Shown: positions 1 to 64,000 of the stretch, piece after piece
Layout of the letters: every line of letters begins with the position of its first letter
How positions within the stretch are numbered: position 1 is the first letter of the stretch
Assembly (NCBI GenBank): GCA_002699205.1
Contig: PABT01000040.1
Location: 139,774-203,773, forward strand
Source: Allomuricauda sp.
Lineage (GTDB): Bacteria > Bacteroidota > Bacteroidia > Flavobacteriales > Flavobacteriaceae
Direction of reading: 5' to 3'
Length of the DNA stretch: 64,000 nt
The notes under the pieces: generated by a model
What the model was told of the DNA's origin: nothing
Seen by the model: the letters and a program-made list of their open reading frames with translations, nothing else
Databases searched by the model: none
Made by a program: the position numbers and the translations under genes

Positions 1-943
1 ACACATAAACACCACCTTGAATTTCATAGGTTGCCGATTGAGGAATTAAATAAGCCCCTTCAATAGTTCTAGGCAATTGTATGGTAGCACTATTCCCTGT
101 TCTCAATAAATTATCGGGGTTGTCAAAAATAGCACGTACATTAAACGAGCCAGTTTCTTCATCCACCTGACCGCTCACTGTTTGAATTTTCCCTTTTTGG
201 TCAAAGGAGGTATAATCGGGAAGTAGCAGGGAGACCTCGTTCATGTTGCTCAATACGCCTTCTTTTGTGAACTCCAAATATGTTTTTTCGTTGATGGAAA
301 AATAGGCGTACACCTGTTTGATATTCGACACCGTGGTCAAAGGTTCGCTAATATTGCTATTTACCAGACTCCCTAACTTATAGGGCAAAGAACCTATATA
401 ACCCGAAACCGGGGCCGTAATTTTGGTATAGCCAAAGTTGGTCTGTGCATTGGAGTAATTGGCCTGTGCCTGCTCCAAGGCCGCTTTTGCGGCGGTAAGT
501 GCATTTTCGGCGGAAGTTAACTCGAACTTGCTGATAATTTCCCGCTCAACCAAAGGCTTTGCTTTTTCAACATTGACCTCTGCAGAGCTTACATCGGCCT
601 TTGCACTGCTGATCGCGGCCTTGCTGCTCAAAAGCTCCTGTTCATATTCAGGGGCGTTCAATAAAAAAAGCGCTTGCCCTTTCTGCACATATTCTCCTTC
701 GTCTACAAGCACTTTTTCTATAAAACCTTCAATTTTAGGATAAATTTCTATGTTCTCGGTACCTTCGATCGTTACCGGAAACTCCCTATAGAGGCCTATG
801 GTCTTTGGTGCTACCGTTAACACCTTGTATTCGCCAATGCCCCCGTTGGGACGGGCTTCCTTGTTGTTGTTGCACGAGAGGGAAAGCAGGCCTACGACCA
901 GTCCGAAGCACCATGCATAAAAATTGATTTTTTTAGTTTTCAT
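1..943 (-). CDS. RND efflux periplasmic adaptor (MFP) lipoprotein, 3' end outside window
   Basis: Not in the ORF track (no stop in window). Manual translation from ATG at 943 gives MKTKKINFYAWCFGLVVGLLSLSCNNNK...FPVTIEGTENIEIYPKIEGFIEKVLVDEGEYVQKGQALF: lipobox LSC plus the AcrA/MexA lipoyl-domain motif. Confidence 0.92.
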   Translation of the reverse strand, partial: MKTKKINFYAWCFGLVVGLLSLSCNNNKEARPNGGIGEYKVLTVAPKTIGLYREFPVTIEGTENIEIYPKIEGFIEKVLVDEGEYVQKGQALFLLNAPEYEQELLSSKAAISSAKADVSSAEVNVEKAKPLVEREIISKFELTSAENALTAAKAALEQAQANYSNAQTNFGYTKITAPVSGYIGSLPYKLGSLVNSNISEPLTTVSNIKQVYAYFSINEKTYLEFTKEGVLSNMNEVSLLLPDYTSFDQKGKIQTVSGQVDEETGSFNVRAIFDNPDNLLRTGNSATIQLPRTIEGAYLIPQSATYEIQGGVYV

Positions 944-1061
944 TTCTGCTTTATTGTATTTGGAAAGTTTATGTTCAAAATATTTGGATAAAGGGCCAGT
1001 TGGGAAACTGCCTTATTCTGTTTTATTCAATGTCCCTGACCAATCTCACGTAATTGTTGAT
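923..1061 (-). repeat. Copy 2 of duplicated gene junction (DUF1566 3' end + spacer + MKTxK start)
   Basis: 1023-1061 is identical over 39 bp to 2238-2276. AATAAAGCAGAAATGAAAACTAAAAAAATCAAT matches AATAAAGCAGATATGAAAACTAGAAAACTAAAT at about 2199-2231. This spacer carries 61 extra nt. Confidence 0.9.
991..1014 (-). terminator. Weak hairpin between DUF1566 gene and MFP gene
   Basis: AAGGCAGTT-TCCC-AACTGGCCCTT stem with a bulge; short U tract. Confidence 0.35.
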
Positions 1062-2219
1062 TCGTAACGAATCTGCTGCATTTACGGACTCCATTAAATA
1101 ATCTTCAATTTTCCCCGATTTTGGGTCTGAACGTTGGGCTCCCGCACCATGCCAATCATAGTATTCGGTAGCACTACTGTTATCTTTACTATAGGCCTTG
1201 CCAAATGCTATGTAACAGGCTGTGTACTTAAAATCGCCCTGGGTCGTACTTGTCCAAAACCAACTATCCGGGTTGGTACATTCAAAGTATTCCTCATTTA
1301 TTGCCGGTATTGTTTTTTTGTCGTAGTCGACGATACTTTGTAGCTCTTTGGTATTCGGCAACCTCCAATCGGTATAGTTGGCCAGACTGCTACTATCGGC
1401 ATACTTTAATGCCTCTTTCCAGTTATAGGTATGGCCATCATCGATTTTCTGCCACATCAGTCCCGTCGCCTTATCCGTAACCGTACCATCGGTATTGTCG
1501 ACAAAATCGTTTATCCCGTAAACGTTCTCGGTACCACGAACGGCACGTACATAATTACCAGGGTTTCTCACCCCGTCACTACCATCATAATACAGTCCGG
1601 TTTCGTAGGCTTTTATATGTCCATCGGCAAAATTGAAACCAAAAGCACCTTCAATTTGTATGTTTTGGATAGGCCCCTTTACATACTTTGTGCTCGACCA
1701 ATATTGACCTGCAAATGGCATGTGTTGGTCGTATTCGAAATCGAAATATTCTGTATCTATATACGGCGTTGATTTGTCTAGATCCTTAGGGTTTAATTCT
1801 CCATTTGAATAAAGTAGCGAGTACAGTTCTTTTATCGTGGGTAAACGCCAATCGGTATACCCACCTATTTCTAAATTTTCTACATAGGTAAAGGCATCAT
1901 AGAAATTGTGACGTTTAAAATCGGGTGTTTTTTGCCACATTAGGCCGGTATTCACATCGGTTATGGTACCGTCATTATTATCTACATATGAAGATGCCAA
2001 ACCCGAAAACTGGGCATCTTGCCTGTAAAAATCCTCACCTTCTTTTGGTCTGGCAATTTCATCTCCATCATTGTTATAGAACTTGTCCTGACCTGTATCC
2101 GACAAAACAAAGCGCACTTCATTTTCTATGTTTGTTCTCTTTTTCTGTGCCGTGTTCTTACAAGCGGCAAAGATCAAGACCGCACAACAACAAAGTATAT
2201 TTAGTTTTCTAGTTTTCAT
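1023..2219 (-). CDS. DUF1566 (Lcl C-terminal-like) tandem-domain lipoprotein A
   Basis: Lipobox FAAC. Two repeats of NxDGT(I/V)TDxxTGLMWQK...DWRLP(T/N)xKEL, the DUF1566 signature. Confidence 0.88.
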   Translation of the reverse strand: MKTRKLNILCCCAVLIFAACKNTAQKKRTNIENEVRFVLSDTGQDKFYNNDGDEIARPKEGEDFYRQDAQFSGLASSYVDNNDGTITDVNTGLMWQKTPDFKRHNFYDAFTYVENLEIGGYTDWRLPTIKELYSLLYSNGELNPKDLDKSTPYIDTEYFDFEYDQHMPFAGQYWSSTKYVKGPIQNIQIEGAFGFNFADGHIKAYETGLYYDGSDGVRNPGNYVRAVRGTENVYGINDFVDNTDGTVTDKATGLMWQKIDDGHTYNWKEALKYADSSSLANYTDWRLPNTKELQSIVDYDKKTIPAINEEYFECTNPDSWFWTSTTQGDFKYTACYIAFGKAYSKDNSSATEYYDWHGAGAQRSDPKSGKIEDYLMESVNAADSLRINNYVRLVRDIE

Positions 2220-2276
2220 ATCTGCTTTATTCTGTTTTTATTCAATGTCCCTGACCAATCTCACGTAATTGTTGAT
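2197..2276 (-). repeat. Copy 1 of duplicated gene junction
   Basis: Encodes INNYVRLVRDIE* + 18-nt spacer + MKTRKLN; see 923-1061. Confidence 0.9.
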
Positions 2277-3533
2277 GCGGATCACGTCGCCTTGCGGTCC
2301 GTGACCTTCGGGGTAATCGTCGGCATTCCCGGTTTTGGGATCGCTTCGCTGCGCCCCGGCACCGTGCACGTCCATCAATACCTTGGCCTTTCTTGAGTGT
2401 GGAGGAGCAAAAAAGCCCAGGGCTTCGCCAAAGCACACGTATACGGCCGAGGAGACATTATAGATATTCTTATGGGTAGTGGAGGTCCAATAGGAAGCGT
2501 AACCCTCCGTTCCGTCCTCGATTTTTATCTTGGTCGATTCAAAAAGCGGGTCAATGGCCGGGGAATCGGTTTTCTGTGGAGATCGGTTATAATCCACGAT
2601 ACTTTGCAGTTCCTTGGCATTGGGAAGCCTCCAGTCCGAATGGCCCAAATAATTTTCTTTGTTTTTTTCTTGGGCATAGGCCAGGGCCTCTTCCCAGTTC
2701 ATTCCCTTTTTACTGTCCTCTTTCTGCCACATTAGGCCCGTGGCCCAATCGGAAATACTACCGTCTTTATTGTCCTTAAAATTGTTTTTGCCGTAGTCTT
2801 GGTTTCCCCGAACAAATCGTACGGTAAAATCTTTGACCCTGCCATTGGGAAGACTTGTAGGGTAACCTTTGATGCGACCGTCCGCTGCGTTTACCCCAAA
2901 GACCACTTCATCGCTGTTCATTGCCATGCCCTTGTAAAAAGTGGAACTTAACATTTGTACATCGATAATACGTTCGCCGTTCGCCCCGTAGTCAAAATCG
3001 AAATAATCGGTATCTATAAACGGGACGGCACCATCGGGAACCACATACATATCGGGTCCGCTCACATCCGTACCACCAAAATTGATCAATGAATACGATT
3101 CTTTTATGGTGGGCAAGCGCCAATCGCTATAACCGGCCAACTTAAAGGACTTAAGTCTTTCCATGGCTTCCGCATAGGTCATCACCTCATATGATTTCTC
3201 CCACATTAAGCCCGTAACATTGTCTGTAACCGTACCGTCCCCATTGTTGGTGTAACTTGGAAGATTCCCCGTATACTGGGCATCTTGGCCATAAAAAGCC
3301 TCGCCTTTTTGGGGCTGTGCTATTTTTTTGGAATTGTTGAAAAATTCGGTTTGTCCCGTATCCACAAGGGGGTATTGGCCTATTTTCGAAGTAGAAGAAC
3401 CCGTTTGGGTGTCTAATACTTCGGTCTGTGCGGTCGTTTTTTCGGAGGTTACACCGGTTACGGCATTTTTTATCTTGTTATTGCATGAAACCATGGTGAT
3501 GACCAGTATGGTAGAGATACCTATTTTTTTCAT
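2238..3533 (-). CDS. DUF1566 tandem-domain lipoprotein B
   Basis: Start taken at MKKIG (3533); lipobox VSC; two DGTVTDNVTGLMWEK/DGSISDWATGLMWQK...DWRLP repeats; same C-terminus as A. Confidence 0.88.
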   Translation of the reverse strand: MKKIGISTILVITMVSCNNKIKNAVTGVTSEKTTAQTEVLDTQTGSSTSKIGQYPLVDTGQTEFFNNSKKIAQPQKGEAFYGQDAQYTGNLPSYTNNGDGTVTDNVTGLMWEKSYEVMTYAEAMERLKSFKLAGYSDWRLPTIKESYSLINFGGTDVSGPDMYVVPDGAVPFIDTDYFDFDYGANGERIIDVQMLSSTFYKGMAMNSDEVVFGVNAADGRIKGYPTSLPNGRVKDFTVRFVRGNQDYGKNNFKDNKDGSISDWATGLMWQKEDSKKGMNWEEALAYAQEKNKENYLGHSDWRLPNAKELQSIVDYNRSPQKTDSPAIDPLFESTKIKIEDGTEGYASYWTSTTHKNIYNVSSAVYVCFGEALGFFAPPHSRKAKVLMDVHGAGAQRSDPKTGNADDYPEGHGPQGDVIRINNYVRLVRDIE

Positions 3534-3714
3534 TTTATCTTTTTTAAAACTGTTGGTCATTTAAATGCACACATTATTTTTCGGGTATCTATTGTACCCT
3601 AATATCGGGGGTAAAATTATAGGTAAGAAATATTATATTGTGTATTATTATTTTGGATAAAAAGATTATAATTTAGGTTTAATCGGTTATTTTTGAAAAG
3701 ATTAAGAGAAATCG

Positions 3715-4632
3715 ATGCGGATTTATAAAAACATTAAGAACTACTTTTTAAACAATGATGACGGAATCAACGATTATGGCGATCGTTTTTATATCCGATC
3801 TATAGAGGAGGACAGGAAAAGGAAGAATACCCCGGACATAATGTTCGCCTCTCCACATAAAAGGGATTTTTTTGAAATAGCTATTTTGGCACGGAATACG
3901 ACGAGTATACGGATAGGTGAACATAGCTTTGGTCAGATGGACAAGGGGCTGGCAATCGTTTCTCCATTTCAGACCATACATTATGAGAAAAAAACTTATA
4001 ATAACGAGGAGAGCAACGATATAGGATATGTGATCAATTTCAAGGCTTCCATTTTTGAGCACCTGAGCCAATCGTACGAGGTTCAGAACCAGTTTCCCTT
4101 TTTTAAGATCCATACCCTGCCCATATATCAATTGGGCGAGGAAGATTTTGATACGATCTTTCCGATTGCGGCAGAGATCTATGAGGAGGCCCGGAGCGAT
4201 AGGATGCATAATCTGGAGGTGGTACAGTCGTTGCTGCAGCTTTTTTTGTATAAGATCAAACGGGTTACCTATAACGACGAGGGCATTGTGGCCCTGAACC
4301 GGTGGGACAAGATCACGTCGAAATTCGAGCATACCATCTTGTCGGGCGGCAATGAGATCCTGTCGGTAAGCGAATATGCCTCTAAAATGAATATCAGCCC
4401 CATTTACCTTACCGAATGTGTAAAAAAGGCCACGGGCAAAAGCGCCCAAAAAGTGCTTATCGACTACAAGACCCTGCAGGCCAAAACACTTCTCAGTCAG
4501 GAAGAAATGGCCATAGGCGATGTGGCGGAAGCCTTGGGCTTTAACGAGGTGGCCAATTTTAACCAGTTCTTTAAACGCACTACGGGCATGACGGCCAGCC
4601 AGTTCCGCAAAAAGGGAAAAGGGGCGCATTGA
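3715..4632 (+). CDS. AraC-family transcriptional regulator
   Basis: C-terminal double HTH (SVSEYASKMNISPIYL...IGDVAEALGFNEVANFNQFFKRTTGMTASQFR); divergent from the DUF1566/RND operon. Confidence 0.93.
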   Translation: MRIYKNIKNYFLNNDDGINDYGDRFYIRSIEEDRKRKNTPDIMFASPHKRDFFEIAILARNTTSIRIGEHSFGQMDKGLAIVSPFQTIHYEKKTYNNEESNDIGYVINFKASIFEHLSQSYEVQNQFPFFKIHTLPIYQLGEEDFDTIFPIAAEIYEEARSDRMHNLEVVQSLLQLFLYKIKRVTYNDEGIVALNRWDKITSKFEHTILSGGNEILSVSEYASKMNISPIYLTECVKKATGKSAQKVLIDYKTLQAKTLLSQEEMAIGDVAEALGFNEVANFNQFFKRTTGMTASQFRKKGKGAH

Positions 4633-4901
4633 TTGTCCCTTTGAGGACGCTATAAATCAGCAAACCGACCAAACCATTGTTCCTGACTGGAGAGCGGCCA
4701 TTGCCAAACGAAACATAAGTAGGAATTTGATGTTTTTTCGGGCAGAGGGTATCCGCCTAATCAAGTAGCATTGGGATTTTATCAATGTAAAAGTAAAATA
4801 TGACATAGGGCTTAAAAACAAATGCCGACTCTTTGTTGCAAGTCCTGAATAGTGACCGGAATATTTTGAAATTATGGATACAGCTCGCCGACAGTTTTCC
4901 C

Positions 4902-4971
4902 CCATTGGTCTATACCAAACTTTCTTTCGACCATCGATTGGATTTTAAAAGTGATTGAATATGTTATTTTG
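4902..4971 (+). promoter_or_regulatory. Putative LytTR direct-repeat site and -7 element for the signalling operon
   Basis: CCATTGGTCTATAC at 4902; second half-site core TTCGAC at 4926 (+21); TTATTTTG at 4964 (+38), the same spacing as at 11.2 and 12.9 kb. Confidence 0.55.
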
Positions 4972-4992
4972 TTTATCCATAAATTCTGAAAT

Positions 4993-5394
4993 ATGTACAT
5001 TTTATTTATAGAGGACGATGCCATAGAGACCATGAAGTTTCAACGAACTCTTGGCAAATTGGAATCCAAACATACCCTTATTGAAGCAAAAAATGGGGAG
5101 GAAGCGTTGGAGTACCTGGAATCTGGCAAACCATTGCCCGACATTATTTTATTGGATCTCAATATGCCCAGAATGAACGGGATTGAGTTTTTGGGGATTT
5201 TAAAGCAGCACGACAAAATAAAATACCTGCCCACCGTTGTACTCACAACATCCGAGAACAGGGACGATTTGCTGGAATGTTATAAGATCGGTATTGCAGG
5301 ATATGTCATTAAACCCCTTAAATATGAGGATTACGAGGCAAAACTTAAAATTGTCTTGGAATATTGGAGCCTCAATGAACTGGTGAAGGCTTAG
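4993..5394 (+). CDS. Single-domain response regulator (Rcp1-like receiver)
   Basis: EDD, LLDLNMP phospho-Asp, LTTS, YVIKP; no output domain. Confidence 0.93.
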   Translation: MYILFIEDDAIETMKFQRTLGKLESKHTLIEAKNGEEALEYLESGKPLPDIILLDLNMPRMNGIEFLGILKQHDKIKYLPTVVLTTSENRDDLLECYKIGIAGYVIKPLKYEDYEAKLKIVLEYWSLNELVKA

Positions 5395-5446
5395 TTATAA
5401 AAACGGCGTTTCACAACAAAACTTACTTGCTGGGTAAATGTTTTCC

Positions 5447-5454
5447 TACTTTTG
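5447..5454 (+). promoter_or_regulatory. Bacteroidota -7 element upstream of the H-NOX gene
   Basis: TACTTTTG matches TAnnTTTG, 17 nt before the ATG at 5472; -33 element not convincing. Confidence 0.4.
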
Positions 5455-5471
5455 AAACTTATAAGCAGATT

Positions 5472-6017
5472 ATGAAAGGAATAGTATTTACCGAGTTTTT
5501 GGAGATGGTCGAAGACCAATTTGGATTGGAGACCGTTGATGCCATTATTGAAGCCTCCGATTTACCGTCAGAGGGCATATATACCTCTGTAGGAACGTAT
5601 GAGTTCAATGAAATGGTGGCATTGCTTCAAAGTTTAAGTCAAAAGACCAATATTTCCATAGATGATCTATTGTACGCTTTTGGTCATTATCTTTTTGTGA
5701 GTTTGGGAAAAGCACATCCCGAAGTGATCAAAAGTTATAATTCACCCATCGGTTTGCTATACTCCATAGAAGACCATATCCATGTTCACGTGCAGAAGCT
5801 TTATCCGGAAGCGGAACTGCCAACCTTTAACATCTTGGATAAAACAGATACATCAATTTCCATGGTGTACATCTCCTCAAGAGGACTTTATCGTTTGGCT
5901 CACGGACTTATTGAAAAATGTTTTGAACATTTCAATACCTCTTCCAAGGTTTCCTTTGAATTACTGAAAGAGGATGGAACCGAAGTCAAATTTGATGTTG
6001 TACAGAATGGGGAATGA
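5472..6017 (+). CDS. hnoX: H-NOX / heme-NO-binding protein
   Basis: MKGIVF N-terminus, YTSVGTY, proximal His in IHVHVQKLYP, P in ELPTF, heme-binding YxSxR (YISSR), GLIE. Confidence 0.93.
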   Translation: MKGIVFTEFLEMVEDQFGLETVDAIIEASDLPSEGIYTSVGTYEFNEMVALLQSLSQKTNISIDDLLYAFGHYLFVSLGKAHPEVIKSYNSPIGLLYSIEDHIHVHVQKLYPEAELPTFNILDKTDTSISMVYISSRGLYRLAHGLIEKCFEHFNTSSKVSFELLKEDGTEVKFDVVQNGE

Positions 6018-8040
6018 TGAAGTTGCTGTCTTAAAAAGAGCGTTGGAACGCCAAAAAAAGGCCAGGGCCCAAGCCGAAAAAATATTGGAGGAAAAATCCA
6101 AGGAACTATATGATACGGCACAGCATTTGAAAAGTGCAAATGCAAGGCTCGAAAACTTATTGGACGAGAAGTCGGATGAAGTCGATGCGGCTTTTATAAA
6201 TATTATAGATCCATACGTAGTGATGGATTTGGAGTTCAATGTAATTCGCTGTAACGAGTCGGCAAAGGAGTTTTTACAGTTTGACTACAGGAATACGTTG
6301 GTCAACCTATCTGGTTTCGTGCACCCCGAATTTGCGCAGTACACCACCGAGTCATTGCAAACACTTTTGGATACCGGAATGTTAAAAAATTACCGTGCCA
6401 AAATCATTCTTCCCGATGGCAGTGAAAAATTTGTGCAGATCAATGCAAGTCTTATCTACGATCGAAAACGATCTCCCATTGCCGCTCAAGGTATTATCAG
6501 GGACATTACCCAAGAAAAGAATATTGAAAACCTGCTCGGAAAGCAACGTGGCAAATTAAAAGAGTCCGAAAATAGATTGGCCACCTTGATAAAGAACATG
6601 GAAATGGCCGTACTGCTCGAAGATGAAAACAGAAACATAGCGCTTACCAACAAGAAGTTCTGTGAAATGTACGGGTTGCCCGCCAAGCCAGAAGATATGG
6701 TTGGAATGGATTGTGGGTGTTCGGCGGAGAAAACCCAGGACTATTATAAAAACCCTGACCGTTTTGTGGAACGTATAGAAGAAATTCTGGAAAACCGCGA
6801 ACCCGTGCTGTCCGATGAATTGGAAATGGTGGATGGCAGAATTTTGGAACGTGATTACATACCTGTCATCAGTGATGGGATCTACAAAGGCCATTTGTGG
6901 AGTTATCGGGATGTTACGCTCAACAGGACCTTTAAACGAAACCTTCAAGCAGAGAAAGATAAATACAGTGGAATTATTGCAAACATGAACCTTGGGCTGA
7001 TAGAGGTGAGCCTCGATGGTCACATTCAGACCGTCAATCAAAGTTTTTGTACTATGAGTGGGTTTGAAATGGGAGAACTTTTGGGCCATACCGTTCAAGG
7101 TTTGAGAACTACCAACAATGTTCCGGTAGTGGCCAGTAAAGACCTTCTACAATTAAAAGAGGGACAAGATTCCCATGAAATGGTGGTCTTTGACAAAATG
7201 GGCGAAAATCGGCATTGGCTGGTAAGTTCGGCGCCTCGTTTTGATGAAGCCCAACGGATGATCGGTTCGATAGGAATCCATTTGGATATAACGGAACATA
7301 AAAAGTTACAGCTCGAAAAGGAAAAATTGTTGGTCAAACTGGAACAAAGTAATGAAGGCCTTAAGGAATATGCCTATGTAGTGTCACACGACCTGAAGTC
7401 TCCGTTGCGGAGCATTGAGGCGTTGGCCAGTTGGTTGAGGAACGACTACAGCGATAAATTGGATGATGCGGGCAAAGAGTATATCGGCATGATCCAGGAC
7501 AAGATAGAATCCATGGAGAACCTTATCAGCGGGATACTGGAATACTCCACGGCAAATACCTCCGAATTGAACAATACCGAAATGAATTTACATGAGGTGG
7601 TTTCCGAAATAGTGGATAGTATTTATATACCGGAAAATGTAAAAGTAATAGTCCCGAAAAGATTGCCACAAATAATTGCGGACAGGACAAAGGTGCGACA
7701 ATTGTTCCAAAACATTATTTCCAATGCGGTGGTCCATATAGAAAAAGAGAATGGTAAGGTAGAGGTCCTTTATCAAGAGGAACCCGATTATTGGGAGTTT
7801 TGTATAAAGGACAATGGAGTGGGCATCCCAAAAAAATATCACAAGAAAATTTTTGAAATTTTCCAATCAGCTTCAAACGTTAAAAAATCAACAGGAATTG
7901 GACTTTCCATAGTAAAAAAGATCATAGACCGATACAATGGTAGGGTATGGGTGGAAAGTGAAGAAGGAAAAGGAACCGATTTTTACTTTACTATTGAAAA
8001 ACCAACCTTGAAAACCAATATCAATGAAAGAAACCCCTAA
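6007..8040 (+). CDS. Cytoplasmic 3xPAS sensor histidine kinase (HnoK-like)
   Basis: N-terminal coil LERQKKARAQAEKILEEKSKELY typical of H-NOX-partner kinases; three PAS/PAC units; H-box SHDLKSPL; DNGVGIP and STGIGLSI boxes; no TM helix; overlaps the H-NOX stop. Confidence 0.92.
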   Translation: MGNDEVAVLKRALERQKKARAQAEKILEEKSKELYDTAQHLKSANARLENLLDEKSDEVDAAFINIIDPYVVMDLEFNVIRCNESAKEFLQFDYRNTLVNLSGFVHPEFAQYTTESLQTLLDTGMLKNYRAKIILPDGSEKFVQINASLIYDRKRSPIAAQGIIRDITQEKNIENLLGKQRGKLKESENRLATLIKNMEMAVLLEDENRNIALTNKKFCEMYGLPAKPEDMVGMDCGCSAEKTQDYYKNPDRFVERIEEILENREPVLSDELEMVDGRILERDYIPVISDGIYKGHLWSYRDVTLNRTFKRNLQAEKDKYSGIIANMNLGLIEVSLDGHIQTVNQSFCTMSGFEMGELLGHTVQGLRTTNNVPVVASKDLLQLKEGQDSHEMVVFDKMGENRHWLVSSAPRFDEAQRMIGSIGIHLDITEHKKLQLEKEKLLVKLEQSNEGLKEYAYVVSHDLKSPLRSIEALASWLRNDYSDKLDDAGKEYIGMIQDKIESMENLISGILEYSTANTSELNNTEMNLHEVVSEIVDSIYIPENVKVIVPKRLPQIIADRTKVRQLFQNIISNAVVHIEKENGKVEVLYQEEPDYWEFCIKDNGVGIPKKYHKKIFEIFQSASNVKKSTGIGLSIVKKIIDRYNGRVWVESEEGKGTDFYFTIEKPTLKTNINERNP

Positions 8041-8344
8041 TCTTGAATACGTGGACAAGCTTGCCGAAGGCGATGAAGCCTTTCGTCAAAAGTTTATTGC
8101 TATATTAAAAGAGGAACTTCCTAAGGAGAAAATTGAATATCATGATACCATAAAAAGTTCCTTGTTACAAGAAGCATCTGAGCATGTACACAAGATTAAG
8201 CACAAACTAAACGTTCTAGGTATGCATAATGCCTACACCATGGCAGTACAGCACGAAAATGAACTGCGAAACGGAGAACAATCGTTTAAAGAAGAATTTT
8301 TGTCGATACTCAACGATGTAGAGCATTACCTAAAAACCATTTGA
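8024..8344 (+). CDS. Hpt (histidine phosphotransfer) protein
   Basis: LEYVDKLAEGDEAFRQKFIAI...EHVHKIKHKLNVLG; helical Hpt pattern with conserved His. Confidence 0.8.
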   Translation: MKETPNLEYVDKLAEGDEAFRQKFIAILKEELPKEKIEYHDTIKSSLLQEASEHVHKIKHKLNVLGMHNAYTMAVQHENELRNGEQSFKEEFLSILNDVEHYLKTI

Positions 8345-8346
8345 TA

Positions 8347-9057
8347 ATGAATTGTATAATAGTTGATGACGAGGCCGCTGCAAGAGCAATTGTATCACAA
8401 TTATGCTCAAAAGTACCTGAGATAAACATCATGGATGAGTTTGATAGCGCAATCGATGCCATCAAATTTCTAAATCAATATAAAGTAGATGTTATTTTCT
8501 TGGACATCCATATGCCCGGATTTACTGGAATTGATTTTATCCAGACCCTTAAGAATCCTCCCAAAATAGTAATGACCACCTCAGATACCGATTTTGCCAT
8601 TGCATCATACGAATATGAGGCCATTGTAGATTATTTGGTAAAGCCAATTACGCATGAGCGATTTCAGAAATGTGTTCAAAAGGTGAAGAACAGCTCGGTT
8701 GCCAAACCACAAGCAGATGCTTCGGAAGAACAGGAAAATGCCTCGGGAGAAGACCTCTATATAAATATAGACCGTAGACTCATTAAACTTAAATACGCAG
8801 AAATACTGCTTATTGAGGCCAAAGGGGATTACATCAACATAAAAACGGAAACCAAAGATTATTTGGTGCATACCACATTAAAGAAAATCTTGGAAAAACT
8901 ACCAGAAGATAGGTTTTTGCAGATTCACCGATCGTTCGTGATCAATTTCAATAAAATAATCGATATTGAGGATAACAGTGTCCTGATCGAGAAAAGTGTG
9001 GTTCCCATTAGTAGATCCAACCGCCCGGAGTTAATGAGACGATTGAATCTTCTCTGA
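8347..9057 (+). CDS. LytTR-family DNA-binding response regulator
   Basis: VDDE, FLDIHMP, YLVKP; LytTR domain IEAKGDYI...FLQIHRSFVIN...PISRS. Confidence 0.95.
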   Translation: MNCIIVDDEAAARAIVSQLCSKVPEINIMDEFDSAIDAIKFLNQYKVDVIFLDIHMPGFTGIDFIQTLKNPPKIVMTTSDTDFAIASYEYEAIVDYLVKPITHERFQKCVQKVKNSSVAKPQADASEEQENASGEDLYINIDRRLIKLKYAEILLIEAKGDYINIKTETKDYLVHTTLKKILEKLPEDRFLQIHRSFVINFNKIIDIEDNSVLIEKSVVPISRSNRPELMRRLNLL

Positions 9058-9081
9058 TTCCCTCCTTTTTTGCTAATTACC

Positions 9082-11136
9082 TTACTTATTTGTAGAAAAT
9101 AACGGCTGCTTTTTAAGCAACCATTTGATTTGTATCCCCATCTCCGTAAATTGAAATCCAGCTGCCGTAGCAGAGGCAATATTACTGTACTTTCCATATA
9201 AGCCACCCATCAACCGTTTGGAGAACTGATGTTTTATATTCGCTTCTGCCCTAAATATAGAAGTTATGGCATCATCTTCAACTTGTTGTAGTCCTGTTGC
9301 CGCATTGATGCTATAAGTGGATTTGTTACCGAATTTTCCAGCTAGTTCCGCAAAAAACTCACCAACTTGGTACTTTTCTGGGCTAAAATAGATGGTGGGC
9401 ACTTGCTCCGCAAAGGCCAAAAATTGGTAATTAAGCCCAAATTTCAATGTTGGTTTTCTTAAAGCAGTAAAGTACAATGAAGTAAACAACAGTTCACGCT
9501 GATTTTCATCACTCTGTTCCGTATGCATCAATTGTGTGTACCAACCTAATCCAAAGTTGGAGCCTATGTTGTAGTTCAAACCATAATGGTTCATCACGAT
9601 TTCTCGTTCAATCAAATCGGTATTAAAATTTTGCACCTCCCGCTGATAACCCACTTCCAAATTTTGCAAACGGTATGGCTCAGTAACCAATTTGGCATGC
9701 AAAATGGGTTGCGTATAACCATTACCATCAAATTGAGCGTTGTTCAATCCAGCCACTCCAACTACTTTAAGCTTGGGTAACATGGCATAAGTGATTCCTG
9801 CCGTTGCCGTATGTGTATGTGCCTTGGCTGTGGTTTCAGAATTTTCGGTAAGGCGGTACTGATAATTAAAAGTGGACTGTAGTTTGGTTGAAAATGGCAG
9901 GTTTACTGTAGTATTGGAAGCATAGGCCAAATTATTTCCATTATCAAAACTATAAGATACTTGCTCCTGAATCGTTGGACTATAAATGCCATTCATTTTT
10001 TCGAGCAGACCTTTGGCATCTTTTTGATTTTCAAAAATATCCAAGGTTTTATAGGTGGCTACATAAGCCTCATCAATTTTTCCACGGGCAAAAAGAGCGT
10101 TGGCCTTGCCCAAATTCCCATCAAACGAAATACTGTCCGTCTCCAGAATTGTATCATAATGCTTTAAACTGCTTTTAATGTTGCCCGTATACATACCCAG
10201 GGTTGCTTTTAGAGCGGACATCCAGTTACCATCCCCATAGGAGTTGGATAAGCTATCGATATAATTTCTGGCCTGTACAAATTTTCTGTTCCAGATTAAG
10301 GCTTGGGCATAGCGCTCGTAAGTTCTTTCTCTTAGTTTAATATCATCAACAGTATTGACCTTGCTTTTTGCAGTTAATGCAACCTTAAGAGCTTCTTTGT
10401 CATCTTCCCCAATATGTTCGGCAAGGGCTATACCGTTCAATGCCACAATGGAATCCTTTTTGTTTACGGCCAATGTTCTATACGTTGCTTTGGCACTGTC
10501 CACCTCTTTAGTGATCAAATAAATATTGGCAAGATTGAGCAGGGTTTCCTTATCATTTGGGAAATCACTGAAAATAGATGTCAATTTACTTTTGGCGTTA
10601 TCATAATTCTGGTTTTTCATTAAGGTATTGGCCAATCCCAAATTCATATACTTTTTAGAGGTAAGAGCACTTGGGTTTCCGGGTTCAATAGCCAATGCTT
10701 TATCAATCCAAACCAAAGCCGCATCATATTTTTGAAGATTACTGAGTGTGTTCGCATATCCTAGAACTGCGCCAAATTTGTTTGGATAATCTTCTACAAG
10801 TCCTGCGTACATCTTTTCAGCCTCCGTATAGCGTTTTCCCCATAAAAATGATTCATAATAATTGATACGTACCTCATAATCATCGGGGTTCTCTTCCATC
10901 ATACCATTAAATAAGGTATTGGCTTTGTTCGGGTTACCGTTTAGTCCCACAGCACGACCGTAGCATATCTGGGCCGTTTTATTATTGGGGTTGTCTTTAA
11001 GGAAATCACCAAAGAAGTTTTCTGCTTTAGAAAAGTCTCCATTTTCCAAAAGTTGGAAACCAGCATCCATAGAGGACTGTGCAAAAATGCCATAAGAGGC
11101 GAGTATTAAAATGACGGTGTTGACAAAGCGTTTCAT
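9082..11136 (-). CDS. Secreted TPR-repeat protein with C-terminal outer-membrane beta-barrel
   Basis: Signal peptide; about 380 aa of TPR-like helices (e.g. YDAALVWIDKALAIEPGN); about 290 aa of alternating amphipathic strands (FNYQYR, LGWYTQ, FGLNYQF, MGIQIKW). Confidence 0.75.
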   Translation of the reverse strand: MKRFVNTVILILASYGIFAQSSMDAGFQLLENGDFSKAENFFGDFLKDNPNNKTAQICYGRAVGLNGNPNKANTLFNGMMEENPDDYEVRINYYESFLWGKRYTEAEKMYAGLVEDYPNKFGAVLGYANTLSNLQKYDAALVWIDKALAIEPGNPSALTSKKYMNLGLANTLMKNQNYDNAKSKLTSIFSDFPNDKETLLNLANIYLITKEVDSAKATYRTLAVNKKDSIVALNGIALAEHIGEDDKEALKVALTAKSKVNTVDDIKLRERTYERYAQALIWNRKFVQARNYIDSLSNSYGDGNWMSALKATLGMYTGNIKSSLKHYDTILETDSISFDGNLGKANALFARGKIDEAYVATYKTLDIFENQKDAKGLLEKMNGIYSPTIQEQVSYSFDNGNNLAYASNTTVNLPFSTKLQSTFNYQYRLTENSETTAKAHTHTATAGITYAMLPKLKVVGVAGLNNAQFDGNGYTQPILHAKLVTEPYRLQNLEVGYQREVQNFNTDLIEREIVMNHYGLNYNIGSNFGLGWYTQLMHTEQSDENQRELLFTSLYFTALRKPTLKFGLNYQFLAFAEQVPTIYFSPEKYQVGEFFAELAGKFGNKSTYSINAATGLQQVEDDAITSIFRAEANIKHQFSKRLMGGLYGKYSNIASATAAGFQFTEMGIQIKWLLKKQPLFSTNK

Positions 11137-11209
11137 AGGTTAAGCTTTAAGGTTTTTTTGATGATGTAAAGTTAAAACGGGTGTAGCCACAGCGGAAGGG
11201 CGAACTATT

Positions 11210-11279
11210 CCATTCATCTACAGCAATATGCAATCCATCTACACCGACCATTTTAAGACGTCAAACAAGTGGATATTTG
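11210..11279 (+). promoter_or_regulatory. Putative LytTR direct-repeat site and -7 element (STAS-flippase operon)
   Basis: CCATTCATCTACAG (11210) and CAATCCATCTACAC (11231), period 21; GATATTTG at 11272. Confidence 0.75.
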
Positions 11280-11321
11280 TCCTAACAAGTCGAATAATAT
11301 TAACCTTATAATCTAAAAATC

Positions 11322-11600
11322 ATGGCTTTACAAATCACAGAATCTAGAAGGGTTTTTTCTGTAAATGGTAACTTGAACAGTGCCAATATCAAAATATTTG
11401 AAAGACACATGAGGAATTTTATTAAGCGTGGTGCCATCGTTGTATTGGATTTGCAAAAGGTGACCCAAATAGATGATTTGGCCGGTAAGGCATTGATTCA
11501 AATGTTTGCGAACGCCCTTATTTTGGATTGTCAATTCACTATTAAAGGAGGAGTTCCAAAAAACCTTATGCATGAACTATGCTTGGAAGCTAAGCTTTAA
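11322..11600 (+). CDS. STAS-domain protein (anti-anti-sigma-like)
   Basis: 92 aa; VNGNLNSAN...VVLDLQKVTQIDDLAG STAS pattern. Confidence 0.75.
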   Translation: MALQITESRRVFSVNGNLNSANIKIFERHMRNFIKRGAIVVLDLQKVTQIDDLAGKALIQMFANALILDCQFTIKGGVPKNLMHELCLEAKL

Positions 11601-11611
11601 TCCACTACGTT

Positions 11612-12841
11612 ATGACAGCATTAAACCTTGTAATAAAACGAGTTTCTCCCCAACAACTTTTTATGTTGAGTGCCTTATTGGTAAATGGAGGTAATTATAT
11701 ATATAACTTAATTCTTGGCCGTATTCTTGGCCCAGAAGCTTTTGCAGATGCAGCGCTACTTGTGACCCTATTATTGATTCTTTCCTTTTTGGGGATGACG
11801 TTCCAGTTGGTGACCGCAAAATTTATTGCCGCATTGCCAACACAACAATGGGAGCCATTTAGAAATAAAATTGGTGTTTTTGCGCTTTTAGTAGGATCCT
11901 TGTTGGGAGCTGTGGTGTTTTTTGCCGCACCTTTTCTTCAAAATATGTTGCATACTGAAAATGTTCTCATGTTCCGAATTTTTGGAATTGGGGTGCCATT
12001 TTACTTCGTGATGAGTGTAAATAGGGGGCAGTACCAAGGAGAAGAAGCCTTTGGAAAATTATCCATGTCATACCAATTGGAGATGTGGGGACGATTGGTG
12101 ATTACGTTTTTGGCTTTTGTGTTGATTCGTGACCACTTTGGAGCCTTGGTGTCCCTTGGAATTGTAGCCTCGTTGGCATTGGGATTGTTTCCTTTCAAAA
12201 AGTTGCGTTTTAATGTAGTCAAGACCGAGTCCACAGGTTTGGAATGGAACAAAGTTCGAACTTTTATGTTGATCACTGCCTGTTACGAACTTACCCAAAT
12301 CATTATCAACAATAGTGATATCATATTAGTGAAGCACTTTTTTAATGCTCAGGAAGCTGGTCTTTATGCTTCGTTGGCTTTGATAGGGCGTGTGGTCTAC
12401 TTTGTAGCATGGATGTTTGTGATGTTGCTGTTGCCAACAGTGGTGCGTCTAAAGAGAGAAGGTAAACCAACCAAACATGTACTTTTTAAGTATGTGGGAT
12501 ATATCGGGTTGTTGTCCGCAATTATAGTTGGTGCCTGTGTACTTTTCCCCAAATTGATCATCACCATGCTTTTTGGAGAGGCCTATATTTCCATGTCATC
12601 ATTGTTATGGCAATACGCTTTGGCAACCTCGATGTTTTCCATAGCCAACATTTTTACATATTACTTTTTATCCCTAGATCATTATAGGCCAATATGGTTT
12701 TCGGCCATTGCAGGGATATTACAAATTACTTTAATCGTTTTTCTCCATGGTAGTTTGGCCATTATTGTCCAAACACAGATTTTGGTTATGGCATCATTGC
12801 TCATATTTCAATTTCTTTATTTTTTCTCTAGGGAGAAGTGA
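11612..12841 (+). CDS. Oligosaccharide/polysaccharide flippase (Wzx/MOP superfamily)
   Basis: About 12 TM helices; NYIYNLILGRILGPEAF; NNSDIILVKHFFNAQEAGLYA. Confidence 0.88.
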   Translation: MTALNLVIKRVSPQQLFMLSALLVNGGNYIYNLILGRILGPEAFADAALLVTLLLILSFLGMTFQLVTAKFIAALPTQQWEPFRNKIGVFALLVGSLLGAVVFFAAPFLQNMLHTENVLMFRIFGIGVPFYFVMSVNRGQYQGEEAFGKLSMSYQLEMWGRLVITFLAFVLIRDHFGALVSLGIVASLALGLFPFKKLRFNVVKTESTGLEWNKVRTFMLITACYELTQIIINNSDIILVKHFFNAQEAGLYASLALIGRVVYFVAWMFVMLLLPTVVRLKREGKPTKHVLFKYVGYIGLLSAIIVGACVLFPKLIITMLFGEAYISMSSLLWQYALATSMFSIANIFTYYFLSLDHYRPIWFSAIAGILQITLIVFLHGSLAIIVQTQILVMASLLIFQFLYFFSREK

Positions 12842-12868
12842 TACATTTTTGGGTTTTTTAGATAGGTG

Positions 12869-12905
12869 AAAAGGCTGGGTACACCCATGGTACCTGGCTT
12901 TTTTT
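12869..12905 (+). terminator. Intrinsic terminator after flippase
   Basis: AAAAGGCTGGGTAC-ACCCATG-GTACCTGGCTTTTTTT. Confidence 0.7.
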
Positions 12906-12936
12906 GTTCCAATTTTATCTTGTCCCCAGAGGTTTT

Positions 12937-13006
12937 CCATTCATCTACACTTTAAGTCTGTCCATCCCGTAATGCATTTTTTTGCAAGGGTTTATGTGGA
13001 TATTTG
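12937..13006 (+). promoter_or_regulatory. Putative LytTR direct-repeat site and -7 element (GT4)
   Basis: CCATTCATCTACAC (12937), TCCATC at 12961 (+21), GATATTTG at 12999 (+38). Confidence 0.75.
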
Positions 13007-13034
13007 TATCAACAAAACAAGTAAACTTAACCTT

Positions 13035-14270
13035 ATGAAACTAGCAATTGTCACGGCCTACCCACCAAGTAAAGTTACCCTTACCGAGTATGGATACCAT
13101 CTTGTAAAACATTTTAGGCTTCAAGATAAAGTAAGCGAAATTGTTCTACTTGCCGATAAAACAGAAGCCCCCAAAGATTTGTCTTTTGAGGAAGAAGGTT
13201 GCCCCATCACCGTAAAGGAATGTTGGAACTTCAACGATATTAAAAATCTTTACAAAGTAGCAAAGGCCATTAAGCAAGAAAAACCGGATGCGGTATTGTT
13301 CAACCTTCAATTTTTGAAGTTTGGGGATAAAAAGATACCTGCCGCTCTTGGATTATTGTTGCCCTTTGTTTGTAGAATAATGGGTATCCCAACCATTTCT
13401 TTGTTGCACAATATTTTGGAACAAGTGGATTTGGAAAATGCTGGAATCACTCAAAATGGATTCCTTCAAAAAATATATAATTTTATTGGAACCACTTTGA
13501 CCCGTTTTGTTCTAGCTTCCGATGTGTTAGCGGTCACCATCAGCAAGTATAAAACCATTTTGGAGAAAAAATACAAGGTAAAGAATGTAGCATTGGTACC
13601 CCACGGGGCTTTTGAAACTCCACCAGCACCAAACTATGCTTTACCAGAAGGTCCAATGCAGATTATGGCATTTGGTAAGTTCGGAACCTACAAAAAAGTG
13701 GAGCCTTTAATAGAGGCAGTGGAACTGTTGCGTAAAAAGACCGACCTGGATTTAGAAATTGTTATTGCCGGGACCGATAGCCCTAACACTCCAGGGTACT
13801 TGGAAAACGTAAAAAACACCTACAGCCAAGTTAAAAACATGAGATTTACTGGATATGTGGCCGAGGAAGATGTACCAAAAATATTTGGTGACAGTGCAGT
13901 AGTTGTTTTCCCATACACTTCGACAACAGGTAGCTCGGGCGTATTGCACCAAGCTGGAAGTTATGGAAAAGCAGTAGTTCTGCCGGATTTGGGCGATCTT
14001 GGAATCTTGGTTAGGGAAGAAGGTTATAGAGGCGAGTTCTTTGAAACCGAAAATGCTGAATCTTTAGCATCGGCCCTTGAAAATATTTTGACCAATGAGG
14101 CTTACCGTATCCAATTGGGACAACAAAATTATGAAGCAGCTTGTTCATTGCCAATGTCCAAGATTACGGAAATGTACTTGGATCTATTTAAAGCTATTCA
14201 GCTTAAAAAAGGATTGTTGCCATTTAACGAGCAAGAAGTGAAAAAAATTAAAGAGACTACTAACGTTTAG
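13035..14270 (+). CDS. GT4 (GT-B fold) glycosyltransferase
   Basis: AFGKFGTYKKVE, FTGYVAEEDV, VVVFPY...SSGVLHQAGSYGKAVV. Start at 13035 because the promoter lies inside the longer ORF. Confidence 0.9.
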   Translation: MKLAIVTAYPPSKVTLTEYGYHLVKHFRLQDKVSEIVLLADKTEAPKDLSFEEEGCPITVKECWNFNDIKNLYKVAKAIKQEKPDAVLFNLQFLKFGDKKIPAALGLLLPFVCRIMGIPTISLLHNILEQVDLENAGITQNGFLQKIYNFIGTTLTRFVLASDVLAVTISKYKTILEKKYKVKNVALVPHGAFETPPAPNYALPEGPMQIMAFGKFGTYKKVEPLIEAVELLRKKTDLDLEIVIAGTDSPNTPGYLENVKNTYSQVKNMRFTGYVAEEDVPKIFGDSAVVVFPYTSTTGSSGVLHQAGSYGKAVVLPDLGDLGILVREEGYRGEFFETENAESLASALENILTNEAYRIQLGQQNYEAACSLPMSKITEMYLDLFKAIQLKKGLLPFNEQEVKKIKETTNV

Positions 14271-14288
14271 GTTTTTAGGTTGAGTGTG

Positions 14289-14322
14289 AAAAGGGGGGTG
14301 ACTATTTTAGTTGTCCCCTTTT
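14289..14322. terminator. Bidirectional terminator between convergent GT4 and GH genes
   Basis: AAAAGGGGGGTGACTATTTTAGTTGTCCCCTTTT. Confidence 0.6.
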
Positions 14323-15839
14323 CTTTTTGTAGTAACCTCCCCGTATGCAGGTTTTCGGTTGCCATCGGAATCTATAAGGCCATAATGCTTTTGAGGAGCC
14401 CTTCGCCAAGGTTTTCGACCTACGACTTGCGTTGGTACAGTTCCAAAATCATGCAAGGTCCACATAAAATAAGGGAGCTGCTCTTTGGACAATACTTTCT
14501 GCATTTTATTATAATAGGCCGCTTGAGAATTTTCTGAATTGGTGAACAAATTCCATACACAGCTGTAGCTGGACTTTCCATATTCCCCTAAAACCAAAGG
14601 TTTATGCCCTACAGCATCCTTCAATACCAAAAAACGATCCATTAAATGTTCAGGAGCCTCATAATAGTGGAAAGAAACAAAATCCACGGTTTTTACCAAG
14701 TTAACAGCAGCTTCAGGCGTAGCCCAACCAATGGTTACGGGATGTAAACCATCAATCTTTTTAATCTGTGCTGCCATTTCGGACAACCAGTTCAATACAT
14801 TGTTCTTGCCCCGAGATTCAAAATCCAAATCTGGTTCGTTTTTAATATCCCAACCTAGTAGAGCTTTATGAGTTTTTAAATGGGAAACAATAGTTTCGGC
14901 ATGTCTATGGGTCAGTGTCCAGTCTAAAATGTCATAATTACCATAAAAATCAAAAAGGGTGACCAAAACTTTGAGCTCATGTTCCGCTGCTATATCCAAT
15001 AATTTCGATAATTGTTGGAGGTATTCATCCTTAACGTTAGCTTTCCCAAAAGTTTCGTACGGTACAAAAACACGAACCGTATTTAATCCCATGTTATGTA
15101 TCGTTTCAAAATCATCAGAGATCGGAGAAGCATCAAAATGGTTCCCGAACATATCCCATGGATGGTCTTTTGGGTAATAGTTGATTCCTTTCCAACTTTT
15201 GGCGTTGAATGTAATCTCTTCGGCTTGCTTTTCATGGATAGTGGTGGTGGGCAGTTTTACCATTTGACGGATTCTCCAAAACCCATCTTCCAACAATAGA
15301 ATCACTTTATAGGAACTTATTGTTTTTTGTTGGTGCAACAGTTCTCCGGAAGCATATATTTTTTCAAACTGAGATACATTTTTATCCGTGAGCACGGCAA
15401 GTTTGCCATCCAAACTGTAAAATTCAAGCTTAGGCTCGTGCGATAGGGTAGTGGTCTCTATTGTAATAGCGTTGTCTTGGTTGTTTTTGATCAAGGCATG
15501 TATTTGGGACCGGGCATCCTGGGTGTAATAATCCTCAACGCCCAAATGATTGTAAGAGTTAAGGGCAATGCTCTTAACATACCAAGCGTTCACATAGTCT
15601 TTCTCTAGTTCGCCAAGTGCCTGATCGGAAATTTTTCTACCCCGTTGTTCTTTTAAATCCCAAGTAATCTTGGGTTGGTACGCTTTTTCAATGGCTCCGC
15701 CAATATGAAGAATGGTAGATTTATCGGCACCAGTGTTCAAAAAACTCCAAGCAGCAGCCAATCCATAAATAATCCCGGCATTTATGGCCAAAAAGCTCAA
15801 AAGGAGCAAAGCACGGTATGTGTTTTTCTTTACCATCAT
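14307..15839 (-). CDS. Membrane-anchored clan GH-A (GH5-like) glycoside hydrolase
   Basis: N-terminal TM helix; KGINYYP, GLNTVRVF, WDIKNEP (acid/base), SFHYY, VLGEYG (nucleophile), WTLHD. Confidence 0.85.
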   Translation of the reverse strand: MMVKKNTYRALLLLSFLAINAGIIYGLAAAWSFLNTGADKSTILHIGGAIEKAYQPKITWDLKEQRGRKISDQALGELEKDYVNAWYVKSIALNSYNHLGVEDYYTQDARSQIHALIKNNQDNAITIETTTLSHEPKLEFYSLDGKLAVLTDKNVSQFEKIYASGELLHQQKTISSYKVILLLEDGFWRIRQMVKLPTTTIHEKQAEEITFNAKSWKGINYYPKDHPWDMFGNHFDASPISDDFETIHNMGLNTVRVFVPYETFGKANVKDEYLQQLSKLLDIAAEHELKVLVTLFDFYGNYDILDWTLTHRHAETIVSHLKTHKALLGWDIKNEPDLDFESRGKNNVLNWLSEMAAQIKKIDGLHPVTIGWATPEAAVNLVKTVDFVSFHYYEAPEHLMDRFLVLKDAVGHKPLVLGEYGKSSYSCVWNLFTNSENSQAAYYNKMQKVLSKEQLPYFMWTLHDFGTVPTQVVGRKPWRRAPQKHYGLIDSDGNRKPAYGEVTTKRKGDN

Positions 15840-17056
15840 TTTGGAGTGCCCTGGATTGTTTTAGTGATACCGGCTACCGTTGTTGTTAAGATAATCTCAT
15901 CTACGTTGATGCTGTTGGGTACAATAAAGGTCCCCATACCTTTTCTAGAGCTGGTGTTGAAGGTTCGTATGGTTTGTCCTTCGAATGTTTTGATATCCAA
16001 CCTCATATTCATGCCATCTGGTACCCACTGGTTCATGTAGCTTAGAATGGGGCCAACAGTAATTGTTTTGCCATCCTTGGCCATATGGATAGCGTAATCC
16101 AAGACTGCAGCTTCAAAATCCAGTTCCAAAAGATTGCTTATGGATGTGCCGCTGATGTTCGCATTTACCTTCCAATGGCTCGGTACCTCTGGATGCAACA
16201 TTTTCCCCTCGGCCATACCATTTAGGGTTTGTCCATAGGTTTGATATTGGTTTCCAGAGTTGTCTTTGATTATAAAATTGACCAAAGTGCCGTCCGCAAC
16301 CATATTCCCGTGCACATCGTTTATGGTAGACGTTTTAAAGGAAACAATCTGGTTGCCATCCGCAAAACGGTGCTGTCTGTCCATTTGTATGATAAAATCA
16401 TCCGCTCTTGTGGGTAGCACATTCACGGTAAATTCTTTGGAAACTTGTTTTTCTAAGGTGGTGGTGATAAAAATGTCACCAACTTTTTTTCTAGCTCCAA
16501 CGTAATCGTGGGCAATCAAGTCTAGTAGTTCAATTGGACTGCTTTGTTGTTCTTCCTTGAATTTTTCGGTCAGATTTAGTTTTGTGCCTTCTGGTAATGG
16601 GTTCCCAAATTCATCTTGTGGTAATGTAACCACCATAGATCGGTCCTTGTTGTCCGCAAAAATGCTGGTAGGCCCAATGTACGTTTCCATCTCTTTTGAT
16701 GAATTGTGGCTTGGAAGTATGTTGAGGTCCCCCTCAGACATTATGGAGCTATTAGATATCAATTTCCAATGGGCCTCCCCACTTTTTTGAGCAACGGATG
16801 TGGGCAGAGTAAAAGACAATTGTATTTCGGTAGTATCCGGTTGAAGGCCAAATGTCCCCCACGCATTTTGAATCAAGAGTATTTGATTGCTGGGTTTTCC
16901 ATCAAACCGTAGGTTTATGGCTTCGCCAGCAACAAACTCCTTTTGTTTGGTCAATAGATCAATAGGCTTTGGTACTGAAGCGGTCTCTGTATCCACTGAA
17001 TTGGAACAACCAGCAAGTGCCAAACAAAAAATCCATATGTAATAATATAGTTTCAT
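15836..17056 (-). CDS. Lipoprotein with repeated Ig-like (Big_1/invasin-like) domains
   Basis: Lipobox LAGC; three related motifs DEFGNPLPEGT, DVHGNMVADGT, YMNQWVPDGM; ATGA overlap with the GH gene. Confidence 0.7.
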   Translation of the reverse strand: MKLYYYIWIFCLALAGCSNSVDTETASVPKPIDLLTKQKEFVAGEAINLRFDGKPSNQILLIQNAWGTFGLQPDTTEIQLSFTLPTSVAQKSGEAHWKLISNSSIMSEGDLNILPSHNSSKEMETYIGPTSIFADNKDRSMVVTLPQDEFGNPLPEGTKLNLTEKFKEEQQSSPIELLDLIAHDYVGARKKVGDIFITTTLEKQVSKEFTVNVLPTRADDFIIQMDRQHRFADGNQIVSFKTSTINDVHGNMVADGTLVNFIIKDNSGNQYQTYGQTLNGMAEGKMLHPEVPSHWKVNANISGTSISNLLELDFEAAVLDYAIHMAKDGKTITVGPILSYMNQWVPDGMNMRLDIKTFEGQTIRTFNTSSRKGMGTFIVPNSINVDEIILTTTVAGITKTIQGTPK

Positions 17057-20000
17057 TTATTTGGGGTTGCCTATATAATTGTTCAATTCAATTTGAAAAT
17101 ACGTATAGCCTTTGCCTGTATAAGGTTTCATCATTTCCCATTTTAAATCCTCGTTTCTTTCACCAAAATAGCTGTTTGAAATATCAGAGTTCGGCATGCC
17201 GTTCACATAACAATTGTCCAGTCCATCAGCTATAATCTCCAAGTTGGTCAAATCCCTCATGGTAATTTCGAAAGACTGTTTTCGCTGAATTCGAATACCA
17301 TCCAGCGTAAAATGATGCTCCACCCATAAAAGTTCACCTTCTTCTGTGTAATATGAAGTCAAAACCTGTGGAATGGTTACTTCTTGGGCGCCATAGTTGA
17401 AAAGCGTTCCCTTTAAAAAATCTTGCTCCAGTGTCCATTCTTGCAGGGCGACCGATTTATATAAATCTGTAGTGGCCACATTTCCGGCACATTGTAGATC
17501 AAAGGTAACAGGTTGTTCATCGAGACTGATAGGGGTAAACTGGTCTGGATTAAAAGTTGGCGGCAAAGTATCTTTGGTGGATGACCATGCAATTCCTTCA
17601 AAATCTACTCGAAACGTAGTGGTTTCCTTGGGCATTAATTTATGCTTTGCATGAAATTTAGCATCGTATTGTGCCAATTGTGTATTGTTCTTATTGTACA
17701 GGGTGCCTTTTATGGAGACATCTGCAGGTACATTATCAATATTCTGAAGTTTTCCAATAATACTGTAGCTTCCTTGATACTTTACCAATTTGGCGGATAA
17801 AACCTCTAAAAGTGGTTGCCGCAGAATATCCTCATGATAGGTTTGCTGGGTGGTTATACGCCTACGTCCATGGTTGTAATACTGGGTTTTGTTGGAGGTT
17901 ATCAACTGGTTGGGCGGAATATCGGCATCCACTTTTTTGGGTTTGATATACCATCTGCCTTTCTTTTTGACCAACGTGTGTTGATACGATCTGTCCACTT
18001 TTTCCAGTGGGGTAATCCATTTGGTGTCCACTTGCATCTCCACAGAACTCTCGGATTTTTTTTGGACAGTGATTCCCATGGAATCCAATTTGGCATAAGA
18101 ACTCAATAATCCATCTGTTACCGAAACTTCCAACATATATTGGGAGAGGTCTACGTTTTCATCGGGGTCAAGATAGGAGTGTGCTCTTTCAAATTCTTTA
18201 AAATCCAAGGCGTCATAATAGGCTTTTACCACATTTTCGGCACTTATTTGGCTGGCATTGTCCAGATAGAAATGATAAATTCCGAAAATAAAAATCCCAA
18301 TTACCGCTATGGCCCAAGCTCCATTGATCAAGGAAAGCCCTTTGGAGATTCCGTTAAACTTTGGGGCATGTAAAAAATAGTCATCCGTTTTTTGGGAATG
18401 TCCTTTTAATTTTTTGTACCACGGTACTTGAATATTGATAATGAATGCCAAAATCAAAGTTCCCACGGGAATCAATCCCCACATCAATTTTAAAAAATTA
18501 GGGACATCGTCTTTGGGAATTACTTTGGGCAACGGAGAAATATTGAGCCGCTCCCATACCATAATGCCATTTTCCAGTTGCTGTAGCCGTTGCCATCCGC
18601 AGAAATAGAGGATAGGGTCGTAAAACTTATCGTTGGAAAAAATATATTTTAAATTGTATTTCTCGGGAACGGTTAAAAACTGTTGTAGGGACCCAATTCC
18701 TTCAACCCCTCTAAATTTTGAATTTTCCAATCGTTCAATGGCTCTAGTGGTCAGTTCGGGAAGCCTCCTTGCCGAGTGGTAATTGCCATCAACGGTCATG
18801 GCATTGGTTTGTGCGGAAAGCCATGCCATTTGATCTCCAAAACCAAGCGGTAGATATCGCCATTTATCGTGCTGATCCTGGTTCAAAAAATTAACGATCG
18901 GCAGCATATTGATTTTCTGGGGTTGCGATGGCCTAAAATAATTTAAGCTCATGGTAAATATGGCGACCACAATAAAAGAAATTCCCAGACCACCGGCCAA
19001 TACGTAGTGCAATGGTTTTTTAAAAGCTTTTAGCAATTGTTCACGTATATCGCCCTCTACCAAACGATAAACAAATTCCCCGAAAATGGGTAATGACATT
19101 ATGGTGGCCCAAAGTGTGAACCGGTCCAAAGTGAGGATGTTAAAGGCAGTATCTCCAAGTAACATTTTTGGCAGGGGAGTGGTGCCTCCCGTTCCCAATA
19201 AGGTCAACATGGAAAACGAGAGTCCAAAAAATAATAGCCTTTTACTATAAAAACGATAGAAAAAATATGGTAAAATGAACAACAGTATTCCCCAAGGTAT
19301 CAAGAAAAAGACCAGACCGGAGGAGGTGACTTCCAGAAAATTGTCCCTAGAGCCATGTGGAATAGGAACCTGTGTAATCGGGTTTTTCTTGGAGTTGATC
19401 CAATAGGGCAGAATACAGAACACAATGGCAACCAAAGATCCTCCGCCAAAAATGACAATGCGCCAGAACAATCTTTTGAATTGCTGAAAGAATACTTTAA
19501 AGGTAATCCGGGTGTTTATTTGTACCGCTTCTTTGGCGGCGTCCATGATCACCAGTCCGATAAGTGGAAAGATAAAGAAGATCATCCCAAAAATAGGGGT
19601 AACGTGGTGGGAGGCCACGGTGACCGCAATCATGGAAAGCGAAGAAAGTAATTTAAACTTTCTCCCTGTTTTTATCCAACTGTAAATTTCTGGTAGTGCA
19701 TGCAGAAGAATGGAAATCCCCATTAAACTGGGCAGTTGGCCAAATATGTGCAAAGTCTCCAAGAACATGGATGAAAAAGCAGCGAGTAGCGCTGTATATC
19801 CAGCAATTTTAGTATTTGCCGTAATGACCAACGCAAAACGATATGCCCCGGTTATGAACAATGCTATAATAAGGAGTGCCATGGTGAACATCCCGAACTT
19901 TAATCCACCGATGTACGAAAGCAGGGCAATGCATTGATGCACCAGTGGGGGATAGCCCTGTACCGTAAATCCAGTGTACCAGCGGTAATCCCATGGTTCG

Positions 20001-20152
20001 AACCAACTGTTGGCATAGTGGTCGGCAAAGAAAAGGTGTATGAGCGCATCATAGGTGGATTCCAAAGTAAAAAAGATGGTTGCCCCATGAAAAATAAGCC
20101 CAAAAACCAGCGCAATTGCCAGTGTTATGTTGGTTTGTTTTTGCATTAACAT
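17057..20152 (-). CDS. GT-C-fold membrane glycosyltransferase (YfhO/PTPS-related type) with large periplasmic C-terminus
   Basis: TYDALIHLFFADHY...WDYRWYTG...GYPPL loop after TM1; about 13 TM helices; C-terminal NTF2-like segment (AENVVKAYYDAL) and FxLYD/Ig-like segments (GKLQNIDNVPADVSIKGTLYN). Confidence 0.72.
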   Translation of the reverse strand: MLMQKQTNITLAIALVFGLIFHGATIFFTLESTYDALIHLFFADHYANSWFEPWDYRWYTGFTVQGYPPLVHQCIALLSYIGGLKFGMFTMALLIIALFITGAYRFALVITANTKIAGYTALLAAFSSMFLETLHIFGQLPSLMGISILLHALPEIYSWIKTGRKFKLLSSLSMIAVTVASHHVTPIFGMIFFIFPLIGLVIMDAAKEAVQINTRITFKVFFQQFKRLFWRIVIFGGGSLVAIVFCILPYWINSKKNPITQVPIPHGSRDNFLEVTSSGLVFFLIPWGILLFILPYFFYRFYSKRLLFFGLSFSMLTLLGTGGTTPLPKMLLGDTAFNILTLDRFTLWATIMSLPIFGEFVYRLVEGDIREQLLKAFKKPLHYVLAGGLGISFIVVAIFTMSLNYFRPSQPQKINMLPIVNFLNQDQHDKWRYLPLGFGDQMAWLSAQTNAMTVDGNYHSARRLPELTTRAIERLENSKFRGVEGIGSLQQFLTVPEKYNLKYIFSNDKFYDPILYFCGWQRLQQLENGIMVWERLNISPLPKVIPKDDVPNFLKLMWGLIPVGTLILAFIINIQVPWYKKLKGHSQKTDDYFLHAPKFNGISKGLSLINGAWAIAVIGIFIFGIYHFYLDNASQISAENVVKAYYDALDFKEFERAHSYLDPDENVDLSQYMLEVSVTDGLLSSYAKLDSMGITVQKKSESSVEMQVDTKWITPLEKVDRSYQHTLVKKKGRWYIKPKKVDADIPPNQLITSNKTQYYNHGRRRITTQQTYHEDILRQPLLEVLSAKLVKYQGSYSIIGKLQNIDNVPADVSIKGTLYNKNNTQLAQYDAKFHAKHKLMPKETTTFRVDFEGIAWSSTKDTLPPTFNPDQFTPISLDEQPVTFDLQCAGNVATTDLYKSVALQEWTLEQDFLKGTLFNYGAQEVTIPQVLTSYYTEEGELLWVEHHFTLDGIRIQRKQSFEITMRDLTNLEIIADGLDNCYVNGMPNSDISNSYFGERNEDLKWEMMKPYTGKGYTYFQIELNNYIGNPK

Positions 20153-20206
20153 CTGTCAGAAAATATAACAGAATAAAGGTCTGAATATTGTTATAAAACC
20201 AATGAA

Positions 20207-20273
20207 CTATTCATCGCTTCGGTTTAACCATTCGTCTACACTTAATTGATTTCCAACTTTTTTGAGCTATTTG
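20207..20273 (+). promoter_or_regulatory. Putative LytTR direct-repeat site (receiver-GT2 gene)
   Basis: TTCATC at 20210 and CCATTCGTCTACAC at 20228 (core 20231, +21); GCTATTTG at 20266 (+35); an exact TAGATTTG also at 20290. Confidence 0.68.
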
Positions 20274-20332
20274 GGACAGCAATGTGGGGTAGATTTGCTT
20301 CAAATATTGTTCAAAAACGTAAACCTTAACCT

Positions 20333-21466
20333 ATGAAAATTTTAGCAATTGATGATCAGCAGTTGATACTGCTTTCTGTACAAAGAAAACTTAAAGAGAT
20401 TGGCTATTTGGTAAAAACGGCCGCCACAGGACAACAAGGCATCGAGATTTATAAAGAATTTACGCCAGATTTGGTAATCATGGACATGAACATGCCTGAG
20501 ATGAATGGATTGGAGGTGATTAGCCAACTTAGAGATATTGACTTGAACACACCTATTATGGTGATGTCAGGTAACAACGATGAAAATGTGATTCTTAATG
20601 GATTTGAATTGGGCATTGTTGATTATATGAAAAAACCCATTGGCCTAGATGAAATGGTGGCCAGGGTGAAACGAACCATTGGACCTCCAATTTTGGAGAA
20701 ACAATCAGTTAAAAAAGAAACCCAAATCATACAAAAGAACTGCGTTGGCGTTGTAATTCCGTGTTATAATGAAGAAGACCGATTGAGTGGCAAGGAGTTT
20801 CAGGATTTTGCGAGGCGTCATCCAGGGTACCACCTATGTTTTGTAAATGACGGCAGTACGGACAATACATTGCAGGTACTTGAAGAAATCAGAAAAGGAA
20901 ACGAAGATAGCATCAGCGTGTACAATTGTGAGCAAAATGGAGGCAAGGCAGAAGCCGTACGACAAGGAATCCTTCACTTGGCAAAAGATGGACAGTTCGA
21001 TTATATGGGGTATTTGGATGCGGACCTTTCTACCGATTTTACTGATTTTGATGAATTGGTACGAACCATTGAAGGTTCAAAGTTTGATATTGTCAGTGGT
21101 TCAAGAATTAGCAGAATGGGTGCTGATATTACTAAGGAATCAGCAAGAAAAATTATTAGTAAAACCATTAACTGGATCATTCAGAAAATTCTTGGAATGC
21201 CTTTCAAGGACACTCAATGTGGTGCCAAAGTAATGCGACCAAGTACTGTGGCATCCGTTTTCGAAACGCCTTTTAAAACGAGATGGTTGTTTGATGTGGA
21301 AATTTTTATCAGAATGCGAAAGATGTATGGGAAAGAAAAAGCGACCGCTTTAATTTGTGAGCAGCCTCTAAAAAGATGGATTCACGCCGATGGTTCAAAA
21401 TTATCCATGAAAGATTCCATAAAAATTATTTGGCAATTGGGACAGTTGTCGATTATGTATAGGTAG
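20333..21466 (+). CDS. Receiver domain fused to GT2 polyprenyl-phosphate glycosyltransferase (DPG/DPM-synthase-like)
   Basis: REC: IDD, IMDMNMP, VMSG, MKKP. GT2: VVIPCYNEE, VNDGSTD, NGGKAEAVRQG, YLDADLS, DTQCGAK, WLFDVE. Confidence 0.9.
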   Translation: MKILAIDDQQLILLSVQRKLKEIGYLVKTAATGQQGIEIYKEFTPDLVIMDMNMPEMNGLEVISQLRDIDLNTPIMVMSGNNDENVILNGFELGIVDYMKKPIGLDEMVARVKRTIGPPILEKQSVKKETQIIQKNCVGVVIPCYNEEDRLSGKEFQDFARRHPGYHLCFVNDGSTDNTLQVLEEIRKGNEDSISVYNCEQNGGKAEAVRQGILHLAKDGQFDYMGYLDADLSTDFTDFDELVRTIEGSKFDIVSGSRISRMGADITKESARKIISKTINWIIQKILGMPFKDTQCGAKVMRPSTVASVFETPFKTRWLFDVEIFIRMRKMYGKEKATALICEQPLKRWIHADGSKLSMKDSIKIIWQLGQLSIMYR

Positions 21467-21603
21467 ATTGGACTATGCGACCATTTAACCCTTTAAAAGA
21501 AGAAAGAGGTCACCCCGACCCTGTCCCTGTTCCTGAAATGGGATGGTTGTTGGGGTAGAACTGGGCCAATGCCGTGTTGGTATTTTTATTGGGTGGGTTC
21601 ACT

Positions 21604-21897
21604 TCAACGTTGTTCCTTTCTTTTTTTTCCGGTGGCGGATAGGTACCTCTTCAATTCCTCTATATCGATAAATTCGTCCGAATTGGTATCTAGGACATCA
21701 AAATCCTCGGCCAATTTTCCCCTAGGGGCTTTGGAGACCTCCTCCCTGACCAATTTTTTATCCTGATCAACATCCAATCGCTCCATTATTTTATCAGGGA
21801 AGGAAGCCTGTCTTTTGCCTGTTTTTTGAATATGCATACCGATGCCGGTGTACAAGGTTACTAGAAAAATTCCTAAGTATATGGTCTTTGATCTCAT
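21604..21897 (-). CDS. Small exported EF-hand protein
   Basis: Signal/TM segment, then LDVDQDKKLVREE and LDTNSDEFIDIEE loops; start taken at MRSKT. Confidence 0.7.
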   Translation of the reverse strand: MRSKTIYLGIFLVTLYTGIGMHIQKTGKRQASFPDKIMERLDVDQDKKLVREEVSKAPRGKLAEDFDVLDTNSDEFIDIEELKRYLSATGKKRKEQR

Positions 21898-21957
21898 GGG
21901 TCGGTCGTTGATTTGATCGTTTGCTTTTGCCTTTTGGGTCAAAAGAAGGTTTACTTG

Positions 21958-22503
21958 TCAATCTTCTATGATTCCAACAACCTCATATGCCCTTGTACCG
22001 TCCACTTGGATTTTTTCGTAGAGGACATTGTTACTCTCATAGTACGTCAATCCGTCCACTTCGACCTTTTCGTAATCTTCGGGAAGCTCATAGATGATGG
22101 TCCCTAATTCAGGATAGACCACTTCATATTCATCACCGTCCTTTTCATAGTAGACCCCCTGAAACATATAATAATTTCTGTTACCGAAAACTACGTTTAC
22201 ATAACCTTGCGGTAGAAATGACAAACGCACTCCGATTTTTGGTGCAACGACAATATATCTGCCATTGTAGTAACGGTAATATCTGTTGTTGGCAAAATAG
22301 AGCTTGGTTCCTTTGTGCAAAATGACCCTCCTTGTATGGGGCAAGGTCCTTACGGCCACCACTTTGGTCCTGGGCCTTTTATAAACTACCTTTACTCTGG
22401 ACACCCTTGCTGGCTTGACCGGTTTTCGGTGTTGTGCATGCCCTTCGTTGGTAGAAACCAATAACACAATGAGTCCCATTAGTATAATTCCAAGTCTTTT
22501 CAT
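21958..22503 (-). CDS. DUF6515-like exported protein
   Basis: Signal peptide; basic N-terminus; repeated YYxxxGxYY...YxVVxP motifs. Confidence 0.7.
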   Translation of the reverse strand: MKRLGIILMGLIVLLVSTNEGHAQHRKPVKPARVSRVKVVYKRPRTKVVAVRTLPHTRRVILHKGTKLYFANNRYYRYYNGRYIVVAPKIGVRLSFLPQGYVNVVFGNRNYYMFQGVYYEKDGDEYEVVYPELGTIIYELPEDYEKVEVDGLTYYESNNVLYEKIQVDGTRAYEVVGIIED

Positions 22504-22731
22504 AATTGTAATTTTTAATAGGATTATAATTCCTTCCTAGGACTCCAATAAGGGGTTTTGGTTTATTTCATTTCGTTTTTTTAACATATGTGGCACGGAC
22601 GAACACTCGATATAGAGGACATTGGTATACCGGAATTTTCATTTCCCCCACTTTTTTACGGTTCAAGAGGTATGGTATTGCCAATAGTTCAGGAACGATC
22701 TTAAAATTATTGGCCCGGGTGATTTTGAGGA

Positions 22732-24270
22732 CTATACATCGCCCACAATAAGTACCGGAAGGGACAGGACAACTTTGGTCCCCTTGGCCATTCCAGTTGT
22801 TTCGTCCTTAAGGTCGATTATTTTTACATGGAAATCATCCTTGAACTTTTTTGAGAAAAATTCCAATCGATCCTTTATGATGGAAAGTCCCAATGATTTG
22901 CCCTTCAATGGATTTTGAAGGTTTCTTAATTGGGATGCCTCTCGGCCAATGCCATTATCCTCAATGGTAATCCGAAGCCGATTGGTGCTTTTTATGGTTT
23001 TGAACCCGATTTCCAATCTTTTTTCTCCTTCTTTGGTAGTTAGGCCATGCCAAATGGAGTTTTCCACGAAGGGTTGGAGCAGCAAGGAGGGAACCAATAC
23101 CTGATCTGGTTTCAAGTTTTCTTCGATTCGGCATATATAGGTGATGTTGTTTTTGAAGCGATCTCCTTCTATTTCGACATACATGTCAATTGTATTGATT
23201 TCTTCTTCCAATGTAATCAGGTCCTTTCGGGAACTTTCCAATATGGCTCGGATGAGTTTGGAAAACCTGCCCAAATAATAAATGGCCTTTTCCTGGTTGT
23301 TTTCTATCAAGTAGGATTTGATGGAGTTCAGGGCGTTGAATATGAAATGGGGGTTCATTTGGCTCCGGAGGGCATCTAAACGAAGTTGGATAAACCTGTT
23401 CTCCATTTTCATGGTGAGCTTTTCCGTCCGTTCTTTTTGTGCCTCCGTACTCAACCCTTCCACCTCTGTTTTGACCTGTAGTAATTCGTCCGACAATGTA
23501 CGGTTGATACTTTCTTTGATCACTTGGTTCTCCTCCAATTGATCAATGTATTTTTTCTGCACAATGGCCTTCTCCCTATAAGCCATTTTTTGCTCCAGAC
23601 CAATGGCGAGCGCAAACAATAGGTTTTCGATCAAAACCCCTAGATAAAAAATAAAAATAACTTCTTTAATGCTTTTTCTCCCAAATGAAAAATAGGTGAT
23701 GGTCAGATAAGAAACAAAAAGAAAGGACATGCCGCTTAGAATATACCATTTGATCATTCGCTCCTCTTTGCTCACGATATAAAAGACCAATGTGAACATG
23801 GCAAGGTTAAGGGGTAGAAAGATATATACATGGAAGTGATCGATCCAATGTGATTGATGGTTGCCCACTTGCATTGCCCATAGCAAAAGATAAATAGGGG
23901 AAATCCCGGTATAGGTCCAATATATCCATTTGACAACATTTGTGTGTTCTTTTTTTAGATGCATAATGTCCAGGATAAAAAAGCAGAACAACATGGATGC
24001 CAACAATTGTGAGGGGTAATGCGTCCAATACATAAATTCCCACCCTGCAGGCGAATAGAAGAAACTGGAGAAGAAAACCCCGTCGATATACTGGAGCAGA
24101 TTGATTCCGTTGATCAATGCGTATAGGCTGTAGAACAGGTAAAATCTTTTTTTGTGCTGGAAGAACTGGATCAAAAAGAAGACAAAAAGATAGAACAGTA
24201 CGGACACTACGAAAAAGCCAAATCCGTTTTGGTTGCTCTCCTTAAAAAACTCTATAATATCCTTTAACAT
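22732..24270 (-). CDS. 7TM LytS-type sensor histidine kinase
   Basis: 7 TM helices (7TMR-DISM-like); LRSQMNPHFIFNALNSI; LLQPFVENSIWHGL; IEDNGIGR. Confidence 0.9.
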   Translation of the reverse strand: MLKDIIEFFKESNQNGFGFFVVSVLFYLFVFFLIQFFQHKKRFYLFYSLYALINGINLLQYIDGVFFSSFFYSPAGWEFMYWTHYPSQLLASMLFCFFILDIMHLKKEHTNVVKWIYWTYTGISPIYLLLWAMQVGNHQSHWIDHFHVYIFLPLNLAMFTLVFYIVSKEERMIKWYILSGMSFLFVSYLTITYFSFGRKSIKEVIFIFYLGVLIENLLFALAIGLEQKMAYREKAIVQKKYIDQLEENQVIKESINRTLSDELLQVKTEVEGLSTEAQKERTEKLTMKMENRFIQLRLDALRSQMNPHFIFNALNSIKSYLIENNQEKAIYYLGRFSKLIRAILESSRKDLITLEEEINTIDMYVEIEGDRFKNNITYICRIEENLKPDQVLVPSLLLQPFVENSIWHGLTTKEGEKRLEIGFKTIKSTNRLRITIEDNGIGREASQLRNLQNPLKGKSLGLSIIKDRLEFFSKKFKDDFHVKIIDLKDETTGMAKGTKVVLSLPVLIVGDV

Positions 24271-24273
24271 AGC

Positions 24274-25011
24274 CTATTGGCTCATTCTTTCCAAAAACGC
24301 GTCTTTTTTGTTTCTGGAAATAGGTATTTTGATTCGATTGGACAAGACAAGGTATCCCTCAGAGCGCAGATACTCGTTTACCTTCATCAAATGTACAATG
24401 TAGGAATTGTGGACCCTGAAAAAAAGTCCGATGGGCAACAGTTCTTCCAAGTCCTTGAGCTTCTTGGATACCATCAGCTGTTCTCCCGATTCCAAAAACA
24501 CTTTGGAGTAATTGCCGTCGGATTCACAATATACAATTTCTTCCACACGAAGGAACAATATCTTCCCACTTGCAGGAATCTTCACAACCTGAGGGGTGCT
24601 TGCTTTGGACAGTGCCTCAAAAGTCTCTTCAAATTGAAGTCGAAAGTGGTGTGTGCCATCCATTTTTTTCAATTTTTCAATAACGCTGGCTATATCATCC
24701 CCGTCCACAGGTTTCAGTAAATAATCAATGGCACTTTCCTTTATGGCTTTTAAGGCATATTGGTTGTAAGCCGTGGTGATGACAACCGCGAAATCCCGAT
24801 ATTCAAGCCTGTCCAGAAGGGAAAAACCGCTCATTTCCGGCATTTCGATATCCAAAAAAACGCAATCTGGCTTGAGGTAGTTGATTCCAGATATTGCTTC
24901 TTTGGGAGACGTAAAGGTTTCTATGATATCAATCACGTCCGGGTATTTTCGCAGTTCCCATGACAAACTGTTTATGGCGGCAATTTCATCGTCCACAATA
25001 ATCGTTCTCAT
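24274..25011 (-). CDS. LytTR-family response regulator
   Basis: VDDE, FLDIEMP, YLLKP, CESDGNYS, FFRVHNSY. Confidence 0.95.
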   Translation of the reverse strand: MRTIIVDDEIAAINSLSWELRKYPDVIDIIETFTSPKEAISGINYLKPDCVFLDIEMPEMSGFSLLDRLEYRDFAVVITTAYNQYALKAIKESAIDYLLKPVDGDDIASVIEKLKKMDGTHHFRLQFEETFEALSKASTPQVVKIPASGKILFLRVEEIVYCESDGNYSKVFLESGEQLMVSKKLKDLEELLPIGLFFRVHNSYIVHLMKVNEYLRSEGYLVLSNRIKIPISRNKKDAFLERMSQ

Positions 25012-25269
25012 CCTAAGGGGTTATTTTTTCCAAAATTAAATATTGATGGCCTGCCACTCCATTACATCATGATACTTGGTATACATTGTTGTGTGTGCTG
25101 CATAGATATCGTATCGTTTGCAATTCCAGTCTAAAGATCACCCTCATACGCCGGTTATACAAAAAAAATGACCGTAGGCGAAACCGATGTAACCTACAAT
25201 AACCAAGTCGGGTCACTTGTGTGGCACGGGCCATTATTTTCGCTCCTCAAAATTTAAAACAACAACAAA

Positions 25270-26049
25270 ATGAAAACAAGTTTTTTCTCATTTAGAGTAC
25301 TGTCCCACATGATATTTCAGGGGCGAAGATTTGATGGCCTTAATGTTAAGCTGTTAAAAAGTCAATTGCTCATGATGTCCATGTTGCTATTGGCAATAGG
25401 TTTTGTTTCCTGTTCTGGTGAAGACGGGGAAATGGGACCCCAAGGTCCCCAGGGAGTTGCCGGTGCCGATGGTGCAGATGGATTGGATGGTGCCGATGGT
25501 ATAAACTGTTGGGACCTCAACGGAAATGGCATCGGGGATATTACCGAAGATGATTCCAATGAAGACATCAATCTGGATGGTGTTGTGGATGCGTTGGACT
25601 GTCAGGGCATGGATGGCCAAGATGGGGTGGATGGCAATGCCAATGTGAAATTGTACAAATACAACCTTGATGTGTTCTATGATTACACCCAACTCATCCT
25701 GGATATGACGGGCTATATCGATGATGACCTTGAAAACTATGCCTATCTTTTCTATATTGACCATAAATCCGGACTGAGATATTCCATCCCTGGAAATTTG
25801 TACAACAACAATTTCTATGCAAGGGTCTATACCAATCTTGAACTTGGAAATTTACATGTCAATTTTTATGATTTGAATGATGATGCCGCCCAGGTCCCCG
25901 GTGGAGAATATACCCATCTGGTCATGGTGGCCATAGAACTTAGCAATACGGCAAAAAACGGTGGAGATCCATTGGCAGAGTTAAAAGCTGCCGGGGTGGA
26001 TACTTCAGACTATAATGCCGTGGCCGCCTACTTTGGTCTGGAGGAATAA
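25270..26049 (+). CDS. Collagen-like lipoprotein (start uncertain)
   Basis: Lipobox FVSC, 10 Gly-X-Y triplets, Cys-bracketed acidic insert, 4 more triplets, globular C-terminus. Confidence 0.8.
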   Translation: MKTSFFSFRVLSHMIFQGRRFDGLNVKLLKSQLLMMSMLLLAIGFVSCSGEDGEMGPQGPQGVAGADGADGLDGADGINCWDLNGNGIGDITEDDSNEDINLDGVVDALDCQGMDGQDGVDGNANVKLYKYNLDVFYDYTQLILDMTGYIDDDLENYAYLFYIDHKSGLRYSIPGNLYNNNFYARVYTNLELGNLHVNFYDLNDDAAQVPGGEYTHLVMVAIELSNTAKNGGDPLAELKAAGVDTSDYNAVAAYFGLEE

Positions 26050-26091
26050 ATAAGTTGCATTTCGCGATAAAAGGCTATCGTCAATACATGG

Positions 26092-26119
26092 AAAAGAGCC
26101 GGGCAACAGCCCGGCTTTT
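26092..26119 (+). terminator. Intrinsic terminator
   Basis: AGCCGGGC-AACA-GCCCGGCT followed by TTT. Confidence 0.8.
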
Positions 26120-26339
26120 GGATTTAAAATCAATGGATATCCATCGATATGGAAAAGATAGAAAAGGACCCTCGATTTGGGCTCTTTCCCATTTTGGAGA
26201 CAATCCGATGTTCTCCCATTTTTCTGAAAGGATTGGATATAAACCCTTGCAGTGAATCTAGGATAATGTAACAATTGGTGACCGGAACCAAAAATCACAG
26301 TATTTTTACGGTATCCATTTTTTGGCCAAAACCAAAACC

Positions 26340-27230
26340 ATGTTCGATTTCAGACTAAAAGTGTTCCAAACCGTTGCCCATCGGCTCAACTTTACCAAGG
26401 CAGCGAGGGAACTCTTTATTACCCAGCCCGCAGTGACCAAGCACATCAAGGAACTGGAGGCCTATTTTGGCCTTAAACTGTTTGATAGGAACGGAAGCCG
26501 TATCAGGCTTACAGCTGCAGGAAGGCGGTTGTTGGGCCATGCGGACCAAGTGTCCAAGCTCTACCGAACCATGGAAATGGACATGGCCGAACTCAAAAAT
26601 GAACATTCCGGGGAACTTTACATTGGGGCAAGCACCACAGCTGCACAATATATATTGCCCCCTATAATGGCTGGGTTCCATCAGCGTTTCCCCAACGTTT
26701 CCATTAGCCTGAAAAGTGGGAATACCGAGGAAATTGAGCAATGTTTGCTCTCTGGGGAAATCGATGTTGGATTCATCGAAGGGCAGAGTAGGAAATCTGG
26801 GATTTCCTATACTACTTTTCTCAAGGATGAGATTGTTCTGGTCTGTAGCGCAAATTCCCCATTGGCCAGGGATTCAGTGGAGCTTTTGGAAATCAAGGAC
26901 ATTCCTCTGGTTCAGCGGGAACAGGGCTCCGGGACCTTGGAGGTGGTCAACCATGCCCTCAAAGACCACGGTATCGACCCCGGGGAGATCAAGGTGTCCA
27001 TGGAACTGAACAGTACCGAGAGCATCAAGGGATATGTGCTCAATTCCCATTGTATGGCTTTTCTGTCCATCCATTCCATACTCAAGGAGCTCGCAGGAAA
27101 TGAACTGTTGGTCGTGGATGTACAGGATCTCGATATTGAACGTTATTTCTATCGGATACAACTTCAGGGCGAGCCAAATACGTTATCAAAACTCTTCATC
27201 AATTTTGCCCATACCTATAACCTGAAGTAA
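26340..27230 (+). CDS. yeiE: LysR regulator, YeiE/CysL type
   Basis: FDFRLKVFQTVAHRLNFTKAARELFITQPAVTKHIKELE; REQGSGT; STESIK; directly upstream of yeiH. Confidence 0.9.
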   Translation: MFDFRLKVFQTVAHRLNFTKAARELFITQPAVTKHIKELEAYFGLKLFDRNGSRIRLTAAGRRLLGHADQVSKLYRTMEMDMAELKNEHSGELYIGASTTAAQYILPPIMAGFHQRFPNVSISLKSGNTEEIEQCLLSGEIDVGFIEGQSRKSGISYTTFLKDEIVLVCSANSPLARDSVELLEIKDIPLVQREQGSGTLEVVNHALKDHGIDPGEIKVSMELNSTESIKGYVLNSHCMAFLSIHSILKELAGNELLVVDVQDLDIERYFYRIQLQGEPNTLSKLFINFAHTYNLK

Positions 27231-27251
27231 TCGTGGATTACCAAAGACAAT
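27217..27251 (+). promoter_or_regulatory. Tandem LysR boxes upstream of yeiH
   Basis: ATAA-N7-TAAT (27217) and ATTA-N7-CAAT (27237), each one mismatch from the CysL-type ATTA-N7-TAAT. Confidence 0.6.
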
Positions 27252-27437
27252 TTCCCTAAGGGAACAGGGTTTCGGAATTTTGCGCAGTAATAATGGCAAT
27301 GGGTTTGGGTATCCACAATTTGTGGAACCAATTCAAACGGAGAGGGATTCCATTTCTGTACCTATTGGACCTGACCATTCCTTGATGGTCGGTACTCTGC
27401 CATATTGATGCGGTCCAAACACCTAAAACCAAAAAAT

Positions 27438-28418
27438 ATGAACCTATATGTCAAAAAAGGCTACGAAGCCTTTCAGAGAACCTTGGAAAACCGAGTATCG
27501 TTCCGTGAGATCATCTTTGTACTTGCCATGTTGGCTTGCCTTTCCAGAACCCTGTCCCCATCATTGGCCTTGGTGTTGGGCATTATGGTTGCACAGTTCA
27601 TAGGCCACCCGTATTTGCACCTCAACCATAGGGCCACCCATTTTTTGTTACAGGTATCGGTGGTCGGCCTTGGTTTCGGCATGAATGTTCACCGTGCGGC
27701 CGAGGCGGGAAAGGATGGGATACTGTTCACCATAGCCTCTATTTTGGGTACGTTGGTGTTGGGCTATCTCTTGGGTAAGTTGTTCAAATTGGAACGGACC
27801 ACTTCGTTTTTGATCAGTATAGGTACTGCAATCTGTGGTGGAAGTGCCATAGCTGCCGTATCCCCGGTCATCAAGGCAAAGGAGGGGCACATCTCCGTTG
27901 CCTTGGGTACAGTGTTCATACTCAATTCGCTCGCCCTGTTCATTTTTCCCTTCATTGGCCATTTGTTGGATCTGTCACAGAATCAGTTCGGACTTTGGAG
28001 CGCTATTGCCATTCACGATACGAGTTCCGTGGTAGGGGCAGCCTCTAGATTTGGGGGCGATGCCCTTGAGATTGCCACTACCGTGAAGCTGACCCGGGCC
28101 CTGTGGATTATTCCCGTTGCGCTTGGTTCCGCTGTTATCTTTAAAACTGGAAAGGGTAAGATAAAGGTGCCCTATTTCATTGGTCTTTTTGTATTGGCCA
28201 TGGTCCTGAACACCTATCTTCCAGGAATGGAGAGTTTCGGCCATCATATTGTGGACCTTTCAAAATCTGGATTGACGTTGACCCTATTTTTGATTGGAAG
28301 TGGACTTTCCGGGAGTGTGCTCAAATCGGTAGGGTACAGACCCTTATTGCAAGGGGTGGTCTTGTGGGTTGTCATTTCGACCACCGCCCTGTGGGCCATA
28401 GTGATGTTGGGTGGGTAA
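27438..28418 (+). CDS. yeiH: YeiH/UPF0324 putative sulfate/sulfite exporter
   Basis: GTAICGGSAIAAV, AIHDTSSVVGA, VKLTRALW motifs; about 10 TM helices. Confidence 0.92.
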   Translation: MNLYVKKGYEAFQRTLENRVSFREIIFVLAMLACLSRTLSPSLALVLGIMVAQFIGHPYLHLNHRATHFLLQVSVVGLGFGMNVHRAAEAGKDGILFTIASILGTLVLGYLLGKLFKLERTTSFLISIGTAICGGSAIAAVSPVIKAKEGHISVALGTVFILNSLALFIFPFIGHLLDLSQNQFGLWSAIAIHDTSSVVGAASRFGGDALEIATTVKLTRALWIIPVALGSAVIFKTGKGKIKVPYFIGLFVLAMVLNTYLPGMESFGHHIVDLSKSGLTLTLFLIGSGLSGSVLKSVGYRPLLQGVVLWVVISTTALWAIVMLGG

Positions 28419-28495
28419 TTGGAACCGTTCAAAACGCCAAATTTAAGTTATTCGGTATTTGCCATAGTGAAAAGTAGTAGTGTCAGGTATTATTT

Positions 28496-29260
28496 CTAGA
28501 ATGGATTTTTAATCGCTATGTCAAGTGCCAGGTAATGGACGTCTGTTATGGATGATTTTCCCAGTAAGTTGTTCATATAGCCTAAATTAAGCGTAATTTT
28601 TTGTTTTGGGAATGCAACGGAATAATACAAACAAAGTCGAGTTTCTTGATATTCAAATTTACTCCAGTTATCTGTTTTTGTTGTGGAAAACAATAGCTCT
28701 GCCGTTGTTATGATCTTCTGGGTTTTTAATGGATTTAAATTAAAGGATGCTTTTCCTCGAAATCGAGAACGAAACTGTGTATTTTTTGTCGCAGTACTAA
28801 AATCGGGATTATAGAAAAATCGGATTTCCGGACGATAGCTAAAGGAATAATCAAATTTTCCAAGAGAGTTGAGATAAGAAAATCGACCGTAAATCCTTAA
28901 TTCCTGTCGGGCATCTGGTGTGTCCAATTCATAGGGAGGTGTGTCCATGTATCTGTTCTGCCAACGATAACTTAATGCCACGGCATATTTCCAATTTTTA
29001 TGAAACCTGTGTGAAACTTCTTCGTTTACAACATAAATGGATTGTTTTTTTACCAAGTTGTAATCATCGGGGTCGCTTACTCTTCCCAATCCAAAATATG
29101 TGGCAGAACTGATCATTTCATTTTTGTCGAGATTTTGCTCAAGACCGATGGCAAACCAAGAAGCTGTATTTGCCTTGCCCAATCCTGGTGGGGAGAACTG
29201 GGCGAGGCAATTTGAACTTATAAATATTCCCAAAAGGGTGATCATGGAGGTTCGTAACAT
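28496..29260 (-). CDS. DUF2490-family outer-membrane beta-barrel protein
   Basis: Signal peptide; amphipathic strands; ELRIYGRF, RFRSRF, RLCLYYS, LGYMN. Confidence 0.75.
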   Translation of the reverse strand: MLRTSMITLLGIFISSNCLAQFSPPGLGKANTASWFAIGLEQNLDKNEMISSATYFGLGRVSDPDDYNLVKKQSIYVVNEEVSHRFHKNWKYAVALSYRWQNRYMDTPPYELDTPDARQELRIYGRFSYLNSLGKFDYSFSYRPEIRFFYNPDFSTATKNTQFRSRFRGKASFNLNPLKTQKIITTAELLFSTTKTDNWSKFEYQETRLCLYYSVAFPKQKITLNLGYMNNLLGKSSITDVHYLALDIAIKNPF

Positions 29261-29273
29261 AAGAGGAAGGATT

Positions 29274-29720
29274 TTAGTCCGCTATTTTGCTTAATATTTT
29301 ACCCTTTGAATCCACAACAACGTCAAAATCTTGTAGTGTTAAAGCATCAAGTTCCATCTTGTAGACCACTTTTCCGTTGTCGCTTATGCGTTCCAAATCG
29401 TCTATTGAATAGCCTTTAAAATCTGTTTTTATCCTATCGATCACGGCTTTGGGCAATTCGCTTTTGGAAATGTCCTCTTTGTGTTTGACCACTTTTCCTT
29501 CGGCATTGTACCATACTTCGTGGTCAATGTTCCAACCTATTTCAAACTCTACATTGTACAAACTGCCATCCATCTCCCATTCCACATCCGTTGCTTTTGG
29601 AAATTGCTTGTTGAATTCGTTTACAATGACCGAAGGGACTTGACTTTGCGGAATGTCTTGTGCCTGTGTGGTAAGGGCGATCGCCAATGTTGTTCCGAAC
29701 ACTAATAATTGCTTCTTCAT
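29274..29720 (-). CDS. PepSY-like (BLIP-like/DUF2874) periplasmic protein
   Basis: VPSVIVNEFNKQFPKATDVEWE...YNVEF; second repeat LPKAVIDRIKTDFKGY. Confidence 0.85.
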   Translation of the reverse strand: MKKQLLVFGTTLAIALTTQAQDIPQSQVPSVIVNEFNKQFPKATDVEWEMDGSLYNVEFEIGWNIDHEVWYNAEGKVVKHKEDISKSELPKAVIDRIKTDFKGYSIDDLERISDNGKVVYKMELDALTLQDFDVVVDSKGKILSKIAD

Positions 29721-29776
29721 CTTGTATATTTTTTTTAGATTAAAATTTAATTACAAGACAAAGGAAAGACCCGAAT

Positions 29777-29793
29777 TTGGAAAGATTTGGGAA
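29777..29793 (-). promoter_or_regulatory. OmpR-type direct repeat upstream of PepSY gene
   Basis: + strand TTGGAA-N5-TGGGAA; same pattern at 31780. Confidence 0.65.
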
Positions 29794-29799
29794 AGGGTT

Positions 29800-31083
29800 T
29801 CAGGTATTGGGGAATTCGATTTGGAAACAATGCACAGCCTTGTCGAATGAATAGGAGATTTTAAGGTTGTACAGATCTGAAATTGCTTTTACAATGGCCA
29901 GGCCGAGCCCTGTGCCCTTTGAGTTATTGGGTTTGTAAAAGCGTGTGAAGATAAGGTCACCATCAAGTTCTTGGCTACTGCCCGTATTGCATATTCTAAA
30001 AGAATCGGCAATGATTTCTACGGATACTTTTCCGTTGGGAATATTATGAAAAACGGCATTTCTGATTAGGTTGGAAACAAGTACATTGGCAAGTGAGATA
30101 TCCATTTGGACGGATAGTTCGGCCTTTTCATTTACACTGAATTCCACTTTTTTGAACCTTGCCATTTCTTCCAAATCATGTATGTTTTTTTGAACAACTT
30201 CGTTGAGAGAGACCGATCGATTGTCCAAAAAATGCTTGTTTTCTATTTTACTTATGAGCAACAGGGATTTGTTCAAGCGTACCAATCGATTGATAATCTC
30301 CATTACCTCTGCAATGTTCTCAGCTTGTTCGTGTTGCAGGTTACCATTTTCAATTAGTAGTTCCAGTTTGTTGATGGCAATGGCCAATGGGGTCTGTAGT
30401 TCGTGGGAGGCATTCCCGATGAACTGTTTTTGCCGATTGAAAGCCGTGATGTTTTCTTCCAGTAAAGTGTTCACAGCTACTTTTAGATCATTGAATTCCT
30501 TGATATTGGAATTTGCATCGGGAAGGTGTTGACTGTTTCCAAGTCTGAATTTTTTTAGCTGATCCAGAAAATCATAAAACGGTTTCCAAAGCTTTTTGAG
30601 GGCAACATTGTTGATCAATACAATACCTAAAATAAGAACAATATATAACCAAATCACATCCCATAGCAGTTCTTTTATCAAGTCGTCTTCCTCTACCATG
30701 GAGTTGGCCACTTTAAGCTCGTAATATTCGTCATTGAGCTCAAATGCGGTGACAAGCATGCGCACAGGTTCCGGTTCCGGCTTGTCATCATCGGCATCCT
30801 GCATGTACAGTACGGTGTCAAAGTACTTGTCCTTTATTGAAAGGGCTTTTTGTTTGTTGATTCGTTGAATGGCAAAAAAGCTTTCATCAAAATAGTTCTT
30901 GGTCAATAGGGTTGAATCTTGTTGTGCATTTTGAATGATCAATCGTTTGTAATTCTCAAGCCCTTCGTCAATGCTGCTTTTTATCTCATTGAGCATATTG
31001 AAATAAAATACCATTGCCCAAATGGTAACAATGGCCAATATGGAGATGGACAGATATTTTAAGGATTGGTTGAGCAGTTTCAT
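29800..31083 (-). CDS. Membrane sensor histidine kinase (2 TM)
   Basis: ASHELQTPL, NLIRNAVFHN, GTGLGLAIV. Confidence 0.93.
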   Translation of the reverse strand: MKLLNQSLKYLSISILAIVTIWAMVFYFNMLNEIKSSIDEGLENYKRLIIQNAQQDSTLLTKNYFDESFFAIQRINKQKALSIKDKYFDTVLYMQDADDDKPEPEPVRMLVTAFELNDEYYELKVANSMVEEDDLIKELLWDVIWLYIVLILGIVLINNVALKKLWKPFYDFLDQLKKFRLGNSQHLPDANSNIKEFNDLKVAVNTLLEENITAFNRQKQFIGNASHELQTPLAIAINKLELLIENGNLQHEQAENIAEVMEIINRLVRLNKSLLLISKIENKHFLDNRSVSLNEVVQKNIHDLEEMARFKKVEFSVNEKAELSVQMDISLANVLVSNLIRNAVFHNIPNGKVSVEIIADSFRICNTGSSQELDGDLIFTRFYKPNNSKGTGLGLAIVKAISDLYNLKISYSFDKAVHCFQIEFPNT

Positions 31084-31757
31084 ATTTCAACCAATTTGTA
31101 CCCAATGCCATAAATGGATTGGATTTCTATTTCTGCATTGGCCGATTGGAGTTTCTTTCGCAGGTTTTTTATTTGATAATATACAAAGTCAAAATTGTCT
31201 GCATTATCAGAATTGTCGCCCCACACATGTTCTGCCAAGGCAGATTTGGTGACCAATCGGTCTTTGTTGAGCATAAAATAGTTTAAAATGTCAAATTCCT
31301 TTCGGTTAAGGGCGATCAATTTATTGTTTGCCCAAAACTGCCTATTGTCAACGTCCAACTTCGTATTGCCCAATTCAATCGCATTGTTTCCGTTTAAGTC
31401 CTTTCTGCGTAACACGGCTTTGATCCTTGCATTGAGTTCCGCTAGGTGAAATGGTTTGGTAAGATAATCGTCGGCCCCAAGTTCCAGTCCATTGAGTTTG
31501 TCGTCAAGCGAATCCTTGGCCGAAATGATAATGACGTTTTCACTTTTACCTTCTTTTTTTAGTTGTGCAAGTATATCCAATCCGCTCCCACGGGGCAACA
31601 TAATGTCCAATAGGACGCAGTCGTAGTCGTAAACAAATACTTTTTCAATGGCACTGTGGTAATCAGTGGCGGTCTCGACCAAAAAATTTTCCTTTTCCAG
31701 CGATGCTTTTATGTTACTGAGTAACTGGGTTTCGTCTTCAATCACTAAAATCTTCAC
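31080..31757 (-). CDS. OmpR/PhoB-family response regulator
   Basis: GTG start; LLDIMLP, GADDYLTKPF, YGIGY winged helix; ATGA overlap with the kinase. Confidence 0.95.
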   Translation of the reverse strand: MKILVIEDETQLLSNIKASLEKENFLVETATDYHSAIEKVFVYDYDCVLLDIMLPRGSGLDILAQLKKEGKSENVIIISAKDSLDDKLNGLELGADDYLTKPFHLAELNARIKAVLRRKDLNGNNAIELGNTKLDVDNRQFWANNKLIALNRKEFDILNYFMLNKDRLVTKSALAEHVWGDNSDNADNFDFVYYQIKNLRKKLQSANAEIEIQSIYGIGYKLVEI

Positions 31758-31779
31758 GCTATAAATTTACTTTAAGATC

Positions 31780-31796
31780 TTGGAAAAAAATGGGAA
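31780..31796 (-). promoter_or_regulatory. OmpR-type direct repeat upstream of the response regulator
   Basis: + strand TTGGAA-N5-TGGGAA. Confidence 0.65.
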
Positions 31797-32059
31797 TTAT
31801 AGCCGTTTTTATATTGGAACAGGGCTATGGACTGGCACTGGTGAATCTCTGTAATCGTATTTAACAGAATCATTGGTATTTGATAATTTATTGTGATAAA
31901 ATAATTGTATTATTGAACTCTACTAAATTTTATAAAAACACTACTGATAAGATAGTTGTTCTTTTATCGAAACAATGATATTGGTTAAAAGCATTGATTC
32001 ATTTTAAAGAATGGATTCGTTCATTGGTCTGGGATAAGAAATGGAAACCTGAAATAGTT

Positions 32060-35000
32060 ATGTTCACTTACTGCCGAATTACGATTATATTGTTTGTCCT
32101 TTCTTTTCAGGTGTATGGACAAGATTTTGAAAGATTTTCCAACGCAGAGGGGTTTAATCAAAACACCATCAATTCCATTGTTCAGGATTGTTATGGTTTT
32201 ATATGGTTGGGAACTCCCAATGGGCTTATTCGATATGATGGATATGAATTCAGGACCTTTACCACCCAGTCAAATATAGAAGGGGAAATCTTAAGCAACT
32301 TTATAACTCGTTTATATAATGATGCCCGAGGGGTGCTATGGATAGGAACGAATCTGGGCTTAAATTTCTATGTTCCATCCTTGGAAAGGTTTTATACCGT
32401 GCCATTATCCAAAAGGTTAAGGGTAAATACCATTGATACAGGTTCGGATAATACTATCTGGTTTGCGGCCGATGACGAACTCTATGTTGGTCAATTGGAG
32501 GACAAGGAAAAAGGTATATTCAATATTTCGGACAACCTCTTGGAATCCATACCGGATATTTCTACCATCAATGATATAGCCTTTAAAGATTCACTGTCGA
32601 TGGTCTTGGCTACGGAAAAGGGATTGAAAAAATTGAACTTTACTAAAGCATCGGGGGACCGTTTATTTAAGGTGGAATCCGCAATATCCCTAAAAACTTT
32701 CGAAAATGATGAGGTCACCAATATCCTGGTACAGGACAATCTATTTTGGATAAGCACCGATAATGGGCTGTACAAGACAACTTTTGAAGGGGATATTATG
32801 CATGTTATTGATGTTTTTGATGATTTGGGTGATTCGGAAACATCCGATGGGGGAATAGCGGTTAGGACCATATATGAAGATCATTCGGGCTCCCTTTGGA
32901 TAGGAACAAAGGAACACGGCCTTTTTAAATATGAAGAAAAAGGATTCAAGCACTTTGCACATGATCCAAAGAATGATCTGGGGTTGAGCAGTCCCCAGGT
33001 CAATGCCATATATCAAGATGATTTTGGTGTATTATGGATTGGTACCGCCCAAGCTGGGTTGAACAAACTGGATTTGTCCCAAAAACAATTTTATGGCTAC
33101 TCTAATAATCCATATGAACCCAATTCCCTATCCGATAATCTATTGATGGCTGTTTTGGAAGACAACAAGGGGCGGTTATGGTTGTCCGGATATAATGAGG
33201 AACTGTATAGGAGTACAACCTCAGTGAACGATTCCACCGTAAGGTCGCTCCGGTTTGAGGTTTTGGAAGGAAAGTTGGAATTGAGTGATTCTGATGTTGT
33301 TAGGAGTATTTCTGAGGATAGGAACGGTTTTTTATGGTTTGGTACGGATTATAAAATTATTGTATATAATCCTGAAGACGGACGATACAAGGATATTTCG
33401 TTTGAAAAAGATGAAAAGCCATATCACATAGGGGAAATCAGGGAAGTTTATCAAATAGATGATAGCCATGTACTTATTGCAGGCTCTTCCATTGCCATTG
33501 TTTCCAATCCTTGGCCAATTATCAGGACAAGCACGAATCCACAATTGTCGGTGTTGTCCTGTGTGGGCTTTGAATCTGAAAGGGTACAGGCCTTGGTGGA
33601 AAACCAAAAAGGATCATTTTGGTTTGGAACCAACAAGGGATTATTGCACGGGAATTTTAACGGTAAGGAAATCAAGATAGACCATCGAATTTCAGAGGAG
33701 GTCACTGATGGATTAAAGTTGACTTACAGAAATGTATTCTCTTTGTTGAGCAGTGGAAACAATGTTATTTGGATCGGTACTTTTGGAGGTGGGTTAAATA
33801 AAATGACGTTGGATGAGCAGGGAGCCCCAAAGAAAATGGAGTATTTTAGAAAAAATGATTTTCTACCAGATGATGCTATTTACGGTCTGCTACAAGTGGA
33901 AGATGAACACATTTGGATGAGTACCGATATGGGGCTGGTTAGGATGGATGTAAGAAACCATGCAGTGGATGTGTTCGATGTTCGTGATGGTCTTCCCCAG
34001 AATAATTTTAGGCAAGGGGCATATTTTAAAGGAAATTCAGGCTACCTATATTTTGGGGGATTAAACGGATTGACAATTTTTAAGCCTGAAAATATAGTAC
34101 TGAACGAGCAGCCTCCCAATGTATTGATAACGGACTTGCTTATCAACAATGAACGGGTGGAAATAGGCGAGAAGTTAAGGAAAAAGATTGTACTTGACAG
34201 GTCGATTTCGGAAACGGACAGCATAACGGTCAACAAGACACAACAACAAAGTATTGCATTCAATTTGGTGGTGGAACACACCACAAGCCCATCCAAAAAC
34301 AAATTGGCGTACAAGCTTGAGAATTTTAACGATGAATGGATAGAGGAGGATACCGGTAAGGCCACGATAACCTATACCAATCTGGCTGCCGGTAGTTATA
34401 CTTTCAAAGTGCGGGCAGCGAATGGGGACGGTTTTTGGGCAACCGAGGCAAAAACATTGCATTTGGAAATACTACCACCATGGTACCAAACATGGTGGAG
34501 CTATGTACTGTTCATTATTTTAATTGTTAGTGCGGGCATTGGTGTCGTGGTGTATTTTAGCCAACACGAGAAATTAAAACAACGACTAAAATTTGAAAAA
34601 CTTGATAAGGAAAGGCAACAAACGATCAATCAAGGGAAGTTCCGTTATTTTACGAACCTTTCCCATGAGTTTAGAACACCGCTGACATTGATATCGGGTC
34701 CATTGGAGCATATCATGGCCCAGAACAAGGATCCTGAGAACAGAAAATATTTGGAGATAATCAGAAAAAACACAAAGAGACTCTTGAGTTTGGTGGATCA
34801 GCTGATTACCTTTCGACAAGCGGAACAAGGGCATTTGAATTTACAGCTCAGCAAGGATACTTTGGGAGGGTTTATGTATCCTACCACCGAAGCCTTTGAG
34901 AATTACGCTAAAGAGAAGGATATCAATTTTTATTATAAGGTCAGTTCCCCGGATGAGGAAATCATCATTGATGTAGAAAAAACAGAGCGTATTATCTTTA

Positions 35001-36199
35001 ACTTACTATCCAATTCCTTTAAGAACACCCCTCCAAAGGGTAGCATCAGCGTAGAGGCAAAAATCACTGTCGATTCCGGAAAAAAAATGATACATATCGA
35101 TGTAATCGATAATGGAAAAGGAATTCCTCCCGAGGATCTAGACAATATTTTTGAACGCTTTTATCAACTTGGAAACAAATTGGGTAAGGTCAGTGGTGGA
35201 GGAATAGGCTTATCTTTTTGTAAATCACTTGTCAACCTATTGGAAGGTGAAATTTCAGCAAAAAGCGATCCTGGTGTGGAGACTCGGTTTTCTGTGGTTA
35301 TTCCATCAAAATCGATCTCGGAATATGGTGCTGATAATATAGGCCCTTCTGGCCAATCCTTTATCAAAGATTGGGTTCCTCTCGGAACTGAAATTACCAA
35401 AGATGTCGTGACAACCGATAAAACGGTAGGGGACAAGGATTTTAGTGTGCTTATTGTAGAGAATGAAGTGGATGTGCAGACATTTTTGACCAGTACACTA
35501 TCCAAAAAATATAATTTAAGAGTAGCCAACAATGGGGTGGAGGGTTTAGCCAAAATCAAGGAAAAACATCCTGACTTGGTAATAAGTGATGTTATGATGC
35601 CCGAAATGGACGGTTTTGAATTATGTGAAAGAATAAAATCAGATGTGGAGTTGAGCCATATTTCTGTTTTATTGTTGACGGCATTGGGAGACCAGGAAGA
35701 CATAATCAAGGGCTTGGAGTTTGGGGCCGATGAATATTTGAGCAAGCCTTTTTCCATCAGGCATTTGGAACTTCGTATTGAAAGGCTTATTCAAAATAAA
35801 ACGAAGTTGCTGCAACATTTTTCCAAAAAAAGTGAATTGCCCAAGGAAGATATCCAAATTTCCAAACGGGACAAGGAATTTTTGAATAAGGTGATAGAGG
35901 CCATAGAAAACAATCTCTCTGATTCCAATTTCGGGGTAGAAGAACTGGCCTTACAAGTGGGATTGAGCACATCCCATTTTTATAGACGTCTAAAACAGCT
36001 GACAGGACAAGTGCCCAATGTGTACCTACGGAATTTTAGACTTCAACGGGCGGCTGAATTATTGGGTAACAATGAGGGCTACAATGTAACTGAGGTTATG
36101 TATCAAATAGGAATAGAATCAAATTCCTATTTCTCCACATCATTTAAAAAACTTCACGGAATGTCTCCTTCCGAATTTGTCAAACAAAAAAAGGCCTAA
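32060..36199 (+). CDS. Hybrid two-component sensor-regulator (HTCS)
   Basis: Reg_prop propeller repeats, Y_Y_Y domain, TM helix, SHEFRTPLT, HATPase, REC (DVMMP), AraC HTH. Confidence 0.96.
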   Translation: MFTYCRITIILFVLSFQVYGQDFERFSNAEGFNQNTINSIVQDCYGFIWLGTPNGLIRYDGYEFRTFTTQSNIEGEILSNFITRLYNDARGVLWIGTNLGLNFYVPSLERFYTVPLSKRLRVNTIDTGSDNTIWFAADDELYVGQLEDKEKGIFNISDNLLESIPDISTINDIAFKDSLSMVLATEKGLKKLNFTKASGDRLFKVESAISLKTFENDEVTNILVQDNLFWISTDNGLYKTTFEGDIMHVIDVFDDLGDSETSDGGIAVRTIYEDHSGSLWIGTKEHGLFKYEEKGFKHFAHDPKNDLGLSSPQVNAIYQDDFGVLWIGTAQAGLNKLDLSQKQFYGYSNNPYEPNSLSDNLLMAVLEDNKGRLWLSGYNEELYRSTTSVNDSTVRSLRFEVLEGKLELSDSDVVRSISEDRNGFLWFGTDYKIIVYNPEDGRYKDISFEKDEKPYHIGEIREVYQIDDSHVLIAGSSIAIVSNPWPIIRTSTNPQLSVLSCVGFESERVQALVENQKGSFWFGTNKGLLHGNFNGKEIKIDHRISEEVTDGLKLTYRNVFSLLSSGNNVIWIGTFGGGLNKMTLDEQGAPKKMEYFRKNDFLPDDAIYGLLQVEDEHIWMSTDMGLVRMDVRNHAVDVFDVRDGLPQNNFRQGAYFKGNSGYLYFGGLNGLTIFKPENIVLNEQPPNVLITDLLINNERVEIGEKLRKKIVLDRSISETDSITVNKTQQQSIAFNLVVEHTTSPSKNKLAYKLENFNDEWIEEDTGKATITYTNLAAGSYTFKVRAANGDGFWATEAKTLHLEILPPWYQTWWSYVLFIILIVSAGIGVVVYFSQHEKLKQRLKFEKLDKERQQTINQGKFRYFTNLSHEFRTPLTLISGPLEHIMAQNKDPENRKYLEIIRKNTKRLLSLVDQLITFRQAEQGHLNLQLSKDTLGGFMYPTTEAFENYAKEKDINFYYKVSSPDEEIIIDVEKTERIIFNLLSNSFKNTPPKGSISVEAKITVDSGKKMIHIDVIDNGKGIPPEDLDNIFERFYQLGNKLGKVSGGGIGLSFCKSLVNLLEGEISAKSDPGVETRFSVVIPSKSISEYGADNIGPSGQSFIKDWVPLGTEITKDVVTTDKTVGDKDFSVLIVENEVDVQTFLTSTLSKKYNLRVANNGVEGLAKIKEKHPDLVISDVMMPEMDGFELCERIKSDVELSHISVLLLTALGDQEDIIKGLEFGADEYLSKPFSIRHLELRIERLIQNKTKLLQHFSKKSELPKEDIQISKRDKEFLNKVIEAIENNLSDSNFGVEELALQVGLSTSHFYRRLKQLTGQVPNVYLRNFRLQRAAELLGNNEGYNVTEVMYQIGIESNSYFSTSFKKLHGMSPSEFVKQKKA

Positions 36200-36331
36200 G
36201 GTTTCTCTAAAGTTGTAACCGTAAACCTTGATTATCTTCCTTCCGTTACTTTACCGATAAGGATTGATATCGAATCTTCTTTACTATCAAAATTTAAAAC
36301 GAGCCACTTGTTTTATTCGAATAAATGGGGG

Positions 36332-36402
36332 TTTTGAGTGATAATAGCAAGGGAATGATCGAATCGAGAACGCTTTGAAAGCTCATCACAACTAGCTTTG
36401 TT
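36332..36402 (+). promoter_or_regulatory. HTCS-type PUL promoter, copy 1
   Basis: 39-bp motif, 22 nt, then TAGCTTTGTT; same spacing at 38491 and 61282. Confidence 0.75.
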
Positions 36403-36650
36403 CACAAATAGAATCAAACCTAAACCCATTCACCAGGGAAAGATGTAAACCTTGTTTCCTTGTCCATGGGGATAGACTAAGCTTAAGGTGGAACCCCTTA
36501 ATTATGATGAACCCTGACCTAGGGTCATTTGCAAATGTTAAGGAGAGCCGCTTATCTCTTGATTTTTCGGTTTGCCATATCATTGGTTTGATCAGTGGGT
36601 TCAAGGCGCGTCGTATCGGCCTTTTGGACATAAATTTTAAATAATTGAAA

Positions 36651-38420
36651 ATGCGAATTAAAGTTCTCTTAGTTGTATTGCTGTTTCATAGTGTGTTTCT
36701 GATGGCACAAGAAAAACAGGAAATGGATGAAATGTGGGGTAATCAAACTACAAAACAAAAGGATGTGCCATTGGAGCGTTCGGCCATGTTTGACCAAGGG
36801 AATTATTCAATGTTCATTCATTGGGGGCTATATTCCAATATTGGCAATAAATGGAAGGATAGTACCTACTACGGCATTAGTGAATGGATCATGCACCCTA
36901 AGAGGGCGGGGATACCTGTAGCCGAATATAAGGCAGAAGCAAAGAAGTTTAATCCTGTAAATTTTGATGCGAGGGCTATTGCAAAATTGGCCAAGGATGC
37001 TGGAATGAAATATATTGTCATTACCAGCAAACACCATGATGGTTTTGCGATGTACGATTCCAAGGTCAACGACTTTAATATCGTTAAGGCAAGCCCTTAC
37101 GGAATAGATCCCATGAAAGAATTGGCAAAAGCCTGTAAAGAATTGGGTCTAGGTTTTGGTTTTTATTATTCACACAATCAAGATTGGACTTTTCCAGGTG
37201 GTAATGGCGGGCCAACGGTCAATGATCAGGGTAAAGAAGTTGGTTTTGATCATTATTTTAAAGAAAAATGTTTGCCACAGGTAAAGGAAATCGTGACCAA
37301 ATATGGCGATATAGACTTGGTTTGGTTCGATACACCCGGAGATATGAAAAAAGAGTACGTGGAAAAATTGGTCAATGTGGTCAGAAAGCATCAGCCCAAT
37401 GCCATGATTTCAGGAAGAGCTGGGCATGGACTCGGAGATTACGAGTCATTGGGAGATATGAACATTCCCGTAAAAAACTTGCCAGGTCTTTGGGAGACAG
37501 TGGATGTAACCAATGATTCTTGGGGCTATGCTTGGTATGATGAAAATTGGAAAAGCCCTGAACAGATATTAAGAAATCTTATTTCAACGGTAGCTAGGGG
37601 AGGTACATATATGCTTAATGTGGGTCCTACCCCTGACGGGAGCGTACCTGTACAGGCACAAAAGGCATTGGAGGCCTCTGGTAAATGGATAGCCAAGTAT
37701 CCACAAGTTATCTATGGAGCAGGTTCATCACCATGGGGGAGAGCACTTCCTTGGGGGGATGTCACGGTTGCTTCTGACGGAAAAATGAACATTGCCGTGT
37801 ACAAATGGCCCTTGGATGGTACACTGTGGCTTCCGGGATTGAAGAACAAGATTACTTCAGCCGTTCTTTGGGTTGATGGAAAAGGTAAGGCCCTCGAATA
37901 TGGAAGGAAGGGAGATTGGGTCAATCTGGCTCTTCCGGCAAAACGTCCCGAAAAATTGGTTTCTGTCATTGAACTTCAAGTAGAGGGAACCCCGAAAATC
38001 ACTACCAAAAACAGTATCGATCCCGTTTATATAACTGAAATTCCTGTAGATTTTGCGACTGCATCAGGATGTACCATCACCGAAAAAAGATGGATGGAAA
38101 AATTTGGGGAATGGAAACATATTACCCAAGCTCAAGATTGGAATAAGTCTGGTACTGTGACTTGGGAAATAGAAATTTTGGAAGCAGGTACTTATCAAAC
38201 AAAACTTAATTATGCGGGAGAAGGTCGTTTGGTCTGGAAAATTCTGTCCGATGAGGGATATACGGTTCAGAACCAACAGAATTCTTCGAGTATATACGAA
38301 TATCACGAAATGGGGGTGATGAAGTTTGATAAACCGGGTAAACATACCATAACAGTTTCATTGGTCAATGGGGACAGGGACAAGGTAAGTTTGAACGCTA
38401 TAAGCTTCACTCCTTGGTAA
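36651..38420 (+). CDS. GH29 alpha-L-fucosidase with C-terminal CBM-like domain
   Basis: FIHWGLYS, SEW, TSKHHDGF, VWFD nucleophile, YMLNVGP. Confidence 0.93.
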   Translation: MRIKVLLVVLLFHSVFLMAQEKQEMDEMWGNQTTKQKDVPLERSAMFDQGNYSMFIHWGLYSNIGNKWKDSTYYGISEWIMHPKRAGIPVAEYKAEAKKFNPVNFDARAIAKLAKDAGMKYIVITSKHHDGFAMYDSKVNDFNIVKASPYGIDPMKELAKACKELGLGFGFYYSHNQDWTFPGGNGGPTVNDQGKEVGFDHYFKEKCLPQVKEIVTKYGDIDLVWFDTPGDMKKEYVEKLVNVVRKHQPNAMISGRAGHGLGDYESLGDMNIPVKNLPGLWETVDVTNDSWGYAWYDENWKSPEQILRNLISTVARGGTYMLNVGPTPDGSVPVQAQKALEASGKWIAKYPQVIYGAGSSPWGRALPWGDVTVASDGKMNIAVYKWPLDGTLWLPGLKNKITSAVLWVDGKGKALEYGRKGDWVNLALPAKRPEKLVSVIELQVEGTPKITTKNSIDPVYITEIPVDFATASGCTITEKRWMEKFGEWKHITQAQDWNKSGTVTWEIEILEAGTYQTKLNYAGEGRLVWKILSDEGYTVQNQQNSSSIYEYHEMGVMKFDKPGKHTITVSLVNGDRDKVSLNAISFTPW

Positions 38421-38490
38421 ACCCGGTTACATTAGGTTGCGATAATACCTGAAAATAATTAACAAAACCGATTTTGTGTCCTTTGTGCCT

Positions 38491-38561
38491 ATTTGATGAA
38501 AAAAAGCAAAAGAATGATGGAACAGAGAAATTGGATTTTGCTTTTAACAACTAGGTTTGTT
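38491..38561 (+). promoter_or_regulatory. HTCS-type PUL promoter, copy 2
   Basis: 33/39 identity to copy 3; TAGGTTTGTT at 38552. Confidence 0.8.
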
Positions 38562-38733
38562 TATGGTTCTATGAATATATAATCGTATTCCCGTCATATG
38601 GTTCTGTACGGATTTTTGGCCGGAATCATGAAAATAAGGGATTCCCGATGGGACTCGGACTAGTCCGAAACCTATGATTACTTGATGGGAACAGGGAATT
38701 GAAATTTGAGCCATGAACAATGCTATTTGATAC

Positions 38734-40218
38734 ATGATAAAACAAATTTTTATATCCATACCTATTTTGTTGTGCACCATAGTTGGTCTGGGACAGAAAT
38801 CACCGAATGTCCCTCCTGACCTCGTGGCACCCGATTGGGAATCGATCGCAGATCATTACAAGGTGCCAGATTGGTTGCAGGATGCCAAATATGGGGTTTG
38901 GTTCCATTGGGGCATTCCATCGGCGACGGACGAAAATAGACCGAACGATGGATCATGGTATGGAAGAAATATGTATGGGGGAGCTAAAAAACAGGCCAAG
39001 GTATTGTCTGCTTGGCATACCGAGCACTATGGCCCTCCAGAAGAATTCGGTTATGAAAAATTAATCCCTCTGTTCAAGGGTGAAAATTGGGATCCAGATG
39101 CCTTGACTGCATTTGTAAAGGAAAATGGTGCCCGTTTTATTATGCCCGTTGCCACCCATCACGATAATTTTGATATGTACGATTCCTTCCATCCTTGGAA
39201 TTCCGTAGATATGGGACCAAAACGGGATGTACTCGGGGAATGGAAGTCCGCTGCTACAAAGTATGGGCTTAAGTTCGGGGTTTCTACCCATCTCTATTGG
39301 TCACCCGGATGGTGGAGACCGGCCCGTAAATACCAAACAGAGGGGACCTTGGAGTGGAAGCTGTTCAATATGGACTACGACCCGGAAAATTATGCCCACC
39401 AAGACAGCTGGAACAAACATTGGTATGCCCGCAGTTGGGAAATTGTTGAAAAGTATGACCCGGATATTTTCAATCACGATAGCGGCTCTTACCCAGAAAA
39501 GGAATTCCCTTTGTTCATTTCGGAATATCTCAATCGGGATTTGAAGGAAAACAACGGAGAACAAACGGTGGTTTTCTCTACCAAGAACCCTTCCCTGAAC
39601 CGTAAGGCCTTTACCTATAATTTGGAACGTGGTGGTGCAGATGAAATTAAAGAAGAGATTTGGTTGTGGGCAACGGATCTCTCCGGAAATTGGTTTTATC
39701 GAAAAAATGCGGTCAACAAAATGAGTATCCCCGTAATGGTGTCAAATGCTGTGGATGCGATAAGTAAGAATGGTATTGTGATGCTCAATATAGCGCTTCG
39801 TGGAGACGGTACAATTCCTGAAAAACAAATTGAATACTTGACCGCTTTTGGAGACTTCCTAAAAATCAATGGGGAAGGAATTTACGGTTCCCGTCCTTGG
39901 AAAACCTTTGGGGAAGGAACTTTGCAAATTAAGGATGGCAGGCAAGGGGAGAACCACAATAAGTACTCCCAAGCAGATATCCGATTTACCACCAAAGATG
40001 GGGTATTATATGCTTTTGTACTTGCTCCGCCAACCGATGACATTGTTATAAATACGTTGGCCAAAAATGGATTGCTGGACCAAAAAATAACCCATATAGC
40101 ATTAATGGGCAGTGATGAAAAAATAAAATGGAAACGGAACAAAAAAAACTTGACCATCCAACTGCCCGAACAGTTGCCTGGCAAAATTGTCAATGGATTT
40201 AAGATAACTGTGAAATAA
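38734..40218 (+). CDS. GH29 alpha-L-fucosidase-family enzyme
   Basis: DAKYGVWFHWG, ATHHDNF, IFNHD, MLNI, DIRFTTK C-terminal domain. Confidence 0.88.
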   Translation: MIKQIFISIPILLCTIVGLGQKSPNVPPDLVAPDWESIADHYKVPDWLQDAKYGVWFHWGIPSATDENRPNDGSWYGRNMYGGAKKQAKVLSAWHTEHYGPPEEFGYEKLIPLFKGENWDPDALTAFVKENGARFIMPVATHHDNFDMYDSFHPWNSVDMGPKRDVLGEWKSAATKYGLKFGVSTHLYWSPGWWRPARKYQTEGTLEWKLFNMDYDPENYAHQDSWNKHWYARSWEIVEKYDPDIFNHDSGSYPEKEFPLFISEYLNRDLKENNGEQTVVFSTKNPSLNRKAFTYNLERGGADEIKEEIWLWATDLSGNWFYRKNAVNKMSIPVMVSNAVDAISKNGIVMLNIALRGDGTIPEKQIEYLTAFGDFLKINGEGIYGSRPWKTFGEGTLQIKDGRQGENHNKYSQADIRFTTKDGVLYAFVLAPPTDDIVINTLAKNGLLDQKITHIALMGSDEKIKWKRNKKNLTIQLPEQLPGKIVNGFKITVK

Positions 40219-40235
40219 AAACTACCTCCGACCAA

Positions 40236-41834
40236 ATGATATTGAAACCAAAAAAAAGTATAATCCTATTGTTTGTTGGGTTTTTGAGCCTTCTAGGAAG
40301 ATCTCAGACCCATTCGTCCTCGGATAATGCCCCGAACATTATCTATATTTTGGCGGATGACCTTGGAATTGGGGATTTGAGCATCTATAACGAAAATAGC
40401 AAGATCAAAACTCCAAATCTCGACCAAATGGGGGGCCAGGGAATGATGTTCACGGACGCCCATACCTCTTCGTCGGTCTGTACCCCTACGCGATATGGAA
40501 TTTTGACTGGCAGATATAATTGGAGAACACCTTTGAAACAATTTGTGACCTGGGGCAATTCCCCCATGCTGATCAAGGATGACCGTCTAACCGTTGCGGA
40601 TATGTTGAAACAACATGGTTACAAAACAGCGGTCGTTGGGAAATGGCATCTAGGTCTTAACTGGAGCATGAAGGAAGGGGGGAAGGAATATGAGAACTAT
40701 ACGGGTATTGAAGATCGTTTTGATCCAAGTCTGATCAATTATGAAAAACCGCTGAAAAAAGGAGCGTTGGATCTGGGGTTTGATTACTCTTACTTAATAT
40801 CCGCATCCCTTAACATGCCTCCCTATGTTTACATTGAAAATGACCAGGTGGTAAGACAGCCCTATCAGGTTTCAGAAAGAAAAAAGGATGAATACCCTTA
40901 TGCAAATTGGATAAAAGGGGATATATCCCCTGATTTTAAACATGAGGAGGTCTTGCCGGTTTTTGTGGATAAAGCTGTTTCTTATATACAGGAGAATGGA
41001 AGAAAACAGAAACCTTTTTTCCTTTATATACCGCTTCCCGCACCCCATAATCCCATCTTGCCTATAGCACCGTGGAAAGGGAAAAGTAAAATCAATCCCT
41101 ATGCCGATTTTGTTTTGATGATAGATGATTTGGTAGGTAAAATATTTGAAGCAATCGAAAAAAGTGGCATAGCGGAAAATACTATGGTGATTTTTACCAG
41201 TGATAATGGCTGCGCTAAAAATGCCAACTTTTCGGTTTTAAAGGCGAAAGGACATAACCCAAGTTATATCTATAGGGGCAGCAAAGGTAGCTATTATGAA
41301 GGGGGGCACCGCGTGCCCTTTTTGGTAAAGTGGCCCGAAAAGATTAAACCTGGCAGCATATCCGATACGGCTGTGTGCACCACGGATTTCATGGCAACTT
41401 GTGCAGAAATTGTAGGCTATCGGCTTCAAGATGACGAGGGAGAGGATAGCTATAGCATGATGCCATTGTTTCAGCAAAGAGAAGGATACCAAAGAACTTC
41501 TATAGTCCATCACAGTCTGCGAGGTATTTTCGCCATCCGTAAGGGGAATTGGAAATTGATCCTATCTCCGAATTCAGGTATTTTACCAAACGGGAAGCCT
41601 GAAAAATTACCTGAAAAGTTACCCGAATACATGTTATATAATCTAGAAGAGGATATTGGCGAAACAAAGAATGTTGCCGCGCAATACCCTGATAAAGTTC
41701 GGGAACTGAAAGAGTTGCTCATTCGGCAAATTCATGACGGTAGGAGCACTCCTGGAAAAAAACAAGCCAACGATTCGATAAGTTTTCCTTGGGTACAGGC
41801 CCAATTTGCCTTTCAAGGGGTATCGGATAAATGA
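40236..41834 (+). CDS. Cys-type S1 sulfatase (S1_15-like)
   Basis: LADDLG, VCTPTRYGILTGR, GKWHLG, FTSDNG, EGGHRVP. Confidence 0.93.
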   Translation: MILKPKKSIILLFVGFLSLLGRSQTHSSSDNAPNIIYILADDLGIGDLSIYNENSKIKTPNLDQMGGQGMMFTDAHTSSSVCTPTRYGILTGRYNWRTPLKQFVTWGNSPMLIKDDRLTVADMLKQHGYKTAVVGKWHLGLNWSMKEGGKEYENYTGIEDRFDPSLINYEKPLKKGALDLGFDYSYLISASLNMPPYVYIENDQVVRQPYQVSERKKDEYPYANWIKGDISPDFKHEEVLPVFVDKAVSYIQENGRKQKPFFLYIPLPAPHNPILPIAPWKGKSKINPYADFVLMIDDLVGKIFEAIEKSGIAENTMVIFTSDNGCAKNANFSVLKAKGHNPSYIYRGSKGSYYEGGHRVPFLVKWPEKIKPGSISDTAVCTTDFMATCAEIVGYRLQDDEGEDSYSMMPLFQQREGYQRTSIVHHSLRGIFAIRKGNWKLILSPNSGILPNGKPEKLPEKLPEYMLYNLEEDIGETKNVAAQYPDKVRELKELLIRQIHDGRSTPGKKQANDSISFPWVQAQFAFQGVSDK

Positions 41835-41864
41835 TAGGTTAAAACAAACTAGGTTCAAAAATTA

Positions 41865-42929
41865 ATGCCCTATAAATATATGAAACCATACACATTATTG
41901 TTTTTTGCCGTAGTCACTTTGTTGTTTTATTCAGCAAAACCGGATAAGAGAATAAAGGAATCTTCTTTCGCGAAGTCACTGGTTCCTGGAGAATATATAC
42001 TTCCTGCGGAGGAAGGATGGTGGAATTGGGGCATGGCGCCCATTTATGACGAAAAGGGAAAGTTGCATGTGTTTATGTCCACAATCCCTAATGAGGGTAG
42101 TTGGATACGCGATAGTAAGATAGTCCATTTTATGGCGGATGGTCCAGAGGGACCCTATACATTTGTGGATACCACATTTGCAAGTCCCAAATTCACCTAT
42201 CACAACCCACAAGTATCCAAAGTGGGAGATACCTATGTAATGGTCTATTTGCGCAAGGATAGGACAACGCCAAGAATTCGGCAGGAAATCGGCATTGCTA
42301 CCACGGAATCCTTGGACAAACCCTGGGTGGAAAGTCCCCATAACCCCATCATTAAAGCTACGGGAAGTATGGGTGGGGCTAATATCATTCATGCATCAAA
42401 CCCTACCTTTTTAGTGGATGAGAATGGAAAATTCAGAATCTATTATAAATCCATCACCGATAAACATAAACCTAAGCTATACAGGGAGATCTCTATGGCC
42501 ATGAGCGATAAGATAGAAGGGCCTTATGAAAATTACAAGGAAAATCCCCTGATATCCTATGCGGATATGGGATTGGACATTGAAGATCCTTACGCATTTT
42601 ACTATAAGGGAATGTACTATATGATCGTAGAGGACCGAATGGATGTAAAAAGTGCCTTGGAAGGGAATCCAACACCGAAAAATGAAATTAAGTTGGGAGG
42701 AAACCGGCCAGGGTTGATCTATAAATCTAAAGATGGGATAGACTGGGGAAGACCGGAAATCGGGTACAATACCAATGCATATTACTTCAAACAAGAATTG
42801 GCAAGAACCGAGAGGCCTAATATTCTATGGAAGGACGGAAAGCCCGAATGTCTTTTCCTTGCGTGTCATGACAAAGACCCTACCGCTGGATTTTTCTTGA
42901 AAATTGAAGGATGGGAAGAACTGGAATAA
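41865..42929 (+). CDS. Five-bladed beta-propeller glycoside hydrolase (GH43/117-like clan)
   Basis: WGMAPIYD, HNPQV, ASNPT, IEDPY, ERPNI blade motifs; signal peptide. Confidence 0.7.
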   Translation: MPYKYMKPYTLLFFAVVTLLFYSAKPDKRIKESSFAKSLVPGEYILPAEEGWWNWGMAPIYDEKGKLHVFMSTIPNEGSWIRDSKIVHFMADGPEGPYTFVDTTFASPKFTYHNPQVSKVGDTYVMVYLRKDRTTPRIRQEIGIATTESLDKPWVESPHNPIIKATGSMGGANIIHASNPTFLVDENGKFRIYYKSITDKHKPKLYREISMAMSDKIEGPYENYKENPLISYADMGLDIEDPYAFYYKGMYYMIVEDRMDVKSALEGNPTPKNEIKLGGNRPGLIYKSKDGIDWGRPEIGYNTNAYYFKQELARTERPNILWKDGKPECLFLACHDKDPTAGFFLKIEGWEELE

Positions 42930-42996
42930 ATGGGATACATGAAGATGTCAATATAAAAAAATGGATTGTCAATATATCTACTCAAAATAACCACCT

Positions 42997-44889
42997 ATGA
43001 AGATTTTTATTTATTTATTTGTTTGTTTCACGATTTTCACCTCCTGCAAAGATTCAAAACAGGAGAAAGATGCCATTCTCGGGGATGGTGAGAGACCCAA
43101 TATACTTTGGATTAGAAGTGAGGACAATGGCACTTACATTGGTCCTTACGGGGACAAAATAGCTCAAACCCCCAATTTGGACAAATTAGCGGAACAAGGG
43201 GTGCGCTATTCCAATGCTTTTGCCAATGCACCGGTCTGTGCAGTGAACAGGAGCTCCATAATCCTTGGCGTTCCGGCCATTACGACGGGGACCCATCACA
43301 TGCGGAGCAGATATCGGGTTCCAGATTCACTTGTACCATACCCAACACTTTTAAAAGAAGCAGGGTACTACCTCACCAGCTATGGTAGGACAGATTATAA
43401 TAATTCCAGTTTCGATAGCGAAATTTATGATGAATATGGTAAGAAGGCACATTATAGAAACCGACCAGAAGGAAAACCGTTCTTTCACGTATTTAACATA
43501 TTGTCCACCCATGAAGGACAGATATTCGAACGACATTATCCTGAAAAATATCCAGAGGCCCAGACACCCGCAGAGGGTATCGTAGTACCTCCCTACCAAG
43601 TCAATACCCCTGAGAACATTAAAGACTGGCAGCGGGTTTATGACAGGGTTGCCGATATGGATAAGAAAGTAGGGGAATTCCTTGCCGACCTTGAGGAATC
43701 TGGTGAAGCCGAAAATACGATAGTAATCTATTCCCCGGACCATGCCGGAATCACACTTCGCTCCAAACGTTATATTTATGACAGTGGGACACGGGTGCCC
43801 CTGATTATTTATTTTCCGGAGAAATGGAAGCATCTGGCCCCTGGTAAACCGGGGTCTGTCATTGAACGTCTTGTTCAAATGACCGATATACCACCAACAT
43901 TGCTTTCGCTTGCCGGTGCAAAAGTGCCCGACTATATGACCGGACATATTTTTTTGGGTCCGTCAGTTGAACCAGCACCGGAAACCGTATTGCTTTTCTC
44001 CGATCGTTTTGTCTCTGCACCGGAAATGAGGAGAGGTCTTACCGATGGGCGTTGGAAATACATCCGAAACTATGAGCCAGACCGTCCAAGATTTCAAATG
44101 ATCACCTACCCCTTGTACCACCCAGGGCAACTTTCCCAGGTAAGGGAATATCAGGCGGGAAGAACGACTCCTGCCCAATCGGCATTTTTCCTTCCCCAAC
44201 CTCCCGAAGAACTTTATGACACCCAGGCAGATCCACATGAAATTGAAAATCTTGCAGGTCTTCCAGAATATGCGGACAAACTTGAGGACATGGGCCAGAA
44301 ACTGAACAAACAATTGTTGGCAGCCCGTGATGCAGGGTTTATTCCCGAGCCAATGATGGAAGCTATTGATAAGGATAGTTCCACAACGATCTATGATTTT
44401 GGCCAATCGACAAAACAATATCATCTCGATGAAATTTTTGCTGTTGCCAACAAGGCCCAGAAGAAGGATCCGAGCCTGATTCCGGATTTGGTTGAGAACG
44501 TGAAAGCGGATGATCCCATAATTCGGTACTGGTCTATCCTGGGACTTCGAGCATTGGGTAAGGAAGCCAAACCAGCCCTTAAAGAGATAGAAACGGCATT
44601 GGAAGATCCAGAAATAAGTGTTCGTATAACGGCTATGATCGCCTTGGGAAATATAGGCCAACGTAGTAGGGCTTTGGAATTACTTGTCAAAGAGGCAAAA
44701 GATGCAACCACGGATGTCCAGGCTAACTGGGCACTGCATGCTATAAAATATCTTGATGCCCCCGAGGCAATTGAGGGTTTTGATGAAAAAGAGCTTGTCA
44801 AAGGTTCTGATTCCCGAAGAACCTTCCTGGACCTTGCACATGGGGGTACCATGTATCAACCCGCTGTTTATGACGAGCTTCAATATTAA
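42997..44889 (+). CDS. S1 sulfatase lipoprotein with C-terminal HEAT repeats
   Basis: Lipobox FTSC; SEDNG; VCAVNRSS; PDHAG; HEAT-like DPIIRYWSILGL, DPEISVRITAMIAL. Confidence 0.85.
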   Translation: MKIFIYLFVCFTIFTSCKDSKQEKDAILGDGERPNILWIRSEDNGTYIGPYGDKIAQTPNLDKLAEQGVRYSNAFANAPVCAVNRSSIILGVPAITTGTHHMRSRYRVPDSLVPYPTLLKEAGYYLTSYGRTDYNNSSFDSEIYDEYGKKAHYRNRPEGKPFFHVFNILSTHEGQIFERHYPEKYPEAQTPAEGIVVPPYQVNTPENIKDWQRVYDRVADMDKKVGEFLADLEESGEAENTIVIYSPDHAGITLRSKRYIYDSGTRVPLIIYFPEKWKHLAPGKPGSVIERLVQMTDIPPTLLSLAGAKVPDYMTGHIFLGPSVEPAPETVLLFSDRFVSAPEMRRGLTDGRWKYIRNYEPDRPRFQMITYPLYHPGQLSQVREYQAGRTTPAQSAFFLPQPPEELYDTQADPHEIENLAGLPEYADKLEDMGQKLNKQLLAARDAGFIPEPMMEAIDKDSSTTIYDFGQSTKQYHLDEIFAVANKAQKKDPSLIPDLVENVKADDPIIRYWSILGLRALGKEAKPALKEIETALEDPEISVRITAMIALGNIGQRSRALELLVKEAKDATTDVQANWALHAIKYLDAPEAIEGFDEKELVKGSDSRRTFLDLAHGGTMYQPAVYDELQY

Positions 44890-44910
44890 TAATTAAGAAG
44901 AAATTATACT

Positions 44911-45930
44911 GTGAAAAAGTCAATCTTAGCATCAATCTTGTTTGTGTTTATTTTATATGCAAGCATCCAAATGGCTGATCAGGAACAGAGTTCTTCTGGT
45001 GAGAAAGATTATGCTTTGCTAGAGCTCGGTTTGATTGATTCCAGTATAAAAAGCGAGATAAAATCAATAAATAAAGCATCACATATTGATCGATCAGAGG
45101 GAGGTGAATACGATTTGGGGGATTATCCGGATACCCTAACCGCATATTTGGGCGCAACCCCTACCCTTGATGGTTTCATCGGAGAAGGTGAATATGATGA
45201 TGCTGAAAAAATATTGGGTGTCTCAGGTTGGCACAGCGACACTCCCCCAGCTTCTGAAAACACCAAGGACCTCTCCGTTGTTGGTTGGGTAAAACACGAC
45301 GGCAATAGCTTGTATTTGGCATTCGATGTCACGGATGACGTTATTTATGGTTTTGATACGGAGCGTTGGTTGCCTTCAGGTAATCCCGATGCAAATAAAT
45401 TGAACTATGATAAAGGATGGCCATTTTGGGGAGATGGCATTGAGCTTATGATGAATTCGACCTATAAATGGGATGATGGTAGTAGATGTGTGGGAGATGG
45501 TAGAAGCTGGCAATTCTGTTGTAGTACCAATAAATCTGTTCTTGGTGGTTTGGGGGTTGGAGGACTGTCTTCAGGACTGCCACTTAATGAGGAAGTTTGG
45601 AATCGTTATGAGAGTTGGATAAGAAATGGAGATATGGAAGCCGCTGTCCGTTTAAAGGATAAGGAGGAGGGGCGAGGCTATGTTTTTGAGTGGCGGATTA
45701 ACCCAAATCCATGTATGATGATTGATGATACAACCTATGTGGATTTGTCCAAGGAAACTAAAGTAGGGTTCAATATTGAACTTCAGGATCTTGATGAGAA
45801 AGAAAAAGGCAAAGGTAATTTCTCCAATATGCATCACATTGATTATTGGGCCAAGGTTGCGTCTAACAGAAAAACCGATCTCAAATCATTCGGTACATTA
45901 ATAATAAAACCAGAAAAGAAAGAACATTGA
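44911..45930 (+). CDS. Stand-alone CBM9/DOMON-like sugar-binding protein
   Basis: GTG start; PTLDGFIGEGEY, LYLAFDVTDD, GDGIEL, GYVFEWRI, VGFNIELQD. Confidence 0.7.
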   Translation: MKKSILASILFVFILYASIQMADQEQSSSGEKDYALLELGLIDSSIKSEIKSINKASHIDRSEGGEYDLGDYPDTLTAYLGATPTLDGFIGEGEYDDAEKILGVSGWHSDTPPASENTKDLSVVGWVKHDGNSLYLAFDVTDDVIYGFDTERWLPSGNPDANKLNYDKGWPFWGDGIELMMNSTYKWDDGSRCVGDGRSWQFCCSTNKSVLGGLGVGGLSSGLPLNEEVWNRYESWIRNGDMEAAVRLKDKEEGRGYVFEWRINPNPCMMIDDTTYVDLSKETKVGFNIELQDLDEKEKGKGNFSNMHHIDYWAKVASNRKTDLKSFGTLIIKPEKKEH

Positions 45931-46000
45931 ATTTAGCGAAGCCCAAAATAGGGTGGAGAATATGATAATAAAAAACCATACCAACAGAGTCATATAAAAA

Positions 46001-48259
46001 ATGAAAACACCTTTAAAATTTATCAAAAACACCCAGGTCATTGCTCTGGGCATGTTGATTTTATTTACCATTTCAGCATGCCATACAGATCGATCTACAG
46101 AGTTGTATGTTTCTGTTGAGGGAAGTGAAAACGCGGACGGCAGTCTGGAAGATCCGTTTGCCAGTATACACCAAGCGGTGGCTGCCGTCCGTGAGATGCG
46201 CAAAAACGGTATCACCGAGCCGGTCACCATTTACTTAAGGGAGGGGCGACACCAAATTACGGAAACCTTGGTCCTGGGCATGGAGGATGGGGCGGATGGT
46301 CCGGTGGAAGCAGTGCCCTTTGAGGAGTACGGTGCTGGGGAACTGGCCCCTGCCCATCTGACCTTCGCCGCCTACGCGGATGAAAAACCGGTATTGAGCG
46401 CGGGAGTTCCCGTGGACGGATGGACATTGATGGATTCCGAGGCCACGGACCTGCCCAAAACCTCGGAAGGAAAGGTCTGGGTGGCCGATATTCCGGAAGG
46501 GCTCAATAAATTTTATACACTATACAATCAGGAAGGGCGCTTGAAGCGTGCCAGGGCAGAGGGCTTTGTCCCCACAAAGCCCGGGGACAAAAAAACGGTG
46601 TACTTTCCTAAAGGAAAAATCAAGAACTGGGACAACCTCGCCGATGTGGAGCTGAACATCCGACCTGGCAGGGCCTGGATGATCAACATGTTGCCATTGG
46701 GGTCGGTGGATGAAGAAAACGGTGTGGCCACCACCAGCGTTTCCGCAACTTATAAAATTGGCAAATTGGCCGATTGGGTGCACACCAAGGACGGCAACTC
46801 CGCATGGATCGAAAATACTTTGGAAGCCTTGGATGAGCCCGGGGAATGGGTCATCGATTCCAAAAAGAGGAAAATTTACCTGTGGCCCAAGAATCCTGCG
46901 GCCGATGGATCCCCTGAAGGCATCCTTGCGCCTGCCATTGTCGAGTTGGTCCGTGTGGAAGGGAATATAGATTATGAAGGTTCCGTTGATCGGCCGGTCA
47001 GGGGAATCTCTTTCTCGGGAATAACCTTTTCACATGCGGATAGAAGACCATGGGTCAATGATGACGATCAATTGGGATGGGGCATGCAGCACGATTGGGA
47101 TATGTTCGACAGGCCTACGGCCATGCTACGGTTCAGAGGGGCCGAAAACTGTGTGGTGAGCAACTGTACTTTTACTAATTCTGGGGGGACCGGGGTCCGT
47201 TTTGACCTGTACGCACAGCGCAACAAGGTAGAAAACTCCGAGTTTGCCCATTTGGGCGAGGCCGGGATTCTCTTGGCCGGCTATGGACCGGGCACCAAGG
47301 ACGTGAACCATCACAATGAGGTCATAAACAATCACATCCACCATTTCAGTGAGATCACCTGGCATTCCCCAGGGGTATGGGCCTGGCAGAGCGGGCACAA
47401 TCGCATCGCCAACAATTACATCCACCACAGTGGATACTCCGCCGTACTCATCACCAATCGGATAAGTCCTGACAGAAGTTTAAATGGTGAAGGAGGAAGA
47501 ACGGTAAGAAGACATGAGATAGACACCACTGTTATGAAACCGTCCAATGAACACTATGCCGATTGGAAAATGAGGGAAAAGTACAATCACTCGCGTCACA
47601 ATCTTTTGGAATACAATGAAATAACCCATTCGGTGCAATTGCTTTCCGATGGTAACTGTATTTATGTTTCAGGTGCGGGGACAGGGAATATTGTGAGGTA
47701 CAATTACCTACACGATAATTTGGAGCATTCCATGCCAGCTCCCATCCGTTGTGATGACGATCAACATGAGACCTTGATCTATGGAAATATCATTTATAAC
47801 AATTACGCTTTTTCGGCAGGTATTGCATCAAAAGGGGTCAATGATATTGTTAACAACGTTATTGCAGCACCACGGGTAGCTCCTCGTTGGGGATATATCA
47901 GTTTTGAATGGGTTCCCGTAACGGGTTCCAAGGTATTTAAAAATATTATCATATCTCATCCTGATGGAGGGAATGCGTATGCGGAAAGAGCGCGAAGGGG
48001 ACAAACCACTGGCCTTCCTGATCTCATACAAACAGAAATGGACTCCAATTTATATTATCACCCGACCGATCCAAATTGGATGGAAGCACATTTTACCAGA
48101 ATGCGGGCTGCCGGTAAGGAAGAAGCCAGTCTATTTGCCGATCCTATGTTCAAAGATCCGGCAAACGGGGATTTTGGGTTTAAAGAGGGAAGTCCAGCCC
48201 TAAAATTGGGAATAGAACCCTTGAATGTTTCTAAAATGGGCATTCAATCTGAAAACTAA
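46001..48259 (+). CDS. Right-handed beta-helix glycoside hydrolase, GH141-like lipoprotein
   Basis: Lipobox ISAC; TIYLREG, RLKRAR, LDEPGEW, repeated Asn-ladder turns (NNHIHH, NNYIHH, YNYLHD), SDGNCIY and IRCDD. Confidence 0.72.
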   Translation: MKTPLKFIKNTQVIALGMLILFTISACHTDRSTELYVSVEGSENADGSLEDPFASIHQAVAAVREMRKNGITEPVTIYLREGRHQITETLVLGMEDGADGPVEAVPFEEYGAGELAPAHLTFAAYADEKPVLSAGVPVDGWTLMDSEATDLPKTSEGKVWVADIPEGLNKFYTLYNQEGRLKRARAEGFVPTKPGDKKTVYFPKGKIKNWDNLADVELNIRPGRAWMINMLPLGSVDEENGVATTSVSATYKIGKLADWVHTKDGNSAWIENTLEALDEPGEWVIDSKKRKIYLWPKNPAADGSPEGILAPAIVELVRVEGNIDYEGSVDRPVRGISFSGITFSHADRRPWVNDDDQLGWGMQHDWDMFDRPTAMLRFRGAENCVVSNCTFTNSGGTGVRFDLYAQRNKVENSEFAHLGEAGILLAGYGPGTKDVNHHNEVINNHIHHFSEITWHSPGVWAWQSGHNRIANNYIHHSGYSAVLITNRISPDRSLNGEGGRTVRRHEIDTTVMKPSNEHYADWKMREKYNHSRHNLLEYNEITHSVQLLSDGNCIYVSGAGTGNIVRYNYLHDNLEHSMPAPIRCDDDQHETLIYGNIIYNNYAFSAGIASKGVNDIVNNVIAAPRVAPRWGYISFEWVPVTGSKVFKNIIISHPDGGNAYAERARRGQTTGLPDLIQTEMDSNLYYHPTDPNWMEAHFTRMRAAGKEEASLFADPMFKDPANGDFGFKEGSPALKLGIEPLNVSKMGIQSEN

Positions 48260-48264
48260 ATGCC

Positions 48265-49242
48265 ATGAAGAAGACGGTTCTATTATTAACTATAATCGGG
48301 ATGTTTTTATCACAAGATAATTGCAAGGCCCAAAATATTGATTTTGATAAATATCCCCATGTTATTCTCTCTAATAAAGACGTGAGTATGAAGGTGTATC
48401 TTCCGGATCCGGAAAAGGGATTTTATCGTGCAACCAGGTACGATTGGACAACTGCAATAGGAAGTCTTCAATATAAAGGACATGAATATTTCAAGTTTGA
48501 AAGTGAAACCTATGACCCAACTGCCACTCATAGAATGGTAGGTCCTGCAAGTACGTTCAAAAAGCCTGGATTAGGATACGATGAAGCAAAAGTTGGAGAT
48601 GAATTTATCAGGATCGGAGTCGGTTTTATAAAAAAAATAGAGGAGCCGGTTTATGATTACCATACGCACTACAAGCTTTCTAGGCCGGGGGAATGGTCAA
48701 CCGAGCAGGGTAAGGATTGGATTTCGTTCAAGCACATTATCAATAGTGATTTTGGCTATGGCTATGTTTATGAGAAAACCATTCGTCTGAAAGATGATGG
48801 ATTTACCATGGAGAGTAAATTGCAAAACACAGGGGAAAAGCTTATTGAAACCGATCAGTATAACCATAACTTTTTTGAGATCGATGGTAAAAGATGTAAT
48901 CCTTCCATACAAATCAGCTATCCATTTCCAATCACCACCGACAGTGATTTGGACGGTAAGGTAGTGTTGAAGGATAATACCATTCACTTTACTAGGGAAT
49001 TGGAACCCGGTCAAGTTTTTATGAGTCTAAAGGGCTTTGGCAAAAAATCGCAAGACAATCAATTTACAATTGAAGACACGGACTCGGGTGCCGGGGTTAC
49101 CGTGCGGGTCGATCAGCCCCTTACTAAAATGGAATTCTATTCAAACGGCAAGATGATATGTCCTGAGCATAATATGCGGATATATGTAAAGCCAGGAGAG
49201 GAACAAATGTGGACTTCCAGTTATTCTTTTTTTGTTAAATAG
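48265..49242 (+). CDS. Exported protein of unknown function, galactose-mutarotase-like fold
   Basis: Signal peptide; beta-rich; YLPDPEKGFYRATRYDW, YNHNFF, ICPE near the C-terminus as in aldose-1-epimerase relatives. Confidence 0.55.
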   Translation: MKKTVLLLTIIGMFLSQDNCKAQNIDFDKYPHVILSNKDVSMKVYLPDPEKGFYRATRYDWTTAIGSLQYKGHEYFKFESETYDPTATHRMVGPASTFKKPGLGYDEAKVGDEFIRIGVGFIKKIEEPVYDYHTHYKLSRPGEWSTEQGKDWISFKHIINSDFGYGYVYEKTIRLKDDGFTMESKLQNTGEKLIETDQYNHNFFEIDGKRCNPSIQISYPFPITTDSDLDGKVVLKDNTIHFTRELEPGQVFMSLKGFGKKSQDNQFTIEDTDSGAGVTVRVDQPLTKMEFYSNGKMICPEHNMRIYVKPGEEQMWTSSYSFFVK

Positions 49243-49256
49243 GTAAATCATTAAAA

Positions 49257-50798
49257 ATGAACATAAAAACATTACTTTATTCAATCTTTCAAATAGGCCT
49301 TATCTTATTGGTTGCGGTATTTATTTTCGGATTTGAGGATAAAAAACCTGAACCGCAAAGGCCGAATGTAATTGTGATTATGCCCGATGATGCAGGGTAT
49401 GGTGATTACGCAAGTCTTGGTAATCCCATTATACGTACCCCCTCGGTAGATGCATTCAAAAAAGAGAGCTTACTTTTTACACAATTTCATGTTAGTCCAA
49501 AGTGTTCCCCGACCCGAGCAGCCTTGTTGGGTGGTCGTCATGAGTTCAAAAGTGGTGTAACCCACACTGTATTTGAACGTGAGCGCTTGAGTCTGCAAAC
49601 GGTTACGATTGCGGATATGCTCAAAGGAGCGGGCTATGCTACGGGTATTTTTGGAAAATGGCACCTTGGGGACGAAAAGGCCTATCGCCCCGAGAATCGA
49701 GGGTTTGATGAAGTCTATTCCCATGGTGGCGGTGGCATAGGACAAACCTTTCCTGGATCTTGTGGAGATGCCCCTGGTAACAGTAATATAGATCCTGTTC
49801 TTTGGCACAACGGAAAATGGGTGAAGACCACGGGTTATAGCACCGACTTATTTTTTGATCAAGCGATCAAGTGGATGGACACCAAACGTAAGGAGAAGAA
49901 ACCTTTCTTTGCTTACATTCCGCTCAATGCAGCTCACGGTCCCTATGTAGTACCGGAAAAATACTATAAACAATACCTTGGAAAACCCGGTGTGGACGAG
50001 CAAACGGCGAAGTTTTTTGGGATGATTGAAAATATCGATACAAACTTTGGCAAAATGCTCGGGAAACTTGAAGAGATGGGTATCGATGATAACACACTCG
50101 TCATTTTTCTCGGTTCTGACAATGGAGGTACTAAAGGAGTGAAAATATTCAATGCCGGTATGAAAGGTGGCAAAGGGTCTCCTTATCAGGGTGGTACCAG
50201 GGTGCCGTGTTTTGTTCGTTGGCCCGCTGGCGGTATTCAGGGAGGTGTAGAGACGGATGCTTTAACCGCTCACCTAGATATTTTCCCAACCCTTGCTGAA
50301 TTGGCAGGAGTCAAACTTTCTGGGAAAATACAGAGCCAGATTGATGGAATCAATTTGGTACCCCTATTTAAAAATCCTAACGGACAATGGCCAGATCGTA
50401 CACTTGTACATCACTTTGGTAATTGGGCCCAGGGCGATGCGGCCAAATCAAAATATCGAAGATCGGCAATTCAAAACTCCCGTTTCTCACTTGTTAACAA
50501 TACTGAGCTTTATGATATTAAAGCAGATCCGGGAGAAACCAAAAATATTATAGACCACCATCCCCTAGTGGTCAAGAAACTACGTGCCTTATATGATCAA
50601 TGGTGGGAAGATGTGCAACCACTTCTTGTGAATGAAAATTTGGTCGGCCCCAAAGTAAACCCCATGAAGGAAACATATTGGGAACAATTTGGAGGTGGCC
50701 CCGATGAGCAGATGTTAAGACGGATGGACCCGGCCAATGCGGTTAAAATGAGTAGGGAAATTGCGGCACGTAACGAGAGCAACTGGAAAAAAAGATAA
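49257..50798 (+). CDS. Cys-type S1 sulfatase (S1_17-like)
   Basis: MPDDAG, KCSPTRAALL, GKWHLGD, GSDNG. Confidence 0.93.
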   Translation: MNIKTLLYSIFQIGLILLVAVFIFGFEDKKPEPQRPNVIVIMPDDAGYGDYASLGNPIIRTPSVDAFKKESLLFTQFHVSPKCSPTRAALLGGRHEFKSGVTHTVFERERLSLQTVTIADMLKGAGYATGIFGKWHLGDEKAYRPENRGFDEVYSHGGGGIGQTFPGSCGDAPGNSNIDPVLWHNGKWVKTTGYSTDLFFDQAIKWMDTKRKEKKPFFAYIPLNAAHGPYVVPEKYYKQYLGKPGVDEQTAKFFGMIENIDTNFGKMLGKLEEMGIDDNTLVIFLGSDNGGTKGVKIFNAGMKGGKGSPYQGGTRVPCFVRWPAGGIQGGVETDALTAHLDIFPTLAELAGVKLSGKIQSQIDGINLVPLFKNPNGQWPDRTLVHHFGNWAQGDAAKSKYRRSAIQNSRFSLVNNTELYDIKADPGETKNIIDHHPLVVKKLRALYDQWWEDVQPLLVNENLVGPKVNPMKETYWEQFGGGPDEQMLRRMDPANAVKMSREIAARNESNWKKR

Positions 50799-50871
50799 CA
50801 CAAATAGGAAGCAGCTAAACATTGGTGTTTCATCGGTTATCCTATTCAATAAAGAGATGTAAACATAAAAA

Positions 50872-52362
50872 ATGGACAAAAAACTAAAAATATTGGCACT
50901 ATCGTTACTTCTGGGAATCATCAGTGGATTTTCCCAAAGTTCATCCATGGCTGGCAGTAGGCCCAACATCATTTTGGTTTTGACCGATGATCAAGGGATG
51001 GGGGATTTGTCATGTATGGGAAATGAAATTTTGAGAACTCCCCATATTGATGAGTTTTATGAAAAATCCACTCGATTTACCGATTTTCATGTAAGTCCTA
51101 CCTGTGCGCCTACCCGTGCGGCCTTGATGAGCGGACGGGTTCCTTTTAAAAATGGTGTAACCCATACTATTTTACAAAGGGAAAGGATGGCCTTGGATGT
51201 TTTTACGCTACCGCAAGCTTTGAAAACCTCGGGGTATACAACCGGACTTTTTGGAAAATGGCATTTAGGGGACGAACTGGCCTACTTGCCCGTAAATCGT
51301 GGTTTTGATGAGGTGCTTATGCACGGTGCGGGCGGCATTGGGCAGTTGAAATATGGTGATTTTCCTCCTAATGCGGGAGAAAACAGTTACTTCGACAATG
51401 TTTTATTGCACAATGATACGATTGTTCAGACGAAAGGGTTTTGTACAGATTTGTTCTTTAATGCATCACTGGCATGGATCAAGAAACAACATCAGGCCAA
51501 TAAACCCTATTTTGCCTATGTATCCCTAAATGCACCTCACGGCCCCTTTAACAATAATGCCCCGGAAGAATATCAAAAGCGTTTTTTGGATGCTGGTTAT
51601 GACAAAAAGACGGCCGTACGTTATGGGATGATTGAGAACATTGATGATAATTTTGGGGAGATGATGGCAAAGCTTGAAGCTTGGGGAGCCCTTGACAATA
51701 CCATAGTCATATTTATGACGGACAATGGTATGTCCATGCCTCCCATTACCCATAATGGAGAAAAAGAATACCCCTTTAATGCGGGATTGAAAGGAAGAAA
51801 AAACACTCCTCATGAGGGTGGAACCCATGTTCCTTTTTTTGTGCAATGGAAAGGTGTCCTAGGTCAAGGGGTAGATATAGATGGCCTAGCGTCCCATATA
51901 GACTTGTACCAAACCTTCTGTGAACTGGCGGGAGTGAATCTCCCCAAAAGCATACAGAAAATGGATGGCCGTTCCTTTGTGCCCCTATTGGAAAACCCCA
52001 ATGCTCCATGGGAAGACCGAAACTTATTTTTTCATTGTGGCCGTTGGGCAGCAGGTGAAAGGGAACAGGCAAAATATATCAAGTGTGCCGTACGTACAGA
52101 ACAATGGAGGTTTGTGAACAATTCCCAATTGTACGATATATCGAAAGATCCATTTGAGGAACAAGATGTCTCCGCAAACAACCCAAAGGTTATTGAACAA
52201 TTTAGGGAGGTATATGATCGCTGGTGGGCATCGACCCTGCCCTTTATGGTGAATGAGGATCTACCTTCGGTAGAACCGGAAGACCAACCCCTTGTCAAGC
52301 GTTATTATGAACAATTGGAGAAATACGGTATTCCAGATTGGGCGCCAGAATCAATAAAATAA
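50872..52362 (+). CDS. Cys-type S1 sulfatase (S1_17-like)
   Basis: [36 protein letters not shown]. Confidence 0.93.
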   Translation: MDKKLKILALSLLLGIISGFSQSSSMAGSRPNIILVLTDDQGMGDLSCMGNEILRTPHIDEFYEKSTRFTDFHVSPTCAPTRAALMSGRVPFKNGVTHTILQRERMALDVFTLPQALKTSGYTTGLFGKWHLGDELAYLPVNRGFDEVLMHGAGGIGQLKYGDFPPNAGENSYFDNVLLHNDTIVQTKGFCTDLFFNASLAWIKKQHQANKPYFAYVSLNAPHGPFNNNAPEEYQKRFLDAGYDKKTAVRYGMIENIDDNFGEMMAKLEAWGALDNTIVIFMTDNGMSMPPITHNGEKEYPFNAGLKGRKNTPHEGGTHVPFFVQWKGVLGQGVDIDGLASHIDLYQTFCELAGVNLPKSIQKMDGRSFVPLLENPNAPWEDRNLFFHCGRWAAGEREQAKYIKCAVRTEQWRFVNNSQLYDISKDPFEEQDVSANNPKVIEQFREVYDRWWASTLPFMVNEDLPSVEPEDQPLVKRYYEQLEKYGIPDWAPESIK

Positions 52363-52368
52363 ACAAAG

Positions 52369-53643
52369 ATGTTAATCTCAGGTACTTTTAAGAGTTGTGC
52401 GAAGTATATTTTAAGTGGATTATTGACTGCTACTTGTTTTTCACTGATAGCACAGAACAATCAAAAATCATTGGTTGATATATTGGAGCCTAAGGTGTTC
52501 CGTGCACCCAAGATTTTTTGGGAACCAACCAAAGACCAAGGGAAGGTTAAAGCCTTGTTTTATGAAACCCTCGATTATAAAGGAAAACCAACCAGGGCTT
52601 TTGCCTATCTGGGGATTCCCGACGGGGATACTCCTGTCCCCGCAATGGTACTGGTGCATGGCGGTGGAGGCAAGGCATTTTACGAATGGGTGAAAATATG
52701 GAACGATAGAGGTTATGCGGCAATTTCAATGAGCTTGGAAGGGCACCGGCCAGATGAAGAGGGCAATGGCAAACATCGTCATGAATTTAGTGGCCCTACT
52801 CGGGTTGGACGTTTCGAAGATGTCGAAAAACCAATAAAGGAGCAATGGATGTACCATGCTGTTTCAGACATTTTATTGGCACATTCATTATTGGCTTCAT
52901 TACCCGAAGTTGATGCCGATCGCATAGGAATTACCGGCATCTCATGGGGTGGAATTTTGAGCAGTCTCGTATCGGGGGTGGACAGTAGATTAAAATGTGC
53001 GATTCCTGTTTATGGTGCGGGATTCTTGAATGAATCAAAAGGTCATTTCGGAGACCATGGGGATGCCACCGCCGAATATATTGAAAAGAAGAAATTTTGG
53101 GACCCAGCGAACCAGTTTGCGAATGGTAATGTACCGACACTATGGGTAAATGGAGATTCCGACGGACATTTTTCCCTTAATATTACCTCTCGTTCTTTTC
53201 AGGTAACTGCAGACCATGCCTATATGAGTATCCATCCAGGTATGCGACATGGACATCCACCAGGGTGGAACCCTGAGGAAGTACCGGAAATTTATGCGTT
53301 TGCAGATTATGAGTTGAAAAAATCAGGATATCCCTTGGCTCGGATTGTAAAACAACCATCCGGTAAAAAGCTTAGATTAAAGTATAGGTCGGAATTACCA
53401 ATAATAGAGGCCAAAGTATATTACCTCAATGAAGAATTGACCTATAGAAAAGAATCTGAATCAGATAAGCACGCAAGACCAAGTACATGGCAAAGTATTA
53501 CGGCAGATATCGATGAATCAAAACAAATGGTCAAGGCAAAACTGCCCAAAAGTGCCCGAACATATTATGTGAATCTAAAAGATTCAAGAGGGTTGATAAT
53601 TTCATCCATTTTAGTGCAATTAAAAGATAATCAAAGAAACTAA
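52369..53643 (+). CDS. Alpha/beta-hydrolase carbohydrate esterase (deacetylase candidate)
   Basis: VHGGGG oxyanion loop, GISWGG nucleophile elbow, D in GDSDGHF, H in MRHGH; signal peptide. Confidence 0.8.
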   Translation: MLISGTFKSCAKYILSGLLTATCFSLIAQNNQKSLVDILEPKVFRAPKIFWEPTKDQGKVKALFYETLDYKGKPTRAFAYLGIPDGDTPVPAMVLVHGGGGKAFYEWVKIWNDRGYAAISMSLEGHRPDEEGNGKHRHEFSGPTRVGRFEDVEKPIKEQWMYHAVSDILLAHSLLASLPEVDADRIGITGISWGGILSSLVSGVDSRLKCAIPVYGAGFLNESKGHFGDHGDATAEYIEKKKFWDPANQFANGNVPTLWVNGDSDGHFSLNITSRSFQVTADHAYMSIHPGMRHGHPPGWNPEEVPEIYAFADYELKKSGYPLARIVKQPSGKKLRLKYRSELPIIEAKVYYLNEELTYRKESESDKHARPSTWQSITADIDESKQMVKAKLPKSARTYYVNLKDSRGLIISSILVQLKDNQRN

Positions 53644-53646
53644 AGT

Positions 53647-55503
53647 ATGGGAACAAGAAGAATCGGAACAAGAATAGCATCTGTAATAACATTGGTATTG
53701 ATGTTTTCATCAGGTTTGGCAAGGGCTCAGAACAAAAGTGAAGCCAAACTGTGCAATGATGAATCTATGGACTGGTTTCGGGAAGCAAAATTTGGGATGT
53801 TCATCCATTTTGGGGCGGAAACCCCAGAGCGATTAGAGCACAGTGATTTGACCCGAACGGAAAAATATGAAATTGCGGTAAAAGAATTTAACCCTGTTGA
53901 TTTTGATGCAAAAGAATGGGTTAAAATAGCCAAAGATGCGGGAATGAAGTACATCGTATTTACTACCAAACATCATGATGGGTTCTGTAAATGGGATTCA
54001 AAATTAACGGATTGGGATGTAATGGATCAAACCTCCTTCAAACGGGATATTGTGGGAGAATTGGCCGAAGCCTGCAAAGAAGCGGGAATTGAACTTGGAT
54101 TCTACTATTCCATAGCAGATTGGCATCACCCCGAATACGACCCGGTTTACAGCAATCGCAACGGATTCCATTTTAACCCCAATCCCGATGCGGATATTAC
54201 CAAGTATATGGATTATATGTATGGCCAAATAAGGGAATTGTGCGAAAATTATCAACCCCGTCTATTTTGGTTCGATGGCTCTGGTGGTTTTAGAAATCCG
54301 AACAAGAAGCGCATATTGGGACAACAAGAGATGATGGATTTGTTGAGTTCTTATGGGGCGATAAGCAATAGTCGCTATGGGGATGACGATTCCTTAAAAT
54401 ATGTCAATTACCTATCAATGGGTGATAATATGTCTCCATCAGGAAATATAGGAGTGCCTTTTGAGACAGCCCAAACCATGAACAACTCTTGGCATTTTGA
54501 AGCAAGTGACGAGGATTGGAAATCGGCAGATACCTTGTTGGAATATCTGGTCAAAATTGTTGGGAACGGAGGAAATTATTTGTTGAATGTAGGTCCGGAT
54601 CGCAATGGGGTAATTCCCGAAGCGTCCCAAAACAGGCTTAAAATAATGGGAGATTGGCTTAAAACAAATGGAGAAGCCATATACGGGACCAAGGCGGGCC
54701 CTTATCCCTACGAATTAAATTGGGGGTCAATGACCCAACGAAAGAAGGGAGATAGAACAATACTTTATTTGAATGTGGTAGACTGGCCACAGGATGGAAC
54801 CTTTAAATTATATGGCCTTATGAACAAGGTCTTAAAGGCAAGCCTTTTAGCTGACCGAACCGAGCTTTCTACATCAAATGAATTCAATGCTTCGGCAGGG
54901 TTGAATGTTGTATCGATACAAGTTCCTAAAACGGCACCTGACCCCTATGTTTCGGTTATTTCTTTGGAAATAGAAGGGGAGCCGGTGATTGATGGACATT
55001 TTTTGCAGCAAAATGACGACACGGTCTTATTGGATGCATTCTATTCCACGATTCATGATGAAAAACTCGTGCCGAACAAGCCACTACGACCAGTAGACCA
55101 AAAAATATTCACTGTAATGCAAAAAGGGGAGGGAATTATGCCCACAAGGGGGATGACCGTAGGTTTGAATAAAACGGGACAGGCCTTGACATGGGATTTT
55201 AGAATGGTTAACCCTGGAACTTATGAAGTCGCAGTAGTTTGTAATGCAGGAGAAAACCAAAAATGGGAAGCGGATGGAAAAATGAAAGTGACCGTGGCAG
55301 GTCAATCGGTTGAAAACAAACTTAGGGAAGATGAAAGAAAAGAGAACCGATGGATGGCACACAATATGAAAAGTGTGGTCTCCAAAATAGGAAAAATAAC
55401 GATTAACACGGCTGGGATGAAAACCCTGACCTTGGAAGTTACATCTGATTTTAATGATTTAAAACCCAATGTTCGATACGTTCAACTTGTACCGATCAAA
55501 TAA
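53647..55503 (+). CDS. GH29 alpha-L-fucosidase-family enzyme with C-terminal CBM-like domain
   Basis: [31 protein letters not shown]. Confidence 0.9.
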
Positions 55504-55525
55504 ACCTACAAATTTATATAAGCAA

Positions 55526-57385
55526 ATGAAAAAATACAGTTTACAAAGTGCTATCATCGCCCTGACCTTACTATTGGGTAGTTGTGGAGACAGGGCACAA
55601 AAGGCAACGGAAAAAGTGGAAGAGCCAGGGAGGGCCCCCAATGTGCTGATCGTGGTCACCGATGACCAGGGGTATGGGGATTTTGGTTTTACGGGAAACC
55701 CCGCGATCAAGACCCCCACGATAGACAAACTCAGTAAGGAGGGAACGCTGTTGAACAATTTCCATGTGGATCCCACATGCGCGCCAACCCGTGCGGCCCT
55801 GATGACGGGGCGTTATTCTGACCGGGTCGGTGTTTGGCACACCGTTCAAGGACGTAACATGTTGCGCAGGCGCGAAACCACTATGGCAGATGTATTCGGC
55901 GCCAATGGTTATGCCACAGGGCTATTTGGTAAATGGCACCTTGGGGATTGTTACCCCTACCGACCTGAAGACCGAGGTTTCCAGTACAGTGTTTACCATA
56001 AGGCCGGGGGCGTGGGCCAGGCCCCGGATTATTGGGGGAACGATTATTTTGATGACACGTACATCGTCAATGGCAAGCACCAGCGTTTTGAAGGTTATTG
56101 CACCGATATTTGGTTCAACGAAGGGATGAAGTTTATCAAGAAAAACAAGGATAATCCATTTTTTGCCTATATCTCGCTCAATGCTCCGCATAAACCCCTT
56201 TACTGCCCCGAAGAATATGTCAAGCCCTATGTGAATGACCCCAGGGTATCTTTTCCGGAATTTTATGGTATGATAACCAATATCGATGATAATATGGCAC
56301 GTCTGTTGAAAATGTTGGATGACGAGGGCATTGCGGACAACACTATACTCATCTTTATGACGGACAATGGTACCGCAAGCGGGATCGTTGACGGTAGGGG
56401 CTACGATGGTGGCATGCGCGGGATGAAAAATTCGGAATATGAGGGAGGACACCGTGTGCCCTTCATTATCCGTTGGCCAAATGGAAAAATAGCGGAGGGA
56501 AAATCGATTGAGGAGCTCACCGCACATATTGATATTCTCCCTACGCTCATTGATCTATGTGGGCTCGATGCACCTGAAATCGAATACGATGGCACCAGCA
56601 TTAGGGAACTTCTATATTCAGAAAACCCAGATTGGCCCAAGCGTTCCTTGGTGGTAGAGTCGCAAAGGGTGGTAGACCCCATCAAATGGCGTAAAAGTGC
56701 AGTGATGTACGATCGCTGGCGTTTGGTCAATGGGAAAGAACTGTACCAACTGGACCAAGACCCCAAACAGACTACGGACGTTGCAGAGGTAAATCCAGAG
56801 GTGTTTAAACAGTTACAAGGGGAATACAATACATTTTGGGACGATGTCTCACAAGAACACGACCTGACCAGCTATATGGTCATCGGGTCCGATCGTTCGC
56901 CTATTGTCTCTCTTTCCTCACATGATTGGTTGATCGATAGACTTCCACCATGGAACCAAGGACATATCATCAACGGAGAGGTGGCCGAAGAATCCTTTTG
57001 GGCCATTGAAGTGGAGCATGACGGCGAATATGAAATTTCACTTAGGCGCTGGCCGGTTGAAGCGGACAAGGGAATCAATGACGGTACTTATGGCAAGGCT
57101 TTCAATTACCAGCAGGCCCGTATGCGAATCGGGGATTTTGATGAAACCGTTGACATTCCCGAAGGAGCCAAGGAGGTTACCTTTAGGGTGAACCTGAAAA
57201 AGGGCGTCACCAAACTGGCCCCTTTGTTCATCGGTCCGGATTTGACCGCCACCCCTTATTATGCCTATGTTACACATAAACCCAAACCGGGTTGGCAAAC
57301 ACCCGAGGGAATGGGGATTCCAGTGTACGATCCATCTTATGGAAGAGTGCCGCCCCAGAAAAAACAAATAAATATTTCCGAGTAA
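55526..57385 (+). CDS. Cys-type S1 sulfatase lipoprotein (S1_17-like) with C-terminal extra domain
   Basis: Lipobox LGSC; [32 protein letters not shown]. Confidence 0.93.
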
Positions 57386-57395
57386 TTAAGAACGG

Positions 57396-59252
57396 ATGCA
57401 AGACATTTTGACAAAAATTGTAATCGCTGTGGTTGCTGCGATTGGATTACTCCATTCCTGTGAACCCCATTCGAACTTGGTTGTCCAGGACGCTAGCTTT
57501 TGGGTGGTTCTTGAAGCTGAAGAGGCAAAAGAAACAGGGAATGAATTGTTTTGGGAGTTTCAACTAAACAGACCAGGGATCTATAACATCCAAATTTTAA
57601 GGGATGGGGAGCAGGTTGCTCCTTTGCCCAAGGTTTCCCTGTCCAGTGCTGGCGTTAGCATGGAAGAAGAACCTCCAAACATTTTTGTAATTCAAGAAGC
57701 AGGGGAACAAAAAACGGTTTCACAGTTTAACAAAACCATACAATATGATACTGCCGGATTGCACAACTTGGTTCTAAAAGTGGATGTTCCAATTGATAAG
57801 GTTCGCATTACTCCTCTCTATAGCAAGAATCTTGGTTTTGGGACTGATACGTATTATGGGGAATGGTTGCAAATGCACCAATCCCCGGAGAAACAAGCAG
57901 CCTTGGAATGGTTTAAAGATGCTAAATATGGCATGTTCATCCATTGGGGGCTGTATTCCCAAGCCGGGGGCATTTGGAAGGGGGAGCGAATGGAAGATTC
58001 GAAAAACCCCGGCCCCAACGTTTCGGAATGGTTGATGCATAAATTTCAGATACCTAGAAAGGAGTATGCCGAAATGGCCAAAACCTTTGACCCGGATAAC
58101 ACTTTTGCCAAAAATATCGCCAAACTGGCGAAAGATGCCGGGATGAAATATGTGGTCATTACCACGAAGCACCATGACGGATTTGCTTTGTTTGATTCAA
58201 AATGTTCGGAGTATGATATGGTGGATGCCACGCCGTATAAGGCAGATGCCGTAAAGGAATTATATGAAGCCTGTTTGGCGGAAGGTTTGGCTTTTGGGGT
58301 ATATTACTCACATGGTAATGATTGGTACGACGGTACAGATGGCAATTACGCAAATGTTAAAAAGCGCAATGATTCTCTGGGGATTCTGACCCATGCCAGT
58401 GGGAAAAACCTTTGGGATCCCAGTCCGAACACACACGCTGGGTACATAGAGAACAAAGCATTGCCACAAGTTCAAGAGCTCCTGGATTTGCTCCCAAAGT
58501 TGCGCTTGTTCTGGTTTGATGGAGATGGTTTTATAACCGAAGCCCAAGCTTTTAAGTTCTATAAGCTCGTCTACGAAAACAATCCAAGTATTTTGGTAAA
58601 TCGTAGGGTTGGTTTTGATTTTGGGGATTATTTGGACGCAGGAGACAATAAAATCCCAGCTGTATCCGATCAATTGACCAAGTATTTCGAAACATGTGGG
58701 ACAACCAACAATTCTTGGGCATACAAATCTTATGACAATGATTGGAAAAGCACCAAAGAACTCCTTTATTACCTTGTTGACATAGCTTCCAAAGGGGGTA
58801 ATTACTTGTTGAATATTGGACCGGATGGTAAAGGAAATGTGCCGGAACAAAGTCAAATACGACTTAGGGCAATTGGAGAATGGTTGGATGTATATGGTGA
58901 TGCGATCTATGGGACTACCCGATGGAAGATCACAAAAGAAGGTGGGGATGAAACCTTACTGGGAGGAACGGAGCATAGGGCCAAGAAAGGCTTCTCCCGT
59001 ACTTTTTCATCGAATGATTTTTGGTTTACTACGAAAGGAAACAAGGTATATGTCATTTCCTTGGTAAATCCGGATAAATCCATCAATATAAAATCTTTAA
59101 ACGTTGACCAGGGGGAAGTTCAGGATGTGAGGTTGCTTGGCAATACCGTTGATCTTCAATGGGCGCAAAGTAACACTGGGTTAACGGTGGATTTGACAGG
59201 AATTTCTGTGAACGATAACGGATATGCCCTTGAAATAACTTTAAAAAAATAA
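57396..59252 (+). CDS. GH29 alpha-L-fucosidase lipoprotein with N-terminal CBM-like domain
   Basis: Lipobox LHSC; about 150-aa N-terminal beta domain; [27 protein letters not shown]. Confidence 0.92.
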   Translation: MQDILTKIVIAVVAAIGLLHSCEPHSNLVVQDASFWVVLEAEEAKETGNELFWEFQLNRPGIYNIQILRDGEQVAPLPKVSLSSAGVSMEEEPPNIFVIQEAGEQKTVSQFNKTIQYDTAGLHNLVLKVDVPIDKVRITPLYSKNLGFGTDTYYGEWLQMHQSPEKQAALEWFKDAKYGMFIHWGLYSQAGGIWKGERMEDSKNPGPNVSEWLMHKFQIPRKEYAEMAKTFDPDNTFAKNIAKLAKDAGMKYVVITTKHHDGFALFDSKCSEYDMVDATPYKADAVKELYEACLAEGLAFGVYYSHGNDWYDGTDGNYANVKKRNDSLGILTHASGKNLWDPSPNTHAGYIENKALPQVQELLDLLPKLRLFWFDGDGFITEAQAFKFYKLVYENNPSILVNRRVGFDFGDYLDAGDNKIPAVSDQLTKYFETCGTTNNSWAYKSYDNDWKSTKELLYYLVDIASKGGNYLLNIGPDGKGNVPEQSQIRLRAIGEWLDVYGDAIYGTTRWKITKEGGDETLLGGTEHRAKKGFSRTFSSNDFWFTTKGNKVYVISLVNPDKSINIKSLNVDQGEVQDVRLLGNTVDLQWAQSNTGLTVDLTGISVNDNGYALEITLKK

Positions 59253-59253
59253 C

Positions 59254-60696
59254 ATGAAAAACTCACTTATTTACTTCTTGATTTTTATGTCCGTTTTTGC
59301 CCATGCGCAAGAAGGGCAAAAGGGAAACAAGCCAGAAAAGAAGAAAAGGGATATAAGTTTCGAGTATCGTTTTCCTGAAGACTTAAAACAGACTCCAGAT
59401 TCGGAACGGCGATTGGATCAATGGTTCCGAGATGCCAAATTTGGCGCCTTTATCCATTTCGGGGTTTATTCCACCTTGGAAGGGGAGTACAAAGGACGTG
59501 GGTCTGACTTTCGCTATAGTGAATGGATTCAAGTTTCTGCAAAGATTCCTGCCAATGAATATCATGGGATAGCCGCACAATTTAACCCCGTTGATTTTGA
59601 TGCCGAAGCTTGGGTCAAAGTTTTTAAGGATGCAGGGATGCGTTATGTGGTCATCACTTCTAAACACCATGATGGATTTGCCTTGTTTAAGTCTGAGGTA
59701 AGTAATTACAATATAGTTGATTATACCCCTTTTAAGCGTGATATCATTAAAGAATTGAGTGAAGCCTGTCATAAAAATGGATTGAAGTTTGGGGTCTATT
59801 ATTCCCAGGCCCAGGATTGGGATGAGCCCAATGCTCCCTTTTTGAACAAAAAAGCATCCGCGTTTGACCTTCACCCAGAGTTGCCCGAGGACTTTGAACC
59901 GGATATGGATAGTTATATTATGGGGAAATCCCTTCCTCAGGTAGAGGAACTGGTTAAAAATTATGAAATTGATTTGTTGTGGTTTGATACTCCGGTTGGA
60001 ATGACCTATGAACGGGCCAAATTGTTTTCGGACATGGTTCGGAAATACCGCCCCAATTGCGTAATCAATTCACGAATCATCCATAATGGAAAATCAAGAA
60101 TCGAAGCTAAAAATTTACCTTTATTTGACTATGTGTCCATTGGAGATAAGGAAGTGCCCACAAAAAAGCTTCCCCTTTATGTTGAATCCCCTGATTGTGT
60201 TAGCTCATCCTTTGGCTACAAAACACATGGCAAGGTATATTATCACGATGTTAAAGAGTTGATCCATCGTATGGTGAGTACAGTATGTGTTGGTGGAAAT
60301 TATTTGTTGAACAACGGACCAATGGGTAACGGAAGATTGGATCCGGAAGCCGTTCGTTTGTATGGGGAAATCGGCCAGTGGATGAAATTGAACAGTGAAT
60401 CTATTCTGGATACACGTCCCAATCCTTTTCCATATAAACCCGAATGGGGAGGCATTAGTATGAACAAGGATGGATCAATATTATACCTTCATGTTCTTAA
60501 TATGCCAGAATCAGGGACTATTTCGCTAAAGGGATTACCTGTGACCGTGACTTCGGCAAAATATCTTTCCAATGATAGTATGGTAAACTTTGTGCAAGAC
60601 GGGGATCATGTTCGTTTCACAGAACTTCAACATACAATTGATCCCATTGATGTTGTGGTCAAGGTTGTGTTGAAGACCCCCTGGTTTAAAGATTAA
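59254..60696 (+). CDS. GH29 alpha-L-fucosidase
   Basis: DAKFGAFIHFG, SEW, TSKHHDGF, LWFDT, YLLN. Confidence 0.93.
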   Translation: MKNSLIYFLIFMSVFAHAQEGQKGNKPEKKKRDISFEYRFPEDLKQTPDSERRLDQWFRDAKFGAFIHFGVYSTLEGEYKGRGSDFRYSEWIQVSAKIPANEYHGIAAQFNPVDFDAEAWVKVFKDAGMRYVVITSKHHDGFALFKSEVSNYNIVDYTPFKRDIIKELSEACHKNGLKFGVYYSQAQDWDEPNAPFLNKKASAFDLHPELPEDFEPDMDSYIMGKSLPQVEELVKNYEIDLLWFDTPVGMTYERAKLFSDMVRKYRPNCVINSRIIHNGKSRIEAKNLPLFDYVSIGDKEVPTKKLPLYVESPDCVSSSFGYKTHGKVYYHDVKELIHRMVSTVCVGGNYLLNNGPMGNGRLDPEAVRLYGEIGQWMKLNSESILDTRPNPFPYKPEWGGISMNKDGSILYLHVLNMPESGTISLKGLPVTVTSAKYLSNDSMVNFVQDGDHVRFTELQHTIDPIDVVVKVVLKTPWFKD

Positions 60697-60822
60697 AAGA
60701 CATAGGTAATCCTATTCAAAATAAATCGGGAAACAATTGTATTATTTATTGGGCCTGTAGTGGTAAAACAAAGAACCATTGGTGGATAATAAATAACTTC
60801 TTTCTTAATTCGGAGTACAACG

Positions 60823-60932
60823 GTTCCTGTCCCTTAGATTCAAAAAACGTATTCTTTGCACTTTTCCGGTCTATTTGTTCGCCGACCATTAAGGAAAACA
60901 AAAAACATAAGCTTCATCTTAGGGACAGGCAC
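60823..60932. repeat. Imperfect 17-bp inverted repeat enclosing 76 bp
   Basis: GTTCCTGTCCCTTAGAT (60823-60839) / ATCTTAGGGACAGGCAC (60916-60932), 2 mismatches. Confidence 0.55.
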
Positions 60933-61281
60933 TCGATTGTAGTCAGGAAATATCTACACCAAAAACCATACTGGAAGGAGTAATGGGAACCATTCATAAG
61001 TAGATAATTTTAATTGGAAATAAACGGCACTTGCTGTTATAGTGACACAGGATGGAGGCGTAGTTGTTGCTCCAGGGTTTAATGCATTTGTAATTGGGTG
61101 ATTAATCTAAAATGAAAGAAAAACAACCTTTTAGGAACAACTTTTTTTCACCTTACTGTTTTCAATTCAATAGCGTCAATTCCGTATGGACTCTGTTTAA
61201 AAAATGCGGCGAAATATAAATTGTACAAATATTGACGCCCATTTTTGTTGCTTTATCGTTTATTCGGTCATGTTTTTGGCA

Positions 61282-61352
61282 TTTTGATGGAAATAAGCAA
61301 AAGAAAGATGGATGAGAGAAATATGAACGAATATCAGGTGGGTAGGTTTGTT
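61282..61352 (+). promoter_or_regulatory. HTCS-type PUL promoter, copy 3 (susC)
   Basis: 39-bp motif, 22 nt, then TAGGTTTGTT at 61343. Confidence 0.8.
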
Positions 61353-61518
61353 CAACGCTGCAATGATGGCCGTAACGATTGTTGTGCTCATTGGCAAGAT
61401 AATTCAATAATCAATTTCAAAATAGTTCATATGATAAAATGAAAAAGTATAAAAATCAACAATAAAAATGACTGACAACTTATGTGCACTAAACTAAATA
61501 CTAATGCAAACTAAAATT

Positions 61519-64000
61519 ATGAAACAAATATTAAGTGTTTTTTTGATGTTTTTATCGGTTTCGGTCCTTGCCCAACAGAGGAATGTAACAGGTACCGTAA
61601 CAGATGAAATGGGCGTTCCTTTGGCAGGAGCGACCTTAGTGGTCAAGGGGACCACGAATGGGACTATGACCGATTTTGACGGTAATTATTCTTTAACAGC
61701 CAATATTGGTGATGTTATTTCCTTTTCATTCGTTGGAATGGAATCCAAGGAAGTTGTGGTTGAATCGGACATCTTGAATGTAACCTTGAATACCTCGCAA
61801 CAGCAACTGGATGAAGTTGTGGTAATTGGTTACGGAACGGCCAAAAAAAGTGATTTGACAGGTGCGGTGGCTACCGTGGATGCCCAAGAGGCCTATGTAG
61901 CACCAACTGCAAGTTTGGATAATGGCCTTCAAGGAAGGGCATCAGGAGTTCAGGTAACTACCGCGAATGGCGAACCTGGCAGTTCTGCAACCATTAGAAT
62001 ACGTGGAGGAAACTCCATAACCGCAGGAAACGAACCTCTTTATGTAATAGATGGATTTGTGGGCGCTGGGGATCTTTCTACATTGAATCCCAATGATATA
62101 GAATCCATTCAGATTTTGAAGGACGCGTCCTCAACTGCTATCTATGGTGCCAGGGGTACTAATGGTGTTGTATTGATTACCACCAAAAAAGGTCGGGTCG
62201 GTAAGATGCAAGTGAATTTTAAAGCTTCTTCCGGGATGCAGAAATTACCAAGTAAGATAGACGTGCAAACAGGACGCGAATTTGCTGAATTTATTAATAA
62301 TGCAGATCCCGATCCAAGTGATGGTTTACCCTTTGACTTGAACAACCTTCCAGGAGAAGAAACAGATTGGCAGGATGAAATGATTCAGACGGCCCCAATG
62401 TCCGATTATCAATTATCGGTGCGTGGAGGTTCGGAAGCGGCTACCTATTTTGCTTCAATGGGATACCTTGATCAGGAAGGTATTGTAAAAGGAACAGGTT
62501 TTGAACGAATCAGTTTGCGTACAAACGTGGATTTTCAGATTTCGAAAGTTTTTAAAGCAGGAGTGAACCTATCACTTTCAAAAACGAAAAGCGACAACAA
62601 CAGTGTGGATTTTATCGATTTGATACGACAAGATCCCAGAAAGCCGGTTTATGATAGTGAAGGGAACTATACTTTGGACAATGTTCCTTTTCTGACAACC
62701 AATTCAGCAACGCACCCATTGGCACAGAATACCTTGAACGAGAACCAAACCCGTAGACATAGAGCATTGATAAATACTTATGTACAGGCCCAGTTTGGTG
62801 GTTTTACCGTGAAATCAACTTTTGGAGGTGATTTCCTTTTTAGTAAACAACATCAGTTTTCACCTTCTTCTTACCCAACCAACATTGTAAACGGGCGACT
62901 CGCATCTGCTAATATCAATCGTTTTGATGATGTTGATTTGCTCAATGAAAATACCATTAACTATACCAACACATTTGGGGACCATACAATTAGCGCTTTG
63001 GGAGGTGTTACGATACAGTCCCAGAATCGAGAAACCTTAATTGTCAATGCAAATGAAATACCGAGTGACGGGGTAGGGGTCAATGCCGTGGAATTGGCTC
63101 CGTTGGAGGAAACTTCCATGAACTCTGACTACTCAGAGTTTTCCTTGTTCTCTTTGTTGGGAAGGGTTGATTACTCCTATAAGGATAAATATTTGATTAC
63201 TGGTACAATAAGAAGGGACGGATCTTCAAGGTTGGGTGAAAACAATAGATTTGCGATTTTTCCATCTGCGGCGGTGGCATGGAAAATATCGGAAGAGCCG
63301 TTTCTTCAAAATGTGGAGGCCATAAACCAGTTAAAGTTAAGAGCTAGTTATGGGGTGACAGGTAATCAGGGCATAGACCCGTTTAGTACACTGTCTACCT
63401 TCAATACGTTGAATACGGCCGTCATTTTAAATGGAGTACCGGTATCTGGCGTACAGCAGGGAAGTCTTTCAAACCCCAATTTGAAATGGGAAACCACGAC
63501 CCAATATGATGTGGCACTGGAATTTTCACTGTTCAACAATAGACTTTCTGGTGAAGTGGACTTCTACTCCAAGAAAACGGAAGACCTATTATTGGCCGCG
63601 GAAGTGCCATTCTTTACAGGTTTCACCACTACGATTCAGAATGTAGGGTCACTTGAAAACAAGGGTTTCGATGTAAACCTAAAGGGTGTTCTTGTCAACT
63701 CGGAAGATTTTGGTTTGACCACTTCGCTTAACATTTCAACCTATAAGAACAAGGTTCTGGATTTAGGGGACAAAACATTCATAGAGACCAATAGGCTGGC
63801 AGCACCCGCCAATGATGTGAACAGTCAATTAATGGTTGGTGAACCCGTGGGTATTTTTTGGGGGGCCGTATATGAGGGAATAGACCCAGCGACGGGAGAT
63901 GCTATTTTTGCCGATATCAGCGGACCAGATGGTGTGCCAGATGGTGTATATAGTCCTGAGTACGACAAAACCGTCATTGGTGATTCCAATCCTGATTTTT
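61519..64000 (+). CDS. susC: SusC/RagA TonB-dependent transporter, 3' end outside window
   Basis: Not in the ORF track (no stop). MKQILSVFLMFLSVSVLAQQRNVTGTVTDEMG...LDEVVVIGYG...LQGRASGV...IRIRG...PLYVIDG...SIQILKDASSTAIYGARGTNGVVLITTKKG. Confidence 0.97.
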   Translation, partial: MKQILSVFLMFLSVSVLAQQRNVTGTVTDEMGVPLAGATLVVKGTTNGTMTDFDGNYSLTANIGDVISFSFVGMESKEVVVESDILNVTLNTSQQQLDEVVVIGYGTAKKSDLTGAVATVDAQEAYVAPTASLDNGLQGRASGVQVTTANGEPGSSATIRIRGGNSITAGNEPLYVIDGFVGAGDLSTLNPNDIESIQILKDASSTAIYGARGTNGVVLITTKKGRVGKMQVNFKASSGMQKLPSKIDVQTGREFAEFINNADPDPSDGLPFDLNNLPGEETDWQDEMIQTAPMSDYQLSVRGGSEAATYFASMGYLDQEGIVKGTGFERISLRTNVDFQISKVFKAGVNLSLSKTKSDNNSVDFIDLIRQDPRKPVYDSEGNYTLDNVPFLTTNSATHPLAQNTLNENQTRRHRALINTYVQAQFGGFTVKSTFGGDFLFSKQHQFSPSSYPTNIVNGRLASANINRFDDVDLLNENTINYTNTFGDHTISALGGVTIQSQNRETLIVNANEIPSDGVGVNAVELAPLEETSMNSDYSEFSLFSLLGRVDYSYKDKYLITGTIRRDGSSRLGENNRFAIFPSAAVAWKISEEPFLQNVEAINQLKLRASYGVTGNQGIDPFSTLSTFNTLNTAVILNGVPVSGVQQGSLSNPNLKWETTTQYDVALEFSLFNNRLSGEVDFYSKKTEDLLLAAEVPFFTGFTTTIQNVGSLENKGFDVNLKGVLVNSEDFGLTTSLNISTYKNKVLDLGDKTFIETNRLAAPANDVNSQLMVGEPVGIFWGAVYEGIDPATGDAIFADISGPDGVPDGVYSPEYDKTVIGDSNPDF

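Follow-up and report, generated by a model that had tools for sequence, protein, structure and literature searches.

An H-NOX phosphorelay beside glycan genes in marine flavobacteria: a conserved cluster with a candidate common operator

What a haem-based gas sensor controls when its genes lie directly beside those of a glycan pathway is the question raised by a 16.5-kb cluster of Allomuricauda sp. The cluster was analysed within a stretch of 64,000 nucleotides of contig PABT01000040.1, referred to here as the window. Five relay genes (REC, H-NOX, PAS kinase, Hpt and REC-LytTR) are followed by eight glycan genes. We consider it rather likely that the cluster is a conserved flavobacterial unit in which H-NOX controls a glycan of the envelope or the extracellular space by phosphoryl transfer and not through c-di-GMP.

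Gene content and the candidate glycan pathway

A check of open reading frames and domains placed 13 of 13 genes of the first-pass annotation, which had been made from the sequence alone, at their coordinates and with the domains assigned to them (Table 1).

Table 1. Genes and predicted operators of the cluster; positions count from the first nucleotide of the window.
Feature	Position	Strand	Basis or context
Relay operator: CCATTGGTCTATA plus degenerate second copy 21 bp downstream	4902-4935	+	91 nt before REC start codon
REC, single-domain CheY-like receiver, first relay gene	4993-5394	+	Pfam Response_reg, 75.8 bits
H-NOX haem sensor	5427-6017	+	Pfam HNOB, 137 bits
Histidine kinase, three PAS + HisKA + HATPase_c, HnoK/HahK-like	5974-8040	+	Domain matches
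Probable stand-alone Hpt protein	8024-8344	+	Pfam Hpt, 18.8 bits, E 0.002, under the 24.6 cut-off
REC-LytTR response regulator, predicted operator binder	8341-9057	+	Pfam REC and LytTR
TPR protein: signal peptide, TPR array, C-terminal domain of ~300 aa	9082-11136	-	TPR families
TPR/STAS tandem operator: CCATTCATCTACA-N8-CAATCCATCTACA, divergent promoter region	11210-11243	+	Motif match
Small STAS protein	11322-11600	+	Pfam STAS
Polysacc_synt (PST/Wzx-like) multi-TM protein, putative flippase	11612-12841	+	Pfam PF01943, E 2.7e-10
GT4 operator: CCATTCATCTACA plus partial second copy	12937-12970	+	98 nt before probable start 13035
GT4 (GT-B fold) cytoplasmic glycosyltransferase	12972-14270	+	Pfam Glyco_trans_1_4, Glycos_transf_1
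Clan GH-A TIM-barrel hydrolase-like protein, membrane-anchored or secreted	14307-15839	-	Weak Glyco_hydro_2_C, DUF4434
Lipoprotein, LAGC lipobox	15836-17056	-	Weak Ig-like (invasin D3/Big_1) similarity
Predicted GT-C-fold glycosyltransferase, 1031 aa, membrane protein	17057-20152	-	Fold match of structure model
GT-C/REC-GT2 operator: CCATTCGTCTACA plus weak second copy, divergent promoter region	20228-20261	+	Motif match
REC fused to polyprenyl-phosphate glycosyltransferase-like GT2	20333-21466	+	Pfam REC 97.8 bits, Glycos_transf_2 77.5 bits

The 1031-aa membrane protein has no Pfam or PDB sequence match. An AlphaFold model of residues 1-640 (pLDDT 91.1, pTM 0.90) nonetheless supports the earlier GT-C assignment: the top 28 Foldseek matches in the PDB are all GT-C enzymes, and the matched families comprise STT3, AglB, PglB, DPY19, ArnT, AftA/B/D, Emb and ALG6/9. 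Residues 1-635 form the GT-C module and residues 638-1031 form NTF2-like and beta-sandwich domains. Within the first extracytoplasmic loop, D35 is at least 90% conserved and H39 is invariant. On its modelled fold, the protein belongs to the GT-C glycosyltransferases, though to no curated family among them; its own is undescribed.

The divergently encoded REC-GT2 protein was proposed to be a polyprenyl-phosphate-sugar synthase with its own receiver, and its two domains agree with that proposal. The receiver retains the DD pair, D51, S79 and K100, the best matches of the GT2 domain are GtrB (4.5e-9), ArnC (1.3e-8) and DPMS (2.8e-5), and the protein carries no TM helix. The TPR protein gives NCBIfam-level TPR matches to PgaA, BcsC and PrsT. 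Its C-terminus has sub-threshold matches to BCSC_C in 5/9 orthologs (best E 3.6e-5) and to DUF481 in 7/9, plus OMP_b-brl. These sub-threshold matches agree with the suggested TPR-barrel and point to a BcsC-like one, probably an outer-membrane exporter of the BcsC/PgaA/PelB kind. Among the other products, the PST protein has at least 8-9 hydrophobic segments, and the GH-A protein combines an N-terminal hydrophobic segment with weak matches to GH158 and GH5 mannanases (E 2e-5). GT4 is 56-77% identical across genera; its start codon is probably at 13035, to which the annotation should be corrected.

Domain scans of the cluster genes detected no priming phosphoglycosyl transferase, Wzy, Wza, Wzc or co-polymerase, which leaves the chemistry of the glycan to guesswork. 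It is unlikely, with a sizeable residual chance, that the same H-NOX control governs periplasmic glycosylation and not an exported polysaccharide. The GT-C enzyme would then behave as oligosaccharyltransferases or ArnT/GtrC do and decorate a surface polymer already in place, a lipid or a protein, the co-transcribed lipoprotein being one candidate for the last. The lack of Wzy, co-polymerase and priming transferase is in keeping with this, as are the best fold matches, led by STT3, AglB and PglB and then DPY19 and ArnT; the leading matches are oligosaccharyltransferases, which suit glycosylation of proteins or lipids no less than synthesis of a polymer. The trio of GT2, flippase and GT-C mirrors GtrABC and ArnC-ArnT and is paralleled by the archaeal AglJ-to-AglB logic, and in relatives the GT-C and GH genes invariably flank the lipoprotein gene, which is translationally coupled. 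However, polymer secretion systems are typified by just such a pair, a BcsC-like TPR-barrel protein and a glycoside hydrolase in the periplasm, and the GT-C sequence lacks the WWDYG motif of the STT3 type. Relatives that lack the GT-C module also speak against it, since their relay adjoins a Wzx/Wzy-type exopolysaccharide locus with a REC-fused priming transferase. In 10 of 20 such loci sampled, the relay is followed by STAS, REC and REC-Bac_transf genes; in the extended locus of G006, Wzx and Wzy come next, and Wzx occurs in one more. This arrangement suggests that the regulated trait is a polymer.

The sensor relay and its ligand

The single-domain REC always accompanies H-NOX in relatives. 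H-NOX carries the YxSxR motif and the His, and its start codon is probably at 5472 (MKGIVFTEF), calling for correction of the annotation. No TM helix is predicted in the PAS kinase, which is therefore read as cytoplasmic. The next reading frame is conserved across genera (38-62% identity) and contains an H-K-I-K-H motif (HKIKHKLNVLG), so that its product is a probable stand-alone phosphotransfer protein. For REC-LytTR, the nearest NCBIfam models are BtsR and LytR.

The first-pass annotation knew of no functional description of the locus. This is not quite accurate for the sensor half, as the H-NOX is 63% identical to the crystallised protein of Kordia algicida (PDB 6BDD). In a Kordia genome, ~12 kb separate the H-NOX and GT-C genes, and by sequence the Kordia protein is the ortholog from the same flavobacterial cassette. 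Hespen et al. (2018) reportedly tested it together with its kinase; to our knowledge, only the sensor and kinase of that system, and not its output, have been studied. The earlier statement that the window holds no GGDEF, EAL or HD-GYP gene stands for the region from 3715 to 25011, in which 23 ORFs were scanned, and no GGDEF domain occurs in the whole assembly.

A sensor for O2, CO or redox state in place of NO appears distinctly improbable; the cluster would then answer to oxygen tension or to the oxidation of haem, as might occur within aggregates or on the surface of algae. NO and CO are ligands of the H-NOX family, and some of its members also bind O2. Moreover, the three PAS domains of the kinase could add redox or small-molecule inputs, and many relatives have a FIST sensor and a second kinase inserted into the relay. 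Against this, the solved structures most closely related to the present protein (E 1e-62 to 1e-23) are those of NO-sensing H-NOX proteins from Kordia, Shewanella woodyi and S. oneidensis, whereas the O2-binding protein of Caldanaerobacter is only distantly related (E 2e-5). The residue five positions after the YxSxR arginine is Leu here; we take this position to be that of the distal Tyr in O2-binding H-NOX.

Linkage and common regulation of the two halves

Conservation was assessed in 401 sampled marine genomes of the flavobacterial family. The gene for the 1031-aa protein occurs in 96 of them (79 genera) and H-NOX in 140, with 91 of the 96 carrying both (Fisher p 5e-47, not corrected for phylogeny). 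In 77 of these 91 genomes, a single contig carries the two genes no more than 40 kb apart (median 15 kb), and 74 of the 77 have them in opposite orientation. Among the 14 remaining genomes, one is linked across the circular origin and most others are fragmented assemblies. The proposed association of the halves thus extends to most relatives, and the linkage is real and old.

Synteny of the five relay and eight glycan genes extends over dozens of genera. Gene order is conserved in 15 genera, and across 64 named loci the glycan module of eight genes hardly varies (REC-GT2 in 63, Ig lipoprotein in 62, GH in 62, GT4 in 60, PST in 59, TPR in 50). In a compact rearranged form, H-NOX still adjoins the GT2 and GT-C genes; the GT2 is unfused there, and Hpt and LytTR are located outside the block, ~6-10 kb away. 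STAS remains with the relay in every architecture seen: the window type, the Wzx/Wzy type and, as its sole companion, in G015.

A direct-repeat motif had been described in promoters of both halves, and it was confirmed before the relay operon and three glycan promoters. The 4.47-Mb genome contains three copies of the 13-bp CCATTCRTCTACA, each of them in the cluster (0.3 expected), while CCATTNNTCTAYA at up to one mismatch has 12 matches in the window (2.8 expected), nine of them within the cluster. The three CCATTCRTCTACA copies and a fourth variant precede the REC operon, STAS, GT4 and REC-GT2 genes by 91-112 nt. Both operators in divergent promoter regions also face a second gene: one is 112 nt from STAS and 74 nt from TPR, the other 105 nt from REC-GT2 and 76 nt from the GT-C gene. 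Copies are often tandem with a 21-bp period, and the second half-site is degenerate in three of the four window operators.

The motif is kept at orthologous promoters in other genera. Clear tandem 13-mers with the 21-bp period occupy the equivalent position before the relay operon in many genera, the GT4-upstream operator is conserved in others, and the GT-C/REC-GT2 operator is found at its equivalent position in 24/64 named loci (up to one mismatch). The operator matches the core 9-mer CCGTTCGTC of the LytTR regulator AlgR at 8/9 positions, and at 9/9 in one relative. Tandem CCATTCGTCTACA-like 13-mers, 21 bp apart and ~90-110 nt before start codons, make up one dedicated, predicted LytTR-type operator common to relay and glycan genes. 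In G332 and G055, the motif is absent from the cluster and the LytTR ortholog resides elsewhere together with a tandem site; as judged from these sequences, the motif travels with the LytTR gene upon relocation.

Such distributions bear on whether relay and glycan module are merely conserved neighbours under independent regulation, with LytTR acting mainly on its own operon and STAS, another factor binding the glycan-promoter 13-mers, and REC-GT2 fed by another kinase such as the adjacent 7TMR-DISM LytS-type kinase (22732-24270). The motif at up to one mismatch is missing from 22/64 named loci, G332 and G055 keep H-NOX beside the glycan genes without LytTR or motif, G015 has a relay with STAS only, and further LytTR regulators and kinases are numerous in the genome. 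Independence is nevertheless very doubtful, as a single 13-mer precedes both halves and nothing else in the genome, it co-migrates with the LytTR ortholog, the LytS/LytTR pair neighbours the cluster in only 1/64 loci, and a neighbourhood and orientation kept over 79 genera are hard to explain without a functional link.

Control of the glycan genes had been proposed at two levels. The transcriptional arm is supported at the cis level by the common operator. The enzymatic arm is more restricted: REC and GT2 are fused in 49/68 loci and unfused in 19/68, which, with the unfused GT2 of the compact forms, indicates that it is not universal.

Proposed mechanism and known systems

In the favoured reading of H-NOX control over an exported glycan, the haem sensor, most likely detecting nitric oxide, would modulate autophosphorylation of the adjacent PAS kinase. 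Phosphate would then reach two receivers, probably via the single-domain REC and Hpt. The first, LytTR, would bind the operators and activate its own operon, STAS-flippase, GT4 and REC-GT2, and divergently the TPR and GT-C-lipoprotein-GH units. The second, within REC-GT2, would gate the first lipid-linked step at the enzyme itself, where a sugar is placed on polyprenyl phosphate. GT4 may extend this product, the PST protein would flip it, and the GT-C enzyme would transfer or polymerise the sugar in the periplasm; the GH-A hydrolase may trim the glycan, and the TPR-barrel protein would export it.

HnoX-HnoK networks of Shewanella and Vibrio (HnoB/C/D; HqsK-LuxU-LuxO) have c-di-GMP enzymes or quorum-sensing regulators as outputs. 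These networks and the Kordia pair share with the present cluster the sensor family and an H-NOX adjoining a cytoplasmic kinase, whereas such outputs contrast with a host genome devoid of GGDEF domains. The earlier view, in which H-NOX relays work through c-di-GMP enzymes, is in any case incomplete: in V. fischeri, HnoX-HahK signals via SypF (Hpt) to SypG/SypE and to syp, a polysaccharide locus with the STAS protein SypA among its products (PMC12369376). There, as proposed for the present cluster, a phosphorelay from H-NOX and its kinase, and not c-di-GMP enzymes, governs a surface-polysaccharide locus; the relay has an Hpt step, and the regulated locus encodes a small STAS protein. The V. fischeri output consists of sigma54-dependent SypG and the kinase/phosphatase SypE, whereas LytTR serves here and has no SypE-like partner. 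The glycan machinery is unrelated (Wzx/Wzy-like there; GT2, GT-C and TPR-barrel here), and no enzyme of the V. fischeri system has a fused receiver comparable to REC-GT2. Its hnoX-hahK genes are presumably located apart from syp.

The enzymatic arm resembles the Dif chemosensory pathway of M. xanthus, where phosphorylated EpsW activates the priming transferase EpsZ (PMC12802240). In both cases, a phosphorylated receiver would act post-translationally on the enzyme that loads the first EPS sugar onto its lipid carrier. The upstream sensors differ (Dif versus H-NOX), and EpsW is a separate protein acting on a phosphoglycosyl transferase, whereas the receiver here is fused to a GtrB/DPMS-like GT2, and to a Bac_transf enzyme in the Wzx/Wzy-type relatives. 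A LytTR regulator of exopolysaccharide genes is known from P. aeruginosa, where AlgZ(FimS)-AlgR activates alginate genes through 9-mers of this type (PMC4064291). The predicted operators of the cluster likewise precede glycan genes. AlgR sites are scattered in both orientations, whereas those of the cluster are tandem and just upstream of promoters, a layout resembling that of AgrA- and ComE-type regulators; the AlgZ(FimS) kinase is unrelated to the kinase here.

Pairing of a polyprenyl-phosphate-sugar GT2 with an extracytoplasmic GT-C also characterises GtrA/GtrB/GtrC, ArnC/ArnT and the mycobacterial Ppm1/DPA donors with Emb/Aft. In contrast to these, the GT2 has a receiver and no membrane helices, the uncurated GT-C bears a 400-aa extension, and both are embedded with GT4, a PST protein, a hydrolase and a TPR-barrel exporter. 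Synthase-dependent systems (Bcs, Pga, Pel, alginate) share the TPR-plus-barrel exporter, periplasmic glycoside hydrolase and lipoprotein. Pel additionally shares GT4 and a PST-family membrane protein, and in the cluster, too, the input signal would act at the synthesis step. No PelG or other Pel-specific model appears among the Pfam and NCBIfam matches of the cluster proteins. The cluster has a GT-C in place of a processive BcsA/PgaC-type GT2 synthase, and it has no PelD/PelE or c-di-GMP receptor.

By analogy, the cluster resembles two kinds of control already known, V. fischeri HnoX-HahK-Syp and M. xanthus EpsW-EpsZ, both of which may serve as precedents for H-NOX control of the glycan by phosphoryl transfer. 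Because relay and glycan genes are co-located and share one motif, the H-NOX relay probably turns the production of a slime or coat on or off in bacteria without c-di-GMP synthesis.

Linkage of the relay and the glycan genes across the family

Domain searches of window 4902-21466 recover all 13 open reading frames and the domains that the first-pass annotation had listed, arranged as a putative phosphorelay and a glycan half (see the table). Linkage between the two was assessed in 401 genomes of the same family, drawn from 302 genera. The gene for the 1031-aa GT-C protein occurs in 96 of these (79 genera, 52-90% identity) and that for H-NOX in 140, and both are present in 91 of the 96 GT-C carriers, a raw co-occurrence that ignores kinship. 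The concern attached to that annotation, namely that the halves might be unlinked in most relatives, does not hold. The two genes lie no more than 40 kb apart on one contig in 77 of the 91 genomes (median 15 kb), a proximity expected for about 2% of random pairs of single-copy genes, and their orientation is opposite in 74 of the 77. One further genome shows the linkage across the origin of its circular chromosome; most others are fragmented assemblies.

Searches with tblastn in 15 genera return the order relay, TPR, STAS-PST-GT4, GH-lipoprotein-GT-C and REC-GT2. The glycan module is near-invariant in 64 full-length named loci, which include those of Flagellimonas/Allomuricauda, Maribacter, Cellulophaga, Zobellia, Aquimarina, Kordia, Tenacibaculum, Polaribacter, and Flavobacterium. 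A compact rearranged form occurs in two genomes (G310 and G121), where REC, H-NOX and kinase genes directly adjoin those for GT2 and GT-C. Members of the window's own genus carry the module unevenly: a first sample of 25 congeners contained 2 carriers, and the family sample added one. The closest named relative is Flagellimonas chongwuensis at 93% identity. Directly after the cluster lies a second two-component pair, with a DUF6515 gene and a small EF-hand gene beside it. These four genes accompany the cluster in 1 of the 64 loci. The LytS-type/LytTR pair and the DUF6515, EF-hand and AraC genes were discarded as parts of the system, since they are not conserved with it.

The relay also occurs apart from the GT-C module, in 49 genomes, from which 20 loci were sampled. 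In 10 of the 20, the genes directly after LytTR encode STAS, a lone receiver and a REC-Bac_transf fusion, in which a priming phosphoglycosyl transferase bears the receiver domain; nine of the 10 also have an OEP-like gene. Loci with this alternative architecture are L050 and L070 (G006, of the same genus), L051, L053-L056, L058, L059, L067, and L068. One extended locus, in G006, continues with Wzx, Wzy, several glycosyltransferases, a UDP-sugar dehydrogenase and an epimerase; there and in its congener, a GT2 gene sits between STAS and the single receiver. In many genera the relay additionally contains a FIST protein and a further kinase, often so in the alternative architecture. The minimal form, found in another genome of the genus (G015), consists of the relay and STAS only, each with an operator upstream; unrelated genes follow (OMP barrel, DUF4270, Kelch, DUF4907). 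Two architectures pair the relay with a receiver fused to a lipid-carrier-loading enzyme. Because the relay stands beside GT-C, REC-Bac_transf or STAS-only loci, its genomic distribution marks it as a putative portable regulator of surface-glycan loci.

Features of the cluster, its flank and related loci (window positions unless a locus or genome is named; operator distances run to start codons)
Feature	Position	Strand	Remarks
Single-domain receiver (REC)		+	relay
H-NOX	start 5472	+	relay; probable corrected start
PAS kinase		+	relay
Hpt-like protein		+	relay; 106 aa
REC-LytTR regulator		+	relay
TPR protein		-	secreted
STAS protein	11322-11600	+	
Polysacc_synt membrane protein (PST)		+	putative flippase
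GT4	start 13035	+	probable corrected start
Clan GH-A TIM-barrel protein (GH)		-	operon with lipoprotein and GT-C
Lipoprotein		-	LAGC lipobox; same operon
GT-C protein	17057-20152	-	1031-aa membrane protein; same operon
C-terminal 400 aa of GT-C protein	17057-18240	-	
REC-GT2 fusion	20333-21466	+	
Operator before REC	4902	+	91 nt
Operator before STAS	11210	+	112 nt; also 74-76 nt from divergent TPR start
Second, strong copy	11231		21 bp downstream of the site at 11210
Operator before GT4	12937	+	98 nt to corrected start
Operator before REC-GT2	20228	+	105 nt; also 74-76 nt from divergent GT-C start
Small EF-hand protein	21604-21942	-	flank
DUF6515 protein	21958-22503	-	flank
7TMR-DISM/His_kinase LytS-type sensor	22732-24270	-	flank
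Second REC-LytTR	24274-25011	-	flank
Minimal relay-STAS locus	L052 (G015): 9152-13702		
Relocated LytTR unit	L071 (G332): 9412-10911		
Relocated LytTR unit	L072 (G055): 8958-12029		
Operator variant CCATTCATCTATA	G000:C9:42240-42252		window's own genome
Operator variant CCATTGGTCTACA	G000:C11:127272-127284		window's own genome

Haem sensor, probable phosphorelay and shared candidate operator

The haem sensor is a member of the H-NOX family, with a Pfam HNOB score of 137.1 bits (cut-off 25.5), a proximal histidine in the sequence HIHVHV and the haem-propionate motif Y-x-S-x-R as YISSR. Along its full length it shares 63% identity with PDB entries 6BDD and 6BDE; other papers attribute these structures to Hespen et al. 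2018 and name the protein as the H-NOX of Kordia algicida. In the PDB copy searched, both entries bear the wrong molecule name, '2,4-dihydroxyhept-2-ene-1,7-dioic acid aldolase', so that a search by name misses the only flavobacterial H-NOX with a solved structure. The next-closest structures are Shewanella NO sensors, and the O2-binding Caldanaerobacter protein is distant. The Kordia algicida protein is reported by Hespen et al. 2018 to bind haem and NO and to regulate its cognate kinase. A Kordia genome holds an 84%-identical H-NOX gene about 12 kb from its GT-C gene, and Zobellia, Cellulophaga and Tenacibaculum show the canonical arrangement, so that the crystallised H-NOX comes from the same cassette.

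Pfam clearly recognises the three receivers and the kinase of a putative multi-step His-Asp-His-Asp phosphorelay. The kinase is cytoplasmic, with three PAS domains, HisKA and HATPase. The Hpt-like protein scores 18.8 bits against Pfam Hpt, below the cut-off of 24.6 (E 0.002), has an HKIKH motif and is conserved in relatives.

One direct-repeat motif had been noticed earlier in promoters of both halves, and it is borne out by four intergenic plus-strand sites. These belong to the exactly five copies of the pattern CCATTNNTCTAYA in the window; the core of the motif is CCATTCGTC. The stricter form CCATTCRTCTACA has three copies in the 4.47-Mb assembly, all within the cluster, against 0.3 expected and none for the reversed control, and the relaxed pattern occurs 15 times genome-wide, five of them in the cluster. 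A second copy 21 bp downstream is strong at the STAS site and weaker at the other three. In other genera the region upstream of the relay operon contains unambiguous 13-mers in tandem, spaced with a 21-bp period, as in locus L057 (CCATTCGTCGACA-N8-CCATTCGTCGACA), and the motif recurs at their orthologous glycan promoters, with none in shuffled loci. With REC and LytTR domains and direct-repeat candidate sites of about 21-bp period near target promoters, the regulator falls within the LytTR class. The first nine operator bases match the core CCGTTCGTC of AlgR, a LytTR regulator of alginate genes, at eight of nine positions (PMC4064291).

The clusters of two genomes (G332 and G055) have neither the LytTR gene nor the motif. 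Each genome encodes a 72%-identical LytTR ortholog elsewhere, beside a REC paralog and preceded by a tandem site; in G055 the relocated unit continues with a second operator and a PST-like gene. A simple rule that no nearby LytTR gene means no motif is partly wrong, as the compact loci L042 and L043 retain a tandem site with LytTR genes 6-10 kb away. Since the shared operator is conserved and tracks the LytTR gene, this regulator most likely controls both its own expression and the glycan genes, through predicted binding at these sites. Outside the cluster, the single good variants on C9 and C11 could mark extra regulon members.

Enzymes of the glycan half

The 1031-aa protein returns nothing above threshold from Pfam, NCBIfam or PDB in sequence and profile searches, and none of the curated GT-C families in Pfam and NCBIfam (STT3, PMT, ArnT, PTPS_related and others) reaches threshold. 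Weak PF10131 PTPS_related matches appear in 15 of 29 orthologs (best E 0.0026) and in 2 of 10 distant relatives. A first full-length AlphaFold model, built on a shallow 29-sequence alignment (pLDDT 63), gave Foldseek matches for the C-terminal NTF2-like and beta-sandwich domains only. It was replaced by a model of residues 1-640 from 56 sequences that include distant relatives (pLDDT 91.1, pTM 0.90). The best 28 PDB matches of this model are all GT-C enzymes (STT3, AglB, PglB, DPY19, ArnT, AftA/B/D, EmbA/B/C, ALG6/9), with E down to 7e-8 and TM-scores of 0.30-0.53, at least 0.41 for the top 22, in agreement with the GT-C assignment first made for this gene. Residues D35, H39 and H45 are at least 90% conserved among the 56 sequences, the two histidines being invariant or almost so, and follow the first transmembrane helix, in the region of the catalytic acids of GT-C enzymes. 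The protein thus has the membrane fold of that superfamily and, in its first extracytoplasmic loop, a conserved acidic residue; it does not contain WWDYG, the oligosaccharyltransferase motif. From the modelled fold, the conserved residues and the weak PF10131 similarity, we class it as a GT-C-fold enzyme of an uncurated family.

Residues 1-400 retrieve 585 related clusters (at 50% identity) from 1.84 billion representative proteins. Many of these are 560-600 aa long and lack the C-terminal extension, which in the window's protein comprises an NTF2-like domain, similar to the one at the N-terminus of PBP2a/PBP5, and then beta-sandwiches. A related-locus search with the GT-C alignment returned close flavobacterial orthologs only.

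The earlier reading of the last gene as a receiver-bearing polyprenyl-phosphate sugar synthase is likewise upheld. Its GT-A GT2 domain (Glycos_transf_2, 77.5 bits) has a DxD motif within LDADL, and its best solved relatives, GtrB (sll0501, E 4.5e-9), ArnC (1.3e-8) and archaeal DPMS (2.8e-5), are all polyprenyl-phosphate sugar synthases. The receiver retains the full set of phospho-acceptor residues. Hydrophobic-segment prediction finds none of the C-terminal transmembrane helices of GtrB and ArnC in the fusion, which would therefore need to act peripherally, as the DPM1/Ppm1-type enzymes without such helices do. A stand-alone GT2 takes the place of the fusion in 19 of the 68 GT-C loci, among them those of Aquimarina and Dokdonia.

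The TPR protein has a clear signal peptide and TPR array and no PDB sequence match. In its orthologs, the last 300 residues show recurrent sub-threshold similarity to outer-membrane barrel families, namely BCSC_C in 5 of 9 (best E 3.6e-5), DUF481 in 7 of 9, OMP_b-brl and Porin_4; this supports, without proving, a putative exporter of BcsC/PgaA type. The clan GH-A hydrolase shows weak GH158 and GH5 similarity. Only about half of 65 STAS orthologs have Ser or Thr where SpoIIAA/SypA carry their phospho-serine; the window's protein has Asp-Leu there, and a neighbouring Asp is kept in 63 of 65. Partner switching through a conserved phospho-serine was rejected as a general feature.

Proposed circuit and its relation to known systems

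For signalling and pathway we infer the following steps. NO-liganded H-NOX would change kinase autophosphorylation, and phosphate would flow from the kinase, probably by way of the single-domain receiver and then the Hpt-like protein, to the LytTR regulator and the GT2 receiver. The regulator would activate transcription of the relay operon and of every unit in the glycan half, and the phosphorylated GT2 receiver would gate polyprenyl-phosphate sugar formation. GT4, PST, the GT-C enzyme, the hydrolase and the TPR-barrel would build, trim and export the glycan. Where the GT2 is unfused, the single-domain receiver may act in trans, as phosphorylated EpsW does on the priming enzyme EpsZ in Myxococcus (PMC12802240).

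Under the main rival reading, the glycan half would not secrete a polymer and would instead work as a decoration system of Gtr/Arn/OST type. GtrB and ArnC are the nearest solved relatives of the GT2, and STT3 and ArnT stand among the fold matches of the GT-C protein; the BcsC-like similarity of the TPR protein is on the side of secretion. Domain searches of the 13 proteins find no Wzy, co-polymerase, Wza, priming phosphoglycosyl transferase or processive synthase. Membership in a Wzx/Wzy pathway was rejected because the 13 proteins lack Bac_transf, Wzy_C, Wzz and Poly_export matches; relatives encode such families in their alternative locus. Pel membership fails, with no match to PelD (the c-di-GMP receptor), PelE or PelG, and with GT4 and PST matching generic families only.

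Under the secretion reading, an ambitious and rather improbable extension would be a new exopolysaccharide route: a phosphorylation-gated GT2 would supply polyprenyl-monophosphate sugars, the new GT-C family would polymerise them in the periplasm, the GH-A hydrolase would trim and the BcsC-like TPR porin would export, with no Wzy, ABC transporter or processive synthase. The H-NOX phosphorelay, through the LytTR operator and receiver-fused priming enzymes, would then take the role that c-di-GMP receptors have in proteobacterial matrix production. No GGDEF domain was detected in the window's whole assembly (95% complete), and the phylum is, to our knowledge, largely without c-di-GMP.

Control of a polysaccharide locus by an H-NOX phosphorelay is already known from the HnoX-HahK-Syp system of V. 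fischeri, STAS protein included (PMC12369376). Both systems have STAS, but the SypE-like serine kinase/phosphatase and the sigma54 regulator SypG were not found in the window's cluster. A receiver is also known to control a priming enzyme in Myxococcus, and receiver-fused small phosphoglycosyl transferases had been noted bioinformatically (PMC12802240); the receiver fusions described here are the fused counterpart of the recent EpsW-EpsZ mechanism. Literature searches yielded no account of this locus or of any Bacteroidota H-NOX output. New are the physical and cis-regulatory coupling conserved across the family, the LytTR output with its candidate operator, the REC-GT2 fusion, the predicted GT-C family in combination with a putative BcsC-like exporter, and the occurrence of such a circuit in a lineage that does not synthesise c-di-GMP.

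Marine Flavobacteriaceae play a major part in colonising algae and particles, yet little is known of how they regulate matrix or coat polymers. Many of them, the window's genome included, lack c-di-GMP synthesis. NO is produced by algae, diatoms and animal hosts. The analysis brings to light an uncharacterised GT-C family and natural receiver fusions to lipid-carrier-loading enzymes, with orthologs in the culturable genera Cellulophaga, Maribacter, Zobellia, Kordia, and Tenacibaculum. The circuit is widespread, the cluster occurring in about a quarter of the sampled family genomes and the relay, taken alone, in about a third, and it has a signal candidate in NO, a defined candidate operator and two putative outputs, one transcriptional and one at the enzyme level.

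Follow-up and report, generated by a model that had tools for sequence, protein, structure and literature searches.

Described LytTR operators consist of repeats 12 bp apart (range 11-13), placed ~10 bp upstream of the -35 element, and are autoregulatory (PMC6193735). The LytTR activators that use tandem repeats include AgrA at agr P2/P3, ComE, PlnC/PlnD and HdrR/BrsR (PMC6193735, PMC4005675). The AlgR box of Pseudomonas aeruginosa is CCGTTCGTC, a 9-bp core, and AlgR boxes act singly, in either orientation and at variable distance, from -470 to +391 (PMC4064291, PMC4787818). Described H-NOX pathways include HnoK/HnoB/C/D of Shewanella and the H-NOX/HqsK-LuxU-LuxO route of Vibrio (PMC6769237, PMC8738867).

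The locus compared here lies in a window of 64,000 nucleotides from Allomuricauda sp., the whole stretch of DNA that was analysed. To our knowledge, little of the regulation of genes has been mapped in marine Flavobacteriaceae, where very few operators are defined. As in LytTR tandem operators, four promoters carry two ~9-bp direct repeats 12 bp apart, ~10 bp before a putative equivalent of the -35 element, and one of the sites precedes the operon of the predicted regulator, itself a REC-LytTR protein. Unlike those systems, the host belongs to the Bacteroidota and the promoter is of the -33/-7 (TAnnTTTG) type; the repeat unit is 14 bp, with a CTAYAS tail; the predicted input is a relay (H-NOX/PAS kinase, REC, Hpt-like) rather than a peptide-sensing kinase; and the predicted targets are polysaccharide genes. 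Published distances from LytTR repeat to -35 element are ~4-11 bp; here the -33-like element is moderately conserved and the -7 box, at +62 from the distal site, strongly so.

The core consensus, CCATTCGTC, is identical to CCGTTCGTC at eight of nine positions, a likeness of the DNA sites. The footprinted AlgR variants CCGTTCATC and CCGTTGGTC match CCATTCATC (11210, 12937) and CCATTGGTC (4902) but for the same A-for-G change, and several orthologous sites read CCGTTCGTC exactly (for example at 11311 of locus L001 and 18628 of L003). AlgR is likewise a LytTR response regulator, with targets that include exopolysaccharide biosynthesis genes. Unlike AlgR boxes, the sites described here stand in tandem, share one strand and keep a constant 62 bp to the -7 box. 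As in H-NOX pathways, the H-NOX gene adjoins a histidine kinase gene, and the route would pass through an Hpt step to an output related to biofilm; where those pathways end in c-di-GMP enzymes or a quorum-sensing cascade, the predicted output here is a LytTR factor that would act directly on the polysaccharide locus beside it. Taken together, the block appears to be a typical LytTR activator operator with autoregulation, previously undescribed; we found no description of it in the searchable open literature.

The composite site at four promoters

The 14-mers of the CCATTCRTCTACAC type reported in the preliminary description at 4902, 11210/11231, 12937 and 20228 are all present on the plus strand, and each strong 14-mer is paired with a weaker copy 21 bp downstream. 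The reported 21-bp pairs of cores at 4905/4926, 11213/11234 and 12940/12961 hold. The fourth, 20210/20231, had been treated as their equivalent; orthologues instead identify a strong site at 20228-20241 and a proximal one at 20249-20262 (ATTTCCAAC). Similarly, a constant distance to the -7 box stands for three promoters, and the exceptional 35 bp at the fourth does not, GCTATTTG at 20266 being replaced by TAGATTTG at 20290-20297. On this comparison the fourth promoter shares the register of the other three, and the distance from the start of the distal 14-mer to the -7 box is 62 bp in all four cases (4902 to 4964, 11210 to 11272, 12937 to 12999 and 20228 to 20290).

The first promoter, P1, precedes a plus-strand operon (4993..9057) whose genes were assigned by Pfam matches: REC (4993-5394), H-NOX (5472-6017), a PAS histidine kinase (5974-8040, start uncertain), an Hpt-like protein of 106 aa (8024-8344) and the REC-LytTR regulator (8347-9057). 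The 106-aa protein matches Hpt only weakly (E = 0.002), short of the cut-off for the family, and a PDB search found no relative of it. The regulator matches LytTR (PF04397, E = 6e-20) and Response_reg (E = 4e-18), and its receiver is intact, D7/D8, D53, T77/78 and K99 being present. A PDB search with this protein returned generic receiver domains and ComE (4CBV) only, and its best NCBIfam equivalogs, BtsR and LytR, both fell below their cut-offs. The promoter comprises a weak upstream third half-site, CAGCTCGCCGACAG (4881..4894, 9/14 to consensus), the distal site CCATTGGTCTATAC (4902..4915), the proximal half-site TCTTTCGACCATCG (4923..4936, core TTCGAC at 4926), a -33-like ATTTT (4942-4946) and the -7 box TTATTTTG (4964..4971). 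At 27 bits, this genome's P1 site is a weak one.

At P2 the distal site CCATTCATCTACAG (11210..11223) and the proximal site CAATCCATCTACAC (11231..11244) are followed by ATTTT (11250-11254) and the -7 box GATATTTG (11272..11279), which is kept at +62 in orthologues. Downstream lie genes for a STAS protein (11322-11600) and then a Polysacc_synt flippase (11612-12841), both Pfam assignments. Divergent from P2 is the minus-strand gene of a TPR protein (9082..11136), with a -7-like box, TAACTTTA (11174..11167, minus strand); the STAS and flippase classes of promoter keep TTGTAAAGTTA. P3 has a weak third half-site (12916..12929, core TTGTC ending at 12924), with C at -13 conserved in the GT1 promoter class, then the distal site CCATTCATCTACAC (12937..12950), the proximal half-site CTGTCCATCCCGTA (12958..12971), ATTTT (12977-12981) and the -7 box GATATTTG (12999..13006). 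It precedes a plus-strand gene for a GT1/GT4-type glycosyltransferase (13035..14270), whose true start is 13035 (MKLAIVTAYPP, matching orthologues).

P4 consists of a third half-site CTATTCATCGCTTC (20207..20220), which contains the 20210 core named in the preliminary description, the distal site CCATTCGTCTACAC (20228..20241), the proximal half-site ATTTCCAACTTTTT (20249..20262), identical in the closest relatives (L001-L007), ATTTG (20269-20273) and the -7 box TAGATTTG (20290..20297), for which orthologues have TAGATTTG, TAAATTTG or TACATTTG at +62. Downstream on the plus strand is a REC-GT2 fusion glycosyltransferase by Pfam (20333..21466). A minus-strand operon of three genes (14307..20152) runs the other way, encoding a 1031-aa, GT-C-like membrane protein (17057-20152), a 406-aa protein (15836-17056) and a glycoside-hydrolase-like protein (14307-15839); its -7-like box is at 20181..20174 (minus strand), and TAAAGATA is conserved in the REC-GT2 promoter class. 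The statement that every operon of the cluster borders a site is literally correct, but none of the sites is oriented for the TPR or the GT-C-like/406-aa/glycoside-hydrolase operon.

The third, upstream half-site, found at three of the four promoters (P1, P3 and P4), is also kept in three promoter classes, REC1, GT1 and REC-GT2. Some 10-12 bp beyond the end of the proximal core (+29), at +40 to +42, begins a T-rich element resembling -33, which is only moderately conserved. Promoters of the Bacteroidota housekeeping (sigma-A-type) factor have a -7 TAnnTTTG and a -33 TTTG ~19 bp upstream; the four -7 boxes (TTATTTTG, GATATTTG, GATATTTG and TAGATTTG) all fit TAnnTTTG, with ATTTT or ATTTG 17-18 bp upstream of each. 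A sigma-70 promoter scan, which is uninformative for Bacteroidota promoters, gave 42 matches vs 46.7 expected; the same scan marked bidirectional terminators at 9101-9125 and 14290-14322.

Occurrence in the genome and conservation across Flavobacteriaceae

The repeat is real and lies far beyond chance. Five matches to the 14-mer with at most two mismatches occur in the window vs 0.71 expected, a count reached by none of 100 shuffles. The exact 14-mer has two matches in the 4.47-Mb genome, both within the cluster, for a chance expectation of ~0.07 estimated from base composition; at one mismatch or fewer there are four, three of them inside the cluster. A loose composite pattern (TYCRWC, 15 bases, TYCRWC, 36 bases, TTTG) matches three times in the window vs 0.01 expected. 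Of 526 genome-wide matches with up to three mismatches, only the four cluster sites have the proximal core and a correctly placed TTTG, a filter that is partly circular since this core was defined from the same four sites. The conservation among orthologous sites picked on the distal 14-mer, the de novo counting and the autocorrelation are free of that circularity.

The composite matrix ranks P2 (47.2 bits), P3 (42.4), P4 (37.5) and P1 (27.2) as the top four sites of the genome, and the next-best score in 4.47 Mb is 19.1 bits, inside a gene. With the four sites so far above the rest, the regulon looks local. The genome-wide search for extra members proposed earlier, run with both the 14-mer and the matrix, found none beyond the four promoters. 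Two 14-mers that are nearly perfect (C37:26821, C9:42252) and the other best matrix matches (C21:98489, C49:44305) were rejected as members: all lie inside long ORFs and have neither a partner half-site nor a -7 box.

Conservation in orthologous promoters, whose absence the preliminary description named as refuting its reading, proved strong across many genera. The composite site occurs at the same positions in ~80 Flavobacteriaceae loci, and sites precede REC1 (29 conserved sites of the P1 type), STAS/flippase, GT1 and REC-GT2 in most of them, with a median distance of 92-130 bp, depending on promoter class, from site to start codon. Five loci (L025, L027, L028, L031 and L042) retain the site only at the REC operon, and a motif scan of the MAG locus L023 shows no site. 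In relatives, a gene for a DUF4114/T9SS protein of ~830 aa also follows a motif site; it has no homologue in this genome.

When 222 orthologous sites were picked on the distal 14-mer alone, the half-site at +21 was also kept, with C at +29 in 191 of 222, as were A at +63 and TTTG at +66 to +69 in ~85%. Spacer positions carry ~0.1 bit, that is, half-sites are kept while spacers diverge. Autocorrelation of the core matrix over 164 orthologous sites shows peaks at +21 (z = 8.2) and -21 (z = 4.3) and nowhere else; a -21 peak is also seen for the REC1 class. De novo counting found CCATTCGTC to be the commonest 9-mer in 193 upstream regions, which hold 71 of its 95 occurrences across all loci.

The predicted regulator and other readings

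We consider it quite likely that the REC-LytTR regulator encoded at 8347-9057 has its operator in these repeats. Across 151 genera, at least one motif match is present in 36 of 54 genomes with an orthologue of this gene vs 21 of the 97 that lack one (odds ratio 7.2, p = 7e-8, shared ancestry ignored), and at least two matches in 20/54 vs 3/97. Of the matches, 44 of 67 lie within 30 kb of the orthologue. A reversed-pattern control gave 16 matches vs 92 for the true pattern; with the strict pattern, 18 of the 54 orthologue-bearing genomes have no exact match. A LytTR clade of similar prevalence, used as a negative control, has no association with the motif. The orthologue is also the sole cluster-conserved gene with a recognised DNA-binding domain. 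In Pseudozobellia and Euzebyella, both the LytTR gene and the motif are missing from the polysaccharide/H-NOX locus, and the orthologue lies elsewhere with the motif before it (46 and 42 bits) and before neighbouring genes; this separation of regulator from cluster rests on two genomes, and elsewhere the association is mostly co-localisation confounded with the polysaccharide cluster. A P1-type site is retained where the regulator gene has been relocated (L081 9163, L082 9143). Both this association and the conservation lend support to the predicted LytTR regulon of four promoters.

Association and co-localisation are insufficient proof of which LytTR protein binds, and the genome has 18 LytTR-domain ORFs. 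A real operator bound by a different protein, which we regard as unlikely, could involve the REC-LytTR paralogue at 24274-25011 (with a LytS-type kinase), any of 16 other LytTR proteins or an unrelated factor such as the AraC protein at 3715-4632. The paralogue is only 4 kb from P4, and AraC-family activators also use direct repeats ~21 bp apart beside the -35 element. Against this, the motif moves with the relocated 8347-9057 orthologue, and the core resembles a footprinted LytTR box. The paralogue, named earlier as an alternative binder, is rejected as poorly conserved and unassociated with the motif: its true orthologue (83% identity) occurs in only one other of the 151 genera, and its wider clade has an odds ratio of 1.4 (p = 0.39), its genes being hundreds of kb away from the motif. 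The AraC neighbour is rejected as well, its gene being present in none of the 80 orthologous loci, some of which are too short upstream to show it.

Alternatively, the block could be an RNA element of the transcribed leader, or an extended promoter element for RNA polymerase or an alternative sigma factor. The leaders share a second element, CTTAACCT, which would suit such a role. The fixed distance from the repeats to a conserved TAnnTTTG -7 box downstream of them, together with the 21-bp phasing (two DNA turns) and the unconserved spacers, makes it very improbable. An Rfam scan of 4500-21600 found no relevant family, and the RNA form was dropped on that account; the sites lie ~50-75 bp upstream of the predicted start, beyond the -35 reach of a sigma factor. 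Chance similarity, or functionless remnants of repeats or mobile sequence, might explain a window count only ~2x expectation at up to three mismatches, but has next to no probability given the excess at two, the confinement of exact matches to the cluster and the conservation of position across many genera, which already refutes it.

Each of these promoters has two, or in places three, CCATYCRYC(TAYAS) half-sites in tandem, spaced 21 bp from centre to centre. Core (9 bp) and spacer (12 bp) together span two helical turns, a spacing that would put the bound proteins on one face of the DNA. We infer binding by the 8347-9057 regulator, and activation over repression: this regulator, phosphorylated at D53, would dimerise on the tandem sites and recruit RNA polymerase, with transcription starting at the predicted positions. 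It would switch on its own REC/H-NOX/kinase/Hpt/LytTR operon, a positive feedback, together with the promoters of the STAS-flippase genes, the GT1 glycosyltransferase and the REC-GT2 glycosyltransferase. The divergent minus-strand operons (TPR; 14307..20152) may share sites. The input would come from H-NOX modulating the PAS kinase, followed by a relay from REC to Hpt to LytTR.

Wider reach of the locus

The analysis yields a precise predicted operator, a candidate regulator and a compact four-promoter regulon, and it would connect an uncharacterised pathway for surface polysaccharide with the relay of a haem sensor, probably for nitric oxide. Should binding be confirmed, an H-NOX pathway would for the first time have been found to lead to a LytTR transcription factor as its end point, and promoter reporter fusions would offer a handle on the signals that turn the biofilm matrix on and off.

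More tentatively, we raise the possibility, in our view less probable than its opposite, of a family-wide modular cassette in which a conserved Hpt-LytTR output and an AlgR-box-like tandem operator drive a polysaccharide pathway of the GT-C/TPR-porin type, and in which the sensor is exchangeable (H-NOX/PAS kinase or FIST/kinases). The closest relatives have FIST and kinases in place of the H-NOX module, with the same output. In this genome, such a cassette would place matrix synthesis of marine Flavobacteriaceae under the direct transcriptional control of nitric oxide, and the REC-GT2 enzyme would add a second, post-translational arm. A LytTR recognition code for exopolysaccharide control that is shared across phyla, ancient or transferred, would in that case underlie the near-identity to the AlgR box. 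The polysaccharide pathway itself is shared by Maribacter, Cellulophaga, Zobellia, Muricauda/Flagellimonas and further algae- and particle-associated genera, in which it is conserved.

Geometry of a probable operator at four promoters

The genome in which the polysaccharide cluster lies (Flavobacteriaceae, 4.47 Mb, 41% GC) has Muricauda/Flagellimonas as its nearest relatives. On the plus strand, one operon encodes a stand-alone receiver (REC, 4993-5394), an H-NOX protein (5472-6017), a PAS histidine kinase (5974-8040), a 106-aa Hpt-like protein (8024-8344; a weak match, E = 0.002) and a REC-LytTR regulator (8347-9057). The same strand carries genes for a STAS protein (11322-11600) and Polysacc_synt flippase (11612-12841), a GT1 glycosyltransferase (13035-14270) and a REC-GT2 fusion (20333-21466). 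On the minus strand are the gene for a TPR protein (9082-11136) and an operon for a 1031-aa membrane protein, a 406-aa protein and a GH-like protein (14307-20152). Strong hairpin terminators occupy both convergent junctions, LytTR/TPR (9101-9125) and GT1/GH-like (14290-14322), consistent with the operon boundaries assumed for the cluster.

The preliminary description reported five copies of the 14-mer CCATTC(A/G)TCTACAC, at 4902, 11210, 11231, 12937 and 20228, and all five are present, all on the plus strand. Allowing up to two mismatches, the window holds five matches where 0.71 are expected, a number reached in none of 100 shuffles. Constant as well is the distance from the start of the distal site, the strong 14-mer, to the start of an nnnnTTTG -7 box. 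When the regions are compared side by side it is exactly 62 bp at all four plus-strand promoters: 4902 to 4964 (TTATTTTG) before the REC operon, 11210 to 11272 (GATATTTG) before STAS-flippase, 12937 to 12999 (GATATTTG) before GT1, and 20228 to 20290 (TAGATTTG) before REC-GT2. The fixed spacing proposed earlier is thus real, and its restriction to three of the four promoters was wrong. At the fourth, the copy at 20210, 21 bp upstream, with which the preliminary description paired the strong site, exists as a third half-site, and the -7 candidate at 20266 gives way to the one at 20290, in the same 62-bp register as the others. Weaker copies follow 21 bp 3' of the strong sites (in promoter order TCTTTCGAC, CAATCCATC, CTGTCCATC and ATTTCCAAC), with ATTTT or ATTTG at +40 or +41 from the distal-site start.

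Only two exact matches to the degenerate 14-mer exist genome-wide, and both are in the cluster; at up to one mismatch the total is four, and the cluster accounts for three. Among 526 matches at up to three mismatches, only the four cluster sites have the proximal core and TTTG in place, a partly circular result, as the core was taken from those same sites; a looser composite pattern gives three matches in the window against 0.01 expected. Under a matrix built from orthologous sites, the four window sites score 47.2, 42.4, 37.5 and 27.2 bits, the best four in the genome. The fifth-best match reaches only 19.1 bits and lies inside an ORF, so the predicted regulon seems not to extend beyond the cluster in this genome.

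Two minus-strand operons share intergenic regions with these promoters. The TPR operon has a conserved -7-like box, TAACTTTA at 11174..11167 (block TTGTAAAGTTA, 11166-11174), as does the GT-C-like operon, GACCTTTA at 20181..20174 (block ATATAACA..TAAAGATA, 20161-20181). Neither shared region contains a repeat site in minus-strand orientation.

Conservation across the family

With the flippase as anchor, we fetched 80 orthologous loci spanning Flagellimonas/Muricauda, Robiginitalea, Cellulophaga, Maribacter, Arenibacter, Sediminicola, Zobellia, Formosa, Olleya, Lacinutrix, Polaribacter, Aquimarina and others. The motif recurs across them at syntenic positions before the first REC gene, STAS/flippase, GT1 and REC-GT2, typically with four sites per locus, bearing out the expectation that it would be kept in orthologous promoters. 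In 222 sites picked by the distal 14-mer alone, the +21 half-site (CCATCCAnC, with C at +29 in 191) and the -7 box (A at +63, TTTG at +66 to +69) are independently kept, and spacer columns hold about 0.1 bit. Sliding the core matrix along the orthologous sites gave peaks solely at +21 (z = 8.2) and -21 (z = 4.3), the latter copy being restricted to the REC, GT1 and REC-GT2 promoter classes. Prior-free 9-mer counts over 193 upstream regions rank CCATTCGTC and its overlapping neighbours first; 71 of its 95 occurrences over all loci fall inside these regions. Some Maribacter and Cellulophaga lineages retain the site at the REC operon only, and these have no promoter gap between flippase and GT1. 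In the STAS/flippase class, a GGAAG 12-16 bp 5' of the distal site is also conserved (11194-11198 in the window).

The probable binding protein

This genome has 18 ORFs with a LytTR domain, and the LytTR domain is the only DNA-binding domain conserved together with the cluster. An AraC neighbour gene was found in 0 of the 80 loci, some of which end short upstream. In most loci the polysaccharide genes have the Hpt-like and REC-LytTR genes (58-88% identity) beside them. Among 151 genera of the family, at least one exact CCATTCRTCTAYAS occurs in 36 of 54 with an orthologue of the 8347-9057 regulator and 21 of 97 without (odds ratio 7.2, p = 7e-8), and at least two matches in 20 of 54 and 3 of 97 (p = 6e-8); these are raw counts that ignore shared ancestry. 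Of 67 matches in orthologue-bearing genomes, 44 lie within 30 kb of the orthologue, and a reversed-pattern control gave 16 matches against 92 for the real pattern.

The preliminary description allowed that a paralogue (24274-25011) might be the binder. This REC-LytTR protein is paired with a LytS-type kinase that has 7TMR-DISM and His_kinase domains, and the two genes adjoin the cluster (22732-25011). In the same 151-genus test the paralogue showed no association with the motif (odds ratio 1.4, p = 0.39). Only one other genus has its true orthologue; the pair is therefore lineage-specific and probably unrelated to the motif.

The most telling comparison is offered by Pseudozobellia and Euzebyella, in which the polysaccharide/H-NOX locus has lost the LytTR gene, and a motif search there found no site. 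The regulator orthologue (73% identity) is located elsewhere in both genomes, where the motif precedes the relocated REC-LytTR pair (46 and 42 bits, respectively) and other genes nearby; in Euzebyella these include a second pair of flippase and GT1-like genes. Thus, in these two genomes the motif tracks the regulator, not the polysaccharide genes. At its separate location the LytTR orthologue is accompanied by a REC paralogue, with sites at 9163 and 10810 in the Pseudozobellia region (L081) and at 9143, 13487 and 14824 in that of Euzebyella (L082). No ORF of at least 90 aa follows the 10810 site (34 bits), which may therefore be an orphan or small-RNA promoter.

We consider it very probable, from these sequence comparisons, that the 8347-9057 regulator pairs with the tandem-repeat operator. 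Its receiver is intact, with D53 present. Phosphorylated on this residue, the regulator would occupy the tandem sites in dimeric or higher oligomeric form and activate the four plus-strand promoters, including its own. Gene content suggests a relay from kinase to REC to Hpt-like protein to LytTR, possibly modulated by H-NOX.

Relation to known systems and variation among relatives

Published LytTR operators are direct-repeat pairs 12 bp apart (range 11-13); as a rule some 10 bp separate them from the -35 downstream, and autoregulation is common (PMC6193735). A tandem LytTR arrangement is described for ComE (PMC4005675). Here the spacing between the 9-bp cores is 12 bp, and the operon of the regulator itself has a site in front of it. 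From the end of the proximal core it is about 10-12 bp to a -33-like T-run, a candidate element that is only moderately conserved. A single position separates the core CCATTCGTC from the AlgR box CCGTTCGTC, a sequence established by footprinting and ChIP-seq. Two footprinted AlgR variants, CCGTTCATC and CCGTTGGTC, are paralleled in the cluster by sequences with the same A-for-G difference, and several orthologous sites are exactly CCGTTCGTC. Unlike AlgR boxes, however, the sites are tandem, oriented and at fixed distance, which points to an AgrA/ComE-type mode of action combined with a sequence resembling that of AlgR boxes. A search of the accessible open literature yielded no description of the operator or circuit. 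Judged from sequence, the operator is well defined and newly recognised, of a known LytTR kind, and attached to an undescribed putative signalling-to-polysaccharide circuit.

In Flagellimonas sp. C4 (L004, 1-3542), and likewise across L002-L007, a kinase-FIST domain protein-kinase set upstream of Hpt-LytTR replaces the REC, H-NOX and PAS kinase genes, whereas the Hpt-LytTR pair, operator and polysaccharide genes are unchanged. The predicted signalling input has thus been swapped in the nearest relatives and the output conserved. An additional site (29-42 bits) precedes a gene between LytTR and TPR for a secreted protein of about 830 aa that contains DUF4114 and ends in a T9SS sorting domain (L002 3182-5767; equivalents in L003-L007, L019, L022 and L055); no homologue was found in the window's genome.

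A leader element, CTTAACCT(T)ATGAAA, lies at the start codons of GT1 (13027-13040), REC-GT2 (20326-20338) and TPR (11143..11131, minus strand), and at STAS ATTAACCTTAT precedes the start by 20 nt (11303-11313). Across the 80 loci, TTAACC occurs no more than 25 nt from the start in 32 of 71 GT1, 14 of 24 STAS and 11 of 34 TPR genes, and in only 0-4 cases for each of seven further genes of the cluster. The genes that open the regulated operons may thus share an element for translation initiation or a leader element.

Follow-up and report, generated by a model that had tools for sequence, protein, structure and literature searches.

The gene at positions 20333–21466 (forward strand) of the window, the 64,000-nucleotide stretch of DNA that was analyzed, encodes a fusion of a response-regulator receiver to a GT2 glycosyltransferase domain, and this fusion, here termed REC-GT2, is real and conserved. 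The open reading frame (377 amino acids plus a stop codon) begins with an ATG conserved without exception among orthologs, and Pfam recognizes both halves of the product (Response_reg at residues 3–113, E = 5.4e-28, and Glycos_transf_2 at residues 140–280, E = 1.5e-21), as the preliminary description of this locus had proposed. The domain order is that of a CheY-like receiver, a disordered linker of ∼20 residues, and the GT2 domain. REC-GT2 is single-copy in the source genome and is 56–94% identical across many genera, which takes the fusion far beyond chance. We consider the protein to be, probably, a response regulator with an enzyme as its output. As such, it may allow a signaling pathway, probably the neighboring nitric-oxide sensor relay, to switch the supply of surface-polysaccharide building blocks directly at the predicted enzyme.

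The receiver appears to be an evolutionary addition to an older enzyme. Six genera encode, in the same gene cluster, a GT2 without a receiver. In a tree of the GT2 domains, all of the fused forms fall into one clade (support 99/87), so the receiver was gained once, and the sister clade consists of receiver-less, cluster-linked GT2s. These receiver-less orthologs evidently work in the same cluster, and the receiver is therefore an add-on. Since its single origin, the covalent fusion has been retained in more than 25 genera, and its holders include marine and freshwater Flavobacteriaceae such as Zobellia, Maribacter, Cellulophaga, Tenacibaculum, and Flavobacterium.

The receiver and its candidate phosphodonor

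The receiver comprises residues 1–117 (20333–20683, forward strand) and was assigned by Pfam, PDB matches, Foldseek, and conservation. It scores 97.8 bits against the Response_reg model (PF00072; cutoff 30.2), the secondary structure of its AF2 model follows five β-α units, and Foldseek superimposes it on Spo0F, CheY, and YycF with TM ∼0.9. The acidic pocket is formed by D7 and D8, the phosphoacceptor is D51 (codon 20483–20485, within LVIMDMNMP), and the switch residues are S79, Y98, and K101, the last followed by P102. The receiver had been described as intact on the strength of its acidic pocket, a phospho-Asp in IMDMNMP, and Ser and Lys switch residues, and all of these are indeed present: D7, D8, D51, S79, and K101 are invariant in 46 aligned homologs and are kept in 171/173 fused homologs. 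The full phosphoacceptor set taken together with S79, Y98, and K101 is likewise strongly conserved (171 of 173 sequences). The PDB matches are PhoP, PrrA, CtrA, and VicR, which are joined by CseB and RpaB among the best NCBIfam and PDB matches. The receiver is thus likely to be OmpR/PhoB-like, and it may dimerize through its α4-β5-α5 face, on which D97, E107, R111, and R114 are kept in 167–172 of the 173 fused homologs and A110 is also conserved. One divergent cluster representative carries a degenerate receiver (D51N, K101R). In some genera, an extra stand-alone copy of the fused receiver is located directly upstream.

The linker that follows, residues 118–136 (20684–20740, forward strand), is variable: it contributes no consensus residues to the homolog alignment, and AF2 pLDDT drops below 50 at residues 122–134. 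With this linker disordered, the AF2 model of REC-GT2 (pTM 0.59) carries no confidence in the interdomain geometry, such that an autoinhibitory interface between the receiver and the GT2 domain is not readable from it.

The phosphodonor of D51 would most likely be a relay encoded ∼15 kb upstream of REC-GT2 (4993–9057, forward strand), a candidate for both phosphodonor and regulator that was identified by Pfam, co-occurrence, and linkage. Its members are a stand-alone receiver (at 4993), an H-NOX protein, a histidine kinase with three PAS domains (5974–8040), an Hpt-like protein (at 8024), and a REC-LytTR regulator (8341–9057). H-NOX is found in 31/33 genomes with the cluster versus 23/118 others (Fisher 2e-15, with no correction made for phylogeny), the relay is present in 26/27 genomes with the fusion, and H-NOX lies within 36 kb of the cluster in 28 of the 29 genomes that have both on one contig. 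An earlier reading had linked the gene to a relay with an Hpt protein, and these counts bear that linkage out. Two other routes to a phosphodonor were considered. In an alignment of the five receivers of the window, the fused receiver is 24–29% identical to the relay receivers and 32% identical to an unrelated OmpR-type regulator, and it thus shows no special similarity to the relay receivers from which a shared phosphodonor could be argued. An adjacent LytS-type kinase/LytTR pair (22732–25011) was rejected as the cognate system, as its synteny is kept in none of 27 orthologous loci. Across the 27 loci compared, no other kinase gene is conserved beside the cluster. All of the 18 genomes tested encode the Hpt protein, regardless of whether they have the fused GT2, the receiver-less GT2, or no cluster. 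The relay is therefore older than the fusion and not dependent on it, and covariation with Hpt does not discriminate between the genome types.

The near-constant proximity of the relay to the fused genes also bears on a rival reading, in which REC-GT2 is a phosphoregulated synthase that receives its phosphate from another orphan or cross-talking kinase or from acetyl phosphate, and in which the relay is nearby solely because of shared transcriptional control. This reading is somewhat unlikely given the linkage, the missing synteny of the LytS-type pair in other genera, and the lack of a further conserved kinase gene, but it draws weight from the low identity of the OmpR/PhoB-like receiver to those of the relay, from the existence of the older, Hpt-containing relay without the fusion, and from one genome in which 2.3 Mb separate the relay from the cluster. 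It is also favored by the promoter region, as the tandem site described below is already found upstream of receiver-less orthologs.

The preliminary description had placed a LytTR-type site at this gene, and such a site exists as sequence. It is a tandem direct repeat at 20209–20236 (forward strand), a candidate operator for LytTR at the REC-GT2 promoter, composed of two half-sites 21 bp apart (ATTCATC N14 ATTCGTC) that are directed at REC-GT2; the proximal half-site extends as CATTCGTCTACA. Sites of the same layout and register are observed at 11212, 12939, and 20209. The proximal half-site lies 93–142 nt upstream of the ATG in 14/22 fused and 5/6 receiver-less orthologs, compared with a background rate of 0.03 per 220 nt. 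Downstream of the repeat, TATTTG (20268–20273, forward strand) is a candidate Bacteroidota −7 element by consensus resemblance only. The distance from this element to the start of repeat copy 1 is 59 nt at REC-GT2 and 62 nt at two sister promoters. Imperfect direct repeats, a spacing of ∼21 bp, a near-fixed distance to the promoter, and occurrence at several promoters together match the layout of LytTR-type operators. The LytTR regulator of the relay probably drives REC-GT2 transcription through this putative site.

The GT2 domain and the surrounding cluster

The GT2 catalytic domain, residues 137–377 (20741–21463, forward strand), is predicted to be of the polyprenyl-phosphate glycosyltransferase type, on the basis of its alignments with GtrB and ArnC and of residue invariance. 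Its best PDB sequence matches are GtrB (5.3e-9), ArnC (1.6e-8), and PfDPMS (5.6e-5), and its best Foldseek matches are ArnC (9asc, 4e-11), GtrB (9nyd, 1.3e-10), and PfDPMS (5mlz, 8.6e-10), each of the latter over ∼245 columns, the whole GT2 half of the protein. An earlier description of the domain as DPG/DPM-synthase-like thus agrees with both types of search. The hallmark residues are D229-A-D231 (21017–21025), R258 (21104–21106), R272, S276, D293, and R327. The D229-A-D231 segment aligns with the DXD metal/donor motif (DAD) of GtrB and ArnC. R258 aligns with R122 of GtrB (position 145 of the PDB chain is native residue 122) and with the arginine of the ArnC TVR segment, and it is kept in 170/173 sequences. 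GtrB R122 is universally conserved among lipid-phosphate glycosyltransferases (PMC4728340), and it has been equated with R117 of PfDPMS (PMC5526996); in these enzymes, this Arg binds the acceptor phosphate (PMC4728340, PMC5526996). R272 and S276 follow R258 by 14 and 18 residues, a spacing that is also that of R131 and S135 of PfDPMS, which are ligands of the Dol-P phosphate (PMC5526996); from this spacing only, the two pairs would be equivalent. Both residues align with the FRKSASK segment of ArnC and are invariant in the homolog alignment. D293 aligns with the aspartate of the ArnC GD segment and is kept in 172/173 sequences. The HMMER alignment to GtrB puts the catalytic D157 of that enzyme opposite G297 rather than D293, and D293 is therefore proposed as the catalytic Asp from the ArnC alignment only.

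Two helices of the GT2 domain are amphipathic, with a high hydrophobic moment and a positive mean hydrophobicity. The first, a candidate interface or juxtamembrane helix (helix 1) at residues 271–286 (21143–21190, forward strand; SARKIISKTINWIIQK), carries R272 and S276 and was assigned from the helix in the AF2 model, the hydrophobic moment, and an alignment with the FRKSASKIINLLIQ segment of ArnC. The second, a C-terminal helix at residues 359–376 (21407–21460, forward strand), would be the equivalent of interface helix 2. A disordered loop (residues 350–355) leads into this helix, and R348, H351, D353, and K356 are conserved in this region. The domain had been noted to lack C-terminal transmembrane helices, which holds for the whole protein: Kyte-Doolittle means over 19 residues peak at 0.65, versus ∼1.6 for a transmembrane segment, and this hydrophobicity scan contains no counterpart of the C-terminal anchor of GtrB, ArnC, and PfDPMS. 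Transmembrane helices are missing from some polyprenyl-phosphate glycosyltransferases. Since the anchor is not universal in the class, REC-GT2 is best filed as a variant without transmembrane helices and not as a GtrB or ArnC ortholog. In fact, a PfDPMS variant lacking its transmembrane domain is still located at the membrane and is catalytically active (PMC5526996), which makes REC-GT2 plausible as a lipid-phosphate glycosyltransferase. Judged by its sequence and predicted fold, the domain probably belongs to the polyprenyl-phosphate glycosyltransferase class of GtrB, ArnC, and DPM synthase, with a polyprenyl phosphate as its presumed acceptor.

The neighboring genes are consistent with such a role. 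A divergent gene (17057–20152, reverse strand) encodes a 1031-amino acid protein whose N-terminal half is polytopic and which also has NTF2-like, β-rich periplasmic domains. This protein was found in 32/151 sampled genera, every time in a genome with the same type of GT2, and its gene is adjacent to that of the GT2 or REC-GT2 in every locus fetched. The protein is probably the GT-C-type user of the lipid-sugar donor. The GT-C label itself is tentative: the AF2 model of the protein is poor (pLDDT 63.8), Foldseek with this model returned weak STT3 (E ∼1e-2) and NTF2-like matches, and searches of Pfam and of PDB sequences gave no relevant match, with Pfam also blank for three close orthologs. An Algoriphagus ortholog (40% identical) has a PTPS_related match below threshold. 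In other phyla, the GT2 homologs include receiver-less proteins of 240–270 residues without transmembrane helices, and the 26 polytopic neighbors of these that were scanned include PMT_2 (11) and PMT (8) proteins as well as GtrII, YfhO, and PTPS_related members. That the receiver-less homologs are usually encoded beside GT-C family membrane proteins supports a role in supplying a lipid-sugar donor. A natural fusion of GT2 to DUF6311 occurs in one flavobacterium.

The cluster further contains a candidate MOP-family (Polysacc_synt) flippase (11612–12841, forward strand; Pfam and synteny) and a GT4 glycosyltransferase (12972–14270, forward strand; Pfam, synteny, and promoter layout). The true start of the GT4 is probably the ATG at 13035; tblastn alignments to its orthologs begin at residue 18–22. 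A GH-like TIM-barrel protein (14307–15839, reverse strand) and an Ig-like lipoprotein (15836–17056, reverse strand), both assigned by Pfam and synteny, are in an operon with the 1031-residue protein, and a TPR protein is also among the cluster members. The set of flippase, GT4, GH-like protein, Ig-like lipoprotein, and 1031-residue protein is kept across ∼30 Flavobacteriaceae genera.

The GT4 and the Wzx-like flippase would also suit a second rival reading, in which the GT2 is an ordinary cytoplasmic Leloir enzyme that adds a sugar to a lipid-linked oligosaccharide or another acceptor of a GT4-flippase pathway rather than charging bare polyprenyl phosphate, and is still regulated by the receiver. 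Many WcaA-type GT2s similarly have no transmembrane helices, the strongest NCBIfam score of the domain is to PgaC/IcaA (over the N-terminal 110 residues only), and the scores of all curated NCBIfam families are far under their cutoffs. We find this reading improbable, as every top structural neighbor across the full domain is a lipid-phosphate glycosyltransferase, neither the ligand set R258/R272/S276 for the lipid phosphate nor the interface-helix motif in common with ArnC varies, and the homologs are systematically paired with GT-C proteins that use lipid-phosphate-sugar donors.

Proposed control of donor supply

The explanation that we favor as a whole, and consider reasonably likely, is that REC-GT2 is a receiver-controlled lipid-phosphate-sugar synthase with a relay as its phosphodonor and with LytTR-driven transcription. 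An OmpR/PhoB-like receiver would be joined through ∼20 flexible residues to a monotopic GT2, whose reaction would move a single sugar from a nucleotide sugar onto undecaprenyl phosphate. The MOP-family flippase of the cluster would flip the resulting lipid-phosphate-sugar, and in the periplasm it would serve the 1031-residue polytopic (probably GT-C) protein in building or decorating a surface polysaccharide or exopolysaccharide. Phosphorylation of D51 would gate catalysis and so set the activity of the enzyme. Switching on is the most likely mode, which could proceed through α4-β5-α5 dimerization or through release of an inhibitory or membrane-masking contact. The PAS kinase/Hpt relay associated with H-NOX would be the most likely source of the phosphate, and the LytTR regulator of the same relay would raise REC-GT2 transcription through the tandem repeat. 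With the relay phosphorylating the enzyme and LytTR driving its gene, the arrangement would be a coherent feed-forward one. The most specific form of this proposal, in which the NO-sensing H-NOX phosphorelay phosphorylates the synthase directly and gates the donor supply of GT-C-dependent polysaccharide assembly in the periplasm within seconds while LytTR adds a feed-forward AND gate, is offered tentatively, as a possibility.

That the receiver instead serves as a phosphate sink or competitor on relay flux, or as a constitutive dimerization or localization module on a constitutive GT2, is highly improbable: receiver-less orthologs function in the same cluster, the upstream stand-alone receiver copies form a pattern known from phosphate sinks, and one representative has D51N and K101R, but the near-complete conservation of the acceptor set with S79, Y98, and K101 and the long retention of the fusion would be predicted by intramolecular control of the kind seen in CheB, PleD, and PorX.

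Post-translational control of bacterial exopolysaccharide synthesis is mostly exerted by c-di-GMP receptors (BcsA, PelD, Alg44, PgaCD) and by tyrosine kinases, and to our knowledge, c-di-GMP signaling is largely missing in Bacteroidota. If the proposed gating is true, two-component phosphorylation of the committed donor-supply step would control polysaccharide synthesis in another and highly direct way. Should the H-NOX relay prove to phosphorylate the synthase directly, it would be the first example of a two-component system acting on a polyprenyl-phosphate glycosyltransferase, and H-NOX would have its first defined output in Bacteroidota. A literature search found no study of H-NOX in Flavobacteriaceae, and the tie between the fusion and this so-far-uncharacterized relay provides a handle on how NO or redox state could be coupled to surface-glycan or biofilm production. 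The occurrence of fused and receiver-less orthologs in the same cluster is a natural experiment on the contribution of the receiver, and the soluble, ∼40-kDa REC-GT2 protein should lend itself easily to assay.

Comparison with known systems

Although our literature search returned no characterized receiver-fused lipid-phosphate glycosyltransferase, each half of REC-GT2 has well-studied relatives. GtrB is an undecaprenyl-phosphate-glucose synthase and ArnC an Und-P-Ara4FN transferase. Similar to these enzymes, to archaeal and eukaryotic DPM synthase, and to Alg5, REC-GT2 has a GT-A fold, a DXD motif, and an arginine, R258, that corresponds to GtrB R122 and PfDPMS R117. Other traits common to the class are an Arg and a Ser on interface helix 1, a second amphipathic interface helix beside it, and a segment resembling the acceptor loop. 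The differences are that REC-GT2 has an N-terminal receiver, is only 21–24% identical to these enzymes, and lacks the transmembrane helices and C-terminal β-hairpin that hold the GtrB tetramer together. Mycobacterial PpgS, a polyprenyl-phosphate-GalNAc synthase, and human DPM1 are soluble or monotopic and depend on partner membrane proteins. They resemble REC-GT2 in having a catalytic unit of ∼240 residues, free of transmembrane helices, that would act together with a membrane partner or GT-C enzyme encoded by a gene of its own. The NCBIfam PpgS model matches the GT2 domain at E = 1.7e-8, with 34 bits against a cutoff of 370 bits, and we know of no receiver domain in enzymes of the PpgS/DPM1 type.

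At the level of the cluster, the GtrA/GtrB/Gtr* and CsbB/GtcA/YfhO systems likewise encode together a lipid-phosphate-sugar synthase, a flippase, and a GT-C enzyme with a C-terminal carbohydrate-binding region, the last two being candidates in the case of REC-GT2. The same three-part plan is seen in a system of polyprenyl-phosphoribose synthase, MATE flippase, and GT136 (PMC11127046). In contrast to these three-component systems, the REC-GT2 cluster has an additional GT4, GH-like enzyme, Ig-like lipoprotein, and TPR protein, with which it may build a polymer beyond decorating one, and its synthase is fused to a signaling domain.

Regulators that join a receiver to an enzyme include CheB (REC-methylesterase), PleD and WspR (REC-GGDEF), RpfG (REC-HD-GYP), and PorX (REC-PglZ). 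As in REC-GT2, the receiver and catalytic domain of these proteins are connected by a linker, and as proposed for REC-GT2, phosphorylation of the Asp controls activity through dimerization or relief of inhibition. PorX, itself a Bacteroidota regulator, is among the Foldseek matches of REC-GT2. Unlike CheB, PleD, RpfG, and PorX, the output of REC-GT2 would be a glycosyltransferase that acts on a membrane lipid and not a signaling or second-messenger enzyme. A receiver is also joined to a BcsA-like GT2 in MTH_548 of Methanobacteriaceae, which is uncharacterized and is listed as a response regulator with enzymatic output in Galperin's census (PMC5847659). Its GT2 is of the processive, cellulose synthase-like kind (PF13641), and the protein is an independent fusion in another domain of life. 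Another related design is that of All4160 of Anabaena, a STAS-phosphoglycosyl transferase under a partner-switching kinase and phosphatase (PMC13555669). In All4160, as proposed for REC-GT2, the enzyme carries a regulatory domain whose phosphorylation governs the first lipid-linked step in the synthesis of an envelope polysaccharide. The main differences are the phosphorylated residue, a STAS Ser rather than a receiver Asp, and the nature of the enzyme, a phosphoglycosyl transferase that forms Und-PP-sugar rather than a GT2 that would form Und-P-sugar.

Domain architecture of REC-GT2

The gene for REC-GT2, a receiver fused to a family-2 glycosyltransferase (GT2), is the sole long open frame at its position (20333-21466, forward strand) and encodes 377 residues, with a Pfam receiver domain at residues 3-113 (E 5.4e-28) and a GT2 domain at residues 140-280 (E 1.5e-21). 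The 4.47-Mb source genome contains one copy. Relatives in the protein database number more than 6000, and the best 120 of these are all 377-386 residues long, carry the same two domains and come from marine Flavobacteriaceae, with identities of 81-94% in Allomuricauda/Flagellimonas and ~70% in Zobellia, Cellulophaga, Maribacter, Arenibacter, Muriicola and Ulvibacterium. A search across prokaryotes, with a single genome per species, gave full-length hits in Flavobacteriaceae only (Zobellia, Maribacter, Muriicola, Zunongwangia, Christiangramia, Lutibacter, Algibacter, Winogradskyella, Leeuwenhoekiella, Tenacibaculum, Croceitalea and Flavobacterium), and more divergent fused clusters are flavobacterial too (Neptunitalea, Pustulibacterium, Flavobacterium). 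The fusion is thus real and conserved, as judged from its Pfam domains, its single-copy frame and its relatives of matching length and domain content. In Flavobacterium covae AL-02-36 (locus L092), the orthologue matches residues 2-377 and the long open frame spans 73-377 only; this frame looks broken within the receiver domain, by pseudogenization or assembly error.

The preliminary description had called the receiver intact, and all residues that it named are present. The acidic pocket (D7, D8), the phospho-acceptor (D51 in LVIMDMNMP) and the switch residues (S79, Y98, K101-P102) are invariant in an alignment of 46 sequences and retained in 171 of 173 fused homologues, divergent members included, the one clear exception being a divergent cluster representative that carries D51N and K101R. 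P0250, a divergent metagenomic homologue of 377 residues, has a degenerate receiver (D51N, S79T, K101R) and is possibly a pseudo-receiver variant. The best matches of the receiver are OmpR/PhoB-family receivers (CtrA, CseB, RpaB, PhoP, PrrA, VicR), and its model superposes on Spo0F, CheY and YycF with a TM score of ~0.9 (Foldseek). OmpR/PhoB receivers dimerize through charged and hydrophobic residues of α4-β5-α5; D97, E107, A110, R111 and R114, which we take to be dimer-face residues of this type, are conserved in the fused receivers (n = 173). The fused receiver is very probably a working phospho-acceptor.

The GT2 half had been likened to DPG/DPM synthases, and its nearest relatives by both sequence and fold are indeed GtrB, ArnC and the Pyrococcus DPM synthase, PfDPMS. 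Among solved structures, only GtrB (5.3e-9), ArnC (1.6e-8) and PfDPMS (5.6e-5) span most of the domain, and NCBIfam matches to ArnC, PgfS, PpgS and AglJ are all below threshold. In the AlphaFold2 (AF2) model (mean pLDDT 80.4), the best Foldseek neighbors are ArnC (4e-11), GtrB (1.3e-10) and PfDPMS (8.6e-10), each aligned over ~245 columns that cover the whole GT2 half, including two helices after the GT-A core. D229-A-D231 aligns with the DXD of GtrB and ArnC, D293 with the GD aspartate of ArnC and R258 with GtrB R122, whose counterpart in PfDPMS, R117, is a ligand of the Dol-P phosphate; R131 and S135 are the other two phosphate ligands (PMC5526996). R272 and S276 lie at +14 and +18 from R258, a spacing equal to that of R131 and S135, at the start of model helix 271-286 and opposite the ArnC segment FRKSASKIINLLIQ. 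All of these positions are invariant or nearly so among homologues, and the GT2 is likely to make a polyprenyl-phosphate sugar.

As the preliminary description also stated, the GT2 lacks C-terminal transmembrane (TM) helices: no TM segment is found in REC-GT2, in which the maximum 19-residue hydropathy is 0.65. The GT2 family as a whole is without TM helices, and the best 150 cluster representatives of this half are mostly ~236-300 residues, little beyond the domain itself. Helices 271-286 and 359-376 are amphipathic by model and hydropathy and are the counterparts of the interface and juxtamembrane helices that bind isoprenoid in DPMS and GtrB. A PfDPMS variant from which the TM domain was missing still localized to the membrane and was catalytically active (PMC5526996), which by analogy makes a monotopic member of the lipid-phosphate glycosyltransferase class credible.

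Gene cluster, polytopic neighbor and origin of the fusion

Among 151 Flavobacteriaceae genomes, one per genus, 27 encode the full fusion and ~22 more encode a GT2 of the same type alone. One conserved cluster surrounds (REC-)GT2 across 27 orthologous loci: a Polysacc_synt/MOP flippase (11612) and a GT4 (12972), followed on the opposite strand by a GH-like TIM-barrel protein (14307), an Ig-like lipoprotein (15836) and a polytopic protein of 1031 residues (17057), to which (REC-)GT2 is usually divergent. The polytopic protein occurs in 32 of the 151 genomes, all 32 of which have a GT2 of the REC-GT2 type, and the two genes are adjacent at every fetched locus. Six genera (G007, G014, G025, G079, G081 and G099) have the same cluster with a receiver-less GT2 of ~240 residues that begins directly at MKTGIIIPCYNEE. 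In a maximum-likelihood tree of the GT2 domain, the fused proteins form one clade (support 99/87) whose sister comprises receiver-less, cluster-linked GT2s of Flavobacteriaceae, Saprospiraceae, Ekhidna and Algoriphagus, and the tree therefore places a single gain of the receiver within Flavobacteriaceae.

Several loci depart from this arrangement. At L058 (G100:C1, 8505-11437), tandem GT2, REC-GT2 and GT2 paralogues adjoin the H-NOX relay, and this genome, the sole such case among the 27 with the fusion, lacks the 1031-residue protein. At L053 (G040:C16, 10781-12086), the polytopic gene is reduced to its first ~157 codons, abutting H-NOX and REC genes beside an intact REC-GT2; the cluster seems to have decayed or been rearranged there. 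Algibacter-, Leeuwenhoekiella- and Oceanihabitans-type genomes have an extra stand-alone receiver gene directly 5' of REC-GT2 (L046, G063:C3, 3623-5150 and 15988-17121; also L081 and L084-L087); it shares 54% identity with the fused receiver, with a stop codon and ~50 nt lying between the two, and could act as a competitor or sink for phosphate. In G063, REC-GT2 is present in two copies, one on each flank of the cluster.

Direct evidence that the 1031-residue neighbor (17057-20152, reverse strand) is a GT-C enzyme is weak. It has no Pfam match and no sequence match in the PDB, its AF2 model is poor with low-scoring STT3 fold matches, and an Algoriphagus orthologue (40% identical) has a sub-threshold PTPS_related match (E 1.8e-4). 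Its most conserved stretch, residues ~397-545, includes a long invariant run (~400-535, with GFGDQMAWLS and DGNYHSARRLPELT), is modeled at pLDDT 24-33 and may be a conserved periplasmic domain of no recognizable fold or family. The wider GT2 family gives a clearer signal: 33 of 65 loci with a standalone GT2 homologue, from many phyla, have a polytopic neighbor (at least 400 residues and at least seven hydrophobic segments, within 450 bp). The 26 neighbors scanned contain PMT_2 (11), PMT (8), DUF6056 (3), GtrII, YfhO, PTPS_related and DUF6311 (1 each). PMT, GtrII and YfhO proteins belong to the GT-C enzymes and take their sugars from polyprenyl-phosphate donors. In one flavobacterium (G116; L066, G116:C1, 7450-10368, reverse strand), a GT2 of the same TM-less subtype, with DTQCGCK and WLFDVEIF motifs, and a DUF6311 polytopic domain with a C-terminal extracytoplasmic region form a single polypeptide of 973 residues, a Rosetta-stone link of this GT2 type to large membrane partners. 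With its synthase, its flippase of MOP type and a large polytopic protein whose C-terminal domains are periplasmic, the cluster fits in layout the three-component scheme known from GtrABC-like and GT136 systems (PMC11127046).

Upstream tandem site and candidate phosphorelay

REC-GT2 had been said to carry a LytTR-type site, correctly so, since the half-site pair at 20209-20236 (forward strand, 21 bp apart) points towards it. The pair is in register with those at 11212 and 12939, 5' of the flippase and GT4 genes respectively, and a TATTTG element follows, 59 nt from the start of the first repeat copy at REC-GT2 and 62 nt at the other two promoters. In the window, a loose two-half-site pattern occurs 4 times against 2.3 expected, which is not significant alone; the case for this candidate operator rests on conservation. 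Of 22 fused orthologues, 14 have the proximal half-site (CATTC[AG]TCTACA with up to 2 mismatches; background 0.03 per 220 nt) 93-142 nt ahead of the start codon, in most cases at 93-104 nt, and 5 of 6 receiver-less orthologues have it as well; orthologues without it mostly lie directly behind a same-orientation GT4 or extra REC gene. Because receiver-less orthologues carry the site, transcriptional control would not be tied to the fusion, and the receiver would be an added layer. We infer that a LytTR protein binds the tandem site.

The GT4 site (12939-12966) ends 6 nt 5' of the listed ATG (12972); orthologue alignments begin at residues 18-22, and TTAACCTTATG precedes an ATG at 13035 in a context like that of REC-GT2, probably the true start. 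The flippase promoter (11212-11612) has the same site and -7 layout, with a AACCTTAT motif where the other two genes start, no ATG after it and the flippase frame ~310 nt further on, which points to a long leader or to a small feature that is not annotated.

The H-NOX relay lies ~15 kb upstream of REC-GT2 and comprises a stand-alone REC (4993), H-NOX (5427), a receiver-less 3xPAS-HisKA-HATPase kinase (5974), a weakly matching Hpt (8024; sub-threshold in Pfam, E 0.002) and the REC-LytTR regulator (8341). H-NOX occurs in 31 of 33 cluster genomes versus 23 of 118 cluster-less ones (Fisher p 2e-15, overstated because the genomes are related). In 28 of 29 genomes with both genes on one contig, H-NOX is within 36 kb of (REC-)GT2; the relay of one genome lies at a distance of 2.3 Mb. 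Downstream of REC-GT2 (21604-25011, reverse strand) are genes for an EF-hand protein (112 residues), a DUF6515 protein and a 7TMR-DISM/LytS-type kinase paired with a REC-LytTR regulator of its own. No synteny with REC-GT2 is seen for any of them in other genera, and the kinase/regulator pair (22732-25011) shows none in the other loci compared. Given this co-occurrence and linkage and the lack of synteny of the adjoining pair, the H-NOX relay is the best candidate partner. The fused receiver resembles the relay receivers no more closely than it does an unrelated OmpR-type regulator, and Hpt is present alike in fused, receiver-less and cluster-less genomes; the relay as phosphodonor is a tentative assignment.

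Possible modes of control and comparison with known systems

Phosphorylation probably changes enzyme output. Linker residues 122-134 are disordered in the AF2 model (pTM 0.59), and control could operate through dimerization (the PleD and PhoB mode), through the lifting of an occlusion (the CheB mode) or through regulated membrane docking. The composite of phospho-acceptor receiver, polyprenyl-phosphate sugar synthase, phospho-control and H-NOX relay donor is somewhat favored as an explanation.

The architecture is abundant in databases under generic names, the best relatives being called only "response regulator", "glycosyl transferase family 2" or, automatically, "dolichyl-phosphate beta-glucosyltransferase". 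The literature yielded no experimental study of a receiver-fused lipid-phosphate glycosyltransferase and none of H-NOX signaling in Flavobacteriaceae. Receiver-glycosyltransferase fusions already appear in censuses, as in the REC fused to a BcsA-like glycosyltransferase of Methanobacteriaceae (PMC5847659), and REC-GT2 is a worthwhile and readily testable system rather than a categorically new one. The STAS-phosphoglycosyl transferase All4160 of Anabaena is the functional analogue closest to it (PMC13555669).
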